Part shown: piece after piece, positions 1 to 64,000 of the stretch
How positions within the stretch are numbered: position 1 is the stretch's first letter
Layout: each line of letters begins with the position of its first letter
IMG/VR virus record: IMGVR_UViG_3300027608_000010
From: a virus
Lineage: Duplodnaviria; Caudoviricetes
Reading direction: 5' to 3' (one strand)
Length of the DNA: 64,000 nt
Program-made: the position numbers and the translations under genes
Notes under the pieces: model-generated
Seen by the model: the letters and a program-made list of their open reading frames with translations, nothing else
Databases searched by the model: none
What the model was told of the DNA's origin: nothing

Positions 1-8
1 TGTATAGC

Positions 9-37
9 ATTATACGCTATACGTGAATTTCCTACAA
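9..37 (-). promoter_or_regulatory. Putative sigma70-type promoter firing leftward out of the window
   Basis: Minus strand reads TTGTAG (37-32), 17 nt, TATAAT (14-9): perfect -10, 3/6 -35, canonical spacing, located just after the stop of the 688-aa ORF. Confidence 0.45.
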
Positions 38-48
38 CTGCTTTGGAA

Positions 49-2115
49 TTAGTTTGTAAGCAGGTCCCAACAGTCGCAGTTACAATCTATAACAGATTGT
101 ATTGCATCACTTGGAGTTATTACTGAGGGTAATAATGGTGTATTCGCAATATTGAATATATCCAAGTTAGTTGGTACTAATGTAGTTTCTTGGGATCCGG
201 CTAAACTGCCGAGTGCTGTTGCAGCTCCTGTAATGGCGACAACACCTAATAACGGTCCCTCGGTCACCAACGGTTGTGTTGGATCTGCCGGGGAAGTTGG
301 TACGCTCCCAGTTGTTTTGGGTATGAGTAGCGGTTCATTTTCGACACTGTTGTCTTGTTCTGCTCCCATTAAACCCAAGCGATATGCGTTTCTAGTTTCA
401 CGCATTGACCCAATTAAACTATTTCCTCCTAAGGTAAGTATGTCAGATATTGACTCTAGAACTTGAGCGGGTCCGTTCTGCTCAGTTTCTTGGCTATATT
501 GATTTAATAATCCCATAAATCCATATATGTCTCTGACTGTCGTTGATAAATCGGTTGTATTTGGTAATGCAAATTCTCTTGCATTTTGTTCTTTTAATAA
601 CTTTGTACCAAATGCATTGTACAGGTTGTTTAGTTCAGTACTTTGTAATAATGATGTTTCTGATATATTGGTTAGTTCAATGTTTGCATTGTCTATCCAA
701 CCCTGAAGTTGAGTGTAGTCTGTGCCTTGCAAAATAGTCAATATATTGGTGTAACAATTAATCAATGTAGGTGTTGTTATTGCATTGATTTTTAATTTTA
801 ACTCATCCCAATCATAATGTAAATCTGTCATCGATCCAAAGAAATCACACATGGTGTAGAGACCATTATCACCGGTCCCCAAAGCAATAACGGCTAAGGC
901 TGCATTAGCAGTAGCAGAGTCGGTTGGTTTGCTAGTTCCATTAACAGTCAAATCAGATACATTTTCTAAATTAACTACAACTTGACTAAATTTTTCAATA
1001 GGAATTGATTTAATTCTTTTAATTTGCATCATGCTAGTACCAAATGCATCACATGCATATGCTAACTCTGATGGCAATACTTGATCCAATCTTGCTCCGT
1101 ATAAATCACCCATAGTATTAACCTCAGTAGAAGTATACAATAGATAATATGTCTTACTGTTTGTTGGCCCAGGTGCAGTATTGTATTCCGGTACAGTTAT
1201 TGTCTGATAACTAGTAGGGAATAACTTTTTAGGATCTAACAAGTCAGCCAAACTTTGTAGATTTTCAGTTTGACAATTTAAAGGAATTAAAATATCAGAT
1301 AAATCTTCACCAACAATCATACAAAAGGCTGCATAGATTGATTGCTGTTGCTCAATTGAAGTTGGTGAGTTAGCTATAATTTTGTCTATATCGGCTGCGT
1401 TTATCCCAGCTGTCATTAATGCTAAATTAACAGATTTTGTAAATGCATTATACTTGTACATTGTTCGTATTAGATTAGTAGGATCTCCGAATGTATCAAT
1501 ACTAGTCAAATCAATTGCTTTACCGCTAGCAATTAAGTCTTGTCCCCAATAGAATGTACTTAGACTGACACCGGTAATATCACTAGTAATCAAATCATTC
1601 ATGTTACTATACATACCGTCTAAGTAAGTCAATGAATCAACAAATGATTGTATGGGTACATTAGATTGCTTCATTACTGCATAGCAACTGTTAAATGTGT
1701 TAACAAAATCAGAATAAGAACCATTGTTAATATGAAATTCATTATATGCTTGCAATGCTATTAATCTCAGCCATCCATAACTTGCTAATTCATTTGAATA
1801 AGTTTTTGTATATGTTGTTGGTTTACTATTACCTAGTGCAGGGATAGTAGTTGATCCAATACTTATTAAATTAGCATAAACTGTAGGGGAAATAGCACTA
1901 GATACAACTTTAGTCCATGCTAATTTCATTGCAGTTTTCAATGTACCTAGAACAGTATCATACACTACTGATCCTGCAGTTATTGTATAATTTGAAATAC
2001 TATTACTAGAACCCATAAATGTTGCCGCAGTTGGATTTATTCTTAATCCTTCATCCTGGATTAAAGATCCTAAGCAATTTAAATTTAGTGGGGTGTATTT
2101 TCCGTTTAAATTCAT
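49..2115 (-). CDS. Hypothetical 688-aa protein, translationally coupled to PAAR gene
   Basis: Long ORF. Its ATG overlaps the PAAR TGA (ATGA, 2112-2115). C-terminal DCNCDC motif. No recognised family. Confidence 0.8.
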   Translation of the reverse strand: MNLNGKYTPLNLNCLGSLIQDEGLRINPTAATFMGSSNSISNYTITAGSVVYDTVLGTLKTAMKLAWTKVVSSAISPTVYANLISIGSTTIPALGNSKPTTYTKTYSNELASYGWLRLIALQAYNEFHINNGSYSDFVNTFNSCYAVMKQSNVPIQSFVDSLTYLDGMYSNMNDLITSDITGVSLSTFYWGQDLIASGKAIDLTSIDTFGDPTNLIRTMYKYNAFTKSVNLALMTAGINAADIDKIIANSPTSIEQQQSIYAAFCMIVGEDLSDILIPLNCQTENLQSLADLLDPKKLFPTSYQTITVPEYNTAPGPTNSKTYYLLYTSTEVNTMGDLYGARLDQVLPSELAYACDAFGTSMMQIKRIKSIPIEKFSQVVVNLENVSDLTVNGTSKPTDSATANAALAVIALGTGDNGLYTMCDFFGSMTDLHYDWDELKLKINAITTPTLINCYTNILTILQGTDYTQLQGWIDNANIELTNISETSLLQSTELNNLYNAFGTKLLKEQNAREFALPNTTDLSTTVRDIYGFMGLLNQYSQETEQNGPAQVLESISDILTLGGNSLIGSMRETRNAYRLGLMGAEQDNSVENEPLLIPKTTGSVPTSPADPTQPLVTEGPLLGVVAITGAATALGSLAGSQETTLVPTNLDIFNIANTPLLPSVITPSDAIQSVIDCNCDCWDLLTN

Positions 2116-2393
2116 GGTACAAATACGTCAGGACTGCCTTCAACAATACTGTGACCACAACTATTAGTAGATGTGATTCTTAGTACCGGGTCACCCTCAG
2201 CAAATACTGTAGGGCTTGCACTTGTTGTTGTGGCAGCATCATGGGGCGGATGCGGCGGGCCCCATGGACTGTGTGGGGTAATAAGACTAACATGTAGTCC
2301 TACTTGTATACCATTGACAATCACCGTTGGAGCGCCGCGCACTATTGCGCCTCCCTCTTGATTCTTGTCACCCACACGACTTAAATTTGGCAT
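2112..2393 (-). CDS. PAAR-repeat spike-tip protein (T4 gp5.4-like)
   Basis: 93 aa with SRVGD, GAPTVIVNG, SPTVFAEGDPVLR, SCGH and GSPDVFV, the PAAR pattern with His/Cys Zn ligands. Confidence 0.85.
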   Translation of the reverse strand: MPNLSRVGDKNQEGGAIVRGAPTVIVNGIQVGLHVSLITPHSPWGPPHPPHDAATTTSASPTVFAEGDPVLRITSTNSCGHSIVEGSPDVFVP

Positions 2394-2395
2394 TA

Positions 2396-2695
2396 CTATC
2401 CTAAAATAATCTTCTTCTCAGGCATTTTAATTCCTGTTGTTGCTTCTAAATACTTGTCTGCAATACTTTCTTCAGTAAATGCATAAAGTGAAATACTACT
2501 AGTATTTATTCTTATTTCTTTGTCAATATCTGCTGTGAACATGCTTGGAATCATCTGCATTCCTTGCTGGCCGGGAGCAATACTGACTGGATTTGTCACT
2601 ACAACACATCCCTGACCAAGATGTACTCCTGTTACTTTGGCAATTAATTCTTCACCTGAATTCAATTTAATTGTATATGTTTTTCCAACTTCCAT
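2396..2695 (-). CDS. Small beta-rich phage protein, possibly Sm/LSm-like fold
   Basis: TIKLNSGEELIAKV...VTNPV pattern typical of small Sm-like proteins of T4-like phages. Fold is inferred. Confidence 0.55.
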   Translation of the reverse strand: MEVGKTYTIKLNSGEELIAKVTGVHLGQGCVVVTNPVSIAPGQQGMQMIPSMFTADIDKEIRINTSSISLYAFTEESIADKYLEATTGIKMPEKKIILG

Positions 2696-2925
2696 TATAC
2701 GCTTTCTGTTAATTTTGTTCTGAGTTCATTAAACCCACCCACATATTCATCATCTAAGAAAATTTGTGGCACCGTTCTGGCAGTTGGAACTGCTTCTAAT
2801 AATTCTTCACGTGTGAATCCGTCACCAATCTTACGTTCTTCAAACTCTATTCCTCTACTCTCTAACAATGCCTTTGCTTGGTCGCAATAAGGACAGTGGT
2901 ACTTACTCCATACTATTGCTTTCAT
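2695..2925 (-). CDS. grxC: Glutaredoxin (RNR reductant)
   Basis: 76 aa with CPYC active site, TVPQIF and VGGF motifs; lies downstream of nrdAB. Confidence 0.95.
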   Translation of the reverse strand: MKAIVWSKYHCPYCDQAKALLESRGIEFEERKIGDGFTREELLEAVPTARTVPQIFLDDEYVGGFNELRTKLTESV

Positions 2926-2926
2926 T

Positions 2927-3070
2927 TTATCTCCAAAAGAATAGTATTGCTTTTAATCTATCAATATACTTTTGCAAGTATTTGACTTGAATGTCTTTTG
3001 CATATTGTGGTTGAGGGAAGTTCCAACCCATAAATGCTCCTACTACTATCCAAAATAATGTTTCTAACAT
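2927..3070 (-). CDS. 47-aa small membrane protein (not in ORF track)
   Basis: Hand-translated MLETLFWIVVGAFMGWNFPQPQYAKDIQVKYLQKYIDRLKAILFFWR. AGGAGAAAAGG RBS upstream; fills the nrdB-grx gap. Confidence 0.75.
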   Translation of the reverse strand: MLETLFWIVVGAFMGWNFPQPQYAKDIQVKYLQKYIDRLKAILFFWR

Positions 3071-3081
3071 ACCTTTTCTCC

Positions 3082-4185
3082 TTATAAAACTGGTAATTCG
3101 TCATACTCAACTACATCTGACATAACGCCAATAACATAGTTAGTACTTTCTGTTTCTTGTAGTGCTGATTGTTTTTTGTTGATATTCACATGCTTATTGA
3201 ACCACGGAATAGGACTATGCTTTGGGTGATTCTCATTATATTTAATACCAATATCTTTCAGGCGATTAAAAGCTGTATAATCTACAAAGTCTGATAATAT
3301 CTCAGCATTTAATCCAATCACAACGCCTCGACTGAATAGATAATGTGCCCATTCTTTTTCTTCACGTATAACATCCATATACAATTCATATACTTCACGT
3401 TCACATTGTTGTTTTGCTATAACAAATCTTGGATCATCTTTAACTACGTTATTAATTAACCAAGCTGTCCATTCTGCATGTAGTATTTCATCTTGCAATA
3501 TCAAACTGATAATGTTTCCGTTACCAATGTAAATCTTGTTCTCTACCATAGCAAGACTTGTTGCAAAACTAACCATGAAGCGTAATGCCTCTAATGCATA
3601 GCTAGCATTCAATGCCATCCAAATACTGTTAATATGTTCTTGATGTCCTACTTTGCTAGGATCTAATTCTTTCAAACAATTTAGTTGATGTAGTTCATCA
3701 TAATATTTGCCTACACTACTAGACATTTCAACTATTTCTTTTGTATCGTGAATTTTATTGAATTCTTCTTTAGGAACACCATATACGTTCCTAATAATAT
3801 GACTGTAAGATTTTGAGTGTATATTAGTTTCAAAGAAACTCCAATTGCTAACTAATGCTTCAAGTTCTGGAATACTGATTACGGGCGAAAATACTTGACT
3901 CGGTGCACGACCTTGAATAGAGTCTAATGCAGTTTGTCTTAGTAAGTTGCTAGTAAAGATATGCTTAATTGCATCGCTACTATCCTTATGGTCAATCTTA
4001 TCTTTTGTTAAACTAATTTCTTCTGGCACCCAAAAGAAACCACGTGCCGTTTCTTCATACTTAGCAAGTCTTGGGTACTTGACTTCTTCAAATCGTTGTA
4101 CAGTTACAGGACCTTCAGGATCTAAAAACATTGTACGTTTTAGATAATTGGTTTGTTTACTTAAATTATATTGGTCTTTACTCAT
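3082..4185 (-). CDS. nrdB: Ribonucleotide reductase class Ia beta subunit
   Basis: FWVPEEI, ETNIHSKSY (radical Tyr region), EALRFMVSF and DEILH di-iron motifs. Start placed at ATG 4185 (ATGA overlap with the nrdA stop). Confidence 0.97.
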   Translation of the reverse strand: MSKDQYNLSKQTNYLKRTMFLDPEGPVTVQRFEEVKYPRLAKYEETARGFFWVPEEISLTKDKIDHKDSSDAIKHIFTSNLLRQTALDSIQGRAPSQVFSPVISIPELEALVSNWSFFETNIHSKSYSHIIRNVYGVPKEEFNKIHDTKEIVEMSSSVGKYYDELHQLNCLKELDPSKVGHQEHINSIWMALNASYALEALRFMVSFATSLAMVENKIYIGNGNIISLILQDEILHAEWTAWLINNVVKDDPRFVIAKQQCEREVYELYMDVIREEKEWAHYLFSRGVVIGLNAEILSDFVDYTAFNRLKDIGIKYNENHPKHSPIPWFNKHVNINKKQSALQETESTNYVIGVMSDVVEYDELPVL

Positions 4186-6503
4186 AATACACAACTCTCA
4201 CAATATTCTTCATCTTCAATAGTATCTTGCTTTACAAAAGGAATGATATTATCTTCTTGTAATGCTGCCTTGCTGCCCACTTTATTAATCAAACTATAAT
4301 AGATAGTTTTGATACCCCATTTATATGCTAGCATTAAATTCTTAGCAATTAATGTACCGGGTACTTTACCTTCAGCAAAGTATGCAGGATTGTAGAATGT
4401 GTTAGTACTTAGACTTTGGTCAATATATACTGCTAACACTGCTGAAGTTTTCAAATACTCTACACAATCTTTTTGATCCCACATCATTTGATAACGATTC
4501 TTTAAACGTTTGTACTCTGGCACGACTTGTACAAACGAACCAGCCTTTGATTCCTTCACAGAAATCAATTCCATCGGCATTTCAATTCCGTTGGTGGAGT
4601 TTAACACAACTGAGCTGGATTCGACCGGTGCCACGGCCATTAAAGTTGCATTGCGAATGCCATACTTCAATAATTTTTCACGTAGACTTTCCCAATCCAT
4701 ACTAGGACTGAAATCTGTCAATTCATTAACACCCTCACTTCTACGTTCCCAAGGGAATATACCTTGACCATAGAATGTATGTTGACTACGTTGACATGCA
4801 CCGCGTTCTTGTGCTAATTCTACGCTTGTTTCTGTTAGATAGTATGCTTGATGTTCCATCCAACGCTTTACTTCTGCCAATGCTTCTGGCTCGCCGTATC
4901 TAAAACTACGCTTTGCATGCCAGTAAGCTAAATTGGTAATCCCTACACCAAGAGGTTCGAAATCTAAGTTAGCTAACTTACTCTGTATACTGAGGAAGTC
5001 TTGATAGCTAAGGAGATTACTTAAACTTCTGACTAATACTCTACATGCCTTACGCATTTCTTGGGGCGTCCTAAACGCACCCCAGTTCACACTGCCCAAT
5101 GTACATAATGCAATGCGACCTGCCTCGTCTTCAATACGTTGAAAAGGCTTTGTAGGTAATAGTATTTCTTGGCAAAGGTTACTCTGATAAATCGGATCAA
5201 GTTTAGTATCAAACGGACCCTGATTAATTACGTTATCAATGAATACTAGATAGATACGACCTGTGTCAGTACGTTCTTTTAGTATTCCATTTTTAAATAT
5301 TTCTACTGCGGGCAATACTTTCTTTTTGATGCCACGTTTTTGTTCGTACATATTGTACAATGTTTCAAATTCTTCACTATCACGATAGTATGCTTCATAT
5401 AAGTCTGGTACGTCATGCGGATCAAACAACGTGATGTTTTCATTCTTAGCAAAACGATTAAAGAACATCTTGTTGACTACAACACTGTAATCCATTTGAC
5501 GTACACGTGTTTCTTCTGTACCTTGATTGTTCTTCAACACAATCAAATCTTCAAACTGATAGTGCCATACTGGAAATGTAACTGTACAACTGGCATTACG
5601 TACACCACCTTGACTGCAACTACGTAGATCGCCAAACCATTTCTTTAAGAAAGGAATCATACCAGTATGTTTAATCTCACCGTTACGAATGGGTGCACCT
5701 AGTGGTCTGATTCTTCCAATCTCTAATCCTATGCCAGCACGTTTGCTAGCATACTTAGCCATCATTTCGCCGGCCGCGAAAATACTGTCCAAAGTGTCAT
5801 CCGAAGTAATAAGTACACAACTACTAAACTGTTTAGTAGTAGTTCCAAGACCTGCCAACACGGGCGTAGCAAGAGTGAAATGACCTTCACTGGCACATTC
5901 ATAATATTCTTTAACATATTTTAATCTTTTTTCTTTGGGTTCATTGTGGAAAGCAGTGGCGGCTGCCACTGCATATCTTACTTGCGGGCTTTCATAGATT
6001 TGACCAGTAGCACGGTTCTGCACTAAGTACTTTTCTGCTAACTGTGCGATAGCCGCATAAGTGTAATTTTCGTCCTTGCTATGGTCTAAAAACAAATCAA
6101 TGATATCCCATTCATCCTTTGTATACCAATCTAATAATTCACTAGTATACATGCCAGCGTCAACATTAGTTTTGACAATATCATAAAGTGGGGGAGGTAT
6201 ATATGTGCCGTATACGCTTTTACGTAGCATTGATACCTTTTGTCTACCAGCTACATATTGATAGTTGACATTATTAATGTCTGGATTCTCTGTTTCATCA
6301 ATTAAATTAACCATTGCTTTAAGCAATAGTTCATCGATTGTTTCAGTACTTATACCATCGTGTAATTCTATTTGAGATTTTATCTCTATCATGCTTGGGC
6401 TAACGTTATCTATGCCCTTGCAGTCATGTGCTACTTGTCTCTGTATTTTTGCTATATCTAGTGGTACTATTTTGCCGTTGCGCTTAACTACGTTTATATT
6501 CAT
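4182..6503 (-). CDS. nrdA: Ribonucleotide reductase class Ia alpha subunit with N-terminal ATP cone
   Basis: VVKRNG ATP-cone start, TPVLAG, QFSSC, SNLCQEI, CTLG, APVESSS and C-terminal CESC. Confidence 0.98.
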   Translation of the reverse strand: MNINVVKRNGKIVPLDIAKIQRQVAHDCKGIDNVSPSMIEIKSQIELHDGISTETIDELLLKAMVNLIDETENPDINNVNYQYVAGRQKVSMLRKSVYGTYIPPPLYDIVKTNVDAGMYTSELLDWYTKDEWDIIDLFLDHSKDENYTYAAIAQLAEKYLVQNRATGQIYESPQVRYAVAAATAFHNEPKEKRLKYVKEYYECASEGHFTLATPVLAGLGTTTKQFSSCVLITSDDTLDSIFAAGEMMAKYASKRAGIGLEIGRIRPLGAPIRNGEIKHTGMIPFLKKWFGDLRSCSQGGVRNASCTVTFPVWHYQFEDLIVLKNNQGTEETRVRQMDYSVVVNKMFFNRFAKNENITLFDPHDVPDLYEAYYRDSEEFETLYNMYEQKRGIKKKVLPAVEIFKNGILKERTDTGRIYLVFIDNVINQGPFDTKLDPIYQSNLCQEILLPTKPFQRIEDEAGRIALCTLGSVNWGAFRTPQEMRKACRVLVRSLSNLLSYQDFLSIQSKLANLDFEPLGVGITNLAYWHAKRSFRYGEPEALAEVKRWMEHQAYYLTETSVELAQERGACQRSQHTFYGQGIFPWERRSEGVNELTDFSPSMDWESLREKLLKYGIRNATLMAVAPVESSSVVLNSTNGIEMPMELISVKESKAGSFVQVVPEYKRLKNRYQMMWDQKDCVEYLKTSAVLAVYIDQSLSTNTFYNPAYFAEGKVPGTLIAKNLMLAYKWGIKTIYYSLINKVGSKAALQEDNIIPFVKQDTIEDEEYCESCVL

Positions 6504-6514
6504 TGTATTCCCTG

Positions 6515-6949
6515 TTATAGTTTTGATTGTATGTGTGATATGTCTACGTGACGTTTGATGGTAAAATCGCTTAGTGTATTACTTAGTGCAGTATCGGGCC
6601 AATAACTAAGTATATATTTTGCGTTATCAACCAGGACTAATACCACATCATCGCCCGTTTTATCAGTAGCCTCAATCAATTCTATATCGTTTTCTCCTGT
6701 CAGTAGTAGAGTATAACACATTCCTACTGCTCTTGCAACAGTACAATAGGTATTTTCTACCAAAAGATCCCAGGGGCCGGGCCAAGTTTTGCTGTCCAAA
6801 ATGTGTAAATGATGATTGACTAATGGTGCATCTTGCCACCAACGGTCAATTTCCACACATTTGGTTTGTATATCTTGGGATTCTATTTTTTTTCTGAGTT
6901 CGTACCAACTACGTAGTCTGGTATCATAGTTTTGTTGAAATACATTCAT
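6515..6949 (-). CDS. Hypothetical protein with transglutaminase-like/LapG (peptidase C93)-like Cys motif
   Basis: WPGPWDLLVENTYCTVARAVGMCYTLLLTG resembles the LapG WATPxE..GDCEDYAIAKYFxL..G segment. Judged by eye. Confidence 0.5.
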   Translation of the reverse strand: MNVFQQNYDTRLRSWYELRKKIESQDIQTKCVEIDRWWQDAPLVNHHLHILDSKTWPGPWDLLVENTYCTVARAVGMCYTLLLTGENDIELIEATDKTGDDVVLVLVDNAKYILSYWPDTALSNTLSDFTIKRHVDISHIQSKL

Positions 6950-6969
6950 TAGATAACTACTTATCTAAT
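6948..6969. promoter_or_regulatory. Perfect 9-bp hairpin containing a late-promoter-like motif and the start codon of the 144-aa gene
   Basis: attagataa-ctac-ttatctaat. The minus strand carries GATAAGTA (6965-6958), and the AT of the ATG lies in the stem. Confidence 0.55.
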
Positions 6970-6995
6970 ATGAAACCAGCAAGTTAGTTTTATTT

Positions 6996-7082
6996 TTATG
7001 CTGTAAAGATTCCAAAACTAGGGAATCTGTTAATCCAAGTAGTTTGCGCTCCGGCTCCGGCAGGTGTAATTAGTGATATCAG
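6996..7082 (-). pseudogene. Orphan 3' gene fragment (LISLITPAGAGAQTTWINRFPSFGIFTA*)
   Basis: 28 open codons plus TAA, with fibre-like composition, no start codon or RBS, and an in-frame stop just upstream. Begins at the stop of the 89-aa gene. Confidence 0.45.
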
Positions 7083-7348
7083 GCTTCAGGTTTAGGATAT
7101 TTAACCTTGACTGCTTGTACTTTGGACAGCATTTCAGTTGCGGCATCCCCGCCTTTCCATAATGCATCAAGTTGGTCGCCTATTGGTGGATACTCAGCCG
7201 CACGTTTGGCTTTGTATGCGTTAGGGTCAACCCAAGCATTGACGGCATCCATGTCAAGTTCAACTTTGTTGCCTTGGACATCAAATGCTTCATCTTCCAC
7301 AGTCTTAACGACTTGTGAATAGAGTGCATAAACAGCTTGTACATTCAT
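7079..7348 (-). CDS. Tail-fibre-associated small protein (YPPIGDQLDALWK type)
   Basis: Motif common in small genes that follow phage fibre tip genes. ATGA overlap with the upstream gene. Confidence 0.7.
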   Translation of the reverse strand: MNVQAVYALYSQVVKTVEDEAFDVQGNKVELDMDAVNAWVDPNAYKAKRAAEYPPIGDQLDALWKGGDAATEMLSKVQAVKVKYPKPEA

Positions 7349-7989
7349 CCTGCCACCTCATAAATTGTTATTGAAGACACGGCAACTCCACCATCTATGC
7401 GACCGCCTCCTCGACCATTCATTGTTACTGTGCCAGCAGCCTCACTTCCAGCACGAACTCTAAATGTTGTTGACGATGTTGTTCCAGCGGTCATACTAAA
7501 GGTATATGACATAGGCAAACTCAAGCCAGAAGCAAGTGCACCATAAAATTGGGCTGCAATTGCATTTACTGTACTATCTTGGAACATTGCAACAGTCAAA
7601 GAATTTACATTGTTTTTATCTAATTGAATAGTTACGTTAATAATCAATTTATTTGTTGCGCTTGTTGGCGTAATTGCCAAAGTCATAAACTCAGTACCCT
7701 CAGTTATTTGAGGTATGGTGTCATCAAGTGGAATTGTTCCTGTTCCTGTTGCTACTGCGCCAGTTTGAAAAGTTGCAACTTGTAACACCGATCCTCTTTG
7801 ACGAAGTATGGGATCGCCAGAACCAACCATTGCTGCGCCGCCCATTTTAACCCATTGAACGGTTTTTCCATCAACACCTATTCTTTTGAATAATTCATTT
7901 GTACTTGGTTTGTAATACTCATCACCGATAGAAGCAACATCTGGTGCAACTTCGGTAATGGTATGCTTAAAGGGTTTAGAAGATGACAC
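7345..7989 (-). CDS. Fibre tip protein (GSVLQV-type C-terminal module)
   Basis: Start reassigned to GTG 7989 (MSSSKPFKHTITEVAP..GDEYYKP), just after the 1012-aa stop. C-terminal GSVLQVATFQTG..ITPTSATNKLII..SSITIYEVAG module. Confidence 0.7.
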   Translation of the reverse strand: MSSSKPFKHTITEVAPDVASIGDEYYKPSTNELFKRIGVDGKTVQWVKMGGAAMVGSGDPILRQRGSVLQVATFQTGAVATGTGTIPLDDTIPQITEGTEFMTLAITPTSATNKLIINVTIQLDKNNVNSLTVAMFQDSTVNAIAAQFYGALASGLSLPMSYTFSMTAGTTSSTTFRVRAGSEAAGTVTMNGRGGGRIDGGVAVSSITIYEVAG

Positions 7990-7994
7990 AGTGA

Positions 7995-10900
7995 TTACGC
8001 CTGTGCTTCTGTCCAAGATAAACGCGGTAAGATGTTTCCAGTTGCACTTAAACAAGTAGCACAAACAGTGATGACATCAGGACCATCTGGGAATTTACCT
8101 AATGCAGTAGTTGGCACAAGTGCGTTAGGTACACCTGATGTTGTTGGACCACCACCTAAGATATTAGTTCCAATATCTCGAACCAGTGTCAATTCTTGTT
8201 GTGTAACACCAGTTGTATTAGTAAAGAATGAGAACATACTTTCACCACCAGCAACCGTTTGTGTAATACCATGAACAGCATATTGTGCTAAACTTGAACC
8301 ACCTACTGGTACAAATGTACCTGCACTTGGTGAACCATTCAAGATAATATCAATACGAAACGCTACGCTTGTGTTAACGTCCATTTGTCGTAAAACTAAC
8401 TGCATGCGGTTAATAATTTCACGTGCACCTAACAAACCAGTTTGACCTGAATCAACGCTTGGGCTAACACGCAAACTAATTAATGGTACACGTTGATTTT
8501 GTTGTCCACTAGTAAATGCAAATGCTGTGTTAACACCTACGTTGAACACCAATGATTTATCATCATCATAACGACCATCCATAATAACTGAACTACCCCA
8601 ATGATTAATTGTAGTGGCAATTAGTGGACTATATAAACTAATTCTAATCGGAGCAGTAACACTGTATGTAAATGTTGTTGCCGCTGAACCACCTGTCTGA
8701 CCTCTAGCAGTGATTGTCAATGTAGTATTAGTTTTGGCGCTATATGTGATGTACTCAATAACTGCACCGGTAGCTCCGGATTGTGTTAAGTAAGCTGTAC
8801 CACTACTTGGCCATCTACTAAAATCTGCACCACTGATTGTTGCACCTGTAGTTGCGGCGCTTGCTAATGTAGCTGTTAAATATGTAGTAAAAGCAATAGT
8901 GTTTGTTTCATAACGAGTACACATATTACCTGAACGCATCCATGCTAGATAATTTAAGTTATTGTTAGGAATACGATGACAATACATAATGTCACCTCGA
9001 GTATTTCTAAATCCAAAACGAATCTCACCTGCACCATACCATGAATAGTCCATGTAGAACATTTGCATTTTTGTTAAGTCAAGATTGAAGCCACTTACAC
9101 CGGTGCCATTAGATTTATCTATATTCCATTCTGATTGTACAAATTTAGTATCAATTGTTTTACTGACAACTATATTGGAAGACGTTACACCTCTATATTC
9201 AGGATATATTTGCATTACTGTATCACTAGTAATACCCTGAACCAAATAACTTTGCCCACGAATAACTATGTAATCACCGGGTTTTAATTGATCAGAGAAA
9301 GTAGTTGCTGTTCCAGTAACAGCTTGACTTGAGTTAGTTGCCGCAACAACCCCACTTAATTGATATGTACTTGAACGTTTTACTACTGATATTGTTTGAC
9401 CGTCATATTCAAAGAACAATCCGTTTTGTTGGTCAAACATACCAATTCTATTAGAAGCATTATACCATAAATATGGACTTATGTATATCGGAAAGCCCGT
9501 AGCTGGTGATGCTGAAGGGGTTGATAATGCAGTATATGTGAACGACATTCGTGTAGGTACTGTGACAATAGTGAATATACCGTTATAAGCTGTTTGAGTC
9601 GCGCCAACTACTTGAATCTGTGCGCCAACTGCTAGGCCATGTGTTATTTTACATGTTACCGTAACTGTTGTACCACTAGATGTTATGGAATCTTGCCATA
9701 ATTGCGGCTTCAAAATTGTGCCAGTTGAAAACTGTAGACCCTTACCAGATTGATAACGGAAGTAACGACGGGTTTGTCGAATAACTTGATAGCCGTGTGT
9801 AGCATATCCATTACTAAATTGAACACCACCACTCCACGGACTATGTTCAACATAACCAGTTGCTCTTGCATAGAATGTTGCATTCAGTGTTGCGGTTGGT
9901 GTACCTGTTGCCGCTGTAGCAAAAGTAAATGTATTGTTAGTTGGTGTAGACACTACTACCACAGTAGTATTATTAATTGCTGTTACAGTACCAACACCAG
10001 TTAGGTATACATGATTACCAACTTGTAACCCATGTGCGTTTGTAGTAGTTACTGTACATGAACTAGCCGCAATGGCTGCAAATGCGCTAGTACCTGCAGG
10101 AATTACGGCACCTGTAAAGAATGTACCTGCAAATACATATGTTTTAGTAGCATCTATTAACGTAGCACTAATCATTGTTGGGGCAGTTAATGTAATATAT
10201 GTGAACACACCTGTTGTTGGGCTACTGGTGTTACAAATCCACCAGCCATCAGCATTACCCATGTCAAGTGTATTTTGAATAAATAATGTTTGACCTGCAG
10301 TTGGTATAGTCGCAGAGAATACGATTGTACCTGCAGTATTTGCTAACTGACTGATGATAGTAATTTGAGTCGCACTATCAATAGAAAGAATAGTTGTTAT
10401 ACCTGCACCAAATGCACCAGTACCACTAAATTTAGTAATAGCCATACCAGGATATAAACCGTTTACGCTTGCTAAACCAGTGATTGTTGAAACCGTAGTT
10501 GCACCAACAATTGTACCACCAGTAAACGATAACGCAGTTGCAGTAACAGTGGTAGTTGATGATGTTAATGTAGTTAATGGAATAGGAGCAGTTGGATCAT
10601 AGAATGCACTGGGACGATTATTAAGTAAGTTAATACTTTCCCATTTAGTTGGCTGCACCCCGTATTCAAAGTCAGTATCAATCAATGATTGCGGCATACT
10701 AACACGCATTTTACCTACTGGGTCCATTTGTGCTTCTGCTGGAGTTATTTCACTATATGTTTCTTCAACAATAATAGACAACTTATCTGTACTACTATGA
10801 CTTGACGTAGTGTACGCAGTAATGATTGTGGTTGTCTCTAATCCAGTTGTTGAACTTATGCTGTTAGTGATAGTAGCGGTTAAACTAGGATCGCTGAAGT

Positions 10901-11033
10901 TATAAATTACTGTACCTCTAGTTACGTTAGTAATCAACAACAATTGTTCTGCTCTGATAAATTTGCCCGAGACAACAACAGTATTGGTGCTCGGTGTAAA
11001 TGTATAGCTTTCTAATATTACGTGTTTTGCCAT
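7995..11033 (-). CDS. Large virion structural protein
   Basis: 1012 aa, Thr/Gly-rich beta protein. Motifs SLIDTDFEYGVQPTKWE and RQTRRYFRYQSGKG; repeated HGLxVGxxV (E1-FCCH-like) barrels. Confidence 0.75.
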   Translation of the reverse strand: MAKHVILESYTFTPSTNTVVVSGKFIRAEQLLLITNVTRGTVIYNFSDPSLTATITNSISSTTGLETTTIITAYTTSSHSSTDKLSIIVEETYSEITPAEAQMDPVGKMRVSMPQSLIDTDFEYGVQPTKWESINLLNNRPSAFYDPTAPIPLTTLTSSTTTVTATALSFTGGTIVGATTVSTITGLASVNGLYPGMAITKFSGTGAFGAGITTILSIDSATQITIISQLANTAGTIVFSATIPTAGQTLFIQNTLDMGNADGWWICNTSSPTTGVFTYITLTAPTMISATLIDATKTYVFAGTFFTGAVIPAGTSAFAAIAASSCTVTTTNAHGLQVGNHVYLTGVGTVTAINNTTVVVVSTPTNNTFTFATAATGTPTATLNATFYARATGYVEHSPWSGGVQFSNGYATHGYQVIRQTRRYFRYQSGKGLQFSTGTILKPQLWQDSITSSGTTVTVTCKITHGLAVGAQIQVVGATQTAYNGIFTIVTVPTRMSFTYTALSTPSASPATGFPIYISPYLWYNASNRIGMFDQQNGLFFEYDGQTISVVKRSSTYQLSGVVAATNSSQAVTGTATTFSDQLKPGDYIVIRGQSYLVQGITSDTVMQIYPEYRGVTSSNIVVSKTIDTKFVQSEWNIDKSNGTGVSGFNLDLTKMQMFYMDYSWYGAGEIRFGFRNTRGDIMYCHRIPNNNLNYLAWMRSGNMCTRYETNTIAFTTYLTATLASAATTGATISGADFSRWPSSGTAYLTQSGATGAVIEYITYSAKTNTTLTITARGQTGGSAATTFTYSVTAPIRISLYSPLIATTINHWGSSVIMDGRYDDDKSLVFNVGVNTAFAFTSGQQNQRVPLISLRVSPSVDSGQTGLLGAREIINRMQLVLRQMDVNTSVAFRIDIILNGSPSAGTFVPVGGSSLAQYAVHGITQTVAGGESMFSFFTNTTGVTQQELTLVRDIGTNILGGGPTTSGVPNALVPTTALGKFPDGPDVITVCATCLSATGNILPRLSWTEAQA

Positions 11034-11038
11034 TTTAA

Positions 11039-11464
11039 TTAATCTCCTAATGCGATGGTTGTCGCTGAAAACGGGTATTTGCGGGTTTGCACAGATTGAC
11101 TAGTGTTGGTAATCATTACAACTGCTTGGTCTCCCGGAGCCGGTGCGTTATAAATTATTAAATTACCATTACTTGTCACTCTAAATCCTTTGTATGAGTT
11201 ATATTCTACGATCCACGGATATGTCAATTCATTGACATATGGTGCTAAAATCTGACCATTCAATGTTACTTGAACATCTTTTGAATCTACTACTGTATTT
11301 ATGCTAGTTTGATCCTGCTTCAACGGAAACACTGCTTTTCTACCGTCAAATTGAGTACTAATATCATTACAAACAATGGGTAAGCTACCGCGAAAAAGCG
11401 TACCTATCGTTACTGTATTAGCTGATAAGTCTGTGCCTGTTGATTTAATTTTTGTTAGTGCCAT
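11039..11464 (-). CDS. Small virion structural protein
   Basis: FDGRKAVFPL..VQVTLNGQIL..IIYNAPAPGD variant of the FxGDG..LxxxP repeat seen in neighbouring fibre genes. Confidence 0.65.
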   Translation of the reverse strand: MALTKIKSTGTDLSANTVTIGTLFRGSLPIVCNDISTQFDGRKAVFPLKQDQTSINTVVDSKDVQVTLNGQILAPYVNELTYPWIVEYNSYKGFRVTSNGNLIIYNAPAPGDQAVVMITNTSQSVQTRKYPFSATTIALGD

Positions 11465-11478
11465 ATTTGTCCTTTATT

Positions 11479-14400
11479 TTATCTTACTGAAAGTGCCCCG
11501 GTTGGTGCTGTAAAATTAGCAGTGTATCTTGCAAATCCTTTTGTGATTCTTAAATCGTCTATGTAACCATTTAACAAACTTGTCATTCCGTTAGAGTCTT
11601 GTCCAACGTATAGAGAATACGGAACACTATAGTTTCTAGCGTCAGTGTAGGTTGACCCAGTTTGTGTCCCGTTAATAAATATTTTTGAACTTCCGGATGC
11701 TCTAGTAAGTGCTATATGATACCATATACCTGCGCTAGGTGACCAAGTAGCGTTGATAGCATTATTTACTGTAGGTGAAATATAATATGTCAAATTACCA
11801 GCAGTATTATTCCAAGTGATCCCCATACGATCAGATGTAGAACCTGTGACTGATAACCATACAATATCCTGTCTATTAGAAGTATTAGTAAAGTTAATCC
11901 AAAATTCAACTGTGAAGTCACCTGTACCAAACGCAAAGTTTGGTGTAGATGACAACATATTCAATGACTGTGTCGTTGCGTTAAAACTCATACTAGCAAC
12001 ATTATACTTCTTAACACTGGTGCTTAACTGTGCATTACCTACAGTCTCTAACACATTAGTAGAGTGTTGGTCAACTATGCCACCGTTATTGAAGTTCAAT
12101 AATAAACTTGATGGTCTTGATGTAGAATAATTACCTATTGTTTGTGTGGGTGGTATAAATGATGATGTGTACACTGCGGTGCCAATAACGACTCTTGCGT
12201 TAGAAATATAACCCATAAAATTACTGCCGCTACTGTGTTGACCAATTCGAATTGTTTCGGTATGATTATATAATGCAGCGCCAACACCTGTTGATGTGGC
12301 TGCAATAGCACCATTTTTATATAAAGTAATTGTTGTGCCGCTACGCACCATTGCAACATGGTTCCATGTGTTGGTAGTAATAGCTACTGTGTCAGTAGGA
12401 GTTGCTAGCCAACTTCCACCACTAGAACTAACTAAACCAGTTAACAGATTTGTTGTTGAAGCTACAACTATTCCAAATTCTGCATAAACAGGAGAACCTT
12501 GATAACCTTTTGCAATCAAAACTCTTTCACTACCAAGAGCACCGGTAAGGTTAAACCAACATTCAATAGTAAAATCGGTGTTTGCACCAATCCATTGATT
12601 AGTTGAATGCGTTACATCCAAATAATCCCCAGTACCATCAAAGTATGCACTGCCACCATGTGTGGTTGGGGTATAACTTGTACCACTCTGTGCGGTGTAT
12701 CCTAATGGGTTGAATTGTCTTGGCTTTACGTCGCCAGTCACGGTTATTGTAAATGCATTAGTACTGTTATCAATCATGGTAGTTGATTGACAAGTTAACA
12801 GTGAAACTTGTGAGGCAGTAGCACTTTGACTTGTGGTAGTCAATGGTGTAGTACTTGGTGTAAAACTAGTTGTATATAATCCAGTACCTTTAATTATACG
12901 AACATTACTTATAAAACCAGTGAAAAAATTACCTGTATCATCACTCACCCCTATTCTAAGGTCTTTGTTGGCACCATTATAAAAATATATTGTTGGGAAA
13001 GAAGCCATATTAAACGTAGTTGGGTCAGCTACTCCGTTGATGTAAAATGTTAATGTATTTCCAACTCTTACTAATGCAACATGAGTCCAAACGTTTGCAG
13101 AGATTGTAGTTGAACCGGTGAAGGTGTTAGTTTGAATTCCGGACGCCGCACCGGTGTATATAAATTGAAGAACATTTCCAGTAGTAATTCGCCAACTAAA
13201 TGCACCGCCGCCATTCCAATTATTTACTATACCTCTTTCAGTACCGGCTGTCATTGGGTATATCCAGCATTCAATAGTAAAATTACCCCCGCTGAATAGA
13301 AAAGGAGTATACTGTGCTATACTTAAATAATCCCCAGTACCATCAAAGTAATTGCTATAACTAATAGGTGTTGCTTCAGGCACACTACCGAATGGACTTA
13401 GTGCTTGTACTGAAGTATCACCGTTTTTAGTAATTGCAAAACTATTAGGTGAATTGTCAATTAATCTATTTGTTTGACAAGTTAATAAACTTGTATTTGT
13501 TATAGGTGTTAGTGGAGACGTAGGTGGGGTAAATGTCGAAGTGTATAATGCGGTACCTTTAAGTACACGAACATTAGAAATGTATCCCTGAACATAGTCG
13601 GTTGAACCGCCATTGCCTATCCAGACTGCATCAGTTACTGTTCCTATATTGCCAGACAACGTTGATGTGCCAACACTTGTTCCATTAAACCACAAAGTGA
13701 TACCTGTTCCAGATCTAGTCAATGCCACATGGTACCATTGGTTTGCTGCTAGTGTAGCTGATGTAGTAATTGCTCCTGTTGTTGCGCTATTATTAAATAT
13801 AACCCTCATTGTCGCACCATTGTTCATTTGAAACATCCAGCCATACACGCCCGCAGACGGATATTGTCCTACTAGTACTTGATAACCCGTTACTCTTTGT
13901 AGATATACCCAACATTCTACAGTAAAATCAGCTGTGAATTGAAATGCTGCATTTCCTGGGACACTCAAATAATCCCCAGTACCATCAAAGTAATTACTCC
14001 AACCTGTCACACTATAAGGACTAAATGTACCTTGACTTGTATTACCATTTCGTGTGATGATATTGTTGAATGGTCCGTTATCTATAATAGCTTGATTAGT
14101 TGCACCACCATTATATTGTAATGTTAGTAAACTTGTGTTTGTTATAGCTGTTAGTGGTGTTGTGCTTGGTGTGAAAGTACCTGTATATACTGCGGTACCT
14201 TTAACTATGCGTAAATCTGAAATATATCCGTTAACAAAACTATTATTAGCTCCAGCATTTCTGCCAATATTTAATGTATTAGGTGATGTAAAAGAGTATG
14301 ACACTGTATTAGTTCCAATACTAATACCATTTACATAACAAGTTAATGTAGTACCAACTCTACAAAATGCTATATGATACCAAACACTAGCAGTTAATGT

Positions 14401-16077
14401 TTGTGTAAATGCATATGAAGTTATTGTAGTTACAGTCGCTCTAATTTGTGTACTTTGAATACTGACTCCAAATTGTCCCGAAGAAGCACAATCTAACATA
14501 GAATACTCACCGGATGTTACTGCAACACTCAGATAAACCCAAAACTCAACAGTGAAATCACCTGTACCAAATGCAAATGCAGAATTCGATGGTATTGTTA
14601 AATAATCTCCAGTACCATCAAAGTATGTACTACCATAAGTACTGTAACTACTGTTTGCAGTGAATGGTATTGCAGGTGATATTAATGTATCCCCTGCTTT
14701 AGTGATTGTGAATGCGTTAGTAGATTTATCAATTAACCTATTACTTTGACAGGTTAATAAACTAGTATTTGTAATTGCAGTTAGTGGTGTTGTACTTGGT
14801 GTAAACCCACTACTGTATGATGCAGTATCACTAATTGCTCTGAGATTAGAAATAAAACCAGTATAATAACGTTGTCTATCTACACCAATAACTATTCCAG
14901 TAGAAGAATTTGGATTGGTTATTGTAGTAGTACCTGATAATGTTTGATTAATTCCATTAACATATATTGTGGTAACGCCAGCGGTGACTATCCATGCAAC
15001 ATGATTCCAAGTATTTAGTGATAATGCGTTAGCCGCAAGTGCTTGTTTAGAAGTGCCATCATACCAGGCAATTACTGGTTTGTTTGCGATATCCGTGCCG
15101 CAACTCCAGTTCATATTTGTACCCGATGCACCACTTGCATCTCCCAGCACAATATTAAAATAACCAGCTGCTGTTTGAAAAGTATTTTGATATAACCAGG
15201 CTTCAACTGTAAATGTTTTACCCGTTCCGAAAAAAGTTCCGCTTAAGAAATTGCCTGCTGCAGGTGTACTTAAGAAATCCCCAGTACCATCAAAATAATT
15301 ACTATAATATCCATCACCTTGATATGGACTAAACAATGTAGGTTTCGTATCACCTGCAATTGTCAATCCAAAACTATTTGTACTAGCGTCATTTATAAAT
15401 GGGGTTACTGTAGTTTCCCCATTCAATAATAATGTTGTATACTTAAAGTTAGAATCACCAAATGCAATATTAAGTGTAATCAATTGCTGTACGCTTTGTA
15501 ATTGTGCATCAGTTACAATAACAGTAAAACTATATGTGGTATCAGTTGTGAGGACACCACTTATAGTCCCTGTTAATACCCCAGTACTTGTTAATGAAAT
15601 ACCTGCTGGTAAAGTACTACCACTCTGTAATTCATAAGTTAACGGAGCATCACCTGCTACTACCAATTGAATATTAATTGTAGTAGTATCAGTAGTATAA
15701 CTAGATGTTGTCCAAGTTGGGAATCCACTAGCGGTTAATATATACAATGCGCCGGTATTGTTTGTATTAAACAATGTTAAAGTATATGATCCATTTCCTA
15801 TACTAGGAATTACTGCTAAAATTTCATTTGAACTAATAAGTGTAGAAGTTGCAATAGCTACTCCATTAAAATATAATGAATAACCGGACATGAATCCTAT
15901 GCCAAGTATTTTAATATAACCACCGGCATTTGATACAGCAGTATCAACAGTATTATCCAATGCAATATAATTGCTGTCAGTTATTATCACTTGTCTAATA
16001 ATAGCTGTAGCTGAATATGTGCTTGAAAGTGAGCTACTACTCGTGGTTTTACGAGTGCTAGCAGTTTTTATTGCCAT
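11479..16077 (-). CDS. Adhesin with IPT/Ig neck and six LamG (ConA-like lectin) modules
   Basis: Repeated YFDGTGDYL..FTVExW..WxHVA..R.G....YxNG..GYISNxR modules; N-terminal IPT-like plus putative-Ig segment. Confidence 0.85.
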   Translation of the reverse strand: MAIKTASTRKTTSSSSLSSTYSATAIIRQVIITDSNYIALDNTVDTAVSNAGGYIKILGIGFMSGYSLYFNGVAIATSTLISSNEILAVIPSIGNGSYTLTLFNTNNTGALYILTASGFPTWTTSSYTTDTTTINIQLVVAGDAPLTYELQSGSTLPAGISLTSTGVLTGTISGVLTTDTTYSFTVIVTDAQLQSVQQLITLNIAFGDSNFKYTTLLLNGETTVTPFINDASTNSFGLTIAGDTKPTLFSPYQGDGYYSNYFDGTGDFLSTPAAGNFLSGTFFGTGKTFTVEAWLYQNTFQTAAGYFNIVLGDASGASGTNMNWSCGTDIANKPVIAWYDGTSKQALAANALSLNTWNHVAWIVTAGVTTIYVNGINQTLSGTTTITNPNSSTGIVIGVDRQRYYTGFISNLRAISDTASYSSGFTPSTTPLTAITNTSLLTCQSNRLIDKSTNAFTITKAGDTLISPAIPFTANSSYSTYGSTYFDGTGDYLTIPSNSAFAFGTGDFTVEFWVYLSVAVTSGEYSMLDCASSGQFGVSIQSTQIRATVTTITSYAFTQTLTASVWYHIAFCRVGTTLTCYVNGISIGTNTVSYSFTSPNTLNIGRNAGANNSFVNGYISDLRIVKGTAVYTGTFTPSTTPLTAITNTSLLTLQYNGGATNQAIIDNGPFNNIITRNGNTSQGTFSPYSVTGWSNYFDGTGDYLSVPGNAAFQFTADFTVECWVYLQRVTGYQVLVGQYPSAGVYGWMFQMNNGATMRVIFNNSATTGAITTSATLAANQWYHVALTRSGTGITLWFNGTSVGTSTLSGNIGTVTDAVWIGNGGSTDYVQGYISNVRVLKGTALYTSTFTPPTSPLTPITNTSLLTCQTNRLIDNSPNSFAITKNGDTSVQALSPFGSVPEATPISYSNYFDGTGDYLSIAQYTPFLFSGGNFTIECWIYPMTAGTERGIVNNWNGGGAFSWRITTGNVLQFIYTGAASGIQTNTFTGSTTISANVWTHVALVRVGNTLTFYINGVADPTTFNMASFPTIYFYNGANKDLRIGVSDDTGNFFTGFISNVRIIKGTGLYTTSFTPSTTPLTTTSQSATASQVSLLTCQSTTMIDNSTNAFTITVTGDVKPRQFNPLGYTAQSGTSYTPTTHGGSAYFDGTGDYLDVTHSTNQWIGANTDFTIECWFNLTGALGSERVLIAKGYQGSPVYAEFGIVVASTTNLLTGLVSSSGGSWLATPTDTVAITTNTWNHVAMVRSGTTITLYKNGAIAATSTGVGAALYNHTETIRIGQHSSGSNFMGYISNARVVIGTAVYTSSFIPPTQTIGNYSTSRPSSLLLNFNNGGIVDQHSTNVLETVGNAQLSTSVKKYNVASMSFNATTQSLNMLSSTPNFAFGTGDFTVEFWINFTNTSNRQDIVWLSVTGSTSDRMGITWNNTAGNLTYYISPTVNNAINATWSPSAGIWYHIALTRASGSSKIFINGTQTGSTYTDARNYSVPYSLYVGQDSNGMTSLLNGYIDDLRITKGFARYTANFTAPTGALSVR

Positions 16078-16406
16078 TAGCTAATCTCGCTTCCAAATGC
16101 ATTGAAACTAACTGTAGCTGAATTTGCGCTACATGCAATTAAATCAGTAGTTGCTAATGTAATACCCAACGTCAATGTAATTGTATCGTTTGCTGGCACC
16201 GATGTGTTATAATTTATATAGTGTTTGGTTAATATGCTTGCTCCGGCTGGTTGAACTGCTATAGTAAATGTAGCAGTTGTCGCCGCTTGATTACAGATTG
16301 ATATTGTACTTATTACTGTTTGTGTACCTGCAGGAACTGTGTACAATGTTGTCATTGTACTACTTGAAGGATTGATTTGTCCTAATACTTTATATACGGT
16401 TGCCAT
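16077..16406 (-). CDS. 109-aa virion adaptor-like protein (YKVLG family, copy 1)
   Basis: 64/109 identical, without gaps, to 23677-24006 (hand count). TAATG coupling to the downstream adhesin. Confidence 0.8.
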   Translation of the reverse strand: MATVYKVLGQINPSSSTMTTLYTVPAGTQTVISTISICNQAATTATFTIAVQPAGASILTKHYINYNTSVPANDTITLTLGITLATTDLIACSANSATVSFNAFGSEIS

Positions 16407-16425
16407 GATTTATCCTATTATTCTA

Positions 16426-16433
16426 TATTTATT
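16426..16433 (-). promoter_or_regulatory. T4-late-like promoter
   Basis: AATAAATA in the 28-nt gap upstream of 16406. Confidence 0.55.
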
Positions 16434-16434
16434 C

Positions 16435-19400
16435 TTATTGAGTTACCATATTTGATGGTACAGTGAAGTTAGCAGTATATCTTGCAAAACCTTTAGTGAT
16501 TCTTAGTTCGTCTATGTAACCATTTAATACATTGTTACCATCATTTCCCCTACCAATATTAATAGTGTTAGTCAATGTAAAGTTATTGGTGTCAGCATAA
16601 GTGCTTCCTGTTTGAACTCCATTTAAATACATTTTTGAACTACCTGAATTTCTTACTAGTGCAACATGATACCATGTGGCTGCACTTAATGTAGTACCTG
16701 ATGTTATTCGATCTGCACCGTTCATATAATATCTTAGTGTAGAAGAACTGAAATACAATAACGGGGTTATACCAGTTGAACCTGATCTAGTATCAAATAT
16801 AGCGCCTACTGCACCTGATACAATATAGAACCATGCTTCAATAGTAAAATCACCGGTGCCAAAAACAAAGCCCGGGTTAGTTGGTATAGTTAAATAATCC
16901 CCAGTACCATCAAAATACATACTAGCTGAACCGTATTTTTTAACCTCAGTGCTTAACTGTGCGTTACCTGAAGTTTCTAATACATGTGAACCGTGTGCAT
17001 CAACTATGCCACTAGTATTAAAATTCAATAATAAACTTGATGGGTATGTAGCAGAATAGTTTGTTACTGTTTGTGTTGGTGGTAAAAAGGGTGTAGTATA
17101 TACTGCACGTTTAGTAACTCTAACATCACTCATATAACCATAGAAGGTTGCACCGACATTATCACCAAATAATCTACCAACTGTTATTACTGGTGTGCCG
17201 GAGATATTGGGTGTGGCTGAGTTTGTTAGTACAGATATACCATTCACATACACAGTATTTGTACTTCCTGAACGAACAAAAGCAATGTGATTCCAAGCAC
17301 CAATTGTTATAGGAGTATTAGTTGATGAGTAAGAGGTAGCGTTACCCGCAACCCAAAATGTTATATTACGACTTGTCTCTAAATAAATTCCAAAATTTGC
17401 AAGGCCGGAACTAGCTGTATTATTGATGCCTACTAAACCTGCTGATGCTGGAATACTTGTTGGATATGCCCAACATTCAACTGTGAAATCCCCAGGCATT
17501 GCGTTTGATGCACTTGCAGGTGTTGTTAGATAGTCTGTTGTACCATCAAAGAATGCAGAGCCACCATGTGTAGTAGGTGAATAATTAGCTGTTAATTGTG
17601 TTGTATATCCAAATGAATTGAATATTCTTGGTACTGTATTGCCGGCAGCAGTTATTGTAAATGCGTTAGTACTGTTATCAATCATGGTAGTTGATTGACA
17701 GGTTAATAAACTTGTGTTTGTAATTGCTGTTAATGGTGTTGTGCTTGGTGTAAATGTTGCGGTATATACTCCTGTGCCTTTTACCACTCGTAAGTTGGTG
17801 ATGAATCCAAGCATCGGATTACTAGAAAGATCAAATCCATTTATACCAATAACTGGTCTGCTTGTTGTGCCTACCACATAGTTATTGTTATCAGTGTAGG
17901 TGGTGTTAACTTGGGTACCATTTAAATACAATTTACCACTGTTTGAAATTTTTACATATGCAATATGATACCATGTTGATATCACCAGTGTGCCACCACT
18001 AGTAAGGATTGTTCCGGCTAATGTAAATACTTGTATTACACCGCCGGTAGTCACTTGTATAGCAAATCTTCCGGTACCGGTGGCATCTGCGCTATTCAAT
18101 GTGTCGTATATTGTTCTTGTTGCTGCCAAACTGGTAATATAAATCCAGCATTCAAAGGTAAAATCGCCGGTGCCCATAGTAAATTGAATTTGATTGCTAG
18201 GTAGTGTAAAATAATCCCCGGTACCATCAAAGAAATTACTATAACTAATAGGCGTTGCTTCACTTATACTACCAAACGGTGAGTAGGCTTGAACTGAAAC
18301 ATCACCTGCTTTAGTGATTGCAAAATTATTAGGAGAGTTGTCAATTAATCTGTTACTTTGACAAGTTAATAAACTTGTATTTGTTATAGGTGTTAGTGGA
18401 GACGTAGGTGAGGTAAATGCTGCGGTATAAAGTGCAGTACCTTTAAGTATGCGAAGGTTAGAGATATAACCAGTGAAATAATTAACAGCCCCAGTCATAA
18501 ATCCAATAGTTAAGTCTCCGGTATTATTTCCCATAGTAATAGTTAACGCAGTTGGACCAACAATAATTACGCCATTTAAAAATACTGTTATATTACCACC
18601 ACTTCGAACTGCCATAACATGATACCATGTATTTGTTGCTACTGTTACTACAGATATAAAGTTTTGATTTCCACCAGCACCGGCAGCAGGACTTAATGTC
18701 AATTGTATTTGATTGCTAACATTTATCATAAGTACGTATTGAGATTGTCTTGTTCCACTTACTCCATCTTTTTGTACAATAATTTGTTGAACCCCTAAAA
18801 CAGTTGCATAAAACCAGGCTTCGATTGTCCAATTAGGAGTACTAGTTGATAAATCCAATGCCGTATTGTTGGTAATACTTAGAGAATCCCCAGTACCATC
18901 AAAGTAGTTACTCCAACCCGTCACACTATAAGGACTAAATGATCCTTGTTTAGTATTTCCTGCTTTCGTAAGCAAAGTATTGAATGGACTATTATCTATA
19001 ATACCAGTACTGGTTGCACCACCGTTGTATTGTAGTGTTAACAGTTGTGTATTTGTAACTGCTGTTGGAGGAATTTGTGGTGACAAAAAATTAGATGTGT
19101 AAAGTGCAGTACCTTTAAGAATACGAACATTTGAAATATACCCACTGAAGTCTTGACTCCCTGGTCTAGAATCTCCTATTTTTAAATCATCAACTTGTGA
19201 AAAGTCAGTAGCGGTTGTTGCCGTACCCACAACAACGCCATCTAAGAATGCTTTAACAGAGGTACCTGAACGAGTTAATGCAACATGGTGCCAACTATTT
19301 AATGTTACAACAGTAGCATTTGTTACTGCGGTTGAAGTATATGAAAATTCTAGGTCTCCGGTACCACCGCCTATTCTAAGTTCCCATCCTGTAGTATTTG

Positions 19401-21627
19401 TTCCTTTAGCTATAATACCTTTGGTGCTGGCACCAACAGCGGTTGGGAAAATCCAACATTCTACAGTAAAATCACCTGTACCAAATTGCAAGTTTACATT
19501 ATTTGGTATAGTTAAATAATCTCCAGTACCATCAAAATATGCTGAACCCAAAGTAGTTAAGGTGTTTGTGCCTGTCGTCATTGTGAACGGGCTCACTGCT
19601 ATTGGCTGTACTCCTCCCACAACCGTAATAGCCGATGTATATGATGAGTTATCAATAAATGTTGCGGCTGCACAAGTAAGTAAACTTGTATTTGAACCGG
19701 TAATGGCAGCAATATTTGTACCAGATGCTTGCGTAGATTCTAACGGACTTGTTGGTGTAGTGAAAGTATCAGTATAAACACCAAGTCCTTTTACTATGCG
19801 AAGATTAGAAATATATCCTGTAACATAGGTTGATCCGGCGCTGTCTTTACCAATTGTTAGTAATTGTGACGGATAATTTATAGTATCTGCGTAAGTGCTA
19901 CCACTTTGAACACCATTAATGTATAATTTAGATGATCCAGATATACGTACTAATGCAAGGTGTTGCCAAGTATATAGTACCATTGCCGATCCAGTAATTC
20001 TACTGCTACCGCCGCCGCTGGTCGAGTAATAACTAATAGCAGTTCCATTATAATATAATAATAATCTATTACTACCATTATCAAAATCTACCCAATCTTG
20101 TCTTGCGTTAACAGTTGGGTATACCCATAATTCTATTGTAAAATCACCTGTACCAAAAGTTAATGCCGTGCTACCTGGTGTTGTTAAATACCCAGACGCA
20201 AGAAATTTTGTGCTATATAGTGTATTGTATAGTGCAGTAGTTGGTGTTGCGAATGGTGTCAATGGGTTAACTGTAACATCGCCGGTTTTAGTGATTGTGA
20301 ATGCGTTAGTAGATTCATCAACTAAATTATTTGATTGACAAGTTAATAAACTTGTATTTGCTATTACAGTTAGTGGTGTTGTGCTTGGTGTAAATGTAGT
20401 AGTGTATAATGCAGTACCGTTAAGTATTCTCATATTACTGATGTACCCGGTAAAATTTTCATTGACCCCTGAAGCACCTATTCTCATTGCACCAGATGAA
20501 TAATATGTACCTGAACGTGTTGCGGTCGTAGCATCTAATACACCATTTACAAACATACGTATTGTATTACTATTTCTAGTCAATGCAATATGTTGCCATT
20601 GATTAACTACAATAGTTGTTGAAGTTGCTGTTATAGCAGTACTTAAATTTTCCAAATACATTCTACCTGAACTGTTCATTTTCCAAATGAATACGTTGTC
20701 TGGCGCGCCCCATTGTCCCAAGAATGTATGATATCCTGTAATTGCTGTTGGATATACCCAACATTCAAATGTCCAATCACCAGTAAAATTCCAGGCAGCG
20801 TTAGCCGGTGCAGTTAAATAATCTCCAGTACCATCGAAAAAGTTACTGTAATATCCTTTACTATATGGTGTAAACTTAGTAGGTTTTGTGTCACCTTGAA
20901 TTACCAATGGAAGACTGTTTGTACTTGCATCACTGATGAATGGAGTTACAGTTGTTTCTCCGTTCAGTAATAATGTTGTATACTTAAAGTAAGGATCACC
21001 AAATTGAAAAGTCAATGTAATTGATTGCTGAGTACTTTGTAACTGTGCATCATCTACAATAACAGTAAAATAGAACACACTATCAGTTGTAACACTAGTT
21101 GCAGTCCCGGTTAACACTCCAGTAGAAGTTAATGTAATTCCTGTTGGTAATGTACTACCATTTTGCAATGAATAGGTTAATGGTGTATCACCGGCAGCTA
21201 ATAATTGAATATTAATTGTAGTGACACTAGTATTGTAACTAGAGGTTGACCAAGTTGGGAATCCAGAATAAACAATACCAGGAGTTAATAACGCGGCTGC
21301 ACCTTGAGGAGTGATTATGTAAATAACATATGTACCATTACTTAGCGCAGGCATAATAAATCCAATTCTAGTTGGATCTAAGTAAGTTGTGGCTACTGAA
21401 CTGTTATTGATATAAACTGTCATACCAGTTACAAAGTTATTTCCATATATTACAACTGTTGAGCCGGAAGTAGCCGCAGTATCATCAATAGCAATATAAT
21501 TGCCGTCGGTTACTGCATAACCATTAATTTTAATAACTGGGAAAATTGCCTGAATTGATTGATTTTGTACCGAAATTGCGCCAGTACCATCAGTTGCACG
21601 TTTACCCCTGAAGCCGCTGTTTAACAT
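16435..21627 (-). CDS. Adhesin with IPT/Ig neck and seven LamG modules
   Basis: Paralog of 11479-16077 with the same linkers (SLLTCQS, TKAGD) and one more lectin module. Confidence 0.85.
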   Translation of the reverse strand: MLNSGFRGKRATDGTGAISVQNQSIQAIFPVIKINGYAVTDGNYIAIDDTAATSGSTVVIYGNNFVTGMTVYINNSSVATTYLDPTRIGFIMPALSNGTYVIYIITPQGAAALLTPGIVYSGFPTWSTSSYNTSVTTINIQLLAAGDTPLTYSLQNGSTLPTGITLTSTGVLTGTATSVTTDSVFYFTVIVDDAQLQSTQQSITLTFQFGDPYFKYTTLLLNGETTVTPFISDASTNSLPLVIQGDTKPTKFTPYSKGYYSNFFDGTGDYLTAPANAAWNFTGDWTFECWVYPTAITGYHTFLGQWGAPDNVFIWKMNSSGRMYLENLSTAITATSTTIVVNQWQHIALTRNSNTIRMFVNGVLDATTATRSGTYYSSGAMRIGASGVNENFTGYISNMRILNGTALYTTTFTPSTTPLTVIANTSLLTCQSNNLVDESTNAFTITKTGDVTVNPLTPFATPTTALYNTLYSTKFLASGYLTTPGSTALTFGTGDFTIELWVYPTVNARQDWVDFDNGSNRLLLYYNGTAISYYSTSGGGSSRITGSAMVLYTWQHLALVRISGSSKLYINGVQSGSTYADTINYPSQLLTIGKDSAGSTYVTGYISNLRIVKGLGVYTDTFTTPTSPLESTQASGTNIAAITGSNTSLLTCAAATFIDNSSYTSAITVVGGVQPIAVSPFTMTTGTNTLTTLGSAYFDGTGDYLTIPNNVNLQFGTGDFTVECWIFPTAVGASTKGIIAKGTNTTGWELRIGGGTGDLEFSYTSTAVTNATVVTLNSWHHVALTRSGTSVKAFLDGVVVGTATTATDFSQVDDLKIGDSRPGSQDFSGYISNVRILKGTALYTSNFLSPQIPPTAVTNTQLLTLQYNGGATSTGIIDNSPFNTLLTKAGNTKQGSFSPYSVTGWSNYFDGTGDSLSITNNTALDLSTSTPNWTIEAWFYATVLGVQQIIVQKDGVSGTRQSQYVLMINVSNQIQLTLSPAAGAGGNQNFISVVTVATNTWYHVMAVRSGGNITVFLNGVIIVGPTALTITMGNNTGDLTIGFMTGAVNYFTGYISNLRILKGTALYTAAFTSPTSPLTPITNTSLLTCQSNRLIDNSPNNFAITKAGDVSVQAYSPFGSISEATPISYSNFFDGTGDYFTLPSNQIQFTMGTGDFTFECWIYITSLAATRTIYDTLNSADATGTGRFAIQVTTGGVIQVFTLAGTILTSGGTLVISTWYHIAYVKISNSGKLYLNGTQVNTTYTDNNNYVVGTTSRPVIGINGFDLSSNPMLGFITNLRVVKGTGVYTATFTPSTTPLTAITNTSLLTCQSTTMIDNSTNAFTITAAGNTVPRIFNSFGYTTQLTANYSPTTHGGSAFFDGTTDYLTTPASASNAMPGDFTVECWAYPTSIPASAGLVGINNTASSGLANFGIYLETSRNITFWVAGNATSYSSTNTPITIGAWNHIAFVRSGSTNTVYVNGISVLTNSATPNISGTPVITVGRLFGDNVGATFYGYMSDVRVTKRAVYTTPFLPPTQTVTNYSATYPSSLLLNFNTSGIVDAHGSHVLETSGNAQLSTEVKKYGSASMYFDGTGDYLTIPTNPGFVFGTGDFTIEAWFYIVSGAVGAIFDTRSGSTGITPLLYFSSSTLRYYMNGADRITSGTTLSAATWYHVALVRNSGSSKMYLNGVQTGSTYADTNNFTLTNTINIGRGNDGNNVLNGYIDELRITKGFARYTANFTVPSNMVTQ

Positions 21628-21986
21628 TAGCTAATGACCTCATAACTACATGTTGCTTCAAATCTACTAGTTGCATTTGCAGTCAATCTAAGAGTATCAC
21701 CTTCTTCTAAGTAATATATAGTAGATTTGTCAATTGGTGTGAATGAACTACCAATTGGAACACTGATGTTGCTAGATATTCTATATGCTGTACTTGACCT
21801 AAATACATCTACAGTAATTAAGCCTATGTTACCTGCATCTATATTTGAAATTGTCAAAATATTTATTTTGTATACTTGTCCACTTGCGGCACTATTTGTT
21901 ACTATTGCTGTTGCACTAGTTCCAACTGCTTGTACTGCTAGTTTACCAGTGATTGTTGATACGTTTACTATGTTAGGTGCTGCCAT
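21627..21986 (-). CDS. 119-aa virion adaptor-like protein (MAAPNIVNV family)
   Basis: Start reassigned to ATG 21986, with SD GGAGGA supplied by the last codons of the upstream gene. TAATG coupling to the 1730-aa gene. Confidence 0.75.
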   Translation of the reverse strand: MAAPNIVNVSTITGKLAVQAVGTSATAIVTNSAASGQVYKINILTISNIDAGNIGLITVDVFRSSTAYRISSNISVPIGSSFTPIDKSTIYYLEEGDTLRLTANATSRFEATCSYEVIS

Positions 21987-21987
21987 G

Positions 21988-22728
21988 TTATCCTCCAAAT
22001 ACCATAGACATTGCTATGGATTTTCCTAATGTTGTCATTGCTGATCCGTTTGCTGTAATGTTTGTTGCATTCAGTGTGTTAGTACTTGTGTTAAATGTTA
22101 GATTAGCAGATCCAGCTAGCGCACCACCAGAATTAATTTGAATTTGAGTATTTGATCCTGCCGCTGTAGCAGTATTAATAGCTGGGCCAAATGTAATTAC
22201 TTCAATAGGAGTAGTGTTTGGTGGTGCTGTTGTGAATGTTAATGTTGTCCCACTAACACTATAATTAACTTTTTCTTGTGTAATGCCGCCAATTGTTACT
22301 AATGTAAAGTTTTTGTTTGTTGGTGTTGTGCTTAGTGTATATGCTACAGTTGAGCCGTTGCCTGTAAAACTATCAAATGTTAACCCAGTTAATACTCCAA
22401 CTGCTGCCGAATTCCATGATTTGACTTCAATAACTGAACCTACATCAGGTATACCAGTAAATGTTACTATGTTTGTTGATAATGTATAAGCACTTTTTAA
22501 CTGACTTACACCGTCAATATTAATGCTGATAAAGTCTGCACTGCTTGGGGTGACACTTAAAGTAAATGCTACTGTACTACCATTACCAGTAAAAGTATCA
22601 ACATATACACTTAGTGTTGGTAGTGTAGATGGGTTTCGTGTCCAAGAACCGTATGTACTGTTGTAGGTATACGTGATACCATTTTGTACCGCTACTTGAC
22701 CGTTTGTTGGACTACTTGGAAATGCCAT
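21988..22728 (-). CDS. Short fibre/structural protein
   Basis: MAFPSSPTNGQ start, two FTGNGSTVAF/YTL..P repeats, C-terminal KSIAMSMVFGG. Confidence 0.75.
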   Translation of the reverse strand: MAFPSSPTNGQVAVQNGITYTYNSTYGSWTRNPSTLPTLSVYVDTFTGNGSTVAFTLSVTPSSADFISINIDGVSQLKSAYTLSTNIVTFTGIPDVGSVIEVKSWNSAAVGVLTGLTFDSFTGNGSTVAYTLSTTPTNKNFTLVTIGGITQEKVNYSVSGTTLTFTTAPPNTTPIEVITFGPAINTATAAGSNTQIQINSGGALAGSANLTFNTSTNTLNATNITANGSAMTTLGKSIAMSMVFGG

Positions 22729-22745
22729 TATATTACCTTATTCTG

Positions 22746-22752
22746 TATTTAG
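22746..22752 (-). promoter_or_regulatory. T4-late-like promoter
   Basis: CTAAATA overlapping the stop of the 308-aa gene, upstream of 22728. Confidence 0.4.
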
Positions 22753-23675
22753 TTAAATTGTATACTACCTGAATTTGTAAAGGTATATATCCTATACCCG
22801 GCAACTGCTAGAGAATACGATACTGTGCCTGTAGTAGTAGCCGGTGGATAATCTGTTGAATATCTGATAACTGCAATACCTGAACCACCGTTACCTGCAT
22901 TAGTGCCGGCGGTGTTTTTCATACCGCCACCGCCACCGCCAGAATTTACTCCGCCATTCCCACCGACTGTATTTGTTCCATTCTGGCCGCCGTTTGAACC
23001 TCCTGTGCCTCCAGCTGTTGAACTTCCTCCTCCACCACCACCTGCACCACCGTTGCCCGCTGTCCCAGCGTTCACGCTGCCGCCACCGCCACCCCCGCAA
23101 TAATATGTTGCAGTGCCTGTTATGGAATTTTGTAATCCAATACCACCTGAACCTGCCACTGTGGCGCTTGCACTATTTCCACCAACAGCACCTGCGCCGC
23201 CGCCGCCGGCACCCGCCGAAGCAATGCCTGATATAGCATCACCTCCAGCATTTCCTTGACCTGTGATTGGTTCCCCGCCCAAGTGGTCTGTTACGGAGCT
23301 ACTAACTCCACCGCCACCTGAGGCGCCACTTCCTGGCCTGTTTGGATCTGTGTAACCTCCAATGCCCCATCCACCGCCATATGCATACAAAGAAAAACCA
23401 GTTGATGTGATTGAAGTGTCACCACCTCGTCCTCCATTTGAAGAACTCGCACTGAAGACTCCTGCGGCGCCAGCACCACCGTTACCAACGATTATTGTAT
23501 AGGTTACATTTTTTTTAAAAATAAATGTGCTCTGATAATTATAACCACCAGCACCACCTCCTGCTGATCCACCTCCTCCACCTCCTCCAACCAATAACAT
23601 ATCTACCGTTACAGATTCACTACTTGAATTACTAGTAGTGGATAATTTGCTACTAGATGCTTTTTTAATAGCCAT
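22749..23675 (-). CDS. Glycine-rich adhesin-like protein
   Basis: LLVGGGGGGG..GGxGG repeats with C-terminal GGSGIAVIRY..GYRIYTFTNSGSI; paralog of the three genes at 34351-37869. Confidence 0.8.
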   Translation of the reverse strand: MAIKKASSSKLSTTSNSSSESVTVDMLLVGGGGGGGSAGGGAGGYNYQSTFIFKKNVTYTIIVGNGGAGAAGVFSASSSNGGRGGDTSITSTGFSLYAYGGGWGIGGYTDPNRPGSGASGGGGVSSSVTDHLGGEPITGQGNAGGDAISGIASAGAGGGGAGAVGGNSASATVAGSGGIGLQNSITGTATYYCGGGGGGSVNAGTAGNGGAGGGGGGSSTAGGTGGSNGGQNGTNTVGGNGGVNSGGGGGGMKNTAGTNAGNGGSGIAVIRYSTDYPPATTTGTVSYSLAVAGYRIYTFTNSGSIQFN

Positions 23676-23676
23676 A

Positions 23677-24006
23677 TTATGTTAACTCTGTTCCAAATAA
23701 GATAAAGCTAACAGTAGCAGAACTTGCATACACTGTAATTACATCAGTTGTTGCTAATGACATACCGATGTTCAGTGAGACTGTATCATTTGCCGGTAAA
23801 ATAGTATCATATGAAAGATAATGACTTGTTGTCAATGTTGCACCTGCAGGACGAATAGCAATTCTAAATGTTCCTGCAGTTGCGGCTTGATTGCATACGT
23901 TCAGACTAGAAACAACTGCGCTTGTGCCTGCCGGAACAGTGTACAATGTAGTTGCTGTTGTTGCTGCCGGGTTATTGTGTCCTAAAACTTTATATATTAT
24001 TGCCAT
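23677..24006 (-). CDS. 109-aa virion adaptor-like protein (YKVLG family, copy 2)
   Basis: Paralog of 16077-16406. Confidence 0.8.
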   Translation of the reverse strand: MAIIYKVLGHNNPAATTATTLYTVPAGTSAVVSSLNVCNQAATAGTFRIAIRPAGATLTTSHYLSYDTILPANDTVSLNIGMSLATTDVITVYASSATVSFILFGTELT

Positions 24007-24015
24007 GAATTGTCC

Positions 24016-24219
24016 TTATTTTGTAAATATGAATGGGTGAATGGTGTCAGTAATGGTAGTAGTAAAACTTAAATTACCCGCGCCATCAGTTGCGATAGTC
24101 TGTCCTGATGAGCCACCAGTAATGTGAACATTTGATATAGCACCTAATGTTACATTAGCCGCAGTAATGTTCAAGTTACTTGTTTGGTCTAGCATCAATG
24201 CTGTTACTTTTGTTGTCAT
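24016..24219 (-). CDS. 67-aa mini-fibre
   Basis: One LGAISNVHITGGSSGQTIATDGAGNLSF shaft repeat plus TDTIHPFIF tail; AAGGA RBS. Confidence 0.7.
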   Translation of the reverse strand: MTTKVTALMLDQTSNLNITAANVTLGAISNVHITGGSSGQTIATDGAGNLSFTTTITDTIHPFIFTK

Positions 24220-24228
24220 TTCTTATCC

Positions 24229-27200
24229 TTATGCTCCCATTAACAAGAACGGGCTTAATGTGTCTGTTGTTGCTGTTACTGTTACTGTTACTGCATTACC
24301 AACATTTGATGCGGTTACTCCGGCACCTACGAAATTAATACTTGACACAGCAGTACTTATATTACTACCTTCATCTTTTATTACTATTGCTCCTGCAATA
24401 GCACTATTTGTACTGGTACTAGGTGAACTTATATCAACCCAGTAAGCCGCAGTACCGTCATTCAGATATTCATATAATACATTGCTTGATGTGTTAAACC
24501 ACTGATCACCTAATAAATTACCCGATGCCGGTGGTGATGTAGCTGTAGTATATGTTAAACTTGTACCGCCCACACCGCCTGAAGGTGTTGCCCAACTTAA
24601 ATTTCCTGTACCATCGGTCTTTAAGAAATAATTGGCTGCACCACCGGAAATACGTACACTACTAGTTGAGCCTAAACTTACATTTGCACCAGTGAATGAA
24701 ATATTACCAGTAGCAGTGATTGTACCATTACCAAACACCGTATTAGCTGTTGCGTTTCCTACTGTTAAACTTGTTAAAGTACTAACACTAGTGATGTTTG
24801 GTTGAGCCGCAGTTGTTAGTGTGCCGGTTAAATAGTTACCGCTGATTAAGTTTGCACCGGAAATAACTGAACCAGTACCACTAAGTACAATATCTGCATT
24901 TGTAGTGAGAGTAATATTATTGGGTATTAAATTACCAGTATATGTTGGAAGATATGCGGCTACATTGGTATTACTATAAGTTCCAGAAGACACATTTAAT
25001 AGTCCACTACCGTCACCTACAAAGTAATTTGCTCTTACTACGTTGCCCAAATTAGCAGTAGAAGTCGTTGTATAAGATAAGTTTATATTACCTGCAGTAA
25101 AGTTTCCGGTGTATGTTGGTAGATATGCGGCGGTGTTTGTATTGCTATAAGTACCCGTAATACCAGTTAATTGACTACCATCACCTATAAAGAAATTTGC
25201 AGTAACTGCATTGCCTAAGTTAGCATTTCCACCTGTGACATTGCCCGTAACTGCTAAACTAGTTAGTGTACCCACTGAAGTAATGTTAGTTTGTGCCGCA
25301 GTATATACTGTCCCGGCTACTAATGCATTAGCTACTTGACCGGATACATTAGCTCCAGCTACTGCATTTGCTGTTGTTGCAAATCCAACTGTTATATTTG
25401 CAACATTGGCATCAGTTACAACAATATTGCCGTTCATACCTCCATGAGCAGAACATTGATATTTATAATTACCTGTTATACCATACGGTATCTTCCAATA
25501 TAGTGTTCCTGCTACTTGTCCTTGGGCTGCTGTAGTAGTTAATATTGTTCCTGCAGTGTCAACATGTTCTAAACCAACACTGTAATTCGCACTACCACTT
25601 GTTTGAATTAAGAACGGATGAGTTGCTACACTCAAATTGAAAGCTAATGTTTGTCCACTTGTAACATATATTGCAGGGTTTACTGTTGCGCCGTATTGAT
25701 CGAACAAATATCCGGCTGACCCACTAGCAGTTACACTTAGTCTTGTTGTACTTTGCAGATATAATTCGTCTGTAGTCAACCCAGCCGTACTAAAAGTTGT
25801 AATATTGCCAAAAGTTAATGCACTTAATGCACTACCGTTACCAGTAAAGAAATTAGCAGATATGTAATTTGCACCAGATAAGTTTCCACCAGAGCCGGCG
25901 GTTGTGATATTCCCTATTACATTCATTCCAGTAGAAGTAAACACTACTGTATTTGCTACACCAGCTATAGTTACAGTAATATTACCATTAGAAACAGGAG
26001 TGTTGATATTACTTGTGCCATTTGCTATGCTGTTTGCGATATCAGCACTGCCAGTTGTCAATAAATCAACACCAGTTAAATACGCGGCGTTACCAACAAA
26101 ATAATTTGCTCTTACTGCATTACCTAAGTTAGCAGTAGAAGTCGTTGTATAAGATAAGTTTATATTACCGGCAGTTAAATTACCAGTATATGTTGGTAGA
26201 TATGAGGCTACATTTGTGTTGCTATAACTACCAGCAATACCTGTCAATTGACTACCATCACCAAAATAGTAACTAGCTTTCATATTACCAGTAGTCGTTA
26301 TATAATTACCGGTATTTGCAAATACAACTGTATTTGCAGTTCCACCTATACTAACAGTAATATTACCATTAGCAACAGGAGTATTAATATTACTAGTGCC
26401 ATTTGCTATGCTATTTGCGATATCGGCATTACCAACAGATAGTTGGTCAACACCAGTTAAATAGTAACCATTACCAAGAAAAAAACTACCTGCATTAGCA
26501 ATGATATTTCCGGTTGTGGTGAGTTTTCCTGGTACGTATGTATCACCTGATGCATCTAATAAGGTAAGTGTTCTTGCTACAGTACCAAAACCAACTGCAC
26601 CTGATACGTTATATTGTCTAAAATAGATAGGTTCATTACCGTTATCGGCTGTTGCAAATTCAACAAATCCACCATCGGTTGCTGTACCACCTACAAGAAT
26701 TCTAAAATAGTCGCTTCCGGCCACATTTGCAGAAACTATTGCGGCATTAGTAGTACCTGAAACTGATAGAAATAAATTACCGGTAAATGTACTAGCAGTT
26801 ATACCCGAAGTAGTAAATATTGCAGTATTAGCAATGCCACCAATACCAACAGTAATATTACCACCTGCTGTAGGCGTGTTGATATTACTAGTTCCATTTG
26901 CTATGCTGTTTGCAATATCTGCATTACCAACTGATAGTTGGTCAACACCAGTTAGATAGTAACCATTTCCCTTTACAAAATTTGTACCAGCTTCAATATT
27001 TCCACCAACAAATAATTTCTTAGCTATACCTACACCACCTAGAACTTGAAATGGTGCAACAGAAGTAGACGTTGCCTCCATTGTGCTGTTAACAACTACA
27101 TATGAATTTGTTGTAAAATATATATCATCTTGGTTTACACCAGGGGTGTCATTTTGTACATTTATTTCTAATCTTGTTTGTTCACCAGTTACTGCATAAT

Positions 27201-30200
27201 ATTTAATACTTGCTACGTCAAGTGAGCCGCCACCAGGATTAGATGGCCATATAATACCATTAGTACCATTACCTGTACTTGGTGAAATATAACCTGCAAC
27301 ATTAATACCTGTGCTAGTAAAGATAACCGTATTTGCTGTACCGCCTATAGTAACAGTAATGTTTCCATTTGATGTAGGCGTGTTGATATTACTGGTGCCA
27401 TTTGCTATGCTATTTGCGATATCCGCATTACCAACAGATAATAAATCAACCCCAGTTAAAAATGCACCATTGCCAACAAAATAATTTGCTCTTACTGCAT
27501 TACCTAAGTTAGCAGTTGAAGTAGTCGTGTAAGATAGATTAATATTGCCGGCAGTTAGATTACCAGTATATGTTGGTAGATATGAGGCTACATTTGTGTT
27601 GCTATAAGTTCCAGTTTGTGGATTTGCTGTTAAATATGCGGCGGTGTTTGTATTACTATAAGTACCTGTAATACCAGTTAATTGACTACCATCACCAAAA
27701 TAGTAACTAGCTTTCATATTACCAGTAGTCGTTATATAATTACCGGTATTTGCAAATACAACTGTATTTGCAGTTCCACCTATACTAACAGTAATATTAC
27801 CATTAGCAACAGGAGTATTAATATTACTAGTGCCATTTGCTATACTGTTTGCAATATCCGCATTACCAACAGATAATAAATCAACCCCAGTTAAAAATGC
27901 ACCATTACCAACAAAATAGTTTGCTCTTACTGCATTACCTAAGTTGGCAGTTGAAGTAGTCGTGTAAGATAGATTAATATTGCCGGCAGTTAAGCTAGTT
28001 AATGTACCAACAGAAGTAATGTTTGGTTGTGCGGCTGTTGTTAATGTACCAATGAAATAATTAGAAGTTATTGCGTTTGCACCGGTAATAGAACCTCCGG
28101 TACCTGTACCAGCAGTGACTGTTCCGCCAATATTAGAATAACCTGCTATATTAATACCAGTACTAGTGAATACAACAGCATTGGCTGCGCCACCAACACC
28201 TACTGTGATTGGACCATCTTGGTACGGTGTGTTGATATTACTTGTGCCATTTGCTATGCTGTTTGCTACGTCAGCAGATCCGGCTGCTAGTTGGTCAACC
28301 CCAGTTAAGTAATACCCATTACCAACAAAGTAATTACCTCTAACATTAGCATAACTATTAAAAGTAACTACTTCACTAGATACGCTTACATTACTACCAA
28401 ATCCAAACTCATTGGTTGAATCGTCCCAACCCATGAAAGCATCAACTGTACTACTTCCAGAATAATAGTGTAATAATAAACCGCGGTCTTTGTTGTCGTC
28501 AGCAGATAATGCTGCACCATTTGCTCCGCCACCTAATTCAAATATCGGATCTATTACCCGTGTTGTGGTAGAATTTACTGTAGTTGTTGTTCCATTGACG
28601 GTCAAGTTGCCTACAATTACATTTCCACCTACATTAAGTGTTCCTGCTACATTAACGCCAGTACTGGTAAAGATAACCGTATTACTTGTACCAGTAATAG
28701 ATACTGTTATTGGTCCATTGCCATATGGTGTACTGATATTACTATTGCCATTAGCAATTGCGTTAGCAATATCCGCATTACCAACAGTTAATAAATCAAC
28801 ACCAGTTAAAAATGCACCATTGCCAACAAAATAATTTGCTCTTACTGCATTACCTAAGTTAGCAGTAGAAGTCGTTGTATAAGATAAGTTTATATTACCT
28901 GCAGTAAAGTTTCCGGTGTATGTTGGTAGATATGCGGCGGTGTTTGTATTGCTATAAGTACCCGTAATACCAGTTAATTGACTACCATCACCAAAATAGT
29001 AACTAGCTTTTACATTACCAGTAGTTACGATATAATTACCTGAGTTAGCAAACACCACAGTATTTGCAGTTCCACCTATACTAACAGTAATATTTCCGTT
29101 AGATACAGGTGTATTAATATTGCTAGTGCCATTTGCTATACTGTTTGCGATATCCGCATTACCAACAGATAATAAATCAACCCCAGTTAAAAATGCACCA
29201 TTGCCAACAAAATAATTTGCAATTATATAATTGGCTCCGGATAAATTACCACCTGAACCAATAGTAGATAAATTACCGACAACAAGATTACCTGTGATGT
29301 TTGCATTACCGGCTGTTAAATTACCTGTATATACCGCTAGATAGGCAGCTGTGTTGGTATTACTATAGGTACCAGTTACTGGATTTGCGGTTAAATACGC
29401 GGCAGTGTTTGTATTACTGTATGCATCTGTGATACCATATCCACTAATAGTAGTTGGTTTACCTGAAACATTTGTAAATGTTACTGAGTTAGCAATGTTT
29501 GCATAATGACTTTGTACTGCACTTGCGACATTACCTGATACATTAGTACCTGTTATACTATTGGCTACATTTGCATAATGACTTTGTACTGCACTAGATA
29601 CATTACCTGTGATGTTTGCACCAGTTATATTTGTTAATGCACTACCATTACCAATGAAGTAGTTTGCTGATATGTTGCCAGTATATGTTGGTAGATATGC
29701 GGCGGTGTTTGTATTGCTATATGCGCCTGTAATAGTGATACCAGTTAATTGACTACCATTACCAATGTAGTAATTAGCAGATACGTTACCAGTTACATCT
29801 AAACTAGTTAATGTACCCACACTAGTGATATTAGTTTGTGCCGCGGTATAAACAGTACCGGCAACTAATGCATTAGCTATTTGACCCATTACATTACCGG
29901 CAGCAACTGCATTTGCAGTGGCAGCATATGTTACTTGTCCTACAACATTTGCACCATCAACACTATATGCAACACTGGCTGCACTGACTGTGCCTACGAT
30001 TGCCCCGCCTGTAATACCAGTAAGATGGTATCCATTGCCACTAAAATAATTACTTACAGTAACATTACCTAAATTAGCGTTACCAGAAGTTACATTACCG
30101 GTAACTGCTAAACTTGTTAAGGTGCCAACTGATGTAATATTTGATTGGGACGCTGTAGTGACAGTACCAGCAGTAGTTGCACTTGTTGCAGTACCAGCAC

Positions 30201-30579
30201 TTGTTGCATAAGTTGCATTAGCTACTGTCCCGGTGACATTGGCACCAGTTAGACTGGTTAGACCTGAACCATTTGCAGTAATATTGGTAACGCTTAATGT
30301 GCTTGACGTTTTGTTAAATGTAAATGCAGAACTAGCGCCAAAACTGCTGCCACCGTCATTGTATTGAACTTGAGTATCTGCCCCTACAACTGATCCGGCT
30401 GAAAAAGCCCAAGCTACACCATTAGCATATAATAAATTATTGGTACTAACATAATTTGCACGTGCTATATTACCTAGGTTGGCGTTAGCCGAGACGAGAG
30501 TCCCGGTAGCTGTGACATTGTTAAATGTATAGTTACCGGTTTCATCTACTACTCTTGGTCGTATTTTTTCTAATGACAT
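24229..30579 (-). CDS. 2116-aa repeat-rich fibre protein with embedded cupredoxin-like domain
   Basis: Asn/Thr/Gly shaft repeats (ANYFVGNGAFLTGVD, IANGTSNINTP), DKDRGLLLHY module, HPF..YQCSAHGGM motif, tail DTLSPFLLMGA. Confidence 0.85.
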   Translation of the reverse strand: MSLEKIRPRVVDETGNYTFNNVTATGTLVSANANLGNIARANYVSTNNLLYANGVAWAFSAGSVVGADTQVQYNDGGSSFGASSAFTFNKTSSTLSVTNITANGSGLTSLTGANVTGTVANATYATSAGTATSATTAGTVTTASQSNITSVGTLTSLAVTGNVTSGNANLGNVTVSNYFSGNGYHLTGITGGAIVGTVSAASVAYSVDGANVVGQVTYAATANAVAAGNVMGQIANALVAGTVYTAAQTNITSVGTLTSLDVTGNVSANYYIGNGSQLTGITITGAYSNTNTAAYLPTYTGNISANYFIGNGSALTNITGANITGNVSSAVQSHYANVANSITGTNVSGNVASAVQSHYANIANSVTFTNVSGKPTTISGYGITDAYSNTNTAAYLTANPVTGTYSNTNTAAYLAVYTGNLTAGNANITGNLVVGNLSTIGSGGNLSGANYIIANYFVGNGAFLTGVDLLSVGNADIANSIANGTSNINTPVSNGNITVSIGGTANTVVFANSGNYIVTTGNVKASYYFGDGSQLTGITGTYSNTNTAAYLPTYTGNFTAGNINLSYTTTSTANLGNAVRANYFVGNGAFLTGVDLLTVGNADIANAIANGNSNISTPYGNGPITVSITGTSNTVIFTSTGVNVAGTLNVGGNVIVGNLTVNGTTTTVNSTTTRVIDPIFELGGGANGAALSADDNKDRGLLLHYYSGSSTVDAFMGWDDSTNEFGFGSNVSVSSEVVTFNSYANVRGNYFVGNGYYLTGVDQLAAGSADVANSIANGTSNINTPYQDGPITVGVGGAANAVVFTSTGINIAGYSNIGGTVTAGTGTGGSITGANAITSNYFIGTLTTAAQPNITSVGTLTSLTAGNINLSYTTTSTANLGNAVRANYFVGNGAFLTGVDLLSVGNADIANSIANGTSNINTPVANGNITVSIGGTANTVVFANTGNYITTTGNMKASYYFGDGSQLTGITGTYSNTNTAAYLTANPQTGTYSNTNVASYLPTYTGNLTAGNINLSYTTTSTANLGNAVRANYFVGNGAFLTGVDLLSVGNADIANSIANGTSNINTPTSNGNITVTIGGTANTVIFTSTGINVAGYISPSTGNGTNGIIWPSNPGGGSLDVASIKYYAVTGEQTRLEINVQNDTPGVNQDDIYFTTNSYVVVNSTMEATSTSVAPFQVLGGVGIAKKLFVGGNIEAGTNFVKGNGYYLTGVDQLSVGNADIANSIANGTSNINTPTAGGNITVGIGGIANTAIFTTSGITASTFTGNLFLSVSGTTNAAIVSANVAGSDYFRILVGGTATDGGFVEFATADNGNEPIYFRQYNVSGAVGFGTVARTLTLLDASGDTYVPGKLTTTGNIIANAGSFFLGNGYYLTGVDQLSVGNADIANSIANGTSNINTPVANGNITVSIGGTANTVVFANTGNYITTTGNMKASYYFGDGSQLTGIAGSYSNTNVASYLPTYTGNLTAGNINLSYTTTSTANLGNAVRANYFVGNAAYLTGVDLLTTGSADIANSIANGTSNINTPVSNGNITVTIAGVANTVVFTSTGMNVIGNITTAGSGGNLSGANYISANFFTGNGSALSALTFGNITTFSTAGLTTDELYLQSTTRLSVTASGSAGYLFDQYGATVNPAIYVTSGQTLAFNLSVATHPFLIQTSGSANYSVGLEHVDTAGTILTTTAAQGQVAGTLYWKIPYGITGNYKYQCSAHGGMNGNIVVTDANVANITVGFATTANAVAGANVSGQVANALVAGTVYTAAQTNITSVGTLTSLAVTGNVTGGNANLGNAVTANFFIGDGSQLTGITGTYSNTNTAAYLPTYTGNFTAGNINLSYTTTSTANLGNVVRANYFVGDGSGLLNVSSGTYSNTNVAAYLPTYTGNLIPNNITLTTNADIVLSGTGSVISGANLISGNYLTGTLTTAAQPNITSVSTLTSLTVGNATANTVFGNGTITATGNISFTGANVSLGSTSSVRISGGAANYFLKTDGTGNLSWATPSGGVGGTSLTYTTATSPPASGNLLGDQWFNTSSNVLYEYLNDGTAAYWVDISSPSTSTNSAIAGAIVIKDEGSNISTAVSSINFVGAGVTASNVGNAVTVTVTATTDTLSPFLLMGA
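25052..25185. repeat. 134-bp perfect direct repeat (copy at 28859-28992)
   Basis: Base-by-base comparison from ttagcagtagaagtcg to actaccatcacc shows both copies identical. Confidence 0.85.
26246..26409. repeat. 164-bp perfect direct repeat (copy at 27680-27843)
   Basis: Identical from aattgactacc to gccatttgctat; also seen as near-identical shadow ORFs 26248 and 27682. Confidence 0.85.
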
Positions 30580-30585
30580 GTTAAC

Positions 30586-30592
30586 TATTTAA
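30586..30592 (-). promoter_or_regulatory. Possible late promoter variant
   Basis: TTAAATA in the gap upstream of the 2116-aa gene, inside the small palindrome aactatt-t-aatagtt. Confidence 0.35.
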
Positions 30593-30598
30593 TAGTTG

Positions 30599-33500
30599 TT
30601 ATTTTTGTGTCTTAATCCAGCCCTGTGTAGCATTATAATATACCAATGTTAATGCAGAACGGTTTACAGTAAGAACTAGATTACTTGCAGAACCTTCAAT
30701 ATTTCCACCGTTTCTTGCAATAGTAATATTTTGTGTACCTGCATTACCAGTTGCATCTATAATACCAACTTCATCTCCTACTGACGGACTTCCAGGTAAG
30801 GTCAATGTTACTGCAGCCGTAGTATCAATAAAGTATCTTGTACCAGCAACTGCACTAGTAGCTGAACTAATACTTGAATATACATAACCAACTGTGCCTG
30901 CTACACCACCGGATAGTACAATAACTTCAACAACCGCGCCATTTGGTGGAGGATCACTAAATGTTATAACATTTGTTGCTAAACTAAATGCTGATCTTGG
31001 TTGTGAAACACCACCAATTGTAACAATTAGATAACTGCTAGTTAACGGTGTTGATGACAATGTTTGCATTGTCCAGCTACCGTCACCGGTATAACCGTTA
31101 ACTGCCATTGTAGTTGACGGTAGCGAAGCAAAAGAAAGTACACCTGCTCCATCTGTCTTTAAGAAATAATTTGCTGTACCGCCGGTGATAGTAACATTAC
31201 TGACTGCCCCCAGATTAGTTGTACCAGAAACTGTTAGACTTGTTAATGTTCCTACGCTTGTGATATTACCTTGAGCCGCTGTTGTAACGGTGCCAGCAGT
31301 TGTAGCTGCATTTGCACTAGTTGCATTTGGAACATAACCAGTAACGTTTGCACCAGTTAAACTTGTTAATTGACTACCATTGCCACTAAAGTAATTAGCA
31401 GACACTAAGTTACCACCTGCAACATTACCGGCTGAAATATTACCTGTAACTGTTAAACTTGTTAAAGTACCTGTACTTGTAATATTTGGTTGAGCCGCTG
31501 TTGTTAATGTACCAGTAACATATGTTGCACTTACTAAATTACCACCACTAATTTGTGATGCAGTCCCGCTCATTGCAATATTGCCATTATTAGTTATTGT
31601 TAAACCAGTTAATGTACCAACGGTTGTAATATCAGTTTGACTTGTTGTTTTTATTGTACCATATATATTATCTGTTTTTACATTACCGCCAACACCAACA
31701 CCAACATTTAATGTAAGGTTAGCAGAGGTATATACTAAATTAGAACCGTCATTAGCCAAGTCACCGTATGTAGTTACAACTTGAACTGTACCTGTACCTG
31801 TACCTGTCGCATTAGCTGTGAATATAGTACCAACTGTATTGTTTGCTGAACCAAATGTAGTAAAATCAGAAGTACCGGCTGTAATGATTTTATACCTTGT
31901 ACCTGAAACAACGGTTGTAGCATTTATTGTAGGTCCAAAATGGTTAGTCACACTGGTTGCAAATTGAATAGACCCGTTTGCACCATCAACTTTAATGTTA
32001 CCGGAAATATTACCAGAAACATCACCAACCACGTTACCATTGAAATATGCATTAGCACCTAATGTAACGTTGCCTTCAGCAAATACGACTCCGCCAAAGT
32101 TAGCATTGTTAGCATATAGATTTCCTAATTTTAAATCGCCATATGTATTAAATGTTACGACTTCCCCACTAACAGTTACATTACTAGCTATTACAAAGTT
32201 ACCACCGCTATCATCCCAGCCCATAAATGCATCTACCGGAGCTACACCATTATGATAATGAAGCAAAAGACCTCTATCTTTGTTATCATCTCCAACTAAT
32301 GCTGCACCGTTTGCACCACCGCCTAGTTCAAATAATGGATCAACTACTCTCGTTACAGTAGAATTTACTGATGTTGTTGTTCCACTAATAATTAAATTGC
32401 CAGTTAATGTTAAATTACCAGCACTCAATTCACCAGTATAAGATGAAAGATATGCTCCTGCATTTGTATTGCTATATGCATCTGTGATACCATATCCACT
32501 AATAGTAGTTGGTTTACTTGAAACATTAGTAAATGTTACTGAATTAGCAATATTTGCATAATGACTTTGTACTGCACTTGTTACGTTACCGGTTACGTTA
32601 GAACCATTAGTTGATGTTAGTAGATAGCCGTTACCAGTAAAATAGTTAGCACTAATTAAATTAGCACCAGTAATATTGCCACCAGATCCGCCACCAGATT
32701 GAATAGTACCTGTTGTTAATACACCTGTTGCCGCATCAAAAGATAATGCACTATTTGATGCAAGTGCATAATTACCATTTGCGCTGCCATTAACAAATAC
32801 TGGATAAAATGTACCAGTTGTTTGTGTTGTAACTGACTCAAAGTAAGCTACGTTTGCATTTGCTACTTGTCCACTTACGTTAGCACCGGCTACCGAGTTA
32901 GCAATATTTGCATAATGACTTTGTACTGCGCTACTTACATTACCAGAGACATTTCCACCTGCTATATATGTAATAGAACTGCCATTACCACTAAATGTAT
33001 TAGCAGTAATTACATTGGCTGTAATATTACCAGTTGTAGTAAAGGTGACAGATGTTAAGTATGCTCCTGCATTTGTATTACTATATGCATCTGTAATGCC
33101 ATACCCACTTATTGTAGTTGGTGTACTTGTAATATTAGTAAATGATACTGAATTAGCGATGTTTGCATAGTGTGCTTGTACTGCACTGGTAACATTACCT
33201 GATACGTTTGTACCGGATACTGAGTTAGCAATGTTAGCATAATGACTTTGTACTGCACTGGTTACGTTACCTGATACGTTCGTACCGGATACTGAGTTAG
33301 CAATATTTGCATAATGACTTTGTACTGCACTAGTTACGTTACCATCGACATTAGCACCAGTGATATTAGTTAATAATGCACCGTTTGCACTGACCTTTGT
33401 TACTGTTAATGTATCAGTACCTTTATCAAATGTGAATGTAGACTTTGCACCTAATGTTGCACTGCCGTTGTCATTAAAGAAAACTTGAGTATTGCTACCC

Positions 33501-33937
33501 GCAATATTAGCATTACCTGTACCTGAAGTAGGAGTGTACCATGATATTACTCCACTGCCGTTTGATTGTAGTACTTGTCCAGCAGTACCACCAAACATTT
33601 TTATATTAGCTACATTACCTAAACTTACGTTAGGACCGGTAAAATCTACATTACCAGAAACAGCTAATCCAGTAAGTGTACCAAGACTTGTAATGTTAGT
33701 TTGTGCGGCTGTATAAACAGTCCCGGCAGATAATGCGTTTGCAACTTGTCCAGAAACATTCGCTCCGTTAGTTGATGTTAGAAAATAGCCATTGCCACTA
33801 AAATAATTAGCACTAGCAAGATTGCCTAAACTTGCGTTGCCAGAAACTAAATTCCCCGAAACGTTAGCATTAGCAAAAGAGAAGGTATCAGTTTGATCGA
33901 TACTAAATTGACGAATTTTTAATAATGACATGGTCAC
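30599..33937 (-). CDS. 1112-aa fibre protein
   Basis: Five SAVQ(S/A)HYANIANSV repeats and a DKDRG module. C-terminal AGTRYFIDT..TLTLPxSPxxGD..D..G..NxTIxRNG domain resembles T4 gp34-type proximal repeats. Confidence 0.8.
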   Translation of the reverse strand: MTMSLLKIRQFSIDQTDTFSFANANVSGNLVSGNASLGNLASANYFSGNGYFLTSTNGANVSGQVANALSAGTVYTAAQTNITSLGTLTGLAVSGNVDFTGPNVSLGNVANIKMFGGTAGQVLQSNGSGVISWYTPTSGTGNANIAGSNTQVFFNDNGSATLGAKSTFTFDKGTDTLTVTKVSANGALLTNITGANVDGNVTSAVQSHYANIANSVSGTNVSGNVTSAVQSHYANIANSVSGTNVSGNVTSAVQAHYANIANSVSFTNITSTPTTISGYGITDAYSNTNAGAYLTSVTFTTTGNITANVITANTFSGNGSSITYIAGGNVSGNVSSAVQSHYANIANSVAGANVSGQVANANVAYFESVTTQTTGTFYPVFVNGSANGNYALASNSALSFDAATGVLTTGTIQSGGGSGGNITGANLISANYFTGNGYLLTSTNGSNVTGNVTSAVQSHYANIANSVTFTNVSSKPTTISGYGITDAYSNTNAGAYLSSYTGELSAGNLTLTGNLIISGTTTSVNSTVTRVVDPLFELGGGANGAALVGDDNKDRGLLLHYHNGVAPVDAFMGWDDSGGNFVIASNVTVSGEVVTFNTYGDLKLGNLYANNANFGGVVFAEGNVTLGANAYFNGNVVGDVSGNISGNIKVDGANGSIQFATSVTNHFGPTINATTVVSGTRYKIITAGTSDFTTFGSANNTVGTIFTANATGTGTGTVQVVTTYGDLANDGSNLVYTSANLTLNVGVGVGGNVKTDNIYGTIKTTSQTDITTVGTLTGLTITNNGNIAMSGTASQISGGNLVSATYVTGTLTTAAQPNITSTGTLTSLTVTGNISAGNVAGGNLVSANYFSGNGSQLTSLTGANVTGYVPNATSANAATTAGTVTTAAQGNITSVGTLTSLTVSGTTNLGAVSNVTITGGTANYFLKTDGAGVLSFASLPSTTMAVNGYTGDGSWTMQTLSSTPLTSSYLIVTIGGVSQPRSAFSLATNVITFSDPPPNGAVVEVIVLSGGVAGTVGYVYSSISSATSAVAGTRYFIDTTAAVTLTLPGSPSVGDEVGIIDATGNAGTQNITIARNGGNIEGSASNLVLTVNRSALTLVYYNATQGWIKTQK
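32935..33010. repeat. 76-bp perfect repeat shared with a different gene (39125-39200)
   Basis: ttacattaccagagac...tagcagtaat is identical in the 1112-aa and 728-aa genes. Confidence 0.85.
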
Positions 33938-33953
33938 ATCCTTTTATATATTG

Positions 33954-33961
33954 TATTTATC
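33954..33961 (-). promoter_or_regulatory. T4-late-like promoter
   Basis: GATAAATA in the intergenic gap upstream of 33937. Confidence 0.6.
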
Positions 33962-33974
33962 TTAGTTATAGTAA

Positions 33975-34328
33975 TTATACCGTGACTTCTACCCAATTTG
34001 TAGTAGTTTCATCCCATGTATATTGCTTGTCATCTGTAGGCATTGCAACTGGTGCATCATACTGACATGTAGTTTCATTCAATACCCAGCTATTATATGG
34101 TTTTGGTGGAATGAATGCATCACGACCAGAGTCATAAGTATATCCTATACCAGCATAATTTTTTCTTAATGGTGTACCACCCAATGTGTGTACTCCACCA
34201 TGTGTGTTATAACTTGTTTGTACGAAAGAACTTGGTTCCCCGAATAAACCTGTATTAACTACGTCTTGCTCTATTACTAGAACTCGTGTTACGATATTAT
34301 TACTATCGATTTGTGCGAAATGTGACAT
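33975..34328 (-). CDS. Conserved phage protein (MSHFAQ..RKNYAGIGYTYD..DAFIPPKPY type)
   Basis: Recognisable motif family, commonly seen next to Gly-rich phage adhesin genes. Function unknown. Confidence 0.75.
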   Translation of the reverse strand: MSHFAQIDSNNIVTRVLVIEQDVVNTGLFGEPSSFVQTSYNTHGGVHTLGGTPLRKNYAGIGYTYDSGRDAFIPPKPYNSWVLNETTCQYDAPVAMPTDDKQYTWDETTTNWVEVTV

Positions 34329-34350
34329 TTTATTATCTCCTTGTTAAGTG

Positions 34351-35628
34351 TTAAAATGTTATACTGCCTGATGCAGTAAATTTATATGTTCTATATCCAC
34401 CTGATACTGTTATAGTTGGACTACCTGTTGTACTTGTGGCTGCAGCGTATGAGTCAGCATATCTTATAATAACTATCCCGCTGCCACCATCTCCAGGTTG
34501 GCGGTGTTCTGAATAATATCCACTAACACCTCCCCCGCCGCCACCTGTATTAGATGCACCTGAAGTTGCGGCATCAGAACTTGGATGTGTAGCAGATGTC
34601 TGTTGTTCGCCTTCACCACCGCCACCGTCACCGCCATATCCCTTTATACGTGCAGTAGAAACTCCATTACTATACACTGCGCCACCACCACCACCTGCAT
34701 AATAATTACCATCTGACCAAAGTATACCGCCGCCGCCGTCACCGCCTTTAGAAGCTGCGCCATTTGTTCCTACGCCACCTGCACCACCACCACCTGCTCC
34801 GCTATAACCGCCACCTTCAGCACCTGCGGCTGCACCACGACCGCCGTAATTTCCTTGCCCTGCAGTTGGCGTACCCTTGAATGCATCGGTTCTACCATAA
34901 GCAGATGCCCCTCCGCCCGAACCACCAGCACCACCCTGCGCATCTCCACCATTGGCGCTATCCCACGACCCACCACCACCGCCACCTAGTGCAGTTTGTG
35001 TTGTAAGTCCCGAACTACTCAGTATGGAATTATTTCCTTTATAATTCACACCACCGTTATTACCAGCAGCAGTAGAAGAATAATATCCACTAGTCCCGCC
35101 TGCACCTACAGTAATAGTATATAATCTACCAGAACTTATTGAAGTAGTACCAACAATTAGTCCACCTGCTCCGCCGCCGCCTGCATTATATCTTATACCC
35201 CCGGCTCCGCCGCCAGCAACTACTAAGAATTCAGCAGTAGTAACCGGAGGTGCAGTACTAGTATCATTTATGGTAACTGAACTGCTAGTAGCAACTATAT
35301 TTCCTGATGTTGATACTGTTCTTATCTGAACTGTAAATGTTTGAGCACCTTCAGTTAATGAATCAGCTAATGGTGTTATTGTAAGAGAACCCACTGTATT
35401 ATTAATAGTAAAAGATCCAGATGATGCAGAAAAATCAGCACTTGCAGTTGAACTATTATAATTAATAGTCCAATATAGTGTAGTACCATTTGGTACTTCA
35501 TTATATGTTTGTACGTAGAAGATTCCAGATTGACCCTCATTTAGGCTGGTTGGTATTGTACTGAATGTGTATATAGGTGGAGGGGGTAGTACAGTTAAAT
35601 TAGAGAATGTAATGTTATTGAATTCCAT
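34351..35628 (-). CDS. Ig/Calx-beta-like plus glycine-rich adhesin-like protein
   Basis: LNEGQSG.F.VQT..GTTLYWTI..ADF..SSGSFTI..TEGAQTFTVQIR domain, followed by a Gly-rich domain with the shared C-terminus. Confidence 0.75.
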   Translation of the reverse strand: MEFNNITFSNLTVLPPPPIYTFSTIPTSLNEGQSGIFYVQTYNEVPNGTTLYWTINYNSSTASADFSASSGSFTINNTVGSLTITPLADSLTEGAQTFTVQIRTVSTSGNIVATSSSVTINDTSTAPPVTTAEFLVVAGGGAGGIRYNAGGGGAGGLIVGTTSISSGRLYTITVGAGGTSGYYSSTAAGNNGGVNYKGNNSILSSSGLTTQTALGGGGGGSWDSANGGDAQGGAGGSGGGASAYGRTDAFKGTPTAGQGNYGGRGAAAGAEGGGYSGAGGGGAGGVGTNGAASKGGDGGGGILWSDGNYYAGGGGGAVYSNGVSTARIKGYGGDGGGGEGEQQTSATHPSSDAATSGASNTGGGGGGVSGYYSEHRQPGDGGSGIVIIRYADSYAAATSTTGSPTITVSGGYRTYKFTASGSITF

Positions 35629-35649
35629 GTTGTTCTCTTAGAATGTTAT
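35623..35649. repeat. 27-bp identical gene-junction repeat (copy at 36409-36435)
   Basis: ttccatgttgttctcttagaatgttat spans stop, spacer and start at two successive junctions. Confidence 0.85.
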
Positions 35650-36414
35650 TGTGCCTGATGCAGTGAATATGTAAATCCTATATCCACCTGAAGTGGTTAC
35701 AGTTGGACTACCTGTTGTCGCTGATGCGGCTGCGTATATGGTTTGGTAGCGAATGACTACTATTCCGGATCCTCCGCTACCACCATTACCATTGTTATAC
35801 GAATTTGGGCTACCACCACTACCTGTATTAGCGGCACCACCGTTGCCGTTTATACCACCTCCGCCGGTAGTAGTACCCCAGCTACCATTGTATCCGGCGC
35901 CGCCACCAGCAAAATATCCTGTACTATTATAACCAGTAATGCCATTTAATTCAGATATTAGTCGGGCGGCGCCACCATTAATATTAGTTGCGGATCCGCC
36001 TGCTCCGCCACCACCACCAGAATTTGCTGCATAACCTGTATTTCCGGCAACGCCATCATTTGTACCTTGGTTACCGCCGAGACCATATGCACCACCGAAC
36101 CCAGGCCCAGCAGTGTGATTCATGCTAGTATTTGTTCCGGATACTGATGAGGCAGTACCTTGATTACCCAGTCTGCCTTGTTCAAACGTTCCGTTACCTA
36201 TACCGCCGGCACCTACAGTAACAGTATATGTTCCTGTACCAGTAAAACCTTCTACGGTTACCCAAATTAATCCTCCGGCGCCACCGCCACCGGTTGTATA
36301 ATTGCCACCATTTCCCGCGCCAGCGGCGCCTCCTCCAACCACTAATAATTGAAGTAGGTTTTGACTAGCTATAGTAATACCTTGTCCGATTGTTATACCT
36401 GAGCCTATTTCCAT
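35638..36414 (-). CDS. Glycine-rich adhesin-like protein
   Basis: LLVVGGGAAG..GGGGAGG; C-terminus GGSGIVVIRY..TTGSPT..GYRIYIFTASGTITF. Confidence 0.8.
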   Translation of the reverse strand: MEIGSGITIGQGITIASQNLLQLLVVGGGAAGAGNGGNYTTGGGGAGGLIWVTVEGFTGTGTYTVTVGAGGIGNGTFEQGRLGNQGTASSVSGTNTSMNHTAGPGFGGAYGLGGNQGTNDGVAGNTGYAANSGGGGGAGGSATNINGGAARLISELNGITGYNSTGYFAGGGAGYNGSWGTTTGGGGINGNGGAANTGSGGSPNSYNNGNGGSGGSGIVVIRYQTIYAAASATTGSPTVTTSGGYRIYIFTASGTITF

Positions 36415-36423
36415 GTTGTTCTC

Positions 36424-37869
36424 TTAGAATGTTATACTGCCGGATGCAGTGAATTTATAAACTCTGTATCCTGTTGGATTAGTGACTGTTGGTGAGCCTG
36501 TTGTTGAAGTTGCAGCCTCTGATGAGTCTGCATAGCGAATGATTACTACCCCAGAACCACCGTTGCCTCCTTGAGTATTATTACCAGATCCACCACCACC
36601 GCCACCTCCTGTATTAGCAGTGCCACCCGTATCGCCGGCGCCGCCTCCTCCAGAACCCCCTGCGCCGCCAGGATATGTTCCTCCACCTCCTCCCCCGTAA
36701 TATGTTGAAGTGCCGGTAATACTTGATTGTTTACCGATTCCACCAGCGTCACTGTTTTGAGCATCGCTTGCGGCCGCACCTGCTCCGCCACCTCCTTGGC
36801 CATCTCGCCGGTCACCTAGCGCAGGATCTTTTTGTCCGCCGCCCTTATTTCCGTATCCACCTGACGCAGAGGATGGTTGAAGTGCTGCACCGCCGCCTGC
36901 AGAACTAGCTACATCAGTTCCAGGATAACTGAAACCCACACCACCACCTGATCCGCCAGCCGCACCATTGGCAGCACTACTGGCGTTGGCTCCAACAGTG
37001 TCACCATTACGACTTCCACCACCACCACCACCTATAGCAGTTACCGTAGTAAATCCTGATCCACTAATTGAACTATTTGCGCCATTTCCACCTCTATTGG
37101 TTGCAGTTGTGGTTCCTACTCCGCCTGCACCTATAGTTACTGTAAATACAGTGCCTTTAGTAAAGGTAATAGAAGTTGCTTCTGCATATCCACCTGCACC
37201 ACCTCCACCCCCATAATATCCGGTTCCGCCAGAACCACCACCTGCAAGAAGTAAATAATCAGCAATAACAATATTTGTTGCTTCAATACTGAAACTTCTA
37301 CTAGCTGTTTGATTCTGACTATCAGTGGCAGTGATTGTAAAATTACTTGTTGCGGCTACTGTAGGTGTTCCTGTAATAGCACCAGTATTAGTATTCAAAC
37401 TTAAACTAGTTGGTAAACTACCACTAGTTATACTATATGTAATTGTTCCGTCTCCTGTAGCATTTATTGATTGTGAATATGCGGTTCCAACCACAGCGAC
37501 AACTAATGCTCCGCTTGCCGTTACCCAAGTTGGTAAACTACTATATGTAATCCCACCCGGTAATATACCACTACTACCATCAGTATTATAAACATAAAGA
37601 TGATATGACCCTACACTTTTTGCAGGACTTGTAAATGTTAAACTTGTTGCACTTACATATGTAGTTGCACAACTAGTAGTATCAATATACACTATTGCAC
37701 CACTATTAAATCCACTACCAGCGATAGTAACTGTTTCACTACCGGCCGGGTTTGCCGCAGTAACACTTCCAATATATGTTAGTCCAGTAATCTTTACTCC
37801 TGAAGATACGACACTATTGATAACAGAAGTTAATGCGGCTGCTTTTACCGATTTTAAATTTGTTGCCAT
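36424..37869 (-). CDS. IPT/TIG plus putative-Ig plus glycine-rich adhesin-like protein
   Basis: Same neck as the LamG adhesins (TVTIAGSGF..PTWVT..YSITSGSLPxxLSL..TGAITGTPT), with a Gly-rich head. Confidence 0.8.
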   Translation of the reverse strand: MATNLKSVKAAALTSVINSVVSSGVKITGLTYIGSVTAANPAGSETVTIAGSGFNSGAIVYIDTTSCATTYVSATSLTFTSPAKSVGSYHLYVYNTDGSSGILPGGITYSSLPTWVTASGALVVAVVGTAYSQSINATGDGTITYSITSGSLPTSLSLNTNTGAITGTPTVAATSNFTITATDSQNQTASRSFSIEATNIVIADYLLLAGGGSGGTGYYGGGGGAGGYAEATSITFTKGTVFTVTIGAGGVGTTTATNRGGNGANSSISGSGFTTVTAIGGGGGGSRNGDTVGANASSAANGAAGGSGGGVGFSYPGTDVASSAGGGAALQPSSASGGYGNKGGGQKDPALGDRRDGQGGGGAGAAASDAQNSDAGGIGKQSSITGTSTYYGGGGGGTYPGGAGGSGGGGAGDTGGTANTGGGGGGGSGNNTQGGNGGSGVVIIRYADSSEAATSTTGSPTVTNPTGYRVYKFTASGSITF

Positions 37870-40055
37870 TATAACTCCAATACTTTCCAGCCATATGTGC
37901 TGTTACTGTATACTAAACCAAAACTACTTTGATCCGCATCTACTAATAAATTATCAGCTATTCCTTGAATCTTATGACCATTCCGTGCTACTGTTAAATT
38001 GTTTGTGGCAAATGAGCCAGCTAGGTCATTGATACGAATAGTGTCACCCAATGTTGCGCTAGTTGGTAATGTCATTGTTTTTGCACCACCAGATGTGTCA
38101 ACAAAGTATCCATTGTTTGCAACCATAGTTGCATTGCTACTTGCTATATTCCAAGTTAGTGCAGAACTACCGCCACCAGCTCCACCGGTACCACTAAATG
38201 TTGTTACTTCAATAAACGCTGTATTTGGAGGTGCGGCATCAAATGTTAATTGTGGACCCATTAATGAATAAGACGATTTAGGTTGCAATACACCCTGAAC
38301 AGCAACCATTGTAACATTTTCACTTGACGGTGTGGTAGATAATGTAAATGTAGTATATGTACCATTAGCAGTAAATTCATCTACGGTAGCGGTTAGTGCA
38401 GTTTGTGCCGCCCAACTTAAACTACCCGAACCATCTGTTGTTAAGAAATAACCATTAGATCCACCAGTAATATGTAGATTACTAACATTACCTAAACTTA
38501 CATTTGCACCATAGAAATCAACATTACCTGATACACTTAAACTTGTTAGTGTACCTGTACTCGTAATATTTGGTTGTGCGTTTGCTGTTACTGTGCCGGC
38601 CGAAATTGCTGAAGTTGCTGAAGTTGCGGCAACTCCGGTTAATTGACTACCATTACCTATGAAATAACTAGCACGTACATTACCATAACTATTCCAAGTA
38701 ACTACTTCACTAGTAAGGGATACATTACTACCTATTCCAAATTCTACGTTACTATCATCCCAACCGATAAATGCATCTACTGCGGATGATCCACTATAAT
38801 AATGTAGTAATAATCCGCGGTCTTTGTTGTCATCAGTTGATAGAGTGGCTCCGTTTGCGTCGCCGCCAATCTCAAATATCGGATCTACTAGCGTTGTTAC
38901 TGTTGAATTAACACGGGTAGTAGTTCCACCAACAATTAAGTTACCACTCAGTGTTAAATTACCACCGGATATATTACCAGTGTATGATGTTAAATATGCT
39001 CCTGCGTTAGTATTGCTATATGAATCAGTAATGCCATAACCACTAATAGTAGTTGGTGTACTTGAGACATTTGCCCAAGTTACTAAGTTAGCAATGTTAG
39101 CATAATGTGACTGTACCGCGCTAGTTACATTACCAGAGACATTTCCACCTGCTATATATGTAATAGAACTGCCATTACCACTAAATGTATTAGCAGTAAT
39201 AATATTGGCAGTGATATTGCCTGAGGTTGAGAAAGTAGCTGTAGTAAGATATGCACTTGCGTTTGTATTGCTATATGCTCCAGTAATACTAGATGCTGGA
39301 ATATTAGTTAATAATCTACCATCACCACTGAAATAATTTGCAGTAACTACATTACCTGCATTGACATTACCTGAAATTACTACGTTACCAGTACCATTTG
39401 GTGATAGATTTATATTTGCATTAGTATCAAGACTAGAAATAGTATTGCTAGAAATATATAAATTACCTAATGTTGCTGTAGTGGATGTAGTTGTGCTGCT
39501 AGTTCCAAATCCAATACCACCTGTATATCGTGCACCAGTTATATAAATGCTTTTACCAGTAACATTAGTGGTGATAGCTGTAGGAATATTTGTACCAATA
39601 AAGTGCAGTACACCTGATTGATAATCAAAGTACCATTGGTCATCATTTAGACCGCCAGCAGAAATTTTATTACCAGCAATTGTTACTTGAGTTGTTTTGT
39701 TTGACCCTGTAATTCCTGAATTAGCAATGTAAACGCTGATAATGTAATCAGCACCAAACTCAGGACTGATCCAATCTGTGTAATTAGTTTTCCATGTTCT
39801 ATTATCTGCGGCAGTTAAATCTTCAGTACATTCAACCGTAGTAGTACCTGAATATACTGTAACCACTGCGCTTGCTGTAGCAATACTACCAGGAATAGAA
39901 CCCGATTGCTGCCAAATCTTATCGCCGCGAATTAATAACGGACTAGAAATGCTTTCTTCAAACCCTTGTTTGTTGGTTCCGGAATCAGTTTTAGTTTTTC
40001 CGTAGGCTATCTTTTTCCATAGATAGTCAACTTTTTGTGTATCGGAAATAGCCAT
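37869..40055 (-). CDS. 728-aa fibre protein (MAISDTQK family, copy 1)
   Basis: N-terminal ~180 aa paralogous to 50336-51445. DKDRG module; gp34-like C-terminal domain as in the 1112-aa gene. Confidence 0.8.
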   Translation of the reverse strand: MAISDTQKVDYLWKKIAYGKTKTDSGTNKQGFEESISSPLLIRGDKIWQQSGSIPGSIATASAVVTVYSGTTTVECTEDLTAADNRTWKTNYTDWISPEFGADYIISVYIANSGITGSNKTTQVTIAGNKISAGGLNDDQWYFDYQSGVLHFIGTNIPTAITTNVTGKSIYITGARYTGGIGFGTSSTTTSTTATLGNLYISSNTISSLDTNANINLSPNGTGNVVISGNVNAGNVVTANYFSGDGRLLTNIPASSITGAYSNTNASAYLTTATFSTSGNITANIITANTFSGNGSSITYIAGGNVSGNVTSAVQSHYANIANLVTWANVSSTPTTISGYGITDSYSNTNAGAYLTSYTGNISGGNLTLSGNLIVGGTTTRVNSTVTTLVDPIFEIGGDANGATLSTDDNKDRGLLLHYYSGSSAVDAFIGWDDSNVEFGIGSNVSLTSEVVTWNSYGNVRASYFIGNGSQLTGVAATSATSAISAGTVTANAQPNITSTGTLTSLSVSGNVDFYGANVSLGNVSNLHITGGSNGYFLTTDGSGSLSWAAQTALTATVDEFTANGTYTTFTLSTTPSSENVTMVAVQGVLQPKSSYSLMGPQLTFDAAPPNTAFIEVTTFSGTGGAGGGSSALTWNIASSNATMVANNGYFVDTSGGAKTMTLPTSATLGDTIRINDLAGSFATNNLTVARNGHKIQGIADNLLVDADQSSFGLVYSNSTYGWKVLEL

Positions 40056-43000
40056 TAACTAAAACTCCATGAACTTACATAATCACCCGATGCTAGTGCA
40101 ATACTAAACAATACTTGATTTGACCAATTACCTGTTGAACTTGTACTACCTTCTCCAAAAGTAATAGCATATGATGTACCTGATATTACCGATCCTGTAG
40201 GAACAGTTACTGTTGCGGCACATCCACTGTCATTTGCTCCGGCGACACCAGAACCAAAATATACTACTGTCGCATCTAACCACCCATTAGTAGTGTACGT
40301 TAAACTATCAGTAACACCCGGGATAGCAAATCTCAATCCAGAAATCTTTCCGGTAATAGTAACAGTAAATCCACTTCTAGCTGCTCTAGTAAATGCACCA
40401 AAGAAATATTGTGTTCCGCTACGACCAGTATTTAAGTTTGGACCTGCAGGTAAATAACCAGACAAATCAGTATTGAACCATTTTAATTGATTCCAACGAA
40501 CTATAGCACTATCTGTACCTGCAACAGTTTGTACTCCTGACCAAACCGCAGATGAGTAGAAATTAGTCTGTCCGCCCCCAGTATATGATCTTGTGGCACC
40601 TGAACCAGATAAAACAATTCGTTTTGCGACTGTATTATCTCCACCTATACTGCAAGGTATGCTTTCTTCAACAAATCCACTAGGTGTAGCAGTAAAGACT
40701 TGAACTTTCTTGCTATGTGTAGCATAAGCACTAGAACCATTTACGTTAGTTGCCAAGAATTTAACAGTTTGAACCGATGCAACGGATGATGTAGTAATAT
40801 TGGCAGTGATACTACCTAAAGTATATTGATATCCACTTGTATTACCTGTATTAGCTTTTGGTATACCACCAGACAATAAGGTAGGTGATCCATCTATTTG
40901 AGTATATGTTCTAGTCTGTGATGCTACTACACTACCACTAGTGCTTTCATCATTTGTTCCTGGTTCAATTTGAAAAGGTGTAGTTGTATTTTGATATGTC
41001 TGTCCTATCCAGTTATATATATTTGCCCCAGCTAATGTGATTGTTGGACTGCCCGTGTTGTAGTAAGGAACACCCGAAATATAACGATATGTTCCATTTG
41101 TTGCATTACTTAATGTTGCGGTTGATACATCAATAGTAGGTACACTGGTTACATCATCTTTGACAAATTCAATAATGTTAGTATTTCCTGTACTACTATG
41201 ACTCAACTTAAAAGTGTTAAGACCTGCAGTTAATGCTGAATTTGTTTTAGACACTTTAGCAGTAAACCCTTTATATAATGATGGACTATAAATTGATGCA
41301 CTGAATGCAATTGCTGTTCCGGTAGCATCTAATAAGTTATAATCACTTTCTGCTGAAAGAACTAATGAAAGATTTGTTCCTGCCTGACTACCGGTAGTTA
41401 ATGCAATATTACCATCTTCTGTATTATTTACTACCGCACGTAAATATCCACTATCAGCATTAGATGCATATGTTGGCATTACTATAGTTTCAACTGGTGT
41501 TCCAGAAGTCACACGACTAATACTTGATCCTGCTGTTATTGTGACTGCGGCACCTGCATTGTTGGCATAATTAGCCGCGAGATATGGACTTGTTCCAACA
41601 CTAGTTTGGAATGTAATTGTTTTAGCACTCAATCCATTTGGTGAAGCAATACTTGGATTATACACCTTGATTGCAGCCGTGCTATTTGGACCTGTTGCAA
41701 TATAAGCCGGTGTAGCTGTGCTATGACTTGTAATTGTTACAGTAATTGTTTTTGTGCCTGTACTTGAGTTTTGACCACTTGCATATGCATGACTTATACG
41801 GCCGCCACCGACACCACCCAATACACTATCACTGCTGATAGTATCCGGGGTAGAACTATCTCCCCAGTTAATTGAATAAGTTACTGCGGCACCTGTAGTA
41901 TTTGTAGTAGTGTTATCTAAATATATTGTTTCACCTTCACTAGCATATAAATTGCTGCCAGTTAATGCTAATCCACCTGTACTTCCTCTGTATAAACTAA
42001 ATCCAACAACCGGATTAGCAGTATAAATTGTAATATAAGCTGTGCGTGTAAAACTTGCTTCACTACCAGTGCCAGTGCCACTTAAATTATATGCACGTAC
42101 TGTTACTGTAAATGGGCTATTTGTGTTTGTTGAATAAGTATGTGATGGCGTAGAACTAGTTGAGGCTAAAGTTTGTGTACCATCACCCCAAGTAATATCA
42201 TAGCGATTTGGAGAACCAACACTTGTAATTGTTAGAGTTACAGAAGTTCCTGCGCCACCTGCTGTTGGACTAGCTGTAAAAGTTACGCTCTTAACATATG
42301 TACTATTTCTTACATTTTCTAGTGTTTCATTTAAGTCATCAATTGCATCAGTCACTTTAGTTGCAGTTGTCCATGTTGTAATAGCTCCGGGAGTCACTAA
42401 ATCTGTGTCGGTTGATGTTCCTAGTGTAATGGCGTTACCTACTGCGGTAGCGGTAATCCAAGATAAATTACCAGAACCATCTGTACTTAAAACTGTACCA
42501 CTAGTACCTCCAGTAATTTTAATATTAGCATTAGAACCTAAACTTACATTTGCTCCAGTAAATGATACATTACTTGCTGCTAGGCTACCTGAATAAGTTG
42601 TTAAATATGCTCCTGCATCAGTATTGCTATATGAGTCAGTAATGCCATAACCACTAATAGTAGTTGGTGTACTTGTAATATTAGTAAATGATACTGAATT
42701 AGCAATATTAGCATAGTGTGATTGTACTGCACTGTTTACATTACCTGATACATTAGTGCCTGATACGCTATTTGCTACATTAGCCCAATTTGATGTTATT
42801 GCATATGATACATTACCAGATACGTTTGCACCAGTTAAACTTGTTAATAGACTACCATTGCCACTAAAATAATTTGCTGTTAGTGTGTTTGTTGCAACAG
42901 TAAATGTTAAGTTTGGTGATGAAATCAAGTTGCCGGTTGATCCAACAAATTCTATTTCACCTGTTCCACCGGTTACTGAGATATTTCCACTAACAGCCCC

Positions 43001-44167
43001 AATTACATTACCATATACATTACCAATTAAATTTCCAGTAACATTCCCAACAACATCTCCGTATGTGTTTCCAATGAAGTTACCATATACATTGCCGGTT
43101 AAGTTACCTTGTATGTTGGCAGTTATATTAGCAACCGCTAATGTACTAGTATTTTTATTAAAAGTTAGATTAGCACTTGCACCTAAAGTATTGCTACCAT
43201 TATCATTAAAAAATAGTTGTTTATCGGCGCCGGCTATATTAGCATTTCCGGTAGTTACTGAGCTCCATGTAACATTACCATTACCATCAGTTGTTAGATA
43301 CTGTCCAGAACTTCCACCATAGACAGTGACATTAGCGACATTACCTAATATTGCAGGACCTATTAGTGTTATACCTGTCAATGTACCTAAACTAGTAATA
43401 TTATATTGATTTGCTGTAGTTAATAAACCAGATATATTTCCAGAAACAGTTAGATTACCTAATGTTCCCAAACTAGTAATGTTTGCTTGTGCGCTGGCAG
43501 TGACAGTTTGCGCTGTATCTGCGGTACCTACTAGGTTACCTATAACATTTTTTACACGAACGTTACCAAATGTATTGAATGTAACTACATCCCCGGTAAC
43601 ACTTACATTGCTACCAAATGCAAACTCGCTATTACTATTATCCCAACCTAAAAACGCATCAACCGGGCTTCCAGCCAAACCGCCACCGCCACTATAGTAA
43701 TGTAATAATTGACCGCGATCCTTAGAGTCATTAGTTGTTAGTGGGGTTCCATCAGTGCTGCCACCCTGTTCAATTATAGGGTCTTTGATGTTTAATGTTA
43801 ATACATTTGCGTATATAAAGTTACCATTGATAGTAACGTTTCCAGTGAATACACCATCAGTTGCGTTTAATATACCTACATTGGCATTGTTTGTGACTGT
43901 CACATTACCCAACGTCCCAACATCGGTAATGTTATATTGATTAGCTGTAGTTAGTGTTCCGGTTAGAAAATTAGCTGTAACATTTCCACTACTGAATACA
44001 TTGCCCTTTACGCCAATACCACCGGTAACTCTTAATGCACCTGTACTATTGCTTGTGGCAGGAAAACCGGTATTAACACCGTCGACGGTATTAACACCGT
44101 CGACCTTTAAAAAAGTATCGACTGTAGCATTACCATATATTCGTGTTTCGGAGCGTAATAGTGCCAT
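40055..44167 (-). CDS. 1370-aa virion protein with PKD-like domains
   Basis: YDITWGDGT and YSINWGDS PKD signatures. C-terminal ~800 aa is paralogous to 51445-54378. Confidence 0.8.
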   Translation of the reverse strand: MALLRSETRIYGNATVDTFLKVDGVNTVDGVNTGFPATSNSTGALRVTGGIGVKGNVFSSGNVTANFLTGTLTTANQYNITDVGTLGNVTVTNNANVGILNATDGVFTGNVTINGNFIYANVLTLNIKDPIIEQGGSTDGTPLTTNDSKDRGQLLHYYSGGGGLAGSPVDAFLGWDNSNSEFAFGSNVSVTGDVVTFNTFGNVRVKNVIGNLVGTADTAQTVTASAQANITSLGTLGNLTVSGNISGLLTTANQYNITSLGTLTGITLIGPAILGNVANVTVYGGSSGQYLTTDGNGNVTWSSVTTGNANIAGADKQLFFNDNGSNTLGASANLTFNKNTSTLAVANITANIQGNLTGNVYGNFIGNTYGDVVGNVTGNLIGNVYGNVIGAVSGNISVTGGTGEIEFVGSTGNLISSPNLTFTVATNTLTANYFSGNGSLLTSLTGANVSGNVSYAITSNWANVANSVSGTNVSGNVNSAVQSHYANIANSVSFTNITSTPTTISGYGITDSYSNTDAGAYLTTYSGSLAASNVSFTGANVSLGSNANIKITGGTSGTVLSTDGSGNLSWITATAVGNAITLGTSTDTDLVTPGAITTWTTATKVTDAIDDLNETLENVRNSTYVKSVTFTASPTAGGAGTSVTLTITSVGSPNRYDITWGDGTQTLASTSSTPSHTYSTNTNSPFTVTVRAYNLSGTGTGSEASFTRTAYITIYTANPVVGFSLYRGSTGGLALTGSNLYASEGETIYLDNTTTNTTGAAVTYSINWGDSSTPDTISSDSVLGGVGGGRISHAYASGQNSSTGTKTITVTITSHSTATPAYIATGPNSTAAIKVYNPSIASPNGLSAKTITFQTSVGTSPYLAANYANNAGAAVTITAGSSISRVTSGTPVETIVMPTYASNADSGYLRAVVNNTEDGNIALTTGSQAGTNLSLVLSAESDYNLLDATGTAIAFSASIYSPSLYKGFTAKVSKTNSALTAGLNTFKLSHSSTGNTNIIEFVKDDVTSVPTIDVSTATLSNATNGTYRYISGVPYYNTGSPTITLAGANIYNWIGQTYQNTTTPFQIEPGTNDESTSGSVVASQTRTYTQIDGSPTLLSGGIPKANTGNTSGYQYTLGSITANITTSSVASVQTVKFLATNVNGSSAYATHSKKVQVFTATPSGFVEESIPCSIGGDNTVAKRIVLSGSGATRSYTGGGQTNFYSSAVWSGVQTVAGTDSAIVRWNQLKWFNTDLSGYLPAGPNLNTGRSGTQYFFGAFTRAARSGFTVTITGKISGLRFAIPGVTDSLTYTTNGWLDATVVYFGSGVAGANDSGCAATVTVPTGSVISGTSYAITFGEGSTSSTGNWSNQVLFSIALASGDYVSSWSFS

Positions 44168-44184
44168 AGTTTTTGCCTTACATA

Positions 44185-44192
44185 TACTTATG
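44185..44192 (-). promoter_or_regulatory. T4-late-like promoter
   Basis: CATAAGTA overlapping the 77-aa stop, upstream of 44167. Confidence 0.45.
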
Positions 44193-44421
44193 TAATTCCT
44201 GACACCTCGTCAAAAACTCCGGAAATTTTAAGTACACCCGTATTTAGCTGTTGCATAGCCTTGCCATTTTGGGTGCCTGAATATTCATCCAAAGTATAAG
44301 CAAAAACCCCCTCGGGGGTTATGCTTATGTTATTGTGACTTACTTCATCAAACCCTACGCTACTTTGTGAGTTAGCGTAGAGTGTGCCGGAATTGTTTAA
44401 TCTCGCCGCAATAGTAGCCAT
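44188..44421 (-). CDS. 77-aa protein (MATIAARL family, lacking the lectin insert)
   Basis: N-terminus (MATIAARL..GTL..FDEV) and C-terminus (NGKAMQQLNTGVLKISGVFDE) match both ends of 48960-49853. GGAGG RBS. Confidence 0.75.
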   Translation of the reverse strand: MATIAARLNNSGTLYANSQSSVGFDEVSHNNISITPEGVFAYTLDEYSGTQNGKAMQQLNTGVLKISGVFDEVSGIT

Positions 44422-44434
44422 TAATCACCTCCAA

Positions 44435-47400
44435 TTAATTGAAGATGAAATCTAGACTATTAGATGTAGAGTTAAATTGAATGTAAGCCTTGCTTGATGT
44501 ACCGCCGTTGTTATCAGCAAATCCAACTGAATGACCAGTGTAGATATTACCAATAGCAGCGATACCACCGGTTGTTTTAATTGTACCTGTTATAGAACTT
44601 GTTGCGTCAACTACTCCACTTGCTACAATTAAATTACCAGCAGTAATATTGTTACCATTAATGTTACCAGTAACATCAAGTATCCCAGTAAGATTAGCAC
44701 CTGTTCCAGTAATAACTAATATTTGTGCTGAGGCAACAACAAAGTTAATATTACCACCTGATGCCGGTATACTTACGTTACTTGTACCATTAGCAATTTT
44801 GTCTTGGTTAACTGTAGCAAAACTTAGAACGCCGCTGCCGTTAGTTTGTAAGAACTGACCAGAAGTACCACCGGTAATTGTTAAATTACCAACTGGGCCT
44901 ACATTTGATAGCCCATTGACATTTAGTCCGGTTAGTGTACCAACTGAAGTAACATTTGGTTGCGCCACTGTTGTTAATGTACCACCGACATATGTACCAG
45001 AAATATTGCCACCAGAGATGTTACCAGTAGCGTCAACTCTACCACTTGTAGTGATATTGCCACCGTCAACATTACCAACTGCTGTAATTGATGTACCTGC
45101 CCAGATTGAACCAGATACGTTTGCATTTGGCATGTATACTGATTGAACAGTTGATTCATAATATAAAGTAGCAACATCAGTTAGTTTACCAGCAACAGTA
45201 TATGGAATTGAACCGCTTACAGTCAGACCGGCAACTGTTACATTACCTGCTTTTAAGTTAGTTGTAACATTAGCATTTGTAGCAATAAGTTCAGAACCAC
45301 CTGAATCCCATGTTAGACCAGAGACACCTGATAGTTCTTTACCAGCTCCTGCAATTACAACTCGACCAACAGTCAAGTGACTATCAATGATGTTACCAGC
45401 AGTTAATGTAGTAACGACATTTGCATTTGTTACGGTTAATTCGTTTGTACCTGTACTAAATGTAAAGTCTGCATCATCAACTAATTTACCAGATGCACTA
45501 GCAAATGTAACACGACCTGAAGTTAATGTAGTAACATTAACATCGGCTGCTTGTACAGTACCAGTTAATGTAGCATTGCCAACTTCTAACGTAGAAGTAC
45601 CGGTTGTGAACTTAAATGTGCTGTCATCTGTCAATGACTCATTAGTATCTACGAATGGAACACGGGTTGAAGTTAGTGATGAAATAATAATTTCATCTGT
45701 AGTTGTTGTACCAATAACATTTGCGTTACCGGTATACATTGTATTGTTAGCAGTATAGAACTTAAAGTTTGCTGATGCATCTAAATCACTTGCACCATCT
45801 TTATGAAATTGAATTTCAAATGCAGCACCTGCCGCTGTTTGGAAGTCAATTGCTGCACCATTAGCATAGTAATAGTTGTCACTGAAGATACCATTTGCCG
45901 CACCAGGAGTGTTAGAGATACGAATATTACCGTTAGCAGTAATATCAGCAGTAACAGTTAAACTTGCTAGTGTACCAACACTAGTAATGTTAGGTTGAGC
46001 CGCTGTTGTCAATGTACCTGTTAAGTATGTAGCACTGACTAAGTTTGCTCCACTAATTTGTGAACTAGTACCACTCAAAGTGATATCGCCGTTAGCACCA
46101 AGTGTAATATTACCTGCGTCAAGATTACCTGCACTTAAATTTAAACTTGAACCAGTTGCTGCACCAATGTTTGGTGTAACAAATGCCGCACTATCTGCAA
46201 CTTTTAACTCATTAGTACCACTAACCGCTAAGGTAGAAGTATCAAATTTTACATTAATTTCATTACCAGTCTTGCTTAATGCTACATTGACAGAAACTGT
46301 ACCAGCAGAACTGAATTGAGTCCAAACAATAGCTGTTGTACCAACAGTGATAGGATTATTTGTAGAAACAACCCAACCAGTATCAGCGTACTCTGTACCT
46401 TCTTCAACGAATGTGAATGAACCACCTGTAATTTTATCTTGTACTGCGTCATCAGAACGTGCCCATGCACCTGAAGCAACAACGTAAATACCATTTTGCG
46501 AACCAGTAGTTTGTGCTTTAACAAGAACACGATCACCAACAGAAAGAAGAACTCCATCAATAGTTTGAGTATTGCTTAGAGTAATATTTACAGTGGTTGC
46601 TAAACGTACACTTGACTTAATATCAAGACCTTGTGAGTTAGCATCAACATAACCTTTTGTAGCCGCATCAGTTGATTGTGTTGGGGTATCTACACTAGTA
46701 ATACGTTTGCTAGAAGCACTGATTGTACCAGTACCATTTGGTGCTAGAATAACGTTACCGTTTGATGAACCACCTGAGACAGTGATATCACCAGTTGTTC
46801 TTGCAATGATATTATCTGTTACGATATTACCTGTTGCTGTAATATTATTAGATACTGCTATTGAGTCAGTAGTATATGTGATGTTAGCACTAGTTAATAA
46901 ATGACCATCTGCACCAGCTAGTACCATTCCACCTGATGTTAAGTTGTTTGCATATACGTTTGCGGCTGTTACTGTGCCACCGGTATTAATATTGCCGGCT
47001 GATAGCAACCCAACAGTTGAAATATTACCTGCTACTAAGTTTGCAGTAACATTAGCAGAACCAGTAACTGTTAGTAGAGTTGAGCCTGAAGTCCATAATA
47101 GCGCAGAAGTATCGTCTAATTGACCACCTGCCCCTGCTATTACTAAACGACCGGTTGTTGTTAAATTGTTTGCAAATACTTTATCGCCAACTAAGTTAGC
47201 AGAAGCATTTACATTACCGGTAACTGCTAGCGTTGCTGATGCGAATGATAGCCCAGAGTCATCAACTAATTTACCATTTGTTCCAGCTAATACAACACGA
47301 TTTGTTGTTGTTAGATTATTTGCAAATACATTTCCACCTTTTAAATCAAGATTTGCATATATGTAATTACCTTGAATAATATTATTAGCGTAAAGATTAC

Positions 47401-48892
47401 CGGCAGTAAAATTATTAGATGAAGAAGTTCCGTCTGCCGTTGAAGTAATTGACTGTGTACCTAGTCTAATACTAGAACCACTTAACCACAAATCTCTCCA
47501 TGCATATGTTGCATTACCTAAATCTTGTGTAACATTTACTGCAGGGATCAAATCACCAGTTACAAAACCACCTGATTGAATTTTAAGATTACCAACTACT
47601 GCTGTATTGTTTGCTATTACATTTTCGCCGGTAACATTACCGGTAGCATTAACAACTCCGCCGGTAACCAAGTTACCAACATTCGCAGTACTAGTGATAT
47701 TAGCATAACCACGACTGATAATTTTACTGACGTTGGCTTCATCAACAGAATAAATTTTACCCAATGAATCTAAATTACCAACGTTAGCTGTTAGCGTAAT
47801 GTTTGCCCAACCAGAAGCAACAATATTGGCTTGTGTAGAAAGATTACCTGAAGCAAGTAATGTAACAGTACCAATGTGATTGTTTGAAGTAATATTATTT
47901 GCTGTTACATTGCCCTTAGAGTTAATAGTAGTCATTGACTCTAAACTATTAACATTAGCAAGACCTAAAACAGTAGCATTAACTTGAACAGTCAAGTTAC
48001 CAATATTACCTGTTTCAATATTTCCATAACCAGTGGTATATAAATTACCTACGTTAGCTGTTTTACCAATTTCAACACTGTTAGTAACATACAACGTGTT
48101 ACTACGAACTTCACCTACAACTTGTAAACCACTATTAGCTTTAGTAAAAGTTAAACCAGAAGTAGCATTTTGTTGACCACCGTCATTGAACTGAACTTGT
48201 GTATCGGATCCTTTTGCTGTAATTTCACCAATAATATTACCATAAATATTGCCTGTTACTCTTAGATCAAGACCGACGTTTGCGTTACCTACAGTCACCA
48301 ATGAATTTAAATTAGCTAGACCAGTTGTATTAATTGTTCCGTTACCAAATGTTGAATTTGCAGTTGCATTACCAATAACAAGAGTAGTAAGTGTACCAAC
48401 TTGTGTAATGTTTGTTTGTACTGCGCTGGTAACGTTACCAGCATATACAGACATATTAGCATTGTTAACAGTACCAGTAACTTCAGTACCAGTTAAGTTA
48501 GTTAGATAATCACCATTACCTACAAAATATCCACCAACGATATTACCTTTTAGTGCGTTTGTTGCACCTGGGGTTACGTCATTGTCAGTGTATGTTGAAT
48601 TAGCCGATAGTATGATTTGACCGTCTTTATATCCAATGAATGCGTTTTTTGCACTACCGTCATGATAATGAAGTAAAATACCACGTTCATGACCATCATC
48701 TGCTATAAGAGCATTGCCTTCTGGGCCACCACCTAATTCAATTAATGAATCTTCAATTCTCGTTGTGGTTGTATCAACTGTAGTTGTTGTACCTTTAATA
48801 ATCAAATTACCGGTAATTTCCACATCCACTGCGGTCATTTTAGTGGTAATATCTAAATTACCCCAAACCTTACTGTCTTTTAACTGTGCCAT
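44435..48892 (-). CDS. 1485-aa fibre protein
   Basis: ATKGYVD..GLDIKSSVRLATT..LSNTQTIDGV..GDRVLVKAQ..QNGIYVV fibre domain, GRVVxAGxxGxL repeats, C-terminal LDFIFN. Confidence 0.8.
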   Translation of the reverse strand: MAQLKDSKVWGNLDITTKMTAVDVEITGNLIIKGTTTTVDTTTTRIEDSLIELGGGPEGNALIADDGHERGILLHYHDGSAKNAFIGYKDGQIILSANSTYTDNDVTPGATNALKGNIVGGYFVGNGDYLTNLTGTEVTGTVNNANMSVYAGNVTSAVQTNITQVGTLTTLVIGNATANSTFGNGTINTTGLANLNSLVTVGNANVGLDLRVTGNIYGNIIGEITAKGSDTQVQFNDGGQQNATSGLTFTKANSGLQVVGEVRSNTLYVTNSVEIGKTANVGNLYTTGYGNIETGNIGNLTVQVNATVLGLANVNSLESMTTINSKGNVTANNITSNNHIGTVTLLASGNLSTQANIVASGWANITLTANVGNLDSLGKIYSVDEANVSKIISRGYANITSTANVGNLVTGGVVNATGNVTGENVIANNTAVVGNLKIQSGGFVTGDLIPAVNVTQDLGNATYAWRDLWLSGSSIRLGTQSITSTADGTSSSNNFTAGNLYANNIIQGNYIYANLDLKGGNVFANNLTTTNRVVLAGTNGKLVDDSGLSFASATLAVTGNVNASANLVGDKVFANNLTTTGRLVIAGAGGQLDDTSALLWTSGSTLLTVTGSANVTANLVAGNISTVGLLSAGNINTGGTVTAANVYANNLTSGGMVLAGADGHLLTSANITYTTDSIAVSNNITATGNIVTDNIIARTTGDITVSGGSSNGNVILAPNGTGTISASSKRITSVDTPTQSTDAATKGYVDANSQGLDIKSSVRLATTVNITLSNTQTIDGVLLSVGDRVLVKAQTTGSQNGIYVVASGAWARSDDAVQDKITGGSFTFVEEGTEYADTGWVVSTNNPITVGTTAIVWTQFSSAGTVSVNVALSKTGNEINVKFDTSTLAVSGTNELKVADSAAFVTPNIGAATGSSLNLSAGNLDAGNITLGANGDITLSGTSSQISGANLVSATYLTGTLTTAAQPNITSVGTLASLTVTADITANGNIRISNTPGAANGIFSDNYYYANGAAIDFQTAAGAAFEIQFHKDGASDLDASANFKFYTANNTMYTGNANVIGTTTTDEIIISSLTSTRVPFVDTNESLTDDSTFKFTTGTSTLEVGNATLTGTVQAADVNVTTLTSGRVTFASASGKLVDDADFTFSTGTNELTVTNANVVTTLTAGNIIDSHLTVGRVVIAGAGKELSGVSGLTWDSGGSELIATNANVTTNLKAGNVTVAGLTVSGSIPYTVAGKLTDVATLYYESTVQSVYMPNANVSGSIWAGTSITAVGNVDGGNITTSGRVDATGNISGGNISGTYVGGTLTTVAQPNVTSVGTLTGLNVNGLSNVGPVGNLTITGGTSGQFLQTNGSGVLSFATVNQDKIANGTSNVSIPASGGNINFVVASAQILVITGTGANLTGILDVTGNINGNNITAGNLIVASGVVDATSSITGTIKTTGGIAAIGNIYTGHSVGFADNNGGTSSKAYIQFNSTSNSLDFIFN

Positions 48893-48936
48893 TTTCTTTT
48901 CCTTATATATTTGGTGACTTGTCTAACCTATAGTTG

Positions 48937-48951
48937 TATTTATCTATTTAC
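48937..48951 (-). promoter_or_regulatory. Tandem T4-late-like promoter motifs
   Basis: GTAAATA (48951-48945) followed by GATAAATA (48944-48937), upstream of 48892. Confidence 0.55.
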
Positions 48952-48959
48952 TATAGTAA

Positions 48960-49853
48960 TTACTGTAGCTCGGCTGTATTATACTCATCAAATGCTGTTA
49001 CAACCAATAATTCCCCGGTACTTCTTTGCTTCATTTTACCATTAAGATTCTGAGTAGACGGGGTGCCGCCGTCAAATGTACCACTACTGGTTATTGTCTT
49101 TTCAGCTCCATTACCTGAATCTGCTAATTTATTTGCATTATCAACTACGCTTAACAACAATACTGTCTGATTACCAGTGATTGCCACTGTACCAACCGTA
49201 CTAGGTTGAGTTGCTGATAATGGATTAATCGCTGTAGGAAAGGTAGAGGTATAGACTGCTAAACCCTTAACTATTCTAAACTGCGTGATATATCCAGCAA
49301 AATTGTCATCTGCATTAGTTAGTACTTCGCCACCAATTGACAAAGGTCTTGATGCTATTGAATTGTAAGATGACGTTGTATCATATATTTTTTCTACTCC
49401 GTTAACAAACAATCTAGTCACTGCTGACGAATACCTTACTAGGGCAACGTGAAACCAAACATTTTGCGGGATAACACCTGAACCACTTTGTTGAGAACTT
49501 GATCCATTATATAAAGCTATAGTTGAACCAGAAATTAATACGCTATCACCCGTAGCCAAATCCCACAAATGCTGTGAAGCAGAAGATGTTGTTTTGAACC
49601 AACCTTCAATAGTGTAAGCCGCATGCCCAAACATAAAATCAACTGAGCCTTGAATATAAATCCTATCACTAGTTCCGTTTAATAACAATGAGCCACCACT
49701 AGGTGTACCAAGTGAAAGAGTGCGCTCATCAAATCTGTCAGAGTAAACAAGACCTGTTTCTTCAATTGAATTATAAGAGAGGGTAACCTCATCGAATTCT
49801 GTTCGGGCTAGTAAGGTTCCGTTTTCTAATAATCTTGCCGCTATCGTTGCCAT
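48960..49853 (-). CDS. MATIAARL-family protein with one LamG module
   Basis: YTIEGWFK..WFHVALVRY..FVNG..GYITQFRIVKG lectin core between MATIAARL-type ends. Confidence 0.8.
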   Translation of the reverse strand: MATIAARLLENGTLLARTEFDEVTLSYNSIEETGLVYSDRFDERTLSLGTPSGGSLLLNGTSDRIYIQGSVDFMFGHAAYTIEGWFKTTSSASQHLWDLATGDSVLISGSTIALYNGSSSQQSGSGVIPQNVWFHVALVRYSSAVTRLFVNGVEKIYDTTSSYNSIASRPLSIGGEVLTNADDNFAGYITQFRIVKGLAVYTSTFPTAINPLSATQPSTVGTVAITGNQTVLLLSVVDNANKLADSGNGAEKTITSSGTFDGGTPSTQNLNGKMKQRSTGELLVVTAFDEYNTAELQ

Positions 49854-49866
49854 ATGTTATTTCCTT

Positions 49867-50316
49867 TTATCCGTTAAATTTAAAATCTATACTAGCTGAG
49901 GTGTCATTATAACTTAATGCAGCAGCCGCATTGCCAGCGGCATTAGCTAGATTAAGATTTCCACCTACAGTCAAGTCTTTTGCTACTCCCATCCCACCCA
50001 ATGTTGTAAAACTTCCCGAAGAAATAGTAGTGGAGTCTGTAGTAGTATTTATTGTTAAATTTGAATTAATGACGACAGAAGTAGCATTTGCAGTAATACT
50101 TTGCCCATTAATGTTTAATTCATTGGATAGAAATACATCTTTGTATCTTAGTGATGTATTTCCTAGATTATATATACCAGAAGTTCCTGGATTTAGATTA
50201 GATATTACATATCGTTGTACTGCAATGTTACTGACATTGGCATTTCCGCTTTCTGCATCAAGCGTAATATTACCTGTTGTTATACCGGTTTTTACATTGA
50301 AATATCGATTTGTCAT
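49867..50316 (-). CDS. 149-aa short fibre/structural protein
   Basis: YFNVKTGITTG start, NLNPGTSGIYNLGNTSLRYKDVFL repeat, C-terminal IDFKFNG. Confidence 0.7.
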   Translation of the reverse strand: MTNRYFNVKTGITTGNITLDAESGNANVSNIAVQRYVISNLNPGTSGIYNLGNTSLRYKDVFLSNELNINGQSITANATSVVINSNLTINTTTDSTTISSGSFTTLGGMGVAKDLTVGGNLNLANAAGNAAAALSYNDTSASIDFKFNG

Positions 50317-50335
50317 TGTCTAAAGTTCTCTGATA

Positions 50336-51445
50336 TTAGTCTTTGACATAGGTTCCCACGAAATTAACGAACGTGCTTGATCTTCCTGCATAATTCGCTG
50401 CCCATAAGCATACATTACCAGAATATACATTACTAGACAATGATATTATATCCTGATCAGTTGTGCTAATTGCACCATAAACAGTAACAAAACTAGTTGA
50501 TCCATCGTGTATTAGAAGAACTTCTACTGATTCGTAACCCGTATTATCCCCAGCCTTTATGACGTATTTAGCCGTTCTATATGTTGCGGGTAAAAAACTA
50601 TCGATTAAAGTTGACGTGCCTACCGCCACATTTGTAGCTGTACTTTCTATTTTGGGTGTGACTAATGCGTTAGCCGTTATTCTATCGGAAGATGAATTCT
50701 GAGTAAGTATTAAATTACCACTAATAGTAAGATTACCGGTAACTACTGAATTGACCGCATCTAATACTACATTTCCTGTACCATTTGGTTGTAATAAAAT
50801 GTTAGCATTCGTATTTAAACTAGAAACAACGTTATTTACAATACGCAAGTTACCAATATTTGCAGTTTCAAGTACAGCAGCCTCTGTTGAGACCATACCA
50901 ATTGCGCCAACATATCGACCACCTGATACAAAAATTCTATTTGTTGTATTTGGAGATGCGATTGCTGAGGGGATATTGGTACCAATAAAATTTAATACGC
51001 CTGCTTGATAGTCAAAGTACCATTCATCACTATTACCTGATCCAGCAGCAAAAATCTTAGTGCCAGTTGATTGAGGTGTGGTTGATCCTGCAGTATCAAT
51101 ATATACTTGAACTTGATATGTTGATCCGAATTCAACCGGGACCCAATCAGTTAATCCAGTTTTCCATGTTCTATTATCTGACGCAGTTGTATCTTCTGTA
51201 GTTTGAACTGTTGCAGACCAACTGCCTACACCATCTTTATATACACCCACAACAGTTGTTGTGGCAGCTGGTAGTAACGCAGGAATAGAACCTGCCAATT
51301 GCCAAATCTTATCACCACGAATAAGTAACGGACTGGCAATTGCTTCTTCGTATGCCTTCTTATTGGTGTCAGTGTCAGTTTTGGCTACGCCATATCCTAC
51401 TTTTTTCCATAAGTAGTCAACTTTTTGTGTATCAGATATAGCCAT
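50336..51445 (-). CDS. 369-aa virion protein (MAISDTQK family, copy 2)
   Basis: Start reassigned to ATG 51445 (TAATG overlap). C-terminal LIDSF..YRTAKYVIK..EVLLIHDG domain. Confidence 0.8.
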   Translation of the reverse strand: MAISDTQKVDYLWKKVGYGVAKTDTDTNKKAYEEAIASPLLIRGDKIWQLAGSIPALLPAATTTVVGVYKDGVGSWSATVQTTEDTTASDNRTWKTGLTDWVPVEFGSTYQVQVYIDTAGSTTPQSTGTKIFAAGSGNSDEWYFDYQAGVLNFIGTNIPSAIASPNTTNRIFVSGGRYVGAIGMVSTEAAVLETANIGNLRIVNNVVSSLNTNANILLQPNGTGNVVLDAVNSVVTGNLTISGNLILTQNSSSDRITANALVTPKIESTATNVAVGTSTLIDSFLPATYRTAKYVIKAGDNTGYESVEVLLIHDGSTSFVTVYGAISTTDQDIISLSSNVYSGNVCLWAANYAGRSSTFVNFVGTYVKD

Positions 51446-54378
51446 TATGCAAAACTCCATGAAGTTACAGTATCACCTGAATTAAGTGCTATACTGAATA
51501 AAATTTGATTTCCGAATGAATTTGTTGAACTTGCAGTACCAAATGATATAGTGTAAGTTTGTGCTGATATTGCAGTTCCATACGGAACTACTGTACCAAT
51601 TGCACATCCATTCGTACCATTACCCCCGTTAGCTGGGCGGCCACTGCTTCCGTCATTATAGCCAGGAACACCCGATCCGTTATATGGAAGATTTGCATCA
51701 AGCCAGCCATTTAGCGAACTTGCCGTATCAATTGCAGTACCGGGTAAAGCAAAATACAAACCACGAATTGTACCGCTGATTGTTACTGTAATACTACTTC
51801 TTGCTGTTCTAGTAAAAGCACCAAAGAAAAACTGTGCTCCACTACGACCAGTTGCTAGATCAGGTCCTGTTGGTAAATAACCAGTTGACAAATCTGTTGC
51901 AAAGTGTTTTAATGCATTCCAGCGAACAACTGCACTATCTGTTCCTGCTATAGTTTGAGCACCGGTCCATGGACTATTATAATAATTTGTAGAAGAACTA
52001 TATACTCTTGTTGCACCTGTACCAGCAATTACAATACGTTTTGCAACTGCACTTGTTCCGCCAACTGTACAAGCAATACTATCTTCAACAAATCCACTTG
52101 GTGTAGATGTGAACACTTGAATTTTCTTACTGAATGTTGATGCAGTACCTGTACCATTTACATTAGTTGCTTTAAATTGAATCTCTTGCACTGATACTAC
52201 ACTTGACGCAGTAAGTGCAACACTTTGTGGACCAATTGTTGCTTTATTTGAACTGTCTTTACCTGTATCAGCATTTGGATTATTACCAGTTAAGAATGTA
52301 CTTGGTGCACTCGTATTCAATTGTGCATAAGTTTTTGTTTGTGTTGCAACTACTGCACCGGTTGTTGATTCATAGTTTGTACCAGCCTGAATTGTAAAAG
52401 GTGTTGCAGTATTGTATGGCCCTAAATAAGTCTGACCAATCCAATCATAAATTTTACCAGTTGTTAATGTTAGTGTTGGACTACCTGTATTGTAGTACGG
52501 AACACCTGAAATGTAACGATATGTTCCTGCAGTACCTTCAGTTAGCGTAGCATTACTTAAATCTACTGTTGGGGCAGATATTACGTCATCTTTAACAAAT
52601 TCAACAACGTTTGTATTTCCACCTGTACTATGACGTAATTGTAAACTGTTTACACCCGGACTAACTGCACTTGCTGCCTTAGCAACACGGGCTTTTAATC
52701 CACTGAATAAGCTAGGACTATAAATTGATGATGCAAATGTTGTAGTGATACCTGCACTAGTTAATAAATTATAATCACTTTCACTATCAATCACTAATGA
52801 CATATTTGTACCAGAGTCATCACCTGCTGATAAAGTGATACTACCATTATCATTATCATTGACATATGCACTTATTACACCTGATGATGCAGGGTAAGCA
52901 AATGAAGTCATTGCTACTGTATTAATTGTACCAGAAGTTAATATAGTTCTATTAACCAATGTTCCTGCAGTATACACCACTGTTGTTGCTCTGTTGTTTG
53001 CAAATCCAGCAACAAGATATGGTGCTGTGCCTGTACTTGAACTGAATGTAATTGTTTTTGTACTTAGATTTGCAGGGGCAGCAATACCTGGATCGTAAAT
53101 CTTTATTGTTGATGTAGTAGAATTATTGACTCCAGCAGAAACGAACGGTGGGTTTGTAGAGTGCGATGTCAATGTCAATGTAATTGTTCTTGTGCCTGTT
53201 CCAGAGTTTTGAGTAGATCCATACGTATGACTCTTACGACCACCACCAACACCACCGTTAACGCTATCACTACTGATGGTATCTGTATTGCCATCACCCC
53301 AATTAATTGTGTAAGTAACTGCAGCCATACTAGTATTAGTTGTAGTATTTTCTAAATAGAAGGTTTCACCTTCACTTACATATAGAGTACTACCTGATAA
53401 TACAGTACCACCTGTTGTACCTCTATATAAGCCAAAGCCCATTACTGGATTTGCAGTATAGATAGCAATATAATCAGTGAGAGTTGTGCTAGCACTGCTA
53501 CCAGTGCCCGACCCACCGTTGTTATATGCAGTAACAGTTACATCATATGGGCTATCAGTATTAGTATTATATTGATGAGATGGAATAGGAGATAAAGTTG
53601 TTAATCCTGTTGTGTTTGAAGTACCATCACCCCAATTAATATCCCATCGATTTGGACTACCGTATGTTGCTACAGGTGTACTAGATATAGTCAAGCCTAC
53701 ATATGTTCCAACACCAGCCGCTATCACGTTTGCAGTAAATACCGGAGCTTTTACGTATGTGAGATTTCTAACATTTTCCATTACTTCATTTAAATCGTCA
53801 ATAGCGTCAGTTACTTTGGTGTTAGATGTCCAATTTGTTACTGTTCCCGGACTAACTAAATTACCAGGAGAAGCATCAACTGCTGTTGTAGGATATCCTA
53901 ATGGAATTGCATTTCCAACACTACCTGATATTGAACTTGCAGATAGAGTTCCGTTGATATTAAGATTACCTAATCTTACATTTCCAAATTCATTAAACGT
54001 TACTACATTGTTAGCAACTGATACATTGCTACCAAATGAAAATTCACTATTACTATTATCCCAGCCTATAAACGCATCAATGGCCTGACCATCATAGTAA
54101 TGTAATACATGACCTCTGTCTTTGTTGTCATCAACTGTTATTATATTACCGTCTCTGTCACCGCCAATGTCTACTAATGGATCAGTGATATATGTAGTAG
54201 TAGTTTCAATATATGAAACGGTCCCAAGAACGGTTAGGTTACCGGCAATATTTGCATCACCTGAAACTGTTAAATTGGCAGCAGATACGTTACCAATGCT
54301 GTCAATAATGTCTACGACATTATCGTCACCAACTGAGTAACCTGCAATAGAATTGAATTTTTTAAGAGTAGCTGTCAT
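51445..54378 (-). CDS. 977-aa virion protein with PKD-like domains
   Basis: WDINWGDGT and YTINWGDGN signatures; paralog of the 1370-aa C-terminal region. Confidence 0.8.
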   Translation of the reverse strand: MTATLKKFNSIAGYSVGDDNVVDIIDSIGNVSAANLTVSGDANIAGNLTVLGTVSYIETTTTYITDPLVDIGGDRDGNIITVDDNKDRGHVLHYYDGQAIDAFIGWDNSNSEFSFGSNVSVANNVVTFNEFGNVRLGNLNINGTLSASSISGSVGNAIPLGYPTTAVDASPGNLVSPGTVTNWTSNTKVTDAIDDLNEVMENVRNLTYVKAPVFTANVIAAGVGTYVGLTISSTPVATYGSPNRWDINWGDGTSNTTGLTTLSPIPSHQYNTNTDSPYDVTVTAYNNGGSGTGSSASTTLTDYIAIYTANPVMGFGLYRGTTGGTVLSGSTLYVSEGETFYLENTTTNTSMAAVTYTINWGDGNTDTISSDSVNGGVGGGRKSHTYGSTQNSGTGTRTITLTLTSHSTNPPFVSAGVNNSTTSTIKIYDPGIAAPANLSTKTITFSSSTGTAPYLVAGFANNRATTVVYTAGTLVNRTILTSGTINTVAMTSFAYPASSGVISAYVNDNDNGSITLSAGDDSGTNMSLVIDSESDYNLLTSAGITTTFASSIYSPSLFSGLKARVAKAASAVSPGVNSLQLRHSTGGNTNVVEFVKDDVISAPTVDLSNATLTEGTAGTYRYISGVPYYNTGSPTLTLTTGKIYDWIGQTYLGPYNTATPFTIQAGTNYESTTGAVVATQTKTYAQLNTSAPSTFLTGNNPNADTGKDSSNKATIGPQSVALTASSVVSVQEIQFKATNVNGTGTASTFSKKIQVFTSTPSGFVEDSIACTVGGTSAVAKRIVIAGTGATRVYSSSTNYYNSPWTGAQTIAGTDSAVVRWNALKHFATDLSTGYLPTGPDLATGRSGAQFFFGAFTRTARSSITVTISGTIRGLYFALPGTAIDTASSLNGWLDANLPYNGSGVPGYNDGSSGRPANGGNGTNGCAIGTVVPYGTAISAQTYTISFGTASSTNSFGNQILFSIALNSGDTVTSWSFA

Positions 54379-54389
54379 TTAAGTTCTCG

Positions 54390-57389
54390 TTAGATAGTTT
54401 TATATTGTGTAGTCCACAAGATAGGATTAGTACTTGACGGAGTTACAAGAAGTTGTACCTTACCACCGCTATAGTTTGCACTAAGTCTACCAACCCAACC
54501 TCCAATATTTACAGTACCATATACATCATATGAGATATTAGCTCCATCATGTACACATGCAACAGTAGCAATACTGTATTTGAATGCAGTTGTATCTTCA
54601 CCTTTGACAAAGAATTCAACTCCACGATATGATGCGGCATCTACTTCAGCAATAATTTGTCCAACGGTCGTTGCAGTTGTTGTGATTGTACTAGATCGGA
54701 TTGATGAGTTACCAATTTTAACTGTTGTTGGGCTAATTTGACCAACAGTAATGTCACCTAAATGTACATACCCAGAAACATTAAGATTACCGACAAGATT
54801 AGCACCCGAGTTGTGTACCGTGAATGTTGTTACTCCACTAACAGTAGATACAATGTTACCATTGTTGTACGCATAAACGTTACTAGTACCGTTGGATAAT
54901 ATACCTTTATTAATAGCAGTAAAACTTAGTGTTCCTGCACCGTCTGTGTTCAATACTAAAACTTCACCTGAACCCGGAACAGTAGGATTATCTGCTAATG
55001 GGTATTGTAGTCCGCCTGCATATAAATTACTTGCTCTAATTTTATCAATGTTTGCAAAATTCGAAACGCTAATATTAGCTAAACCTGACATATCAGTAAT
55101 ATTTGGTTGACTAGATGTTTCTATTCTACCGTATATATTTGCACTAATTAAATTACCTAAATGCAAATTAGCATATGTACCTGTTGCAACTTCATTAGTT
55201 AACGTTGCACCGGAAAGAATTTCAAATTCTCTATTAGCAGTTGACCAACCAAAGAATTGATTTGATGCGGCACTGCTATAATAATTACGTAATAATAAAC
55301 CCCTATCACCAGTAACAGTGCCTGCTAGATCATTAGCATTTCCTGAACCACCCAATGAAATTACTGGATCAGTCGAGTCAATATTTGTTACATTAATATA
55401 AGTAGTTGTTCCGTTGACTGTTAAGTTACCAGTAATATCTAAATTACCACCAACACTTGTATCCGATCCGACAGATAAACTACCGGATATATTTGCATTC
55501 TTTGGTGCAACTGTTGTTCCAACTATTAAGTTTCCACCAACGTTAGCTATGCCACCTACATTGATATTTCCACCAATACCAACGCCACCTGTTACTACAA
55601 AAGCACCAGTATTAACATCAGTTGAAGTTGTAGTATTTGATACTTTACTATTTCCCCAAACTAATAAATTTGCGGGAGTAGCGACATTTCCAATAATAAC
55701 GTTACCATAAGTCTGTACATTACCGGCAACAAGATTACCAGTAACAATTTGATCTGTTGTGGTAACTGATCCGGTACCGGTAGATGAAATTGTAGCAGTG
55801 CCTAATCTAATACTATATCCAGATAACCACAAGTCTTTCCAAGGATGAGTTTCAGAACCCAAATCATAACCTATATGATTTGCCCCATCACCGGCGATAG
55901 ATGGAATCAAATTTGACGTAACATAATTTCTTACATTCAAATTACCTATATCTAATGCACCAACAATATTTGCATTACCACCAACATATGCATCACCTGA
56001 AATATTTGCATTAGTTTTTGCAGTAGAGTTACCAATTAAGATATTACCATATATTTGTGTGTTTGCGGAAATTGATACATTACCACCAAATACAGAATCA
56101 CCTCGTACATTAGCAGTCTCTACTACATAAAGAGTTTTACTTTTAACTTCTCCTGAAGTAACCGCAATATTACCTGAGCCAACTAAATTTCCCGCAGTAT
56201 CAAATGATAGTGTACTACCGTTTGTAGCATCAAAGTAGAAGCCACCTAAATTAGCAATCAATGTCGAATGGTTTGCACCATCGTCATATTTCAACTCAAC
56301 CTTACCACCTGCGCCAGGAGCATTAATGCTGACTATATTTGTAGATGTACCAACAATATATCCACCAGTACTGAATACAACATTAGAAAGATTAGTAACA
56401 TTTCCTACACTAACATTACCACCAAATGTGACTAGATTACTGGTTTTATTGTATGTAATACCATTAGCACCGGCAATTGCATTACCGTCATTGAATAATA
56501 CTGTTGTATCTAAACCTTGATTTGCAAGTGACGTTGAGAAAATAGTACCATATATATTACCATATATATTGCTTGTTACATTTCCTGCAACATCAAGGTT
56601 GCCAATAATATTTGCACCTGCAGAAAGATTAAGATGTCCTGCTTGTAAATTTGCATTACCAGAAGCATAGGTGAATACCCATGCATTGGCTGCTTCTGTC
56701 CATAATAATGATGTACTAGATCCTGTACCACGATCAATTTGAAAACCTGATGTTCCTGAACTTACGCTTGACCCAGATTCACCTTTGTTTAGAATAACAA
56801 TATTATCTTCAATTGTTGTGTTTGTTGTTTCTAAACTTGTTAATGATCCTTGAACTGTTAGATTACCACCAATAGTAGCATCACCACTGGTGTAAAAGTT
56901 ATTAGCCTTTAGTTTATCTTCTGCAAAATCATAATAAAGATTAGCAGTATCTTGTAATCGATGAGAGTTATTAGAAAGAACTAGCCTAGTGTCTGTTAAA
57001 TTGTTTGCATAAATATTTGCACCAACAATGTTACCGGAGACACTTACGTTTGATGTTAAAAATTGTCCATTAGCAGGATAAAAAGCTAAGTTTACATTTG
57101 AACTAAAATTATTACCAACATTATATTGAATTTCATAGTTAGCACCGGCTGCTTCTTGTAAGTCCCATGCAATACCGTTTGCATATAGTAGATGGTCTGT
57201 TCTAAGATTACCAGTAAGTATTGTATTACCAACGATAAGATTACCATTACCTGCAGCTATTGTACCAATAGTAACATTTGATGTTAGTCTAGCATTACCG
57301 GTCGTTATATCACCGTTTGCTAATATGACACTCGTTGGGAGTTCACCTACTGAGAAACCACCAACTGAGTTAAATGTGCGAATAGCCAT
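54390..57389 (-). CDS. 999-aa fibre protein
   Basis: FNSVGGFSVG start, GNxxxxGN shaft repeats, IEDNIV..DRG module, C-terminal YRGVEFFVK..VHDG..YGTV domain. Confidence 0.8.
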   Translation of the reverse strand: MAIRTFNSVGGFSVGELPTSVILANGDITTGNARLTSNVTIGTIAAGNGNLIVGNTILTGNLRTDHLLYANGIAWDLQEAAGANYEIQYNVGNNFSSNVNLAFYPANGQFLTSNVSVSGNIVGANIYANNLTDTRLVLSNNSHRLQDTANLYYDFAEDKLKANNFYTSGDATIGGNLTVQGSLTSLETTNTTIEDNIVILNKGESGSSVSSGTSGFQIDRGTGSSTSLLWTEAANAWVFTYASGNANLQAGHLNLSAGANIIGNLDVAGNVTSNIYGNIYGTIFSTSLANQGLDTTVLFNDGNAIAGANGITYNKTSNLVTFGGNVSVGNVTNLSNVVFSTGGYIVGTSTNIVSINAPGAGGKVELKYDDGANHSTLIANLGGFYFDATNGSTLSFDTAGNLVGSGNIAVTSGEVKSKTLYVVETANVRGDSVFGGNVSISANTQIYGNILIGNSTAKTNANISGDAYVGGNANIVGALDIGNLNVRNYVTSNLIPSIAGDGANHIGYDLGSETHPWKDLWLSGYSIRLGTATISSTGTGSVTTTDQIVTGNLVAGNVQTYGNVIIGNVATPANLLVWGNSKVSNTTTSTDVNTGAFVVTGGVGIGGNINVGGIANVGGNLIVGTTVAPKNANISGSLSVGSDTSVGGNLDITGNLTVNGTTTYINVTNIDSTDPVISLGGSGNANDLAGTVTGDRGLLLRNYYSSAASNQFFGWSTANREFEILSGATLTNEVATGTYANLHLGNLISANIYGRIETSSQPNITDMSGLANISVSNFANIDKIRASNLYAGGLQYPLADNPTVPGSGEVLVLNTDGAGTLSFTAINKGILSNGTSNVYAYNNGNIVSTVSGVTTFTVHNSGANLVGNLNVSGYVHLGDITVGQISPTTVKIGNSSIRSSTITTTATTVGQIIAEVDAASYRGVEFFVKGEDTTAFKYSIATVACVHDGANISYDVYGTVNIGGWVGRLSANYSGGKVQLLVTPSSTNPILWTTQYKTI

Positions 57390-57404
57390 GTCTTTTTATC
57401 CTTA

Positions 57405-58103
57405 TTAATCTTTAAATTTTGTAATCAAAATTTTATATTCTGTCAAATCTGCTGTCATCGGAGATGCAGTTAATACTACATTACCGGCTCCGCCACCTGC
57501 TTCAAAACTAACTCTAAAATCAGCTACTCCAGGACTTGTTATTGGTAAATCTACTGTACCAAATTCAGAATACTCTACTGTACTTCCTAAGATTGCCGCG
57601 TTTAAATCACTTACTTGTCTATAATTTAATGAAGTATTGGTTGCAATGATCGTGTAGTTAATTGCTGAAATACTACTAGCATATGATCTATGCAATACTT
57701 GATATGCCGATGCACTACTAGTAGTAGAAATTTGTGATGAAATTTCATAGAATTGGTTTGGAGGTAACCCTAATGTGAAAGTTGAGGCTGCTAGATCGCT
57801 TTCTACTGTTACTGATTTTGTAACTTTATCATATAAAACTCCTTCAGCACTAACAGCAATTTGACCGTCATTGAATAATAGTGCGCCCTGAGAACCTGAA
57901 ATTGTAATGTTACCTGAAACATTACCGGTAATATTACCATTGATGTTTGTTGCACTGATATCACCTGATACTGCTAAGTTACCTGATAAACTAACATTAC
58001 CAAATCTTGCTCTATCTGCTGTAATATACCCATTGGCAGCTACAACTTGGATAGGTGGAATTCCTACCGTGTAACCATAGGGTGCATTAAAAGGTTCTGA
58101 CAT
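57405..58103 (-). CDS. 232-aa short fibre/structural protein
   Basis: FNAPYGYTVG start; C-terminal domain related to those of the 999-aa and 369-aa proteins; GGAG RBS. Confidence 0.75.
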   Translation of the reverse strand: MSEPFNAPYGYTVGIPPIQVVAANGYITADRARFGNVSLSGNLAVSGDISATNINGNITGNVSGNITISGSQGALLFNDGQIAVSAEGVLYDKVTKSVTVESDLAASTFTLGLPPNQFYEISSQISTTSSASAYQVLHRSYASSISAINYTIIATNTSLNYRQVSDLNAAILGSTVEYSEFGTVDLPITSPGVADFRVSFEAGGGAGNVVLTASPMTADLTEYKILITKFKD

Positions 58104-58130
58104 ATTTCTCCCAAATATTTTTATATACTT

Positions 58131-58138
58131 TATTTATC
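58131..58138 (-). promoter_or_regulatory. T4-late-like promoter opening the fibre array
   Basis: GATAAATA downstream of the terminator, upstream of 58103. Confidence 0.6.
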
Positions 58139-58171
58139 AGTTTTGGGAAATAGTATAAGTGAGCATATACC

Positions 58172-58199
58172 AAAAAAAAGAGCACCGAAGTGCTCTTTT
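58172..58199 (-). terminator. Intrinsic terminator with cUUCGg tetraloop
   Basis: Minus strand AAAAGAGCAC-TTCG-GTGCTC-T8; UUCG loops are typical of T4 terminators. Confidence 0.85.
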
Positions 58200-58219
58200 A
58201 CTTTTAATCAAATTACTGA

Positions 58220-58573
58220 TTAGTTTGTGAACGTTGCTGTAGCAGTAGTTGTTCCGCCTGTAGCTGTATCTAATGTTCCTGTTGTCCAAGCCTCTGTTGG
58301 ATAGCAAGCAAAAGCGATTGTATCTGTACTTGTATTAGTTACTTCGTACATGTAAATAGTTGCTTTTGTTTGAATAGCTTGAACACATGCGTTCAACACA
58401 TCACCATCAGTTGCTACACTAGCTAATGCGATAGTGAAGAAGTCTAATTTTGGACCTTGTGGTTGAACTGTTGCTGCTGAAGTTACAGCATTAACTCCAC
58501 CAACTGTATAGTCTGGTGTGTCAAAGTTTGCTACTGGGTTATAGTCACCATGGACTCTAGTTACGAATGGCAT
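58220..58573 (-). CDS. 117-aa protein directly after the major capsid gene; candidate capsid decoration protein
   Basis: Own promoter and terminator, AAGGAAA RBS. Function inferred from position only. Confidence 0.6.
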   Translation of the reverse strand: MPFVTRVHGDYNPVANFDTPDYTVGGVNAVTSAATVQPQGPKLDFFTIALASVATDGDVLNACVQAIQTKATIYMYEVTNTSTDTIAFACYPTEAWTTGTLDTATGGTTTATATFTN

Positions 58574-58622
58574 AATAAATTTCCTTTAAATTGTTGCACT
58601 TCATATAGAGAGTGCATACTAT

Positions 58623-58630
58623 TATTTATG
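58623..58630 (-). promoter_or_regulatory. T4-late-like promoter
   Basis: CATAAATA directly after the post-capsid terminator. Confidence 0.6.
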
Positions 58631-58640
58631 CCACTGCAAC

Positions 58641-58668
58641 AAAAAAGGGCACCTAAGTGCCCTTTTTT
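58641..58668 (-). terminator. Intrinsic terminator after major capsid gene
   Basis: AAAAAAGGGCAC-TTAG-GTGCCC-TTTTTT, symmetric and potentially bidirectional. Confidence 0.85.
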
Positions 58669-58700
58669 GACCTTCCCATCCCTGGGTTAGTACTCCAATA

Positions 58701-59903
58701 TTATTGGAATGATAGAGTTGCAGAGTTGATATCGATTTCACCAACGTAGTCAGCCGCATTACCGAAAGATGATGCAGTGTTTGTCAATTCGATGTAACCA
58801 TAACGTGTCATGAATGATACGACTGGTTCGAATGTTGCTGGATCTAGAACAACACCAGATGACATCAATGGGATGTATGGGCAATAGAAAGCTGCCGCAT
58901 CTGTTTCGCTTGTACCTTTGTAACCAACTAGAACAGCTTGTCCGTCACCAGCATAACTGTTAACGAATACACGCATAGCACCGTTCAATGTACCAACAAA
59001 CTTAGTGTTTGTAGGAGCTTCGAATGTACCTTCTGTTGTACGTGCAAAAGCTGATGTTGTAGCTGACTGTAGAACTGTCAATGCTGCTGGAGAAACAACT
59101 GCCCAGTTACCAGCACCACGACGAGTGCGTTGAGCAATCTTGTTAGCAACACGATTGATAAGAACTGCCAATGCGGCATGTTCGTCACCAACGAATGTAG
59201 CTGTACCAGATACTGTAGCTTGGTTGTAAGTTTCTTCTGTAGTAGCCAATGTAGCTAGGCTCAATAGAATCTCTTGGTCAATTTCAGCAGTAATTTCTTG
59301 TGCTAAAGCTGCCATGATTTCTGCTTCAACGTCAATACCATGTTGAGACTGAGCATCTTGTGCTGCCTCAAATGTCCAACGTGCTTGCAATTTACGTGAC
59401 TTAGCTTCAACAGCTTGACGTAGAATCTGAACAGAAATCTGACGACCGCCTTGACCTTCCATACGTGCTGTAGGAGCACCTGTGTAATTGGTCTGTGCAC
59501 CTGTACCTGTACCTGCAGAGTATGCCTGAGCAATTTTGAATGGGCTTAGAGCTTCTTCACCTGCTTGAACATCAGTATTAGCACCGCTTGTGTCATTCAA
59601 TGATTCTGCGTAACGAACACGTAGAGTATGAATCTGACCAACTGGTCCTGTCATTGGCTGAACACCAACCAACTCGTTAGCGATAACTGTTGGCATGACA
59701 CGACGGATAACTGGTAGAATCACACGGTTTAATGTTGCGATGTTACCTGAACCTGTTGCACCAGTAGATGCGGATTCAGATAGTAATGATTTGCGAGTAT
59801 TTTCTAAAATAACTTGCATTGTTGAGCGGCGATTACCTTTAAGACCTTCAAGTAGGGCTTCTTTAGTCTCATCCCAACGACTTTCTAATAGAACTTGTGA
59901 CAT
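58701..59903 (-). CDS. gp23: Major capsid protein, T4 gp23 family
   Basis: LIRR-like VIRRVMP, VGVQPMTGPVGQI, KSRKLQARWTFEAAQD..HGIDVEAE, YCPYIPL, FMTRYG. Confidence 0.97.
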   Translation of the reverse strand: MSQVLLESRWDETKEALLEGLKGNRRSTMQVILENTRKSLLSESASTGATGSGNIATLNRVILPVIRRVMPTVIANELVGVQPMTGPVGQIHTLRVRYAESLNDTSGANTDVQAGEEALSPFKIAQAYSAGTGTGAQTNYTGAPTARMEGQGGRQISVQILRQAVEAKSRKLQARWTFEAAQDAQSQHGIDVEAEIMAALAQEITAEIDQEILLSLATLATTEETYNQATVSGTATFVGDEHAALAVLINRVANKIAQRTRRGAGNWAVVSPAALTVLQSATTSAFARTTEGTFEAPTNTKFVGTLNGAMRVFVNSYAGDGQAVLVGYKGTSETDAAAFYCPYIPLMSSGVVLDPATFEPVVSFMTRYGYIELTNTASSFGNAADYVGEIDINSATLSFQ

Positions 59904-59931
59904 TTTTATATTCTCCTAAATTTATGTCTTT

Positions 59932-59938
59932 TATTTAA
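59932..59938 (-). promoter_or_regulatory. Late-promoter-like motif upstream of gp23
   Basis: TTAAATA overlapping the gp22 stop; AGGAGA RBS follows. Confidence 0.4.
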
Positions 59939-61035
59939 ATCCCCGCCAAACGTCTTAGATCGATTACGTTATCACGCGGTTCGACTTCAGGTTTTTGTAT
60001 GGCAGATTTATTACCAGTAACTTCTTTAACACCTTCTGAAAGCATAGACTTTTTAGTTTCTTTTCTTTCATTGATATTATTAAGTACTGCTGGTAGATAC
60101 TTTTCGAATGCGCCTTGTAGACGAGGTGTCTGGACGCTCTCTAGTAAATCACGCATTATAGTTGCTTTTTCCTCATTTAGAGGTGATAACAATTCATCCA
60201 TAGTTTTTTGACGACTAGTAGATTCTTTGATAATACGAACTTCACGTTCTTTTGACTCAATCAACTTTTTAGCGTTAGTGAGTGTTTTAATGGATTCAGC
60301 TAATTGTTCATCTTTATACATTAGTTGGTTGTACAACTTACGTGTCTCAGCTTTTTCCTGTAGATAGGTTGTGCTGAATTCACTTGCGAAAGATTCAAAA
60401 ATCTTACGACCAAAATCGTTTTCACGTGCGGTCTTAATATCTTCTCTCAATTGGCCTAATTCACCCTTTAGATGTTTGCTTACAGATTCATTCATTCTCT
60501 TAGCACTTACTGTCACAAATTGTGATTTCAATGTTTCAAGTTGTTTACGACCTTCTGCAACTAACTTAACCTTTGCTTCAACTACTGCTTGTTTGTCTTG
60601 TGCGAATTCTTTAATTTCACGGGCAAGAGCATGAACAATAAATTGTTCTAGCTTTTGTTGACTTTCCATTTGTAGTTTACGCTCATTACGTAGTTCTTTA
60701 ATTTCTTCGGATAGTTTAGTAACCATGAAATTATTGAACTTGGCTGCATTTTCATGTAGCTTGCGTTTAGCGTTAACGCGGTCTTCGTTCATTGCTTGTC
60801 TTTCTAGTTGAAATTCTTCAATTTCATCTGTCAGACCATCTGTAATCATTTTATCTAGGGCTTCGACCATTACGTTCTTATCGTGTTCATAACGCTGTGC
60901 AAATTCTTCTCTTAATTCTGCACGTACTTGCTCTTTGGCTTCGTTCAATTTAGATTCCCATGCCTCATTGATAGAGATACTAGTTTCTTCATTAATAATT
61001 CCATTGTCAAGTAATGGCTTGATAGCATCTAACAT
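59935..61035 (-). CDS. gp22: Prohead scaffolding protein, T4 gp22-like
   Basis: Glu/Lys-rich coiled coil between protease and capsid genes; GRKIFESFASEF motif. Confidence 0.85.
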   Translation of the reverse strand: MLDAIKPLLDNGIINEETSISINEAWESKLNEAKEQVRAELREEFAQRYEHDKNVMVEALDKMITDGLTDEIEEFQLERQAMNEDRVNAKRKLHENAAKFNNFMVTKLSEEIKELRNERKLQMESQQKLEQFIVHALAREIKEFAQDKQAVVEAKVKLVAEGRKQLETLKSQFVTVSAKRMNESVSKHLKGELGQLREDIKTARENDFGRKIFESFASEFSTTYLQEKAETRKLYNQLMYKDEQLAESIKTLTNAKKLIESKEREVRIIKESTSRQKTMDELLSPLNEEKATIMRDLLESVQTPRLQGAFEKYLPAVLNNINERKETKKSMLSEGVKEVTGNKSAIQKPEVEPRDNVIDLRRLAGI

Positions 61036-61037
61036 GC

Positions 61038-61682
61038 TTATTCCCCTTTATTAATTTTGAGATCCTTGATAAGACGAACCACTTCATCTTTTAGGTATCT
61101 CTGTACTTTTTTGTCACTCTGGGCGTCCTGTGCCATACCTAACATTTTATGTCCATGCTTCATGTTCATCATGCCTTCATAAATTGCTTTGGGATACGCA
61201 TTTGGTGCGCTTGGTTGTGCGACAATATCGACAGTGACTATTTCAAAGTCACTAACATGGCCATTAGCATCATTAACGTTGCCGCTACCTCTGCTACTTA
61301 CGCCTAGTTTAACACCACTCTCCAACATAGTAGACACTAACTGTCCCATTGGAGTTGGTAGAATCTTTAATTTGCCAAATCCATTTGCACCATCCATCCA
61401 CATAGAACTAATCATATGTGATACACGGTCTAAATTGATTTTCAAATCGTCTGGGTGATCTACTTCACCTAATACTGAATACCCTTCAGATATTTGTTTG
61501 TTTAAAGTTTCTACAGCAGTTTCAATTTCAGAAACGGGATACACACGCTCATTGGCGTTGCGTACCCCACCCTGAATGAAAATCCCCTTCATATAAAGGG
61601 ACTTCAAACTACCTTCACCGGTACTTTCTACAACCATGCTAGCACGGTCAAAAGTTAGGTGTTCTTTAAGATACAAAGCCAT
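61038..61682 (-). CDS. gp21: Prohead protease, T4 gp21 family
   Basis: GIFIQG..NANERVYP, GEVDHP (His), LGVSSRGSG (Ser), DIVAQPSAPNAY. Confidence 0.96.
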   Translation of the reverse strand: MALYLKEHLTFDRASMVVESTGEGSLKSLYMKGIFIQGGVRNANERVYPVSEIETAVETLNKQISEGYSVLGEVDHPDDLKINLDRVSHMISSMWMDGANGFGKLKILPTPMGQLVSTMLESGVKLGVSSRGSGNVNDANGHVSDFEIVTVDIVAQPSAPNAYPKAIYEGMMNMKHGHKMLGMAQDAQSDKKVQRYLKDEVVRLIKDLKINKGE

Positions 61683-61696
61683 TATCTTAGGTATTC

Positions 61697-62512
61697 TTAT
61701 CTAACTGTTCTTCTTGTAGTCTTTTTAGACTCACCGACAACAGACGTTTTGTTTATACCGTCATCACCGTGTTTTGGTTTAGCAACTGCTTCGCCCTTTT
61801 CATTAGGACCTTTGCTTTGACCTGGAGCATTTTTATATGTTCCTGGGATCTCTTTTGGAGTTGGGTTTAACAATCCACCTTGTGTGCCACCTTTAGTGCT
61901 CTCACCTGATGAGAAGTTAACAGCTTTTGCACCGTTACCTGGAACTTTTGGTCCGCCACTTACTGTACTTCTTGTAAATGCACCGTTGTCACCATGAACT
62001 GGCTTTTTAACAGCGATTAAATTAGTAGCTTCCATCATTGCTTCTTCATCGTCAGAGCCTTCGTCATCTCCGCCGAATGGATTGCCTTCTTCAGAGCCTT
62101 CTTCATCTCCACCAAAGTCTTCTTCGCCTTCTTCAGCGCCCATTAGTTCTTCAAATTCAGCCATTAGTTCGTCTAGTTTGTCTTCTAGTTCAACTACGCG
62201 GTCTTCTAAATCACCTTCTGGCATTTCGCCATCATCTTCAGCATCAACATCAATGTCAGCAAATTCATCATCGCCTTCAACATCATCTTCTTCATTCATG
62301 CCTTGTTCTTCCATGTCGATTTCGTCTAGCATACCGCCGACTTGATTACCCATGTGACCATGCATGCCTTCTTCTAATTCATCTTCATCCATCATTGATT
62401 CATAAATTTCGCGGCTTTTTTCAACTACGATATCATGAAACAATGCTTTAGCTTGGTCTTCGTTTTCATTGATGATCAAATCAATAAGTTGTTCAAATTT
62501 TCTATTATCCAT
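61697..62512 (-). CDS. Highly acidic prohead core/internal-protein-like protein
   Basis: Start reassigned to ATG 62512 (GGAG RBS; the track start lies in the terminator). D/E-rich centre, basic Gly/Pro-rich tail; position equivalent to T4 gp67/68. Confidence 0.65.
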   Translation of the reverse strand: MDNRKFEQLIDLIINENEDQAKALFHDIVVEKSREIYESMMDEDELEEGMHGHMGNQVGGMLDEIDMEEQGMNEEDDVEGDDEFADIDVDAEDDGEMPEGDLEDRVVELEDKLDELMAEFEELMGAEEGEEDFGGDEEGSEEGNPFGGDDEGSDDEEAMMEATNLIAVKKPVHGDNGAFTRSTVSGGPKVPGNGAKAVNFSSGESTKGGTQGGLLNPTPKEIPGTYKNAPGQSKGPNEKGEAVAKPKHGDDGINKTSVVGESKKTTRRTVR

Positions 62513-62546
62513 TGTTGGTCTCCTATAGATTAATGGCTGTGTTATA

Positions 62547-62553
62547 TACTTAG
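62547..62553 (-). promoter_or_regulatory. T4-late-like promoter
   Basis: CTAAGTA directly after the terminator. Confidence 0.45.
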
Positions 62554-62561
62554 TGCATATC

Positions 62562-62593
62562 AAAAAAAATAGCACAATAAAGTGCTATTTTTT
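62562..62593 (-). terminator. Intrinsic terminator
   Basis: AAAAAATAGCAC-TTTATT-GTGCTA-T8. Confidence 0.75.
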
Positions 62594-62622
62594 ACGTTTT
62601 TCTTAATTTTATGTCAATATCA

Positions 62623-62850
62623 TTACATTGCCGGTGCACCTTCTGCTGGTGCTGGTTGATATTGTTTACGAATCTTCTTTAAGTTTTGAGACTTTTCATA
62701 ATTACGCACATCATTCATTTTACGTAATTTACGAATTTGCCGTAGTGTTAATTTACTTTTACGGGTTTGTTTCCACTTAGGTCTACTGCTATCTTTTTCA
62801 GCATCTTGGTACCCTTGAACGGGTGCATCAAACATTTCCATTAATCTCAT
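62623..62850 (-). CDS. 75-aa basic protein in head module
   Basis: K/R-rich helix (KLTLRQIRKLRKM); own promoter; lies between portal and core genes. Confidence 0.7.
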   Translation of the reverse strand: MRLMEMFDAPVQGYQDAEKDSSRPKWKQTRKSKLTLRQIRKLRKMNDVRNYEKSQNLKKIRKQYQPAPAEGAPAM

Positions 62851-62855
62851 GTTAA

Positions 62856-62863
62856 TATTTATC
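62856..62863 (-). promoter_or_regulatory. T4-late-like promoter
   Basis: GATAAATA between the portal stop and the 75-aa start. Confidence 0.55.
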
Positions 62864-62866
62864 TTT

Positions 62867-64000
62867 TTACATCGGAGGAGCCGGAGCTACTGCACCTGCC
62901 ATGCCTGCTGGAGGTGCTACAGGTGGTCCGCCCGCCATTTGATCTGGAGGCATACCTTCAGCATTTGGATCTGGAATCTCATCCATAACCTCTGTATCGG
63001 CTTCTAAGTCTCCTGTACTAATACCAATACTACGTAAGTCACTACCTTTAGCATCATTATCCTCAGGAGCTTCACGTTCTTCAAACCATAGACGCTGATT
63101 TTCTTCAATTTCTTCTTCAGTCAATCCTAAGAATCGTGTCATAGCAAATCGTTTAGCAATATAAGGGAAAGCTTCCATTGTTTGAAACACTGTTACCCGT
63201 GTTGTATCTAACTCACTTTGACGATAAGCGGCAAAGTTTTGTGGGGCATTGAACTTGATATCAAACAAACTTGAATCAATATTAAATCCTCTCCAGCGCA
63301 TGAACAGTTTGAATTCATCATTTAACTTCTGACTAATATACTTCTGTAAACGTTCACAATATTGATTGAAACGAAACTCTTGAATCATAGCAGTTCCAAC
63401 TCTACCATCTGCCAATGGGGTAGGACTATCTTCTGGACCTTGAGGTAAATAAGAACTTGGAACACGTAGACCCCGTGCTAATCTATTGTTGAAATAACGC
63501 AAGTCATCAATCTGACCTAAGTTATCACCACCTGGTAATGTGGTTACATCACTGCCACGACCGTCTGCTGTGACCGGAAAAAAGTAATCTTCATTCATTG
63601 ACAATGGATTGTATGTTGCATCCATTATACTTTGCCCACCGTTTGCACTTGGGATTCTGCGTTGATGAATCTCATTTTTAATACGGTCAACAAATGCCAT
63701 AGCCATGTGACTTGGCATATTACCAACGTCAATTTTAAAAACTCTACGCTCCGGCGCACGTTGTACACGATATATAAGAATAGCATCTTCAAGCAATTCT
63801 TTTTGCTTATATACTTTAAAAATGTTTTCTAAGATACTCTGTCCAAAAGGCCAATAACGGTCTAGACCTTCAGTTAAACTCAAATGAACTACATGTTTAG
63901 CGTCAATGGCTGCTTCATTCATGCCCATTGTAAAACGACTTCCGCCTCCGCCTCCGCCGTTTGGTACACTATAATTAGAAGCACCCTGAAAGCCACCGGG
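62867..64000 (-). CDS. gp20: Portal vertex protein, T4 gp20 family (5' end outside window)
   Basis: LEDAILIYRVQRAPERRVFKIDVGNMP, EDYFFP, LPGGDNLGQIDD, VPSSYL. The frame stays open to 64000. Confidence 0.96.
   Translation of the reverse strand, partial: PGGFQGASNYSVPNGGGGGGSRFTMGMNEAAIDAKHVVHLSLTEGLDRYWPFGQSILENIFKVYKQKELLEDAILIYRVQRAPERRVFKIDVGNMPSHMAMAFVDRIKNEIHQRRIPSANGGQSIMDATYNPLSMNEDYFFPVTADGRGSDVTTLPGGDNLGQIDDLRYFNNRLARGLRVPSSYLPQGPEDSPTPLADGRVGTAMIQEFRFNQYCERLQKYISQKLNDEFKLFMRWRGFNIDSSLFDIKFNAPQNFAAYRQSELDTTRVTVFQTMEAFPYIAKRFAMTRFLGLTEEEIEENQRLWFEEREAPEDNDAKGSDLRSIGISTGDLEADTEVMDEIPDPNAEGMPPDQMAGGPPVAPPAGMAGAVAPAPPM

What the first reader, a model, noticed from the sequence alone, without database searches (positions are those of the whole stretch)
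7079..58103. A 51-kb, 28-gene combinatorial fibre/adhesin array assembled from a small parts kit
Seen: everything between the post-capsid terminator and nrdA is putative fibre, adaptor or adhesin. The same necks, shafts, heads and gene junctions recur in different combinations, and there is no tail tube, sheath or baseplate gene in between. Known: T4 uses about six genes for its fibres. Inference: a hairy or branched multi-receptor virion whose parts are reshuffled by homologous recombination between shared blocks, without a dedicated recombinase or reverse transcriptase in this window.
Basis: partly seen in the sequence, partly recalled or inferred. Interest (0 to 1): 0.8.

Follow-up and report, generated by a model that had tools for sequence, protein, structure and literature searches.

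The report
Hypervariable fibre-gene island, freshwater jumbo phage
About a fifth of the genome of an uncultured freshwater giant phage is one 51-kb run of 28 genes for fibre-like and sugar-binding particle proteins, built from a few reused modules and rearranged between close relatives; it is a very large example of a known way for phages to change what they stick to.

Summary
Window 7079-58103 carries 28 tightly packed minus-strand ORFs between the T4-type head module (portal, protease, scaffold, gp23) and nrdAB. No tube, sheath or baseplate family was detected. About 70% of the 16,835 residues align to another gene of the array.

The recurring modules are:
- beta-rich shaft repeats
- 14 LamG units in three genes
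- four Gly_rich_2 proteins
- a 544-aa Ig/CBM-like head (two copies)
- a 180-aa N-domain (two copies)
- a T4 gp9/gp10 XD1-type end domain (two copies)
- a duplicated 3-kb piece that crosses a gene junction

Relatives show that the island is plastic. Phages with 86-88% identical capsid protein have 31-kb and 68-kb arrays. Relatives at about 90-94% show a 10-kb versus 3.5-kb block replacement, LamG copy-number changes, a PKD insertion and a swapped tip cassette. Exact DNA runs between paralogues (76 and 54 nt) are far longer than shuffled differences give, which fits gene conversion.

The first gene is predicted to form an intertwined trimer. Virion location (head or tail), branching and receptors are not shown.

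This is a new, very large variant of a known kind: multi-fibre and "hairy" jumbo phages, and mosaic fibre genes. The scan has noted similar arrays in other jumbo phages (e1-5322532, e1-5403665, e1-160858).

The parts
57405..58103 (-). Gene 1, 232 aa. A conserved fixed-length mini-fibre with the N-terminal FNxxxGY(S/T)VG motif.
   Evidence: 78 homologues of 224-236 aa at 35-92% identity. Homotrimer prediction ipSAE 0.90 against best control 0.00, pLDDT 94, about 750 contacts. The motif is kept in all relatives.
54390..57389 (-). Gene 2, 999 aa. A shaft-repeat fibre protein with the FNxxxG motif.
   Evidence: Mosaic BLASTP matches to six other array genes. phrog_697 'structural protein'.
51445..54378 (-). 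Gene 3, 977 aa. N-terminal shaft plus a 544-aa C-terminal head module (phrog_8578).
   Evidence: AF2 model of residues 434-977: pLDDT 92.3, pTM 0.83. It shows tandem Ig/FN3-like sandwiches plus a CBM-like jelly roll, with weak matches only (Z 5-6.5). 320 cluster representatives all carry the module at the C-terminus.
50336..51460 (-). Gene 4, 374 aa. Carries the 180-200-aa N-domain (phrog_9417).
   Evidence: 52% identical to the N-terminus of the 728-aa gene. phrog_9417. Homologous to the N-half of phiCbK_245 / CcrSC gp131.
49867..50316 (-). Gene 5, 149 aa. A short shaft protein with the FNxxxG-type N-terminus.
   Evidence: The same N-terminus heads an 846-aa protein in relative G004.
48960..49853 (-). 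Gene 6, 297 aa. A single LamG lectin-fold protein.
   Evidence: Pfam Laminin_G_3, E 1.7e-12. It is the most diverged gene (90.6%) in the 99%-capsid relative.
44435..48892 (-). Gene 7, 1485 aa. A fibre with an internal head-decoration-like domain (residues about 720-950). A promoter-like GATAAATA lies upstream.
   Evidence: phrog_2647 'head decoration', E 1.4e-38. PDB 9nx3_A capsid decoration protein, E 1.1e-10. Promoter motif at 48937.
44188..44421 (-). Gene 8, 77 aa. Shares the MATIAARL start with gene 6.
   Evidence: Conserved at 95-99% in G001 and R262. No family hit.
40055..44167 (-). Gene 9, 1370 aa. Shaft plus the second copy of the 544-aa head module.
   Evidence: Residues 515-1370 are 56% identical to gene 3. 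Colinearity with relative R262 ends 190 nt into this gene, at 43978.
37869..40055 (-). Gene 10, 728 aa. N-domain (phrog_9417), shaft, Ig-like domain and XD1-type C-terminal domain.
   Evidence: Residues 631-728 match CBA120 TSP4 XD1 (7rej_A, Z 12.5, rmsd 2.1 A, 97 aligned, 28% identity). Residues 555-622 match an Ig-like neck/tail decoration fold. More than 2190 mosaic homologues.
34351..37869 (-). Genes 11-13 (481, 258 and 425 aa). Gly_rich_2 proteins with a shared 41-aa C-terminus. Gene 11 also has TIG and He_PIG Ig domains.
   Evidence: Pfam PF21722, E about 1e-16 each. C-termini are 63-80% identical. The whole block is absent from relative R262.
33975..34328 (-). Gene 14, 117 aa. A conserved small protein (phrog_7759).
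   Evidence: 49-69% identical in G004 and G003. Only its last 60 nt survive in R262.
30599..33937 (-). Gene 15, 1112 aa. Shaft fibre ending in an XD1-type domain. A promoter-like GATAAATA lies upstream.
   Evidence: Residues 1026-1110 match CBA120 TSP4 residues 90-175 by sequence, E 1e-7. A 76-nt exact block is shared with gene 10. Promoter motif at 33954.
24229..30579 (-). Gene 16, 2116 aa. A giant fibre with about 8 internal repeats of 0.38-0.5 kb.
   Evidence: Repeat families D1-D3. Exact internal repeats of 164 and 134 nt, reached in 0 and 1 of 20000 permutations.
24019..24219 (-). Gene 17, a 66-aa ORF with a fibre shaft motif. It may be a remnant.
   Evidence: Read from the 222-nt gap. 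No family hit.
22749..24006 (-). Genes 18-19. A 109-aa protein (YKVLG start) followed by a 308-aa Gly_rich_2 protein.
   Evidence: The 109-aa protein is 59% identical to the one at 16077-16406. phrog_1276 and the tail-fibre PHROGs 11338 and 693. PF21722.
21627..22728 (-). Genes 20-21. A 246-aa protein with two DUF4183 Ig-like units, and a 123-aa small protein.
   Evidence: Pfam DUF4183. Matches to genes 10, 15 and 16. The 123-aa protein is conserved in G004 at 54%.
16435..21627 (-). Gene 22, 1730 aa. Seven LamG lectin-fold units after an Ig-like N-terminus.
   Evidence: Pfam Laminin_G_3, E 6.7e-141, 7 stretches. The homologue in relative L100 has 6 units.
16077..16406 (-). Gene 23, 109 aa. Paralogue of gene 18. 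A promoter-like AATAAATA lies upstream.
11479..16077 (-). Gene 24, 1532 aa. Six LamG units.
   Evidence: Pfam Laminin_G_3, E 1.1e-111, 6 stretches. The homologue in L100 is 850 aa with 3 units. A 54-nt exact block is shared with gene 22.
11039..11464 (-). Gene 25, 141 aa. A small protein with no paralogue.
7995..11033 (-). Gene 26, 1012 aa. Homologue of the cyanophage 'virion structural protein' family.
   Evidence: phrog_5838, E 1e-260. 43-44% identical to S-RSM4 and S-PM2 p175.
7079..8064 (-). Genes 27-28 (239 and 89 aa). The distal 'tip cassette'. The 239-aa protein ends in a Pgp3-C (TNF-like trimer) domain.
   Evidence: Pfam PF05475, E 1.2e-5, just above its cut-off. In relative L100 the cassette is replaced by 206, 693 (Gly_rich_2) and 140 aa genes.
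58104..58219 (-). Entry of the array: a terminator hairpin (58176-58199), then a promoter-like GATAAATA (58131-58137).

Best explanation
The segment is a hypervariable structural-gene island of an uncultured freshwater jumbo myovirus. The genome is about 262 kb. The head module is T4-type and related to PA5oct, Vibrio phage 2.275.O and the Rak2-like phages. The island encodes mainly trimeric fibre-type and lectin/Ig-type surface proteins.

Inferred working:
- The genes are transcribed late, from at least four internal (G/A)ATAAATA promoters.
- The products trimerise and attach to the particle through conserved N-terminal parts.
- They display varied distal binding modules (LamG arrays, Ig/CBM-like heads, XD1 sandwiches, Gly-rich domains, a TNF-like tip). 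This gives multivalent, probably glycan-directed, adsorption to host cells.

Shown by comparison: the island grows and changes by tandem and segmental duplication, by repeat-number change, and by replacement of blocks of one to six genes between related phages.

Inferred: the exchanges use general homologous recombination and gene conversion between the shared shaft and linker DNA. No dedicated diversifier is involved.
For: Lineage and setting:
- Head module and lineage: Pfam Gp23, Portal_T4 and Peptidase_S77. MCP is 64-67% identical to 2.275.O, PA5oct and Rak2-like phages. Both cultured relatives keep the same synteny and place fibre genes after gp23.
- Genome size: close relatives lie on 262,532-bp and 261,045-bp contigs.
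- Habitat: freshwater and lake metagenomes of 13 studies.

Fibre nature:
- Homotrimer prediction for gene 1: score 0.90 against best control 0.00, pLDDT 94, runs agree in at least 96% of contacts. The mark was reached by 20 of 30 solved homo-pairs and 1 of 23 single chains, and the counts hold only roughly because my own alignment and three copies were used.
- Conserved N-terminal motifs head proteins of very different length in relatives.
- The XD1 domain is supported by fold (Z 12.5, rmsd 2.1 A, 97 aligned) and by sequence (E 1e-7).
- The head module is always C-terminal and is a confident Ig plus CBM-like model.
- LamG, Gly_rich_2, TIG, He_PIG, DUF4183 and Pgp3-C domains are present.
- There is homology to cyanophage genes annotated as virion structural proteins.
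- BFVD fold hits are tail fibres.

Late expression: 6 of the 11 ATAAATA sites on the coding strand lie no more than 50 nt before a start codon, in the few intergenic gaps. TATAAATA itself occurs once against 11 expected.

Plasticity:
- Arrays of 31, 51 and 68 kb lie between the conserved gp23 and nrdA.
- A 10-kb versus 3.5-kb replacement has breakpoints at 43978 and 34034.
- A PKD insertion is seen in one relative.
- LamG counts are 7+6 here against 6+3 in a relative, which also has a swapped tip cassette.

Recombination signal: exact runs of 76, 54, 44 and 40 nt between paralogues were reached in 0, 2, 28 and 153 of 20000 permutations.
Against: - There is no virion proteome, image or host, so presence on the particle is inferred from homology, fold and gene position.
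- Eight small ORFs have no assignable role.
- The monomer model of the 728-aa protein is poor (pLDDT 48.6) apart from residues 555-728.
- The CBM-like assignment rests on Z 5-6.5, which the tool says can be a common arrangement.
- Blocks for the permutation test were chosen after seeing them. Uneven selective constraint could also lengthen identical runs.
- The proximal seven or eight genes are stably colinear, so not the whole array is shuffled.
- Metagenome 'joints' had only 20-26-nt sides and cannot show ongoing rearrangement.
Confidence: 0.75

Rival explanations
1. These are head fibres, not tail fibres. Most of the array decorates the capsid, as in PTm1, phAPEC6 or the phiCbK head filament. 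It would increase encounter and reversible attachment rather than serve as baseplate receptor-binding proteins.
For: - The array starts directly after gp23.
- Gene 7 carries a domain matching PHROG 'head decoration' and a solved capsid decoration protein.
- The XD1-type end domain also matches a capsid spike (9ny6_C, Z 9.7).
- Two kit modules are the two halves of phiCbK_245, which lies between the capsid gene and the candidate head-filament gene (PMC3556154).
- Hairy capsids are known in the related phAPEC6 (PMC7247149).
Against: - XD1 is best known from baseplate proteins (T4 gp9 and gp10, CBA120 TSP4; PMC8825819).
- PA5oct and 2.275.O place proteins annotated as tail fibres at the same post-gp23 position.
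- No capsid-binding domain was identified.
- The phiCbK homologue was not among the proteins detected in phiCbK virions (PMC3556154, Table 2).
Confidence: 0.3
2. The array is a library rather than an ensemble. Only the conserved proximal genes are assembled on every particle. The distal, fast-changing genes would be alternative or dispensable cargo, or non-virion proteins such as secreted or cell-surface adhesins made during infection.
For: - The proximal seven or eight genes are colinear down to 94% capsid identity, while the distal genes are replaced wholesale.
- Several distal genes have no fibre N-terminus (the Gly_rich_2 proteins and the small ORFs).
- Nothing shows incorporation into the particle.
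Against: - All genes are co-oriented, tightly coupled and behind the same promoter-like motif as the head genes.
- Distal genes are homologous to cyanophage genes annotated as virion structural proteins.
- No switching device (invertase, inverted repeats or RT) is present.
- I did not test for signal peptides.
Confidence: 0.15
3. It is an assembly artefact: the repeats and mosaic joins would come from chimeric short-read assembly of several co-occurring strains.
For: - The window comes from an uncultured population.
- Short-read contigs of four runs break at the repeats.
- No listed contig spans 27.4-29.7 kb.
Against: - Independent contigs match over 16 kb (G001, 97-99.7% protein identity) and 10.7 kb (L099, 98.4-99.6% nt).
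- Pieces of up to 3.5 kb are identical in runs of four studies from 2017 to 2025.
- All 28 ORFs are intact.
- Relatives have arrays of the same character.
Confidence: 0.04

Closest known systems
Hyperbranched multi-fibre adsorption apparatus of Rak2-like Klebsiella jumbo phages (RaK2 gp098 and gp526-534, phiK64-1, phiKp24; PMC10253068, and PMC13282480 citing PMC9700779)
   Same: - Jumbo myoviruses of the same broad T4-type head lineage (MCP about 64% identical).
- Ten or more fibre genes in clusters.
- The presumed purpose is many receptors on one particle.
   Different: - Those fibres are mostly beta-helix capsule depolymerases joined through T4 gp10-like XD2/XD3 docking domains.
- Here no depolymerase family and no XD2/XD3 were detected. 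The distal parts are lectin, Ig and CBM-like.
- The array is two to three times larger (28 genes, 51 kb).
- Nothing here is shown experimentally.
'Hairy' jumbo myoviruses phAPEC6, CBB, Y3 and the head-fibred PTm1 (PMC7247149, PMC5259590, PMC13282480)
   Same: - Related capsid protein (64%).
- Flexible, apparently trimeric hairs on capsid and tail.
- Arrays of related genes attributed to tandem duplication.
   Different: - The genes for those hairs are not firmly assigned.
- The arrays noted in Rak2-like phages are RCC1-type propellers with a shared N-terminal tag (earlier scan notes). The window has no RCC1 gene, although relative R262 has a 2737-aa RCC1 giant in its array.
Virion structural proteins of T4-like cyanophages (S-PM2 p175-p177, S-RSM4; LamG-rich giant proteins; PMC3037559)
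   Same: - Direct homology: gene 26 matches phrog_5838 at E 1e-260 and is 43-44% identical.
- The LamG giants hit cyanophage structural PHROGs.
   Different: - Cyanophages carry a few such genes scattered in about 190-kb genomes.
- Here they are part of one 51-kb island in a phage of a different head lineage.
XD1 domain of T4 gp9 and gp10 and of CBA120 TSP4 (PDB 7REJ; PMC8825819)
   Same: The fold and 28% identity over 97 residues (Z 12.5), plus a sequence match (E 1e-7).
   Different: - In TSP4, gp9 and gp10 the domain is internal and acts as a spacer near the baseplate anchor.
- Here it is the C-terminal end of two fibres. There the same fold could instead bind glycans, as in StcE and CpaA. 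That reading is an inference.
phiCbK_245 / CcrSC gp131 of the giant Caulobacter siphoviruses (PMC3556154)
   Same: One protein holds both the 180-aa N-domain and the 540-aa head module of the kit, at 31-36% identity. As here, it is encoded just downstream of the capsid gene.
   Different: - In the window the two modules sit on either side of a gene junction (end of gene 3 / start of gene 4, duplicated as genes 9 / 10), on proteins with added shafts.
- The function in phiCbK is unknown.
Mosaic tail-fibre genes exchanged by recombination among unrelated phages (classical observation for P2, Mu, P1, lambda and T-even fibres; from my own knowledge, not checked here)
   Same: Conserved N-termini, swapped distal parts and exchange at homologous stretches.
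   Different: Scale: dozens of genes and tens of kilobases within one genome, with much intragenomic paralogy.

Membership tests
T4-type-head jumbo myoviruses related to PA5oct / Vibrio 2.275.O / Rak2-like phages | gp23-type major capsid protein, gp20 portal and gp21 protease, in conserved order | tested here: met
   Pfam Gp23 (E 1e-98), Peptidase_S77 and Portal_T4. MCP is 64-67% identical. Gene order matches L089 and L090.
Trimeric phage fibre proteins | Homotrimer with an intertwined shaft | tested here: met
   Prediction only, for the 232-aa gene: ipSAE 0.90 against best control 0.00, pLDDT 94, interface along residues 2-125. The larger genes were not tested.
Trimeric phage fibre proteins | Conserved N-terminal attachment part with variable distal part among relatives | tested here: met
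   The FNxxxGY(S/T)VG and ISDTQKVDYLWKK-type starts head proteins of 149-3009 aa in G003, G004, R262 and R182.
Trimeric phage fibre proteins | Presence in purified virions | not testable with these tools
   No cultured member. Only homology to cyanophage genes annotated as virion structural proteins.
Branched tailspike complexes (Ackermannviridae TSP1-4, G7C, RaK2) | T4 gp10-like XD2/XD3 jelly-roll docking domains on an anchor protein | tested here: inconclusive
   Only an XD1-type domain was found, at the C-termini of two fibres. Most large proteins were not folded.
Branched tailspike complexes (Ackermannviridae TSP1-4, G7C, RaK2) | Beta-helix polysaccharide depolymerase bodies | tested here: inconclusive
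   No pectate-lyase or tailspike family in Pfam or PHROGs for any array protein. The folds of the giants were not examined.
Diversity-generating retroelement (DGR) targeted fibres | Reverse transcriptase with template and variable repeat pair nearby | tested here: not met
   No RT family among the window ORFs. This holds for the window only; the rest of the genome was not available.
Invertible fibre cassettes (Mu Gin, P1 Cin type) | Site-specific invertase plus inverted repeats flanking alternative C-terminal exons | tested here: not met
   All genes are on one strand. No invertase family was found. There are only two weak inverted repeats of 27-32 nt at 75-78%.
LamG (concanavalin-A-like) multi-lectin virion proteins | Tandem Laminin_G_3 domains | tested here: met
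   7, 6 and 1 units in three genes, E down to 7e-141.
RCC1-propeller arrays with shared N-terminal tag of Rak2-like phages | RCC1 repeats and one common N-terminal dodecapeptide | tested here: not met
   No RCC1 hit in the window. N-termini fall into at least six small classes of 2-4 genes, not one tag.

The most novel reading that the evidence does not exclude
The fibres may be daisy-chained. The 544-aa head at the end of one fibre (genes 3 and 9) would be the docking site for the 180-aa N-domain of the protein encoded next (genes 4 and 10), so each long fibre carries a secondary fibre.

The clues are of the 'Rosetta stone' kind. The two modules are fused in one polypeptide in phiCbK-like phages. 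In this genome they flank a gene junction that was duplicated as a unit (39573-42402 matching 50960-53861).

If this held, together with the several N-terminal classes, the island would encode a combinatorial plug-and-socket system. That system could put more than 20 distinct binders on one particle, head included.
Probability: 0.2. Interest if true: 0.75.

Novelty: new variant of a known kind. Interest (0 to 1): 0.5.

Why it matters
The phage spends about 51 of roughly 262 kb (about 19%) on surface binders, and a relative spends 68 kb. That exceeds the best-studied multi-fibre phages, RaK2 (10 proteins) and phiKp24 (14).

The island uses lectin, Ig and CBM-type modules rather than depolymerases. 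This suggests a different adsorption strategy in dilute freshwater: multivalent, low-affinity capture of glycans, possibly from several hosts.

The lineage is widespread, in lake metagenomes of 13 studies. Its island differs between phages whose capsids are 94% identical. It is therefore a natural system for studying how host range evolves by module exchange, and a rich source of compact glycan-binding domains.

It also warns that 'hypothetical' giant ORFs after gp23 in metagenomic jumbo phages are probably adsorption hardware.

Tried and rejected
- Megablast of 25 kb of the array against 50,697 phage records gave no match. The window's own genome is not held.
- I suspected that the phrog_9417 N-domain was a siphovirus tail-tube domain, because CcrSC gp131 precedes two small genes and a 2757-aa 'tail protein'. 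I rejected this. In phiCbK the homologue lies next to the capsid gene and the candidate head-filament gene gp76, not at the tube gene gp92 (PMC3556154).
- A profile of that N-domain against PDB sequences gave nothing credible (best E 0.08). Its AF2 model was unusable (pLDDT below 50). The Atlas feature search gave only weak leads: T4_gp9_10_N at rank 66 with score 0.79.
- Foldseek of the head module against PDB gave only generic Ig-chain adhesin matches (TM below 0.2). The Atlas feature search for it scored below 0.8.
- PDB sequence searches of the 1370-, 1012- and 999-aa proteins gave no hit.
- Pfam at E up to 1 on ten small ORFs gave nothing meaningful.
- Metagenome contigs laid on 24001-44000 gave many 'joints', all with 20-26-nt sides. 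The tool says such joints often come from repeats or other organisms, so I do not count them as rearrangements. The lower depth beyond 38.7 kb in two runs is a per-contig figure and is not evidence.
- The genome search could not reach the 262-kb metagenome record, so its array was read only to 41 kb.
- tblastn of a Gly_rich_2 protein against phages gave only two partial hits, probably because of low-complexity masking.
- The T4 late promoter TATAAATA occurs only once. I replaced it by the looser (G/A)ATAAATA reading.
- I looked for inverted repeats that could support an invertible cassette and found none of note.
Full report
**What the window is.** All genes lie on the minus strand. Read in that direction the window holds:
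- A T4-type portal at 62867-64000 (Pfam Portal_T4).
- A 75-aa and a 292-aa gene.
- The gp21-type prohead protease at 61038-61682 and a scaffold-like gene at 59935-61035.
- The gp23-type major capsid protein at 58701-59903 (Pfam Gp23, E 1e-98).
- A terminator, a 117-aa gene and a second terminator.
- The array, from 58103 down to 7079.
- A conserved 144-aa gene.
- nrdA (4182-6503), nrdB, a thioredoxin-like gene, a PAAR protein and a 688-aa unknown.

The capsid protein is 64-67% identical to those of Vibrio phage 2.275.O, Pseudomonas PA5oct, Sinorhizobium Phosso and the Rak2/121Q-like jumbo phages. PA5oct and 2.275.O keep the same portal-to-capsid order and also place a few fibre genes after gp23. 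Close relatives lie on 262,532-bp and 261,045-bp metagenome contigs. The stretch occurs in freshwater and lake metagenomes of 13 studies. The source is therefore an uncultured freshwater jumbo myovirus of about 262 kb.

**The observation.**
- I count 27 ORFs of 77 aa or more, plus a 66-aa ORF with a shaft motif at 24019-24219, giving 28 genes.
- Junctions are -70 to +22 nt, except five gaps of 28-222 nt.
- Pfam and PHROGs find no tube, sheath or baseplate core family. The PHROG 'baseplate wedge subunit' hits of the two giants are six or seven separate stretches that match LamG repeats.
- All-against-all BLASTP shows dense mosaic similarity. 69.7% of the 16,835 residues align to another array gene at E<1e-5.

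**The parts kit.**
- (a) Beta-rich shaft repeats, shared by the 999-, 977-, 1485-, 1370-, 728-, 1112- and 2116-aa proteins.
- (b) LamG units: 7, 6 and 1 in three genes.
- (c) Four Gly_rich_2 proteins with a common 41-aa C-terminus, 63-80% identical.
- (d) A 544-aa C-terminal head, present twice at 56% identity.
- (e) A 180-200-aa N-domain, present twice at 52% identity.
- (f) An Ig-like DUF4183 unit and a C-terminal beta-sandwich, each present in two or three genes.
- (g) Two 109-aa paralogues, 59% identical.

A 2972-nt segment (39573-42402) matches 50960-53861 at 65% identity. It covers the end of one gene, the stop/start junction and the start of the next, so a gene junction was indeed copied.

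Eight genes have no paralogue: 232, 77, 117, 123, 141, 1012, 239 and 89 aa.

**Are they fibres?**
- The first gene (232 aa) belongs to a fixed-length family of 224-236 aa with 78 homologues. As three copies it is predicted to form an intertwined trimer. The score is 0.90 against a best control of 0.00, pLDDT is 94, and the three runs agree in at least 96% of contacts. The mark was reached by 20 of 30 solved homo-pairs and 1 of 23 single chains. These counts hold only roughly, because my own alignment and three copies were used.
- Its N-terminal motif FNxxxGY(S/T)VG also heads the 999-, 977- and 149-aa proteins. In relatives the same starts head proteins of quite different length, for example 527, 718 and 846 aa. 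This is the usual fibre logic of a constant attachment end and a variable distal end.
- The 728-aa protein folded poorly as a monomer (pLDDT 48.6), but residues 555-728 are confident.
  - Residues 631-728 superpose on the XD1 domain of CBA120 tailspike 4 (7rej_A: Z 12.5, rmsd 2.1 A, 97 residues, 28% identity).
  - They also superpose on a Klebsiella phage baseplate chain (Z 11.7).
  - Residues 555-622 are an Ig-like domain of the kind found on phage necks and tails.
- The 1112-aa protein ends in the same domain by sequence (E 1e-7).
- According to PMC8825819, XD1 (TSP4 residues 80-178) shares its fold with T4 gp9 and gp10. It acts as a spacer rather than a docking surface, and is also the fold of glycan-binding modules in StcE and CpaA. 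It therefore marks these proteins as baseplate/fibre-type parts but is not evidence of branching.
- The 544-aa head gave a confident model (pLDDT 92.3, pTM 0.83).
  - It has tandem Ig/FN3-like sandwiches followed by a jelly roll that resembles carbohydrate-binding modules. The matches are only Z 5-6.5, which may be a common arrangement.
  - Among 320 cluster representatives the module is always at the C-terminus of carriers of 512-2867 aa. This is what one expects of a receptor-binding end.
- The 1012-aa gene is a clear homologue of a cyanophage family annotated as virion structural proteins (phrog_5838, E 1e-260; 43-44% identical to S-RSM4 and S-PM2 p175).
- The 1485-aa protein contains a domain matching PHROG 'head decoration' and a solved capsid decoration protein.

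**Expression (inferred).**
- The T4 late promoter TATAAATA occurs once against 11 expected.
- ATAAATA occurs 11 times on the coding strand. Six of these lie no more than 50 nt upstream of a start codon, inside the few intergenic gaps. The genes concerned are the 75-aa gene after the portal, the 117-aa gene after gp23, and array genes 1, 7, 15 and 23.
- The array therefore looks like at least four late transcription units of the same kind as the head genes.

| Relative | Capsid or flank identity | What differs |
|---|---|---|
| G001 (21.9 kb) | MCP 99% | Colinear over the first eight array genes at 97-99.7% protein identity. The single-LamG gene is at 90.6%. |
| R262 (262,532-bp JGI contig) | MCP 94%, portal 97% | Block replacement and different downstream genes; details below. 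|
| R182 | MCP 94% | The third gene is 1471 aa instead of 977 and has gained PKD domains. |
| L100 | 1012-aa gene 91%, nrd region 93.9% nt | LamG giants have 6 and 3 units instead of 7 and 6. The last two genes are replaced by 206-, 693- (Gly_rich_2) and 140-aa genes. |
| G004 | MCP 88% | 68 kb and 30 genes between gp23 and nrdA, including proteins of 4525 and 2642 aa. |
| G003 | MCP 86% | 31 kb and 14 genes between gp23 and nrdA. |

Details for R262:
- It is colinear at 83.6% nt over 20.2 kb, down to window position 43978, which is 190 nt into the 1370-aa gene.
- The next 10 kb of the window are represented by only 3.5 kb (a 960-aa and a 258-aa gene). That 10 kb holds the rest of the 1370-aa gene, the 728-aa gene, three Gly_rich_2 genes and the 117-aa gene.
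- Homology resumes at 34034, so R262 keeps only the last 60 nt of the 117-aa gene.
- Further on R262 has a Phage_tail_APC gene, a 1160-aa gene and a 2737-aa RCC1-repeat giant, none of which is in the window.

In G004 and G003 only the small 117-, 123- and 144-aa genes and the first gene are recognisably orthologous. The large genes match at 30-45% in patches. The refutation condition 'fixed colinear arrays with no swaps' is therefore not met. The proximal seven or eight genes nevertheless form a stable framework.

**Mechanism of change.**
- Between different genes the longest exact DNA runs are 76 nt (1112-aa and 728-aa genes), 54 nt (the two LamG giants), and 44, 43 and 40 nt. Inside the 2116-aa gene there are runs of 164 and 134 nt.
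- I shuffled the differences within each local alignment. The observed runs were reached in the following numbers of 20000 permutations:
  - 76-nt run: 0
  - 54-nt run: 2
  - 44-nt run: 28
  - 40-nt run: 153
  - 164-nt run: 0
- This is the pattern expected from gene conversion or recent homologous exchange. The blocks were chosen after the fact, and uneven constraint could contribute.
- No reverse transcriptase, invertase or useful inverted repeat is present in the window.
- Metagenome contigs cannot show ongoing rearrangement.

**Where on the particle?** This is unresolved.
- Tail reading: the XD1 fold is best known from baseplate proteins, and PA5oct and 2.275.O put proteins annotated as tail fibres after gp23.
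- Head reading:
  - The array sits next to gp23.
  - Gene 7 has a decoration-like domain.
  - There is an unexpected link to the phiCbK-like phages. The N-domain and the head module are the two halves of one phiCbK-like protein (CcrSC gp131, phiCbK_245; 31-36% identity, E 1e-19 to 1e-47). That protein is encoded between the capsid gene and the candidate head-filament gene (PMC3556154).
- In the window these two modules flank the duplicated gene junction. This suggests, but does not show, that the head of one fibre and the N-domain of the next protein interact.

**Comparison with what is known.**
- Multi-fibre and hairy jumbo phages are described: RaK2 with ten adsorption-complex proteins (PMC10253068); phiKp24, Y3 and PTm1 (PMC13282480); phAPEC6 with trimeric hairs on capsid and tail and arrays of related genes (PMC7247149); and CBB (PMC5259590). 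Mosaic fibre genes are textbook knowledge.
- This scan has also noted comparable arrays in other jumbo phages (e1-5322532, e1-5403665, e1-160858, e1-222221).
- What is unusual here is the scale, about 19% of the genome and up to 68 kb in a relative. Also unusual are the lectin/Ig/CBM rather than depolymerase content, the copied gene junction, and the speed of turnover between phages with 94% identical capsids.
- I rate it a new variant of a known kind, real and well supported as a sequence feature. Particle architecture and host are unknown.

Noticed in passing
window 39525-40055 and 50915-51445 (N-domain); 40058-41689 and 51448-53079 (head module); loci L097, L098: The two kit modules are the two halves of a single protein in phiCbK-like giant Caulobacter siphoviruses (CcrSC gp131, phiCbK_245). 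That protein is encoded between the capsid gene and the candidate head-filament gene. This hints at a head-associated role or at an interaction between the two modules.
   Followed up: partly
window, whole; sites at 62856, 58623, 58131, 48937, 33954, 16426: TATAAATA occurs once against 11 expected. The looser (G/A/C)ATAAATA sits just upstream of head and array genes. This is a candidate late promoter that differs from T4's at the first base.
   Followed up: partly
locus L095 21096-22958 and beyond (JGI contig of 262,532 bp): The 94%-capsid relative carries a 2737-aa RCC1/WD40-like repeat giant and a Phage_tail_APC chaperone gene inside its array. Neither is in the window.
   Followed up: no
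R262 (L095) about 27700-27860, matching window 33975-34034: Only the last 60 nt of the 117-aa gene survive in the relative, just before the conserved promoter of the next fibre gene. This looks like a scar of block deletion or replacement.
   Followed up: partly
window 34182-34285 and 37983-38058: In lake metagenome contigs these 75-100-nt tracts carry 12-13 substitutions, while the flanks are identical. They may be small conversion tracts or reads from co-occurring relatives.
   Followed up: no
window 22000-24000 and 34000-38000: GC rises to 43-45% against about 37% elsewhere, exactly over the Gly_rich_2 genes. This probably reflects glycine (GGN) codons rather than foreign origin. I did not test it.
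   Followed up: no
window 58220-58573: The 117-aa gene, isolated between two terminators right after gp23, diverges much faster than its neighbours (62-90% identity against 94-99% for the capsid protein). No family hit.
   Followed up: no
window 49-2393: A PAAR-motif protein (2112-2393), translationally coupled to a 688-aa protein without any family hit, lies downstream of nrdAB. It may be a spike tip and partner placed away from the other tail genes.
   Followed up: no
locus L100 20040-20477; locus L099 7602-8012: Relatives have an extra 145-aa gene or about 410 nt inserted just after nrdB, where the window has a 156-nt gap (2926-3081).
   Followed up: no
window 6515-6949: The 144-aa gene between the array and nrdA is conserved (55-63%) at the same position in relatives whose arrays are otherwise unrelated. 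It has no family hit. It marks the fixed distal border of the island.
   Followed up: partly
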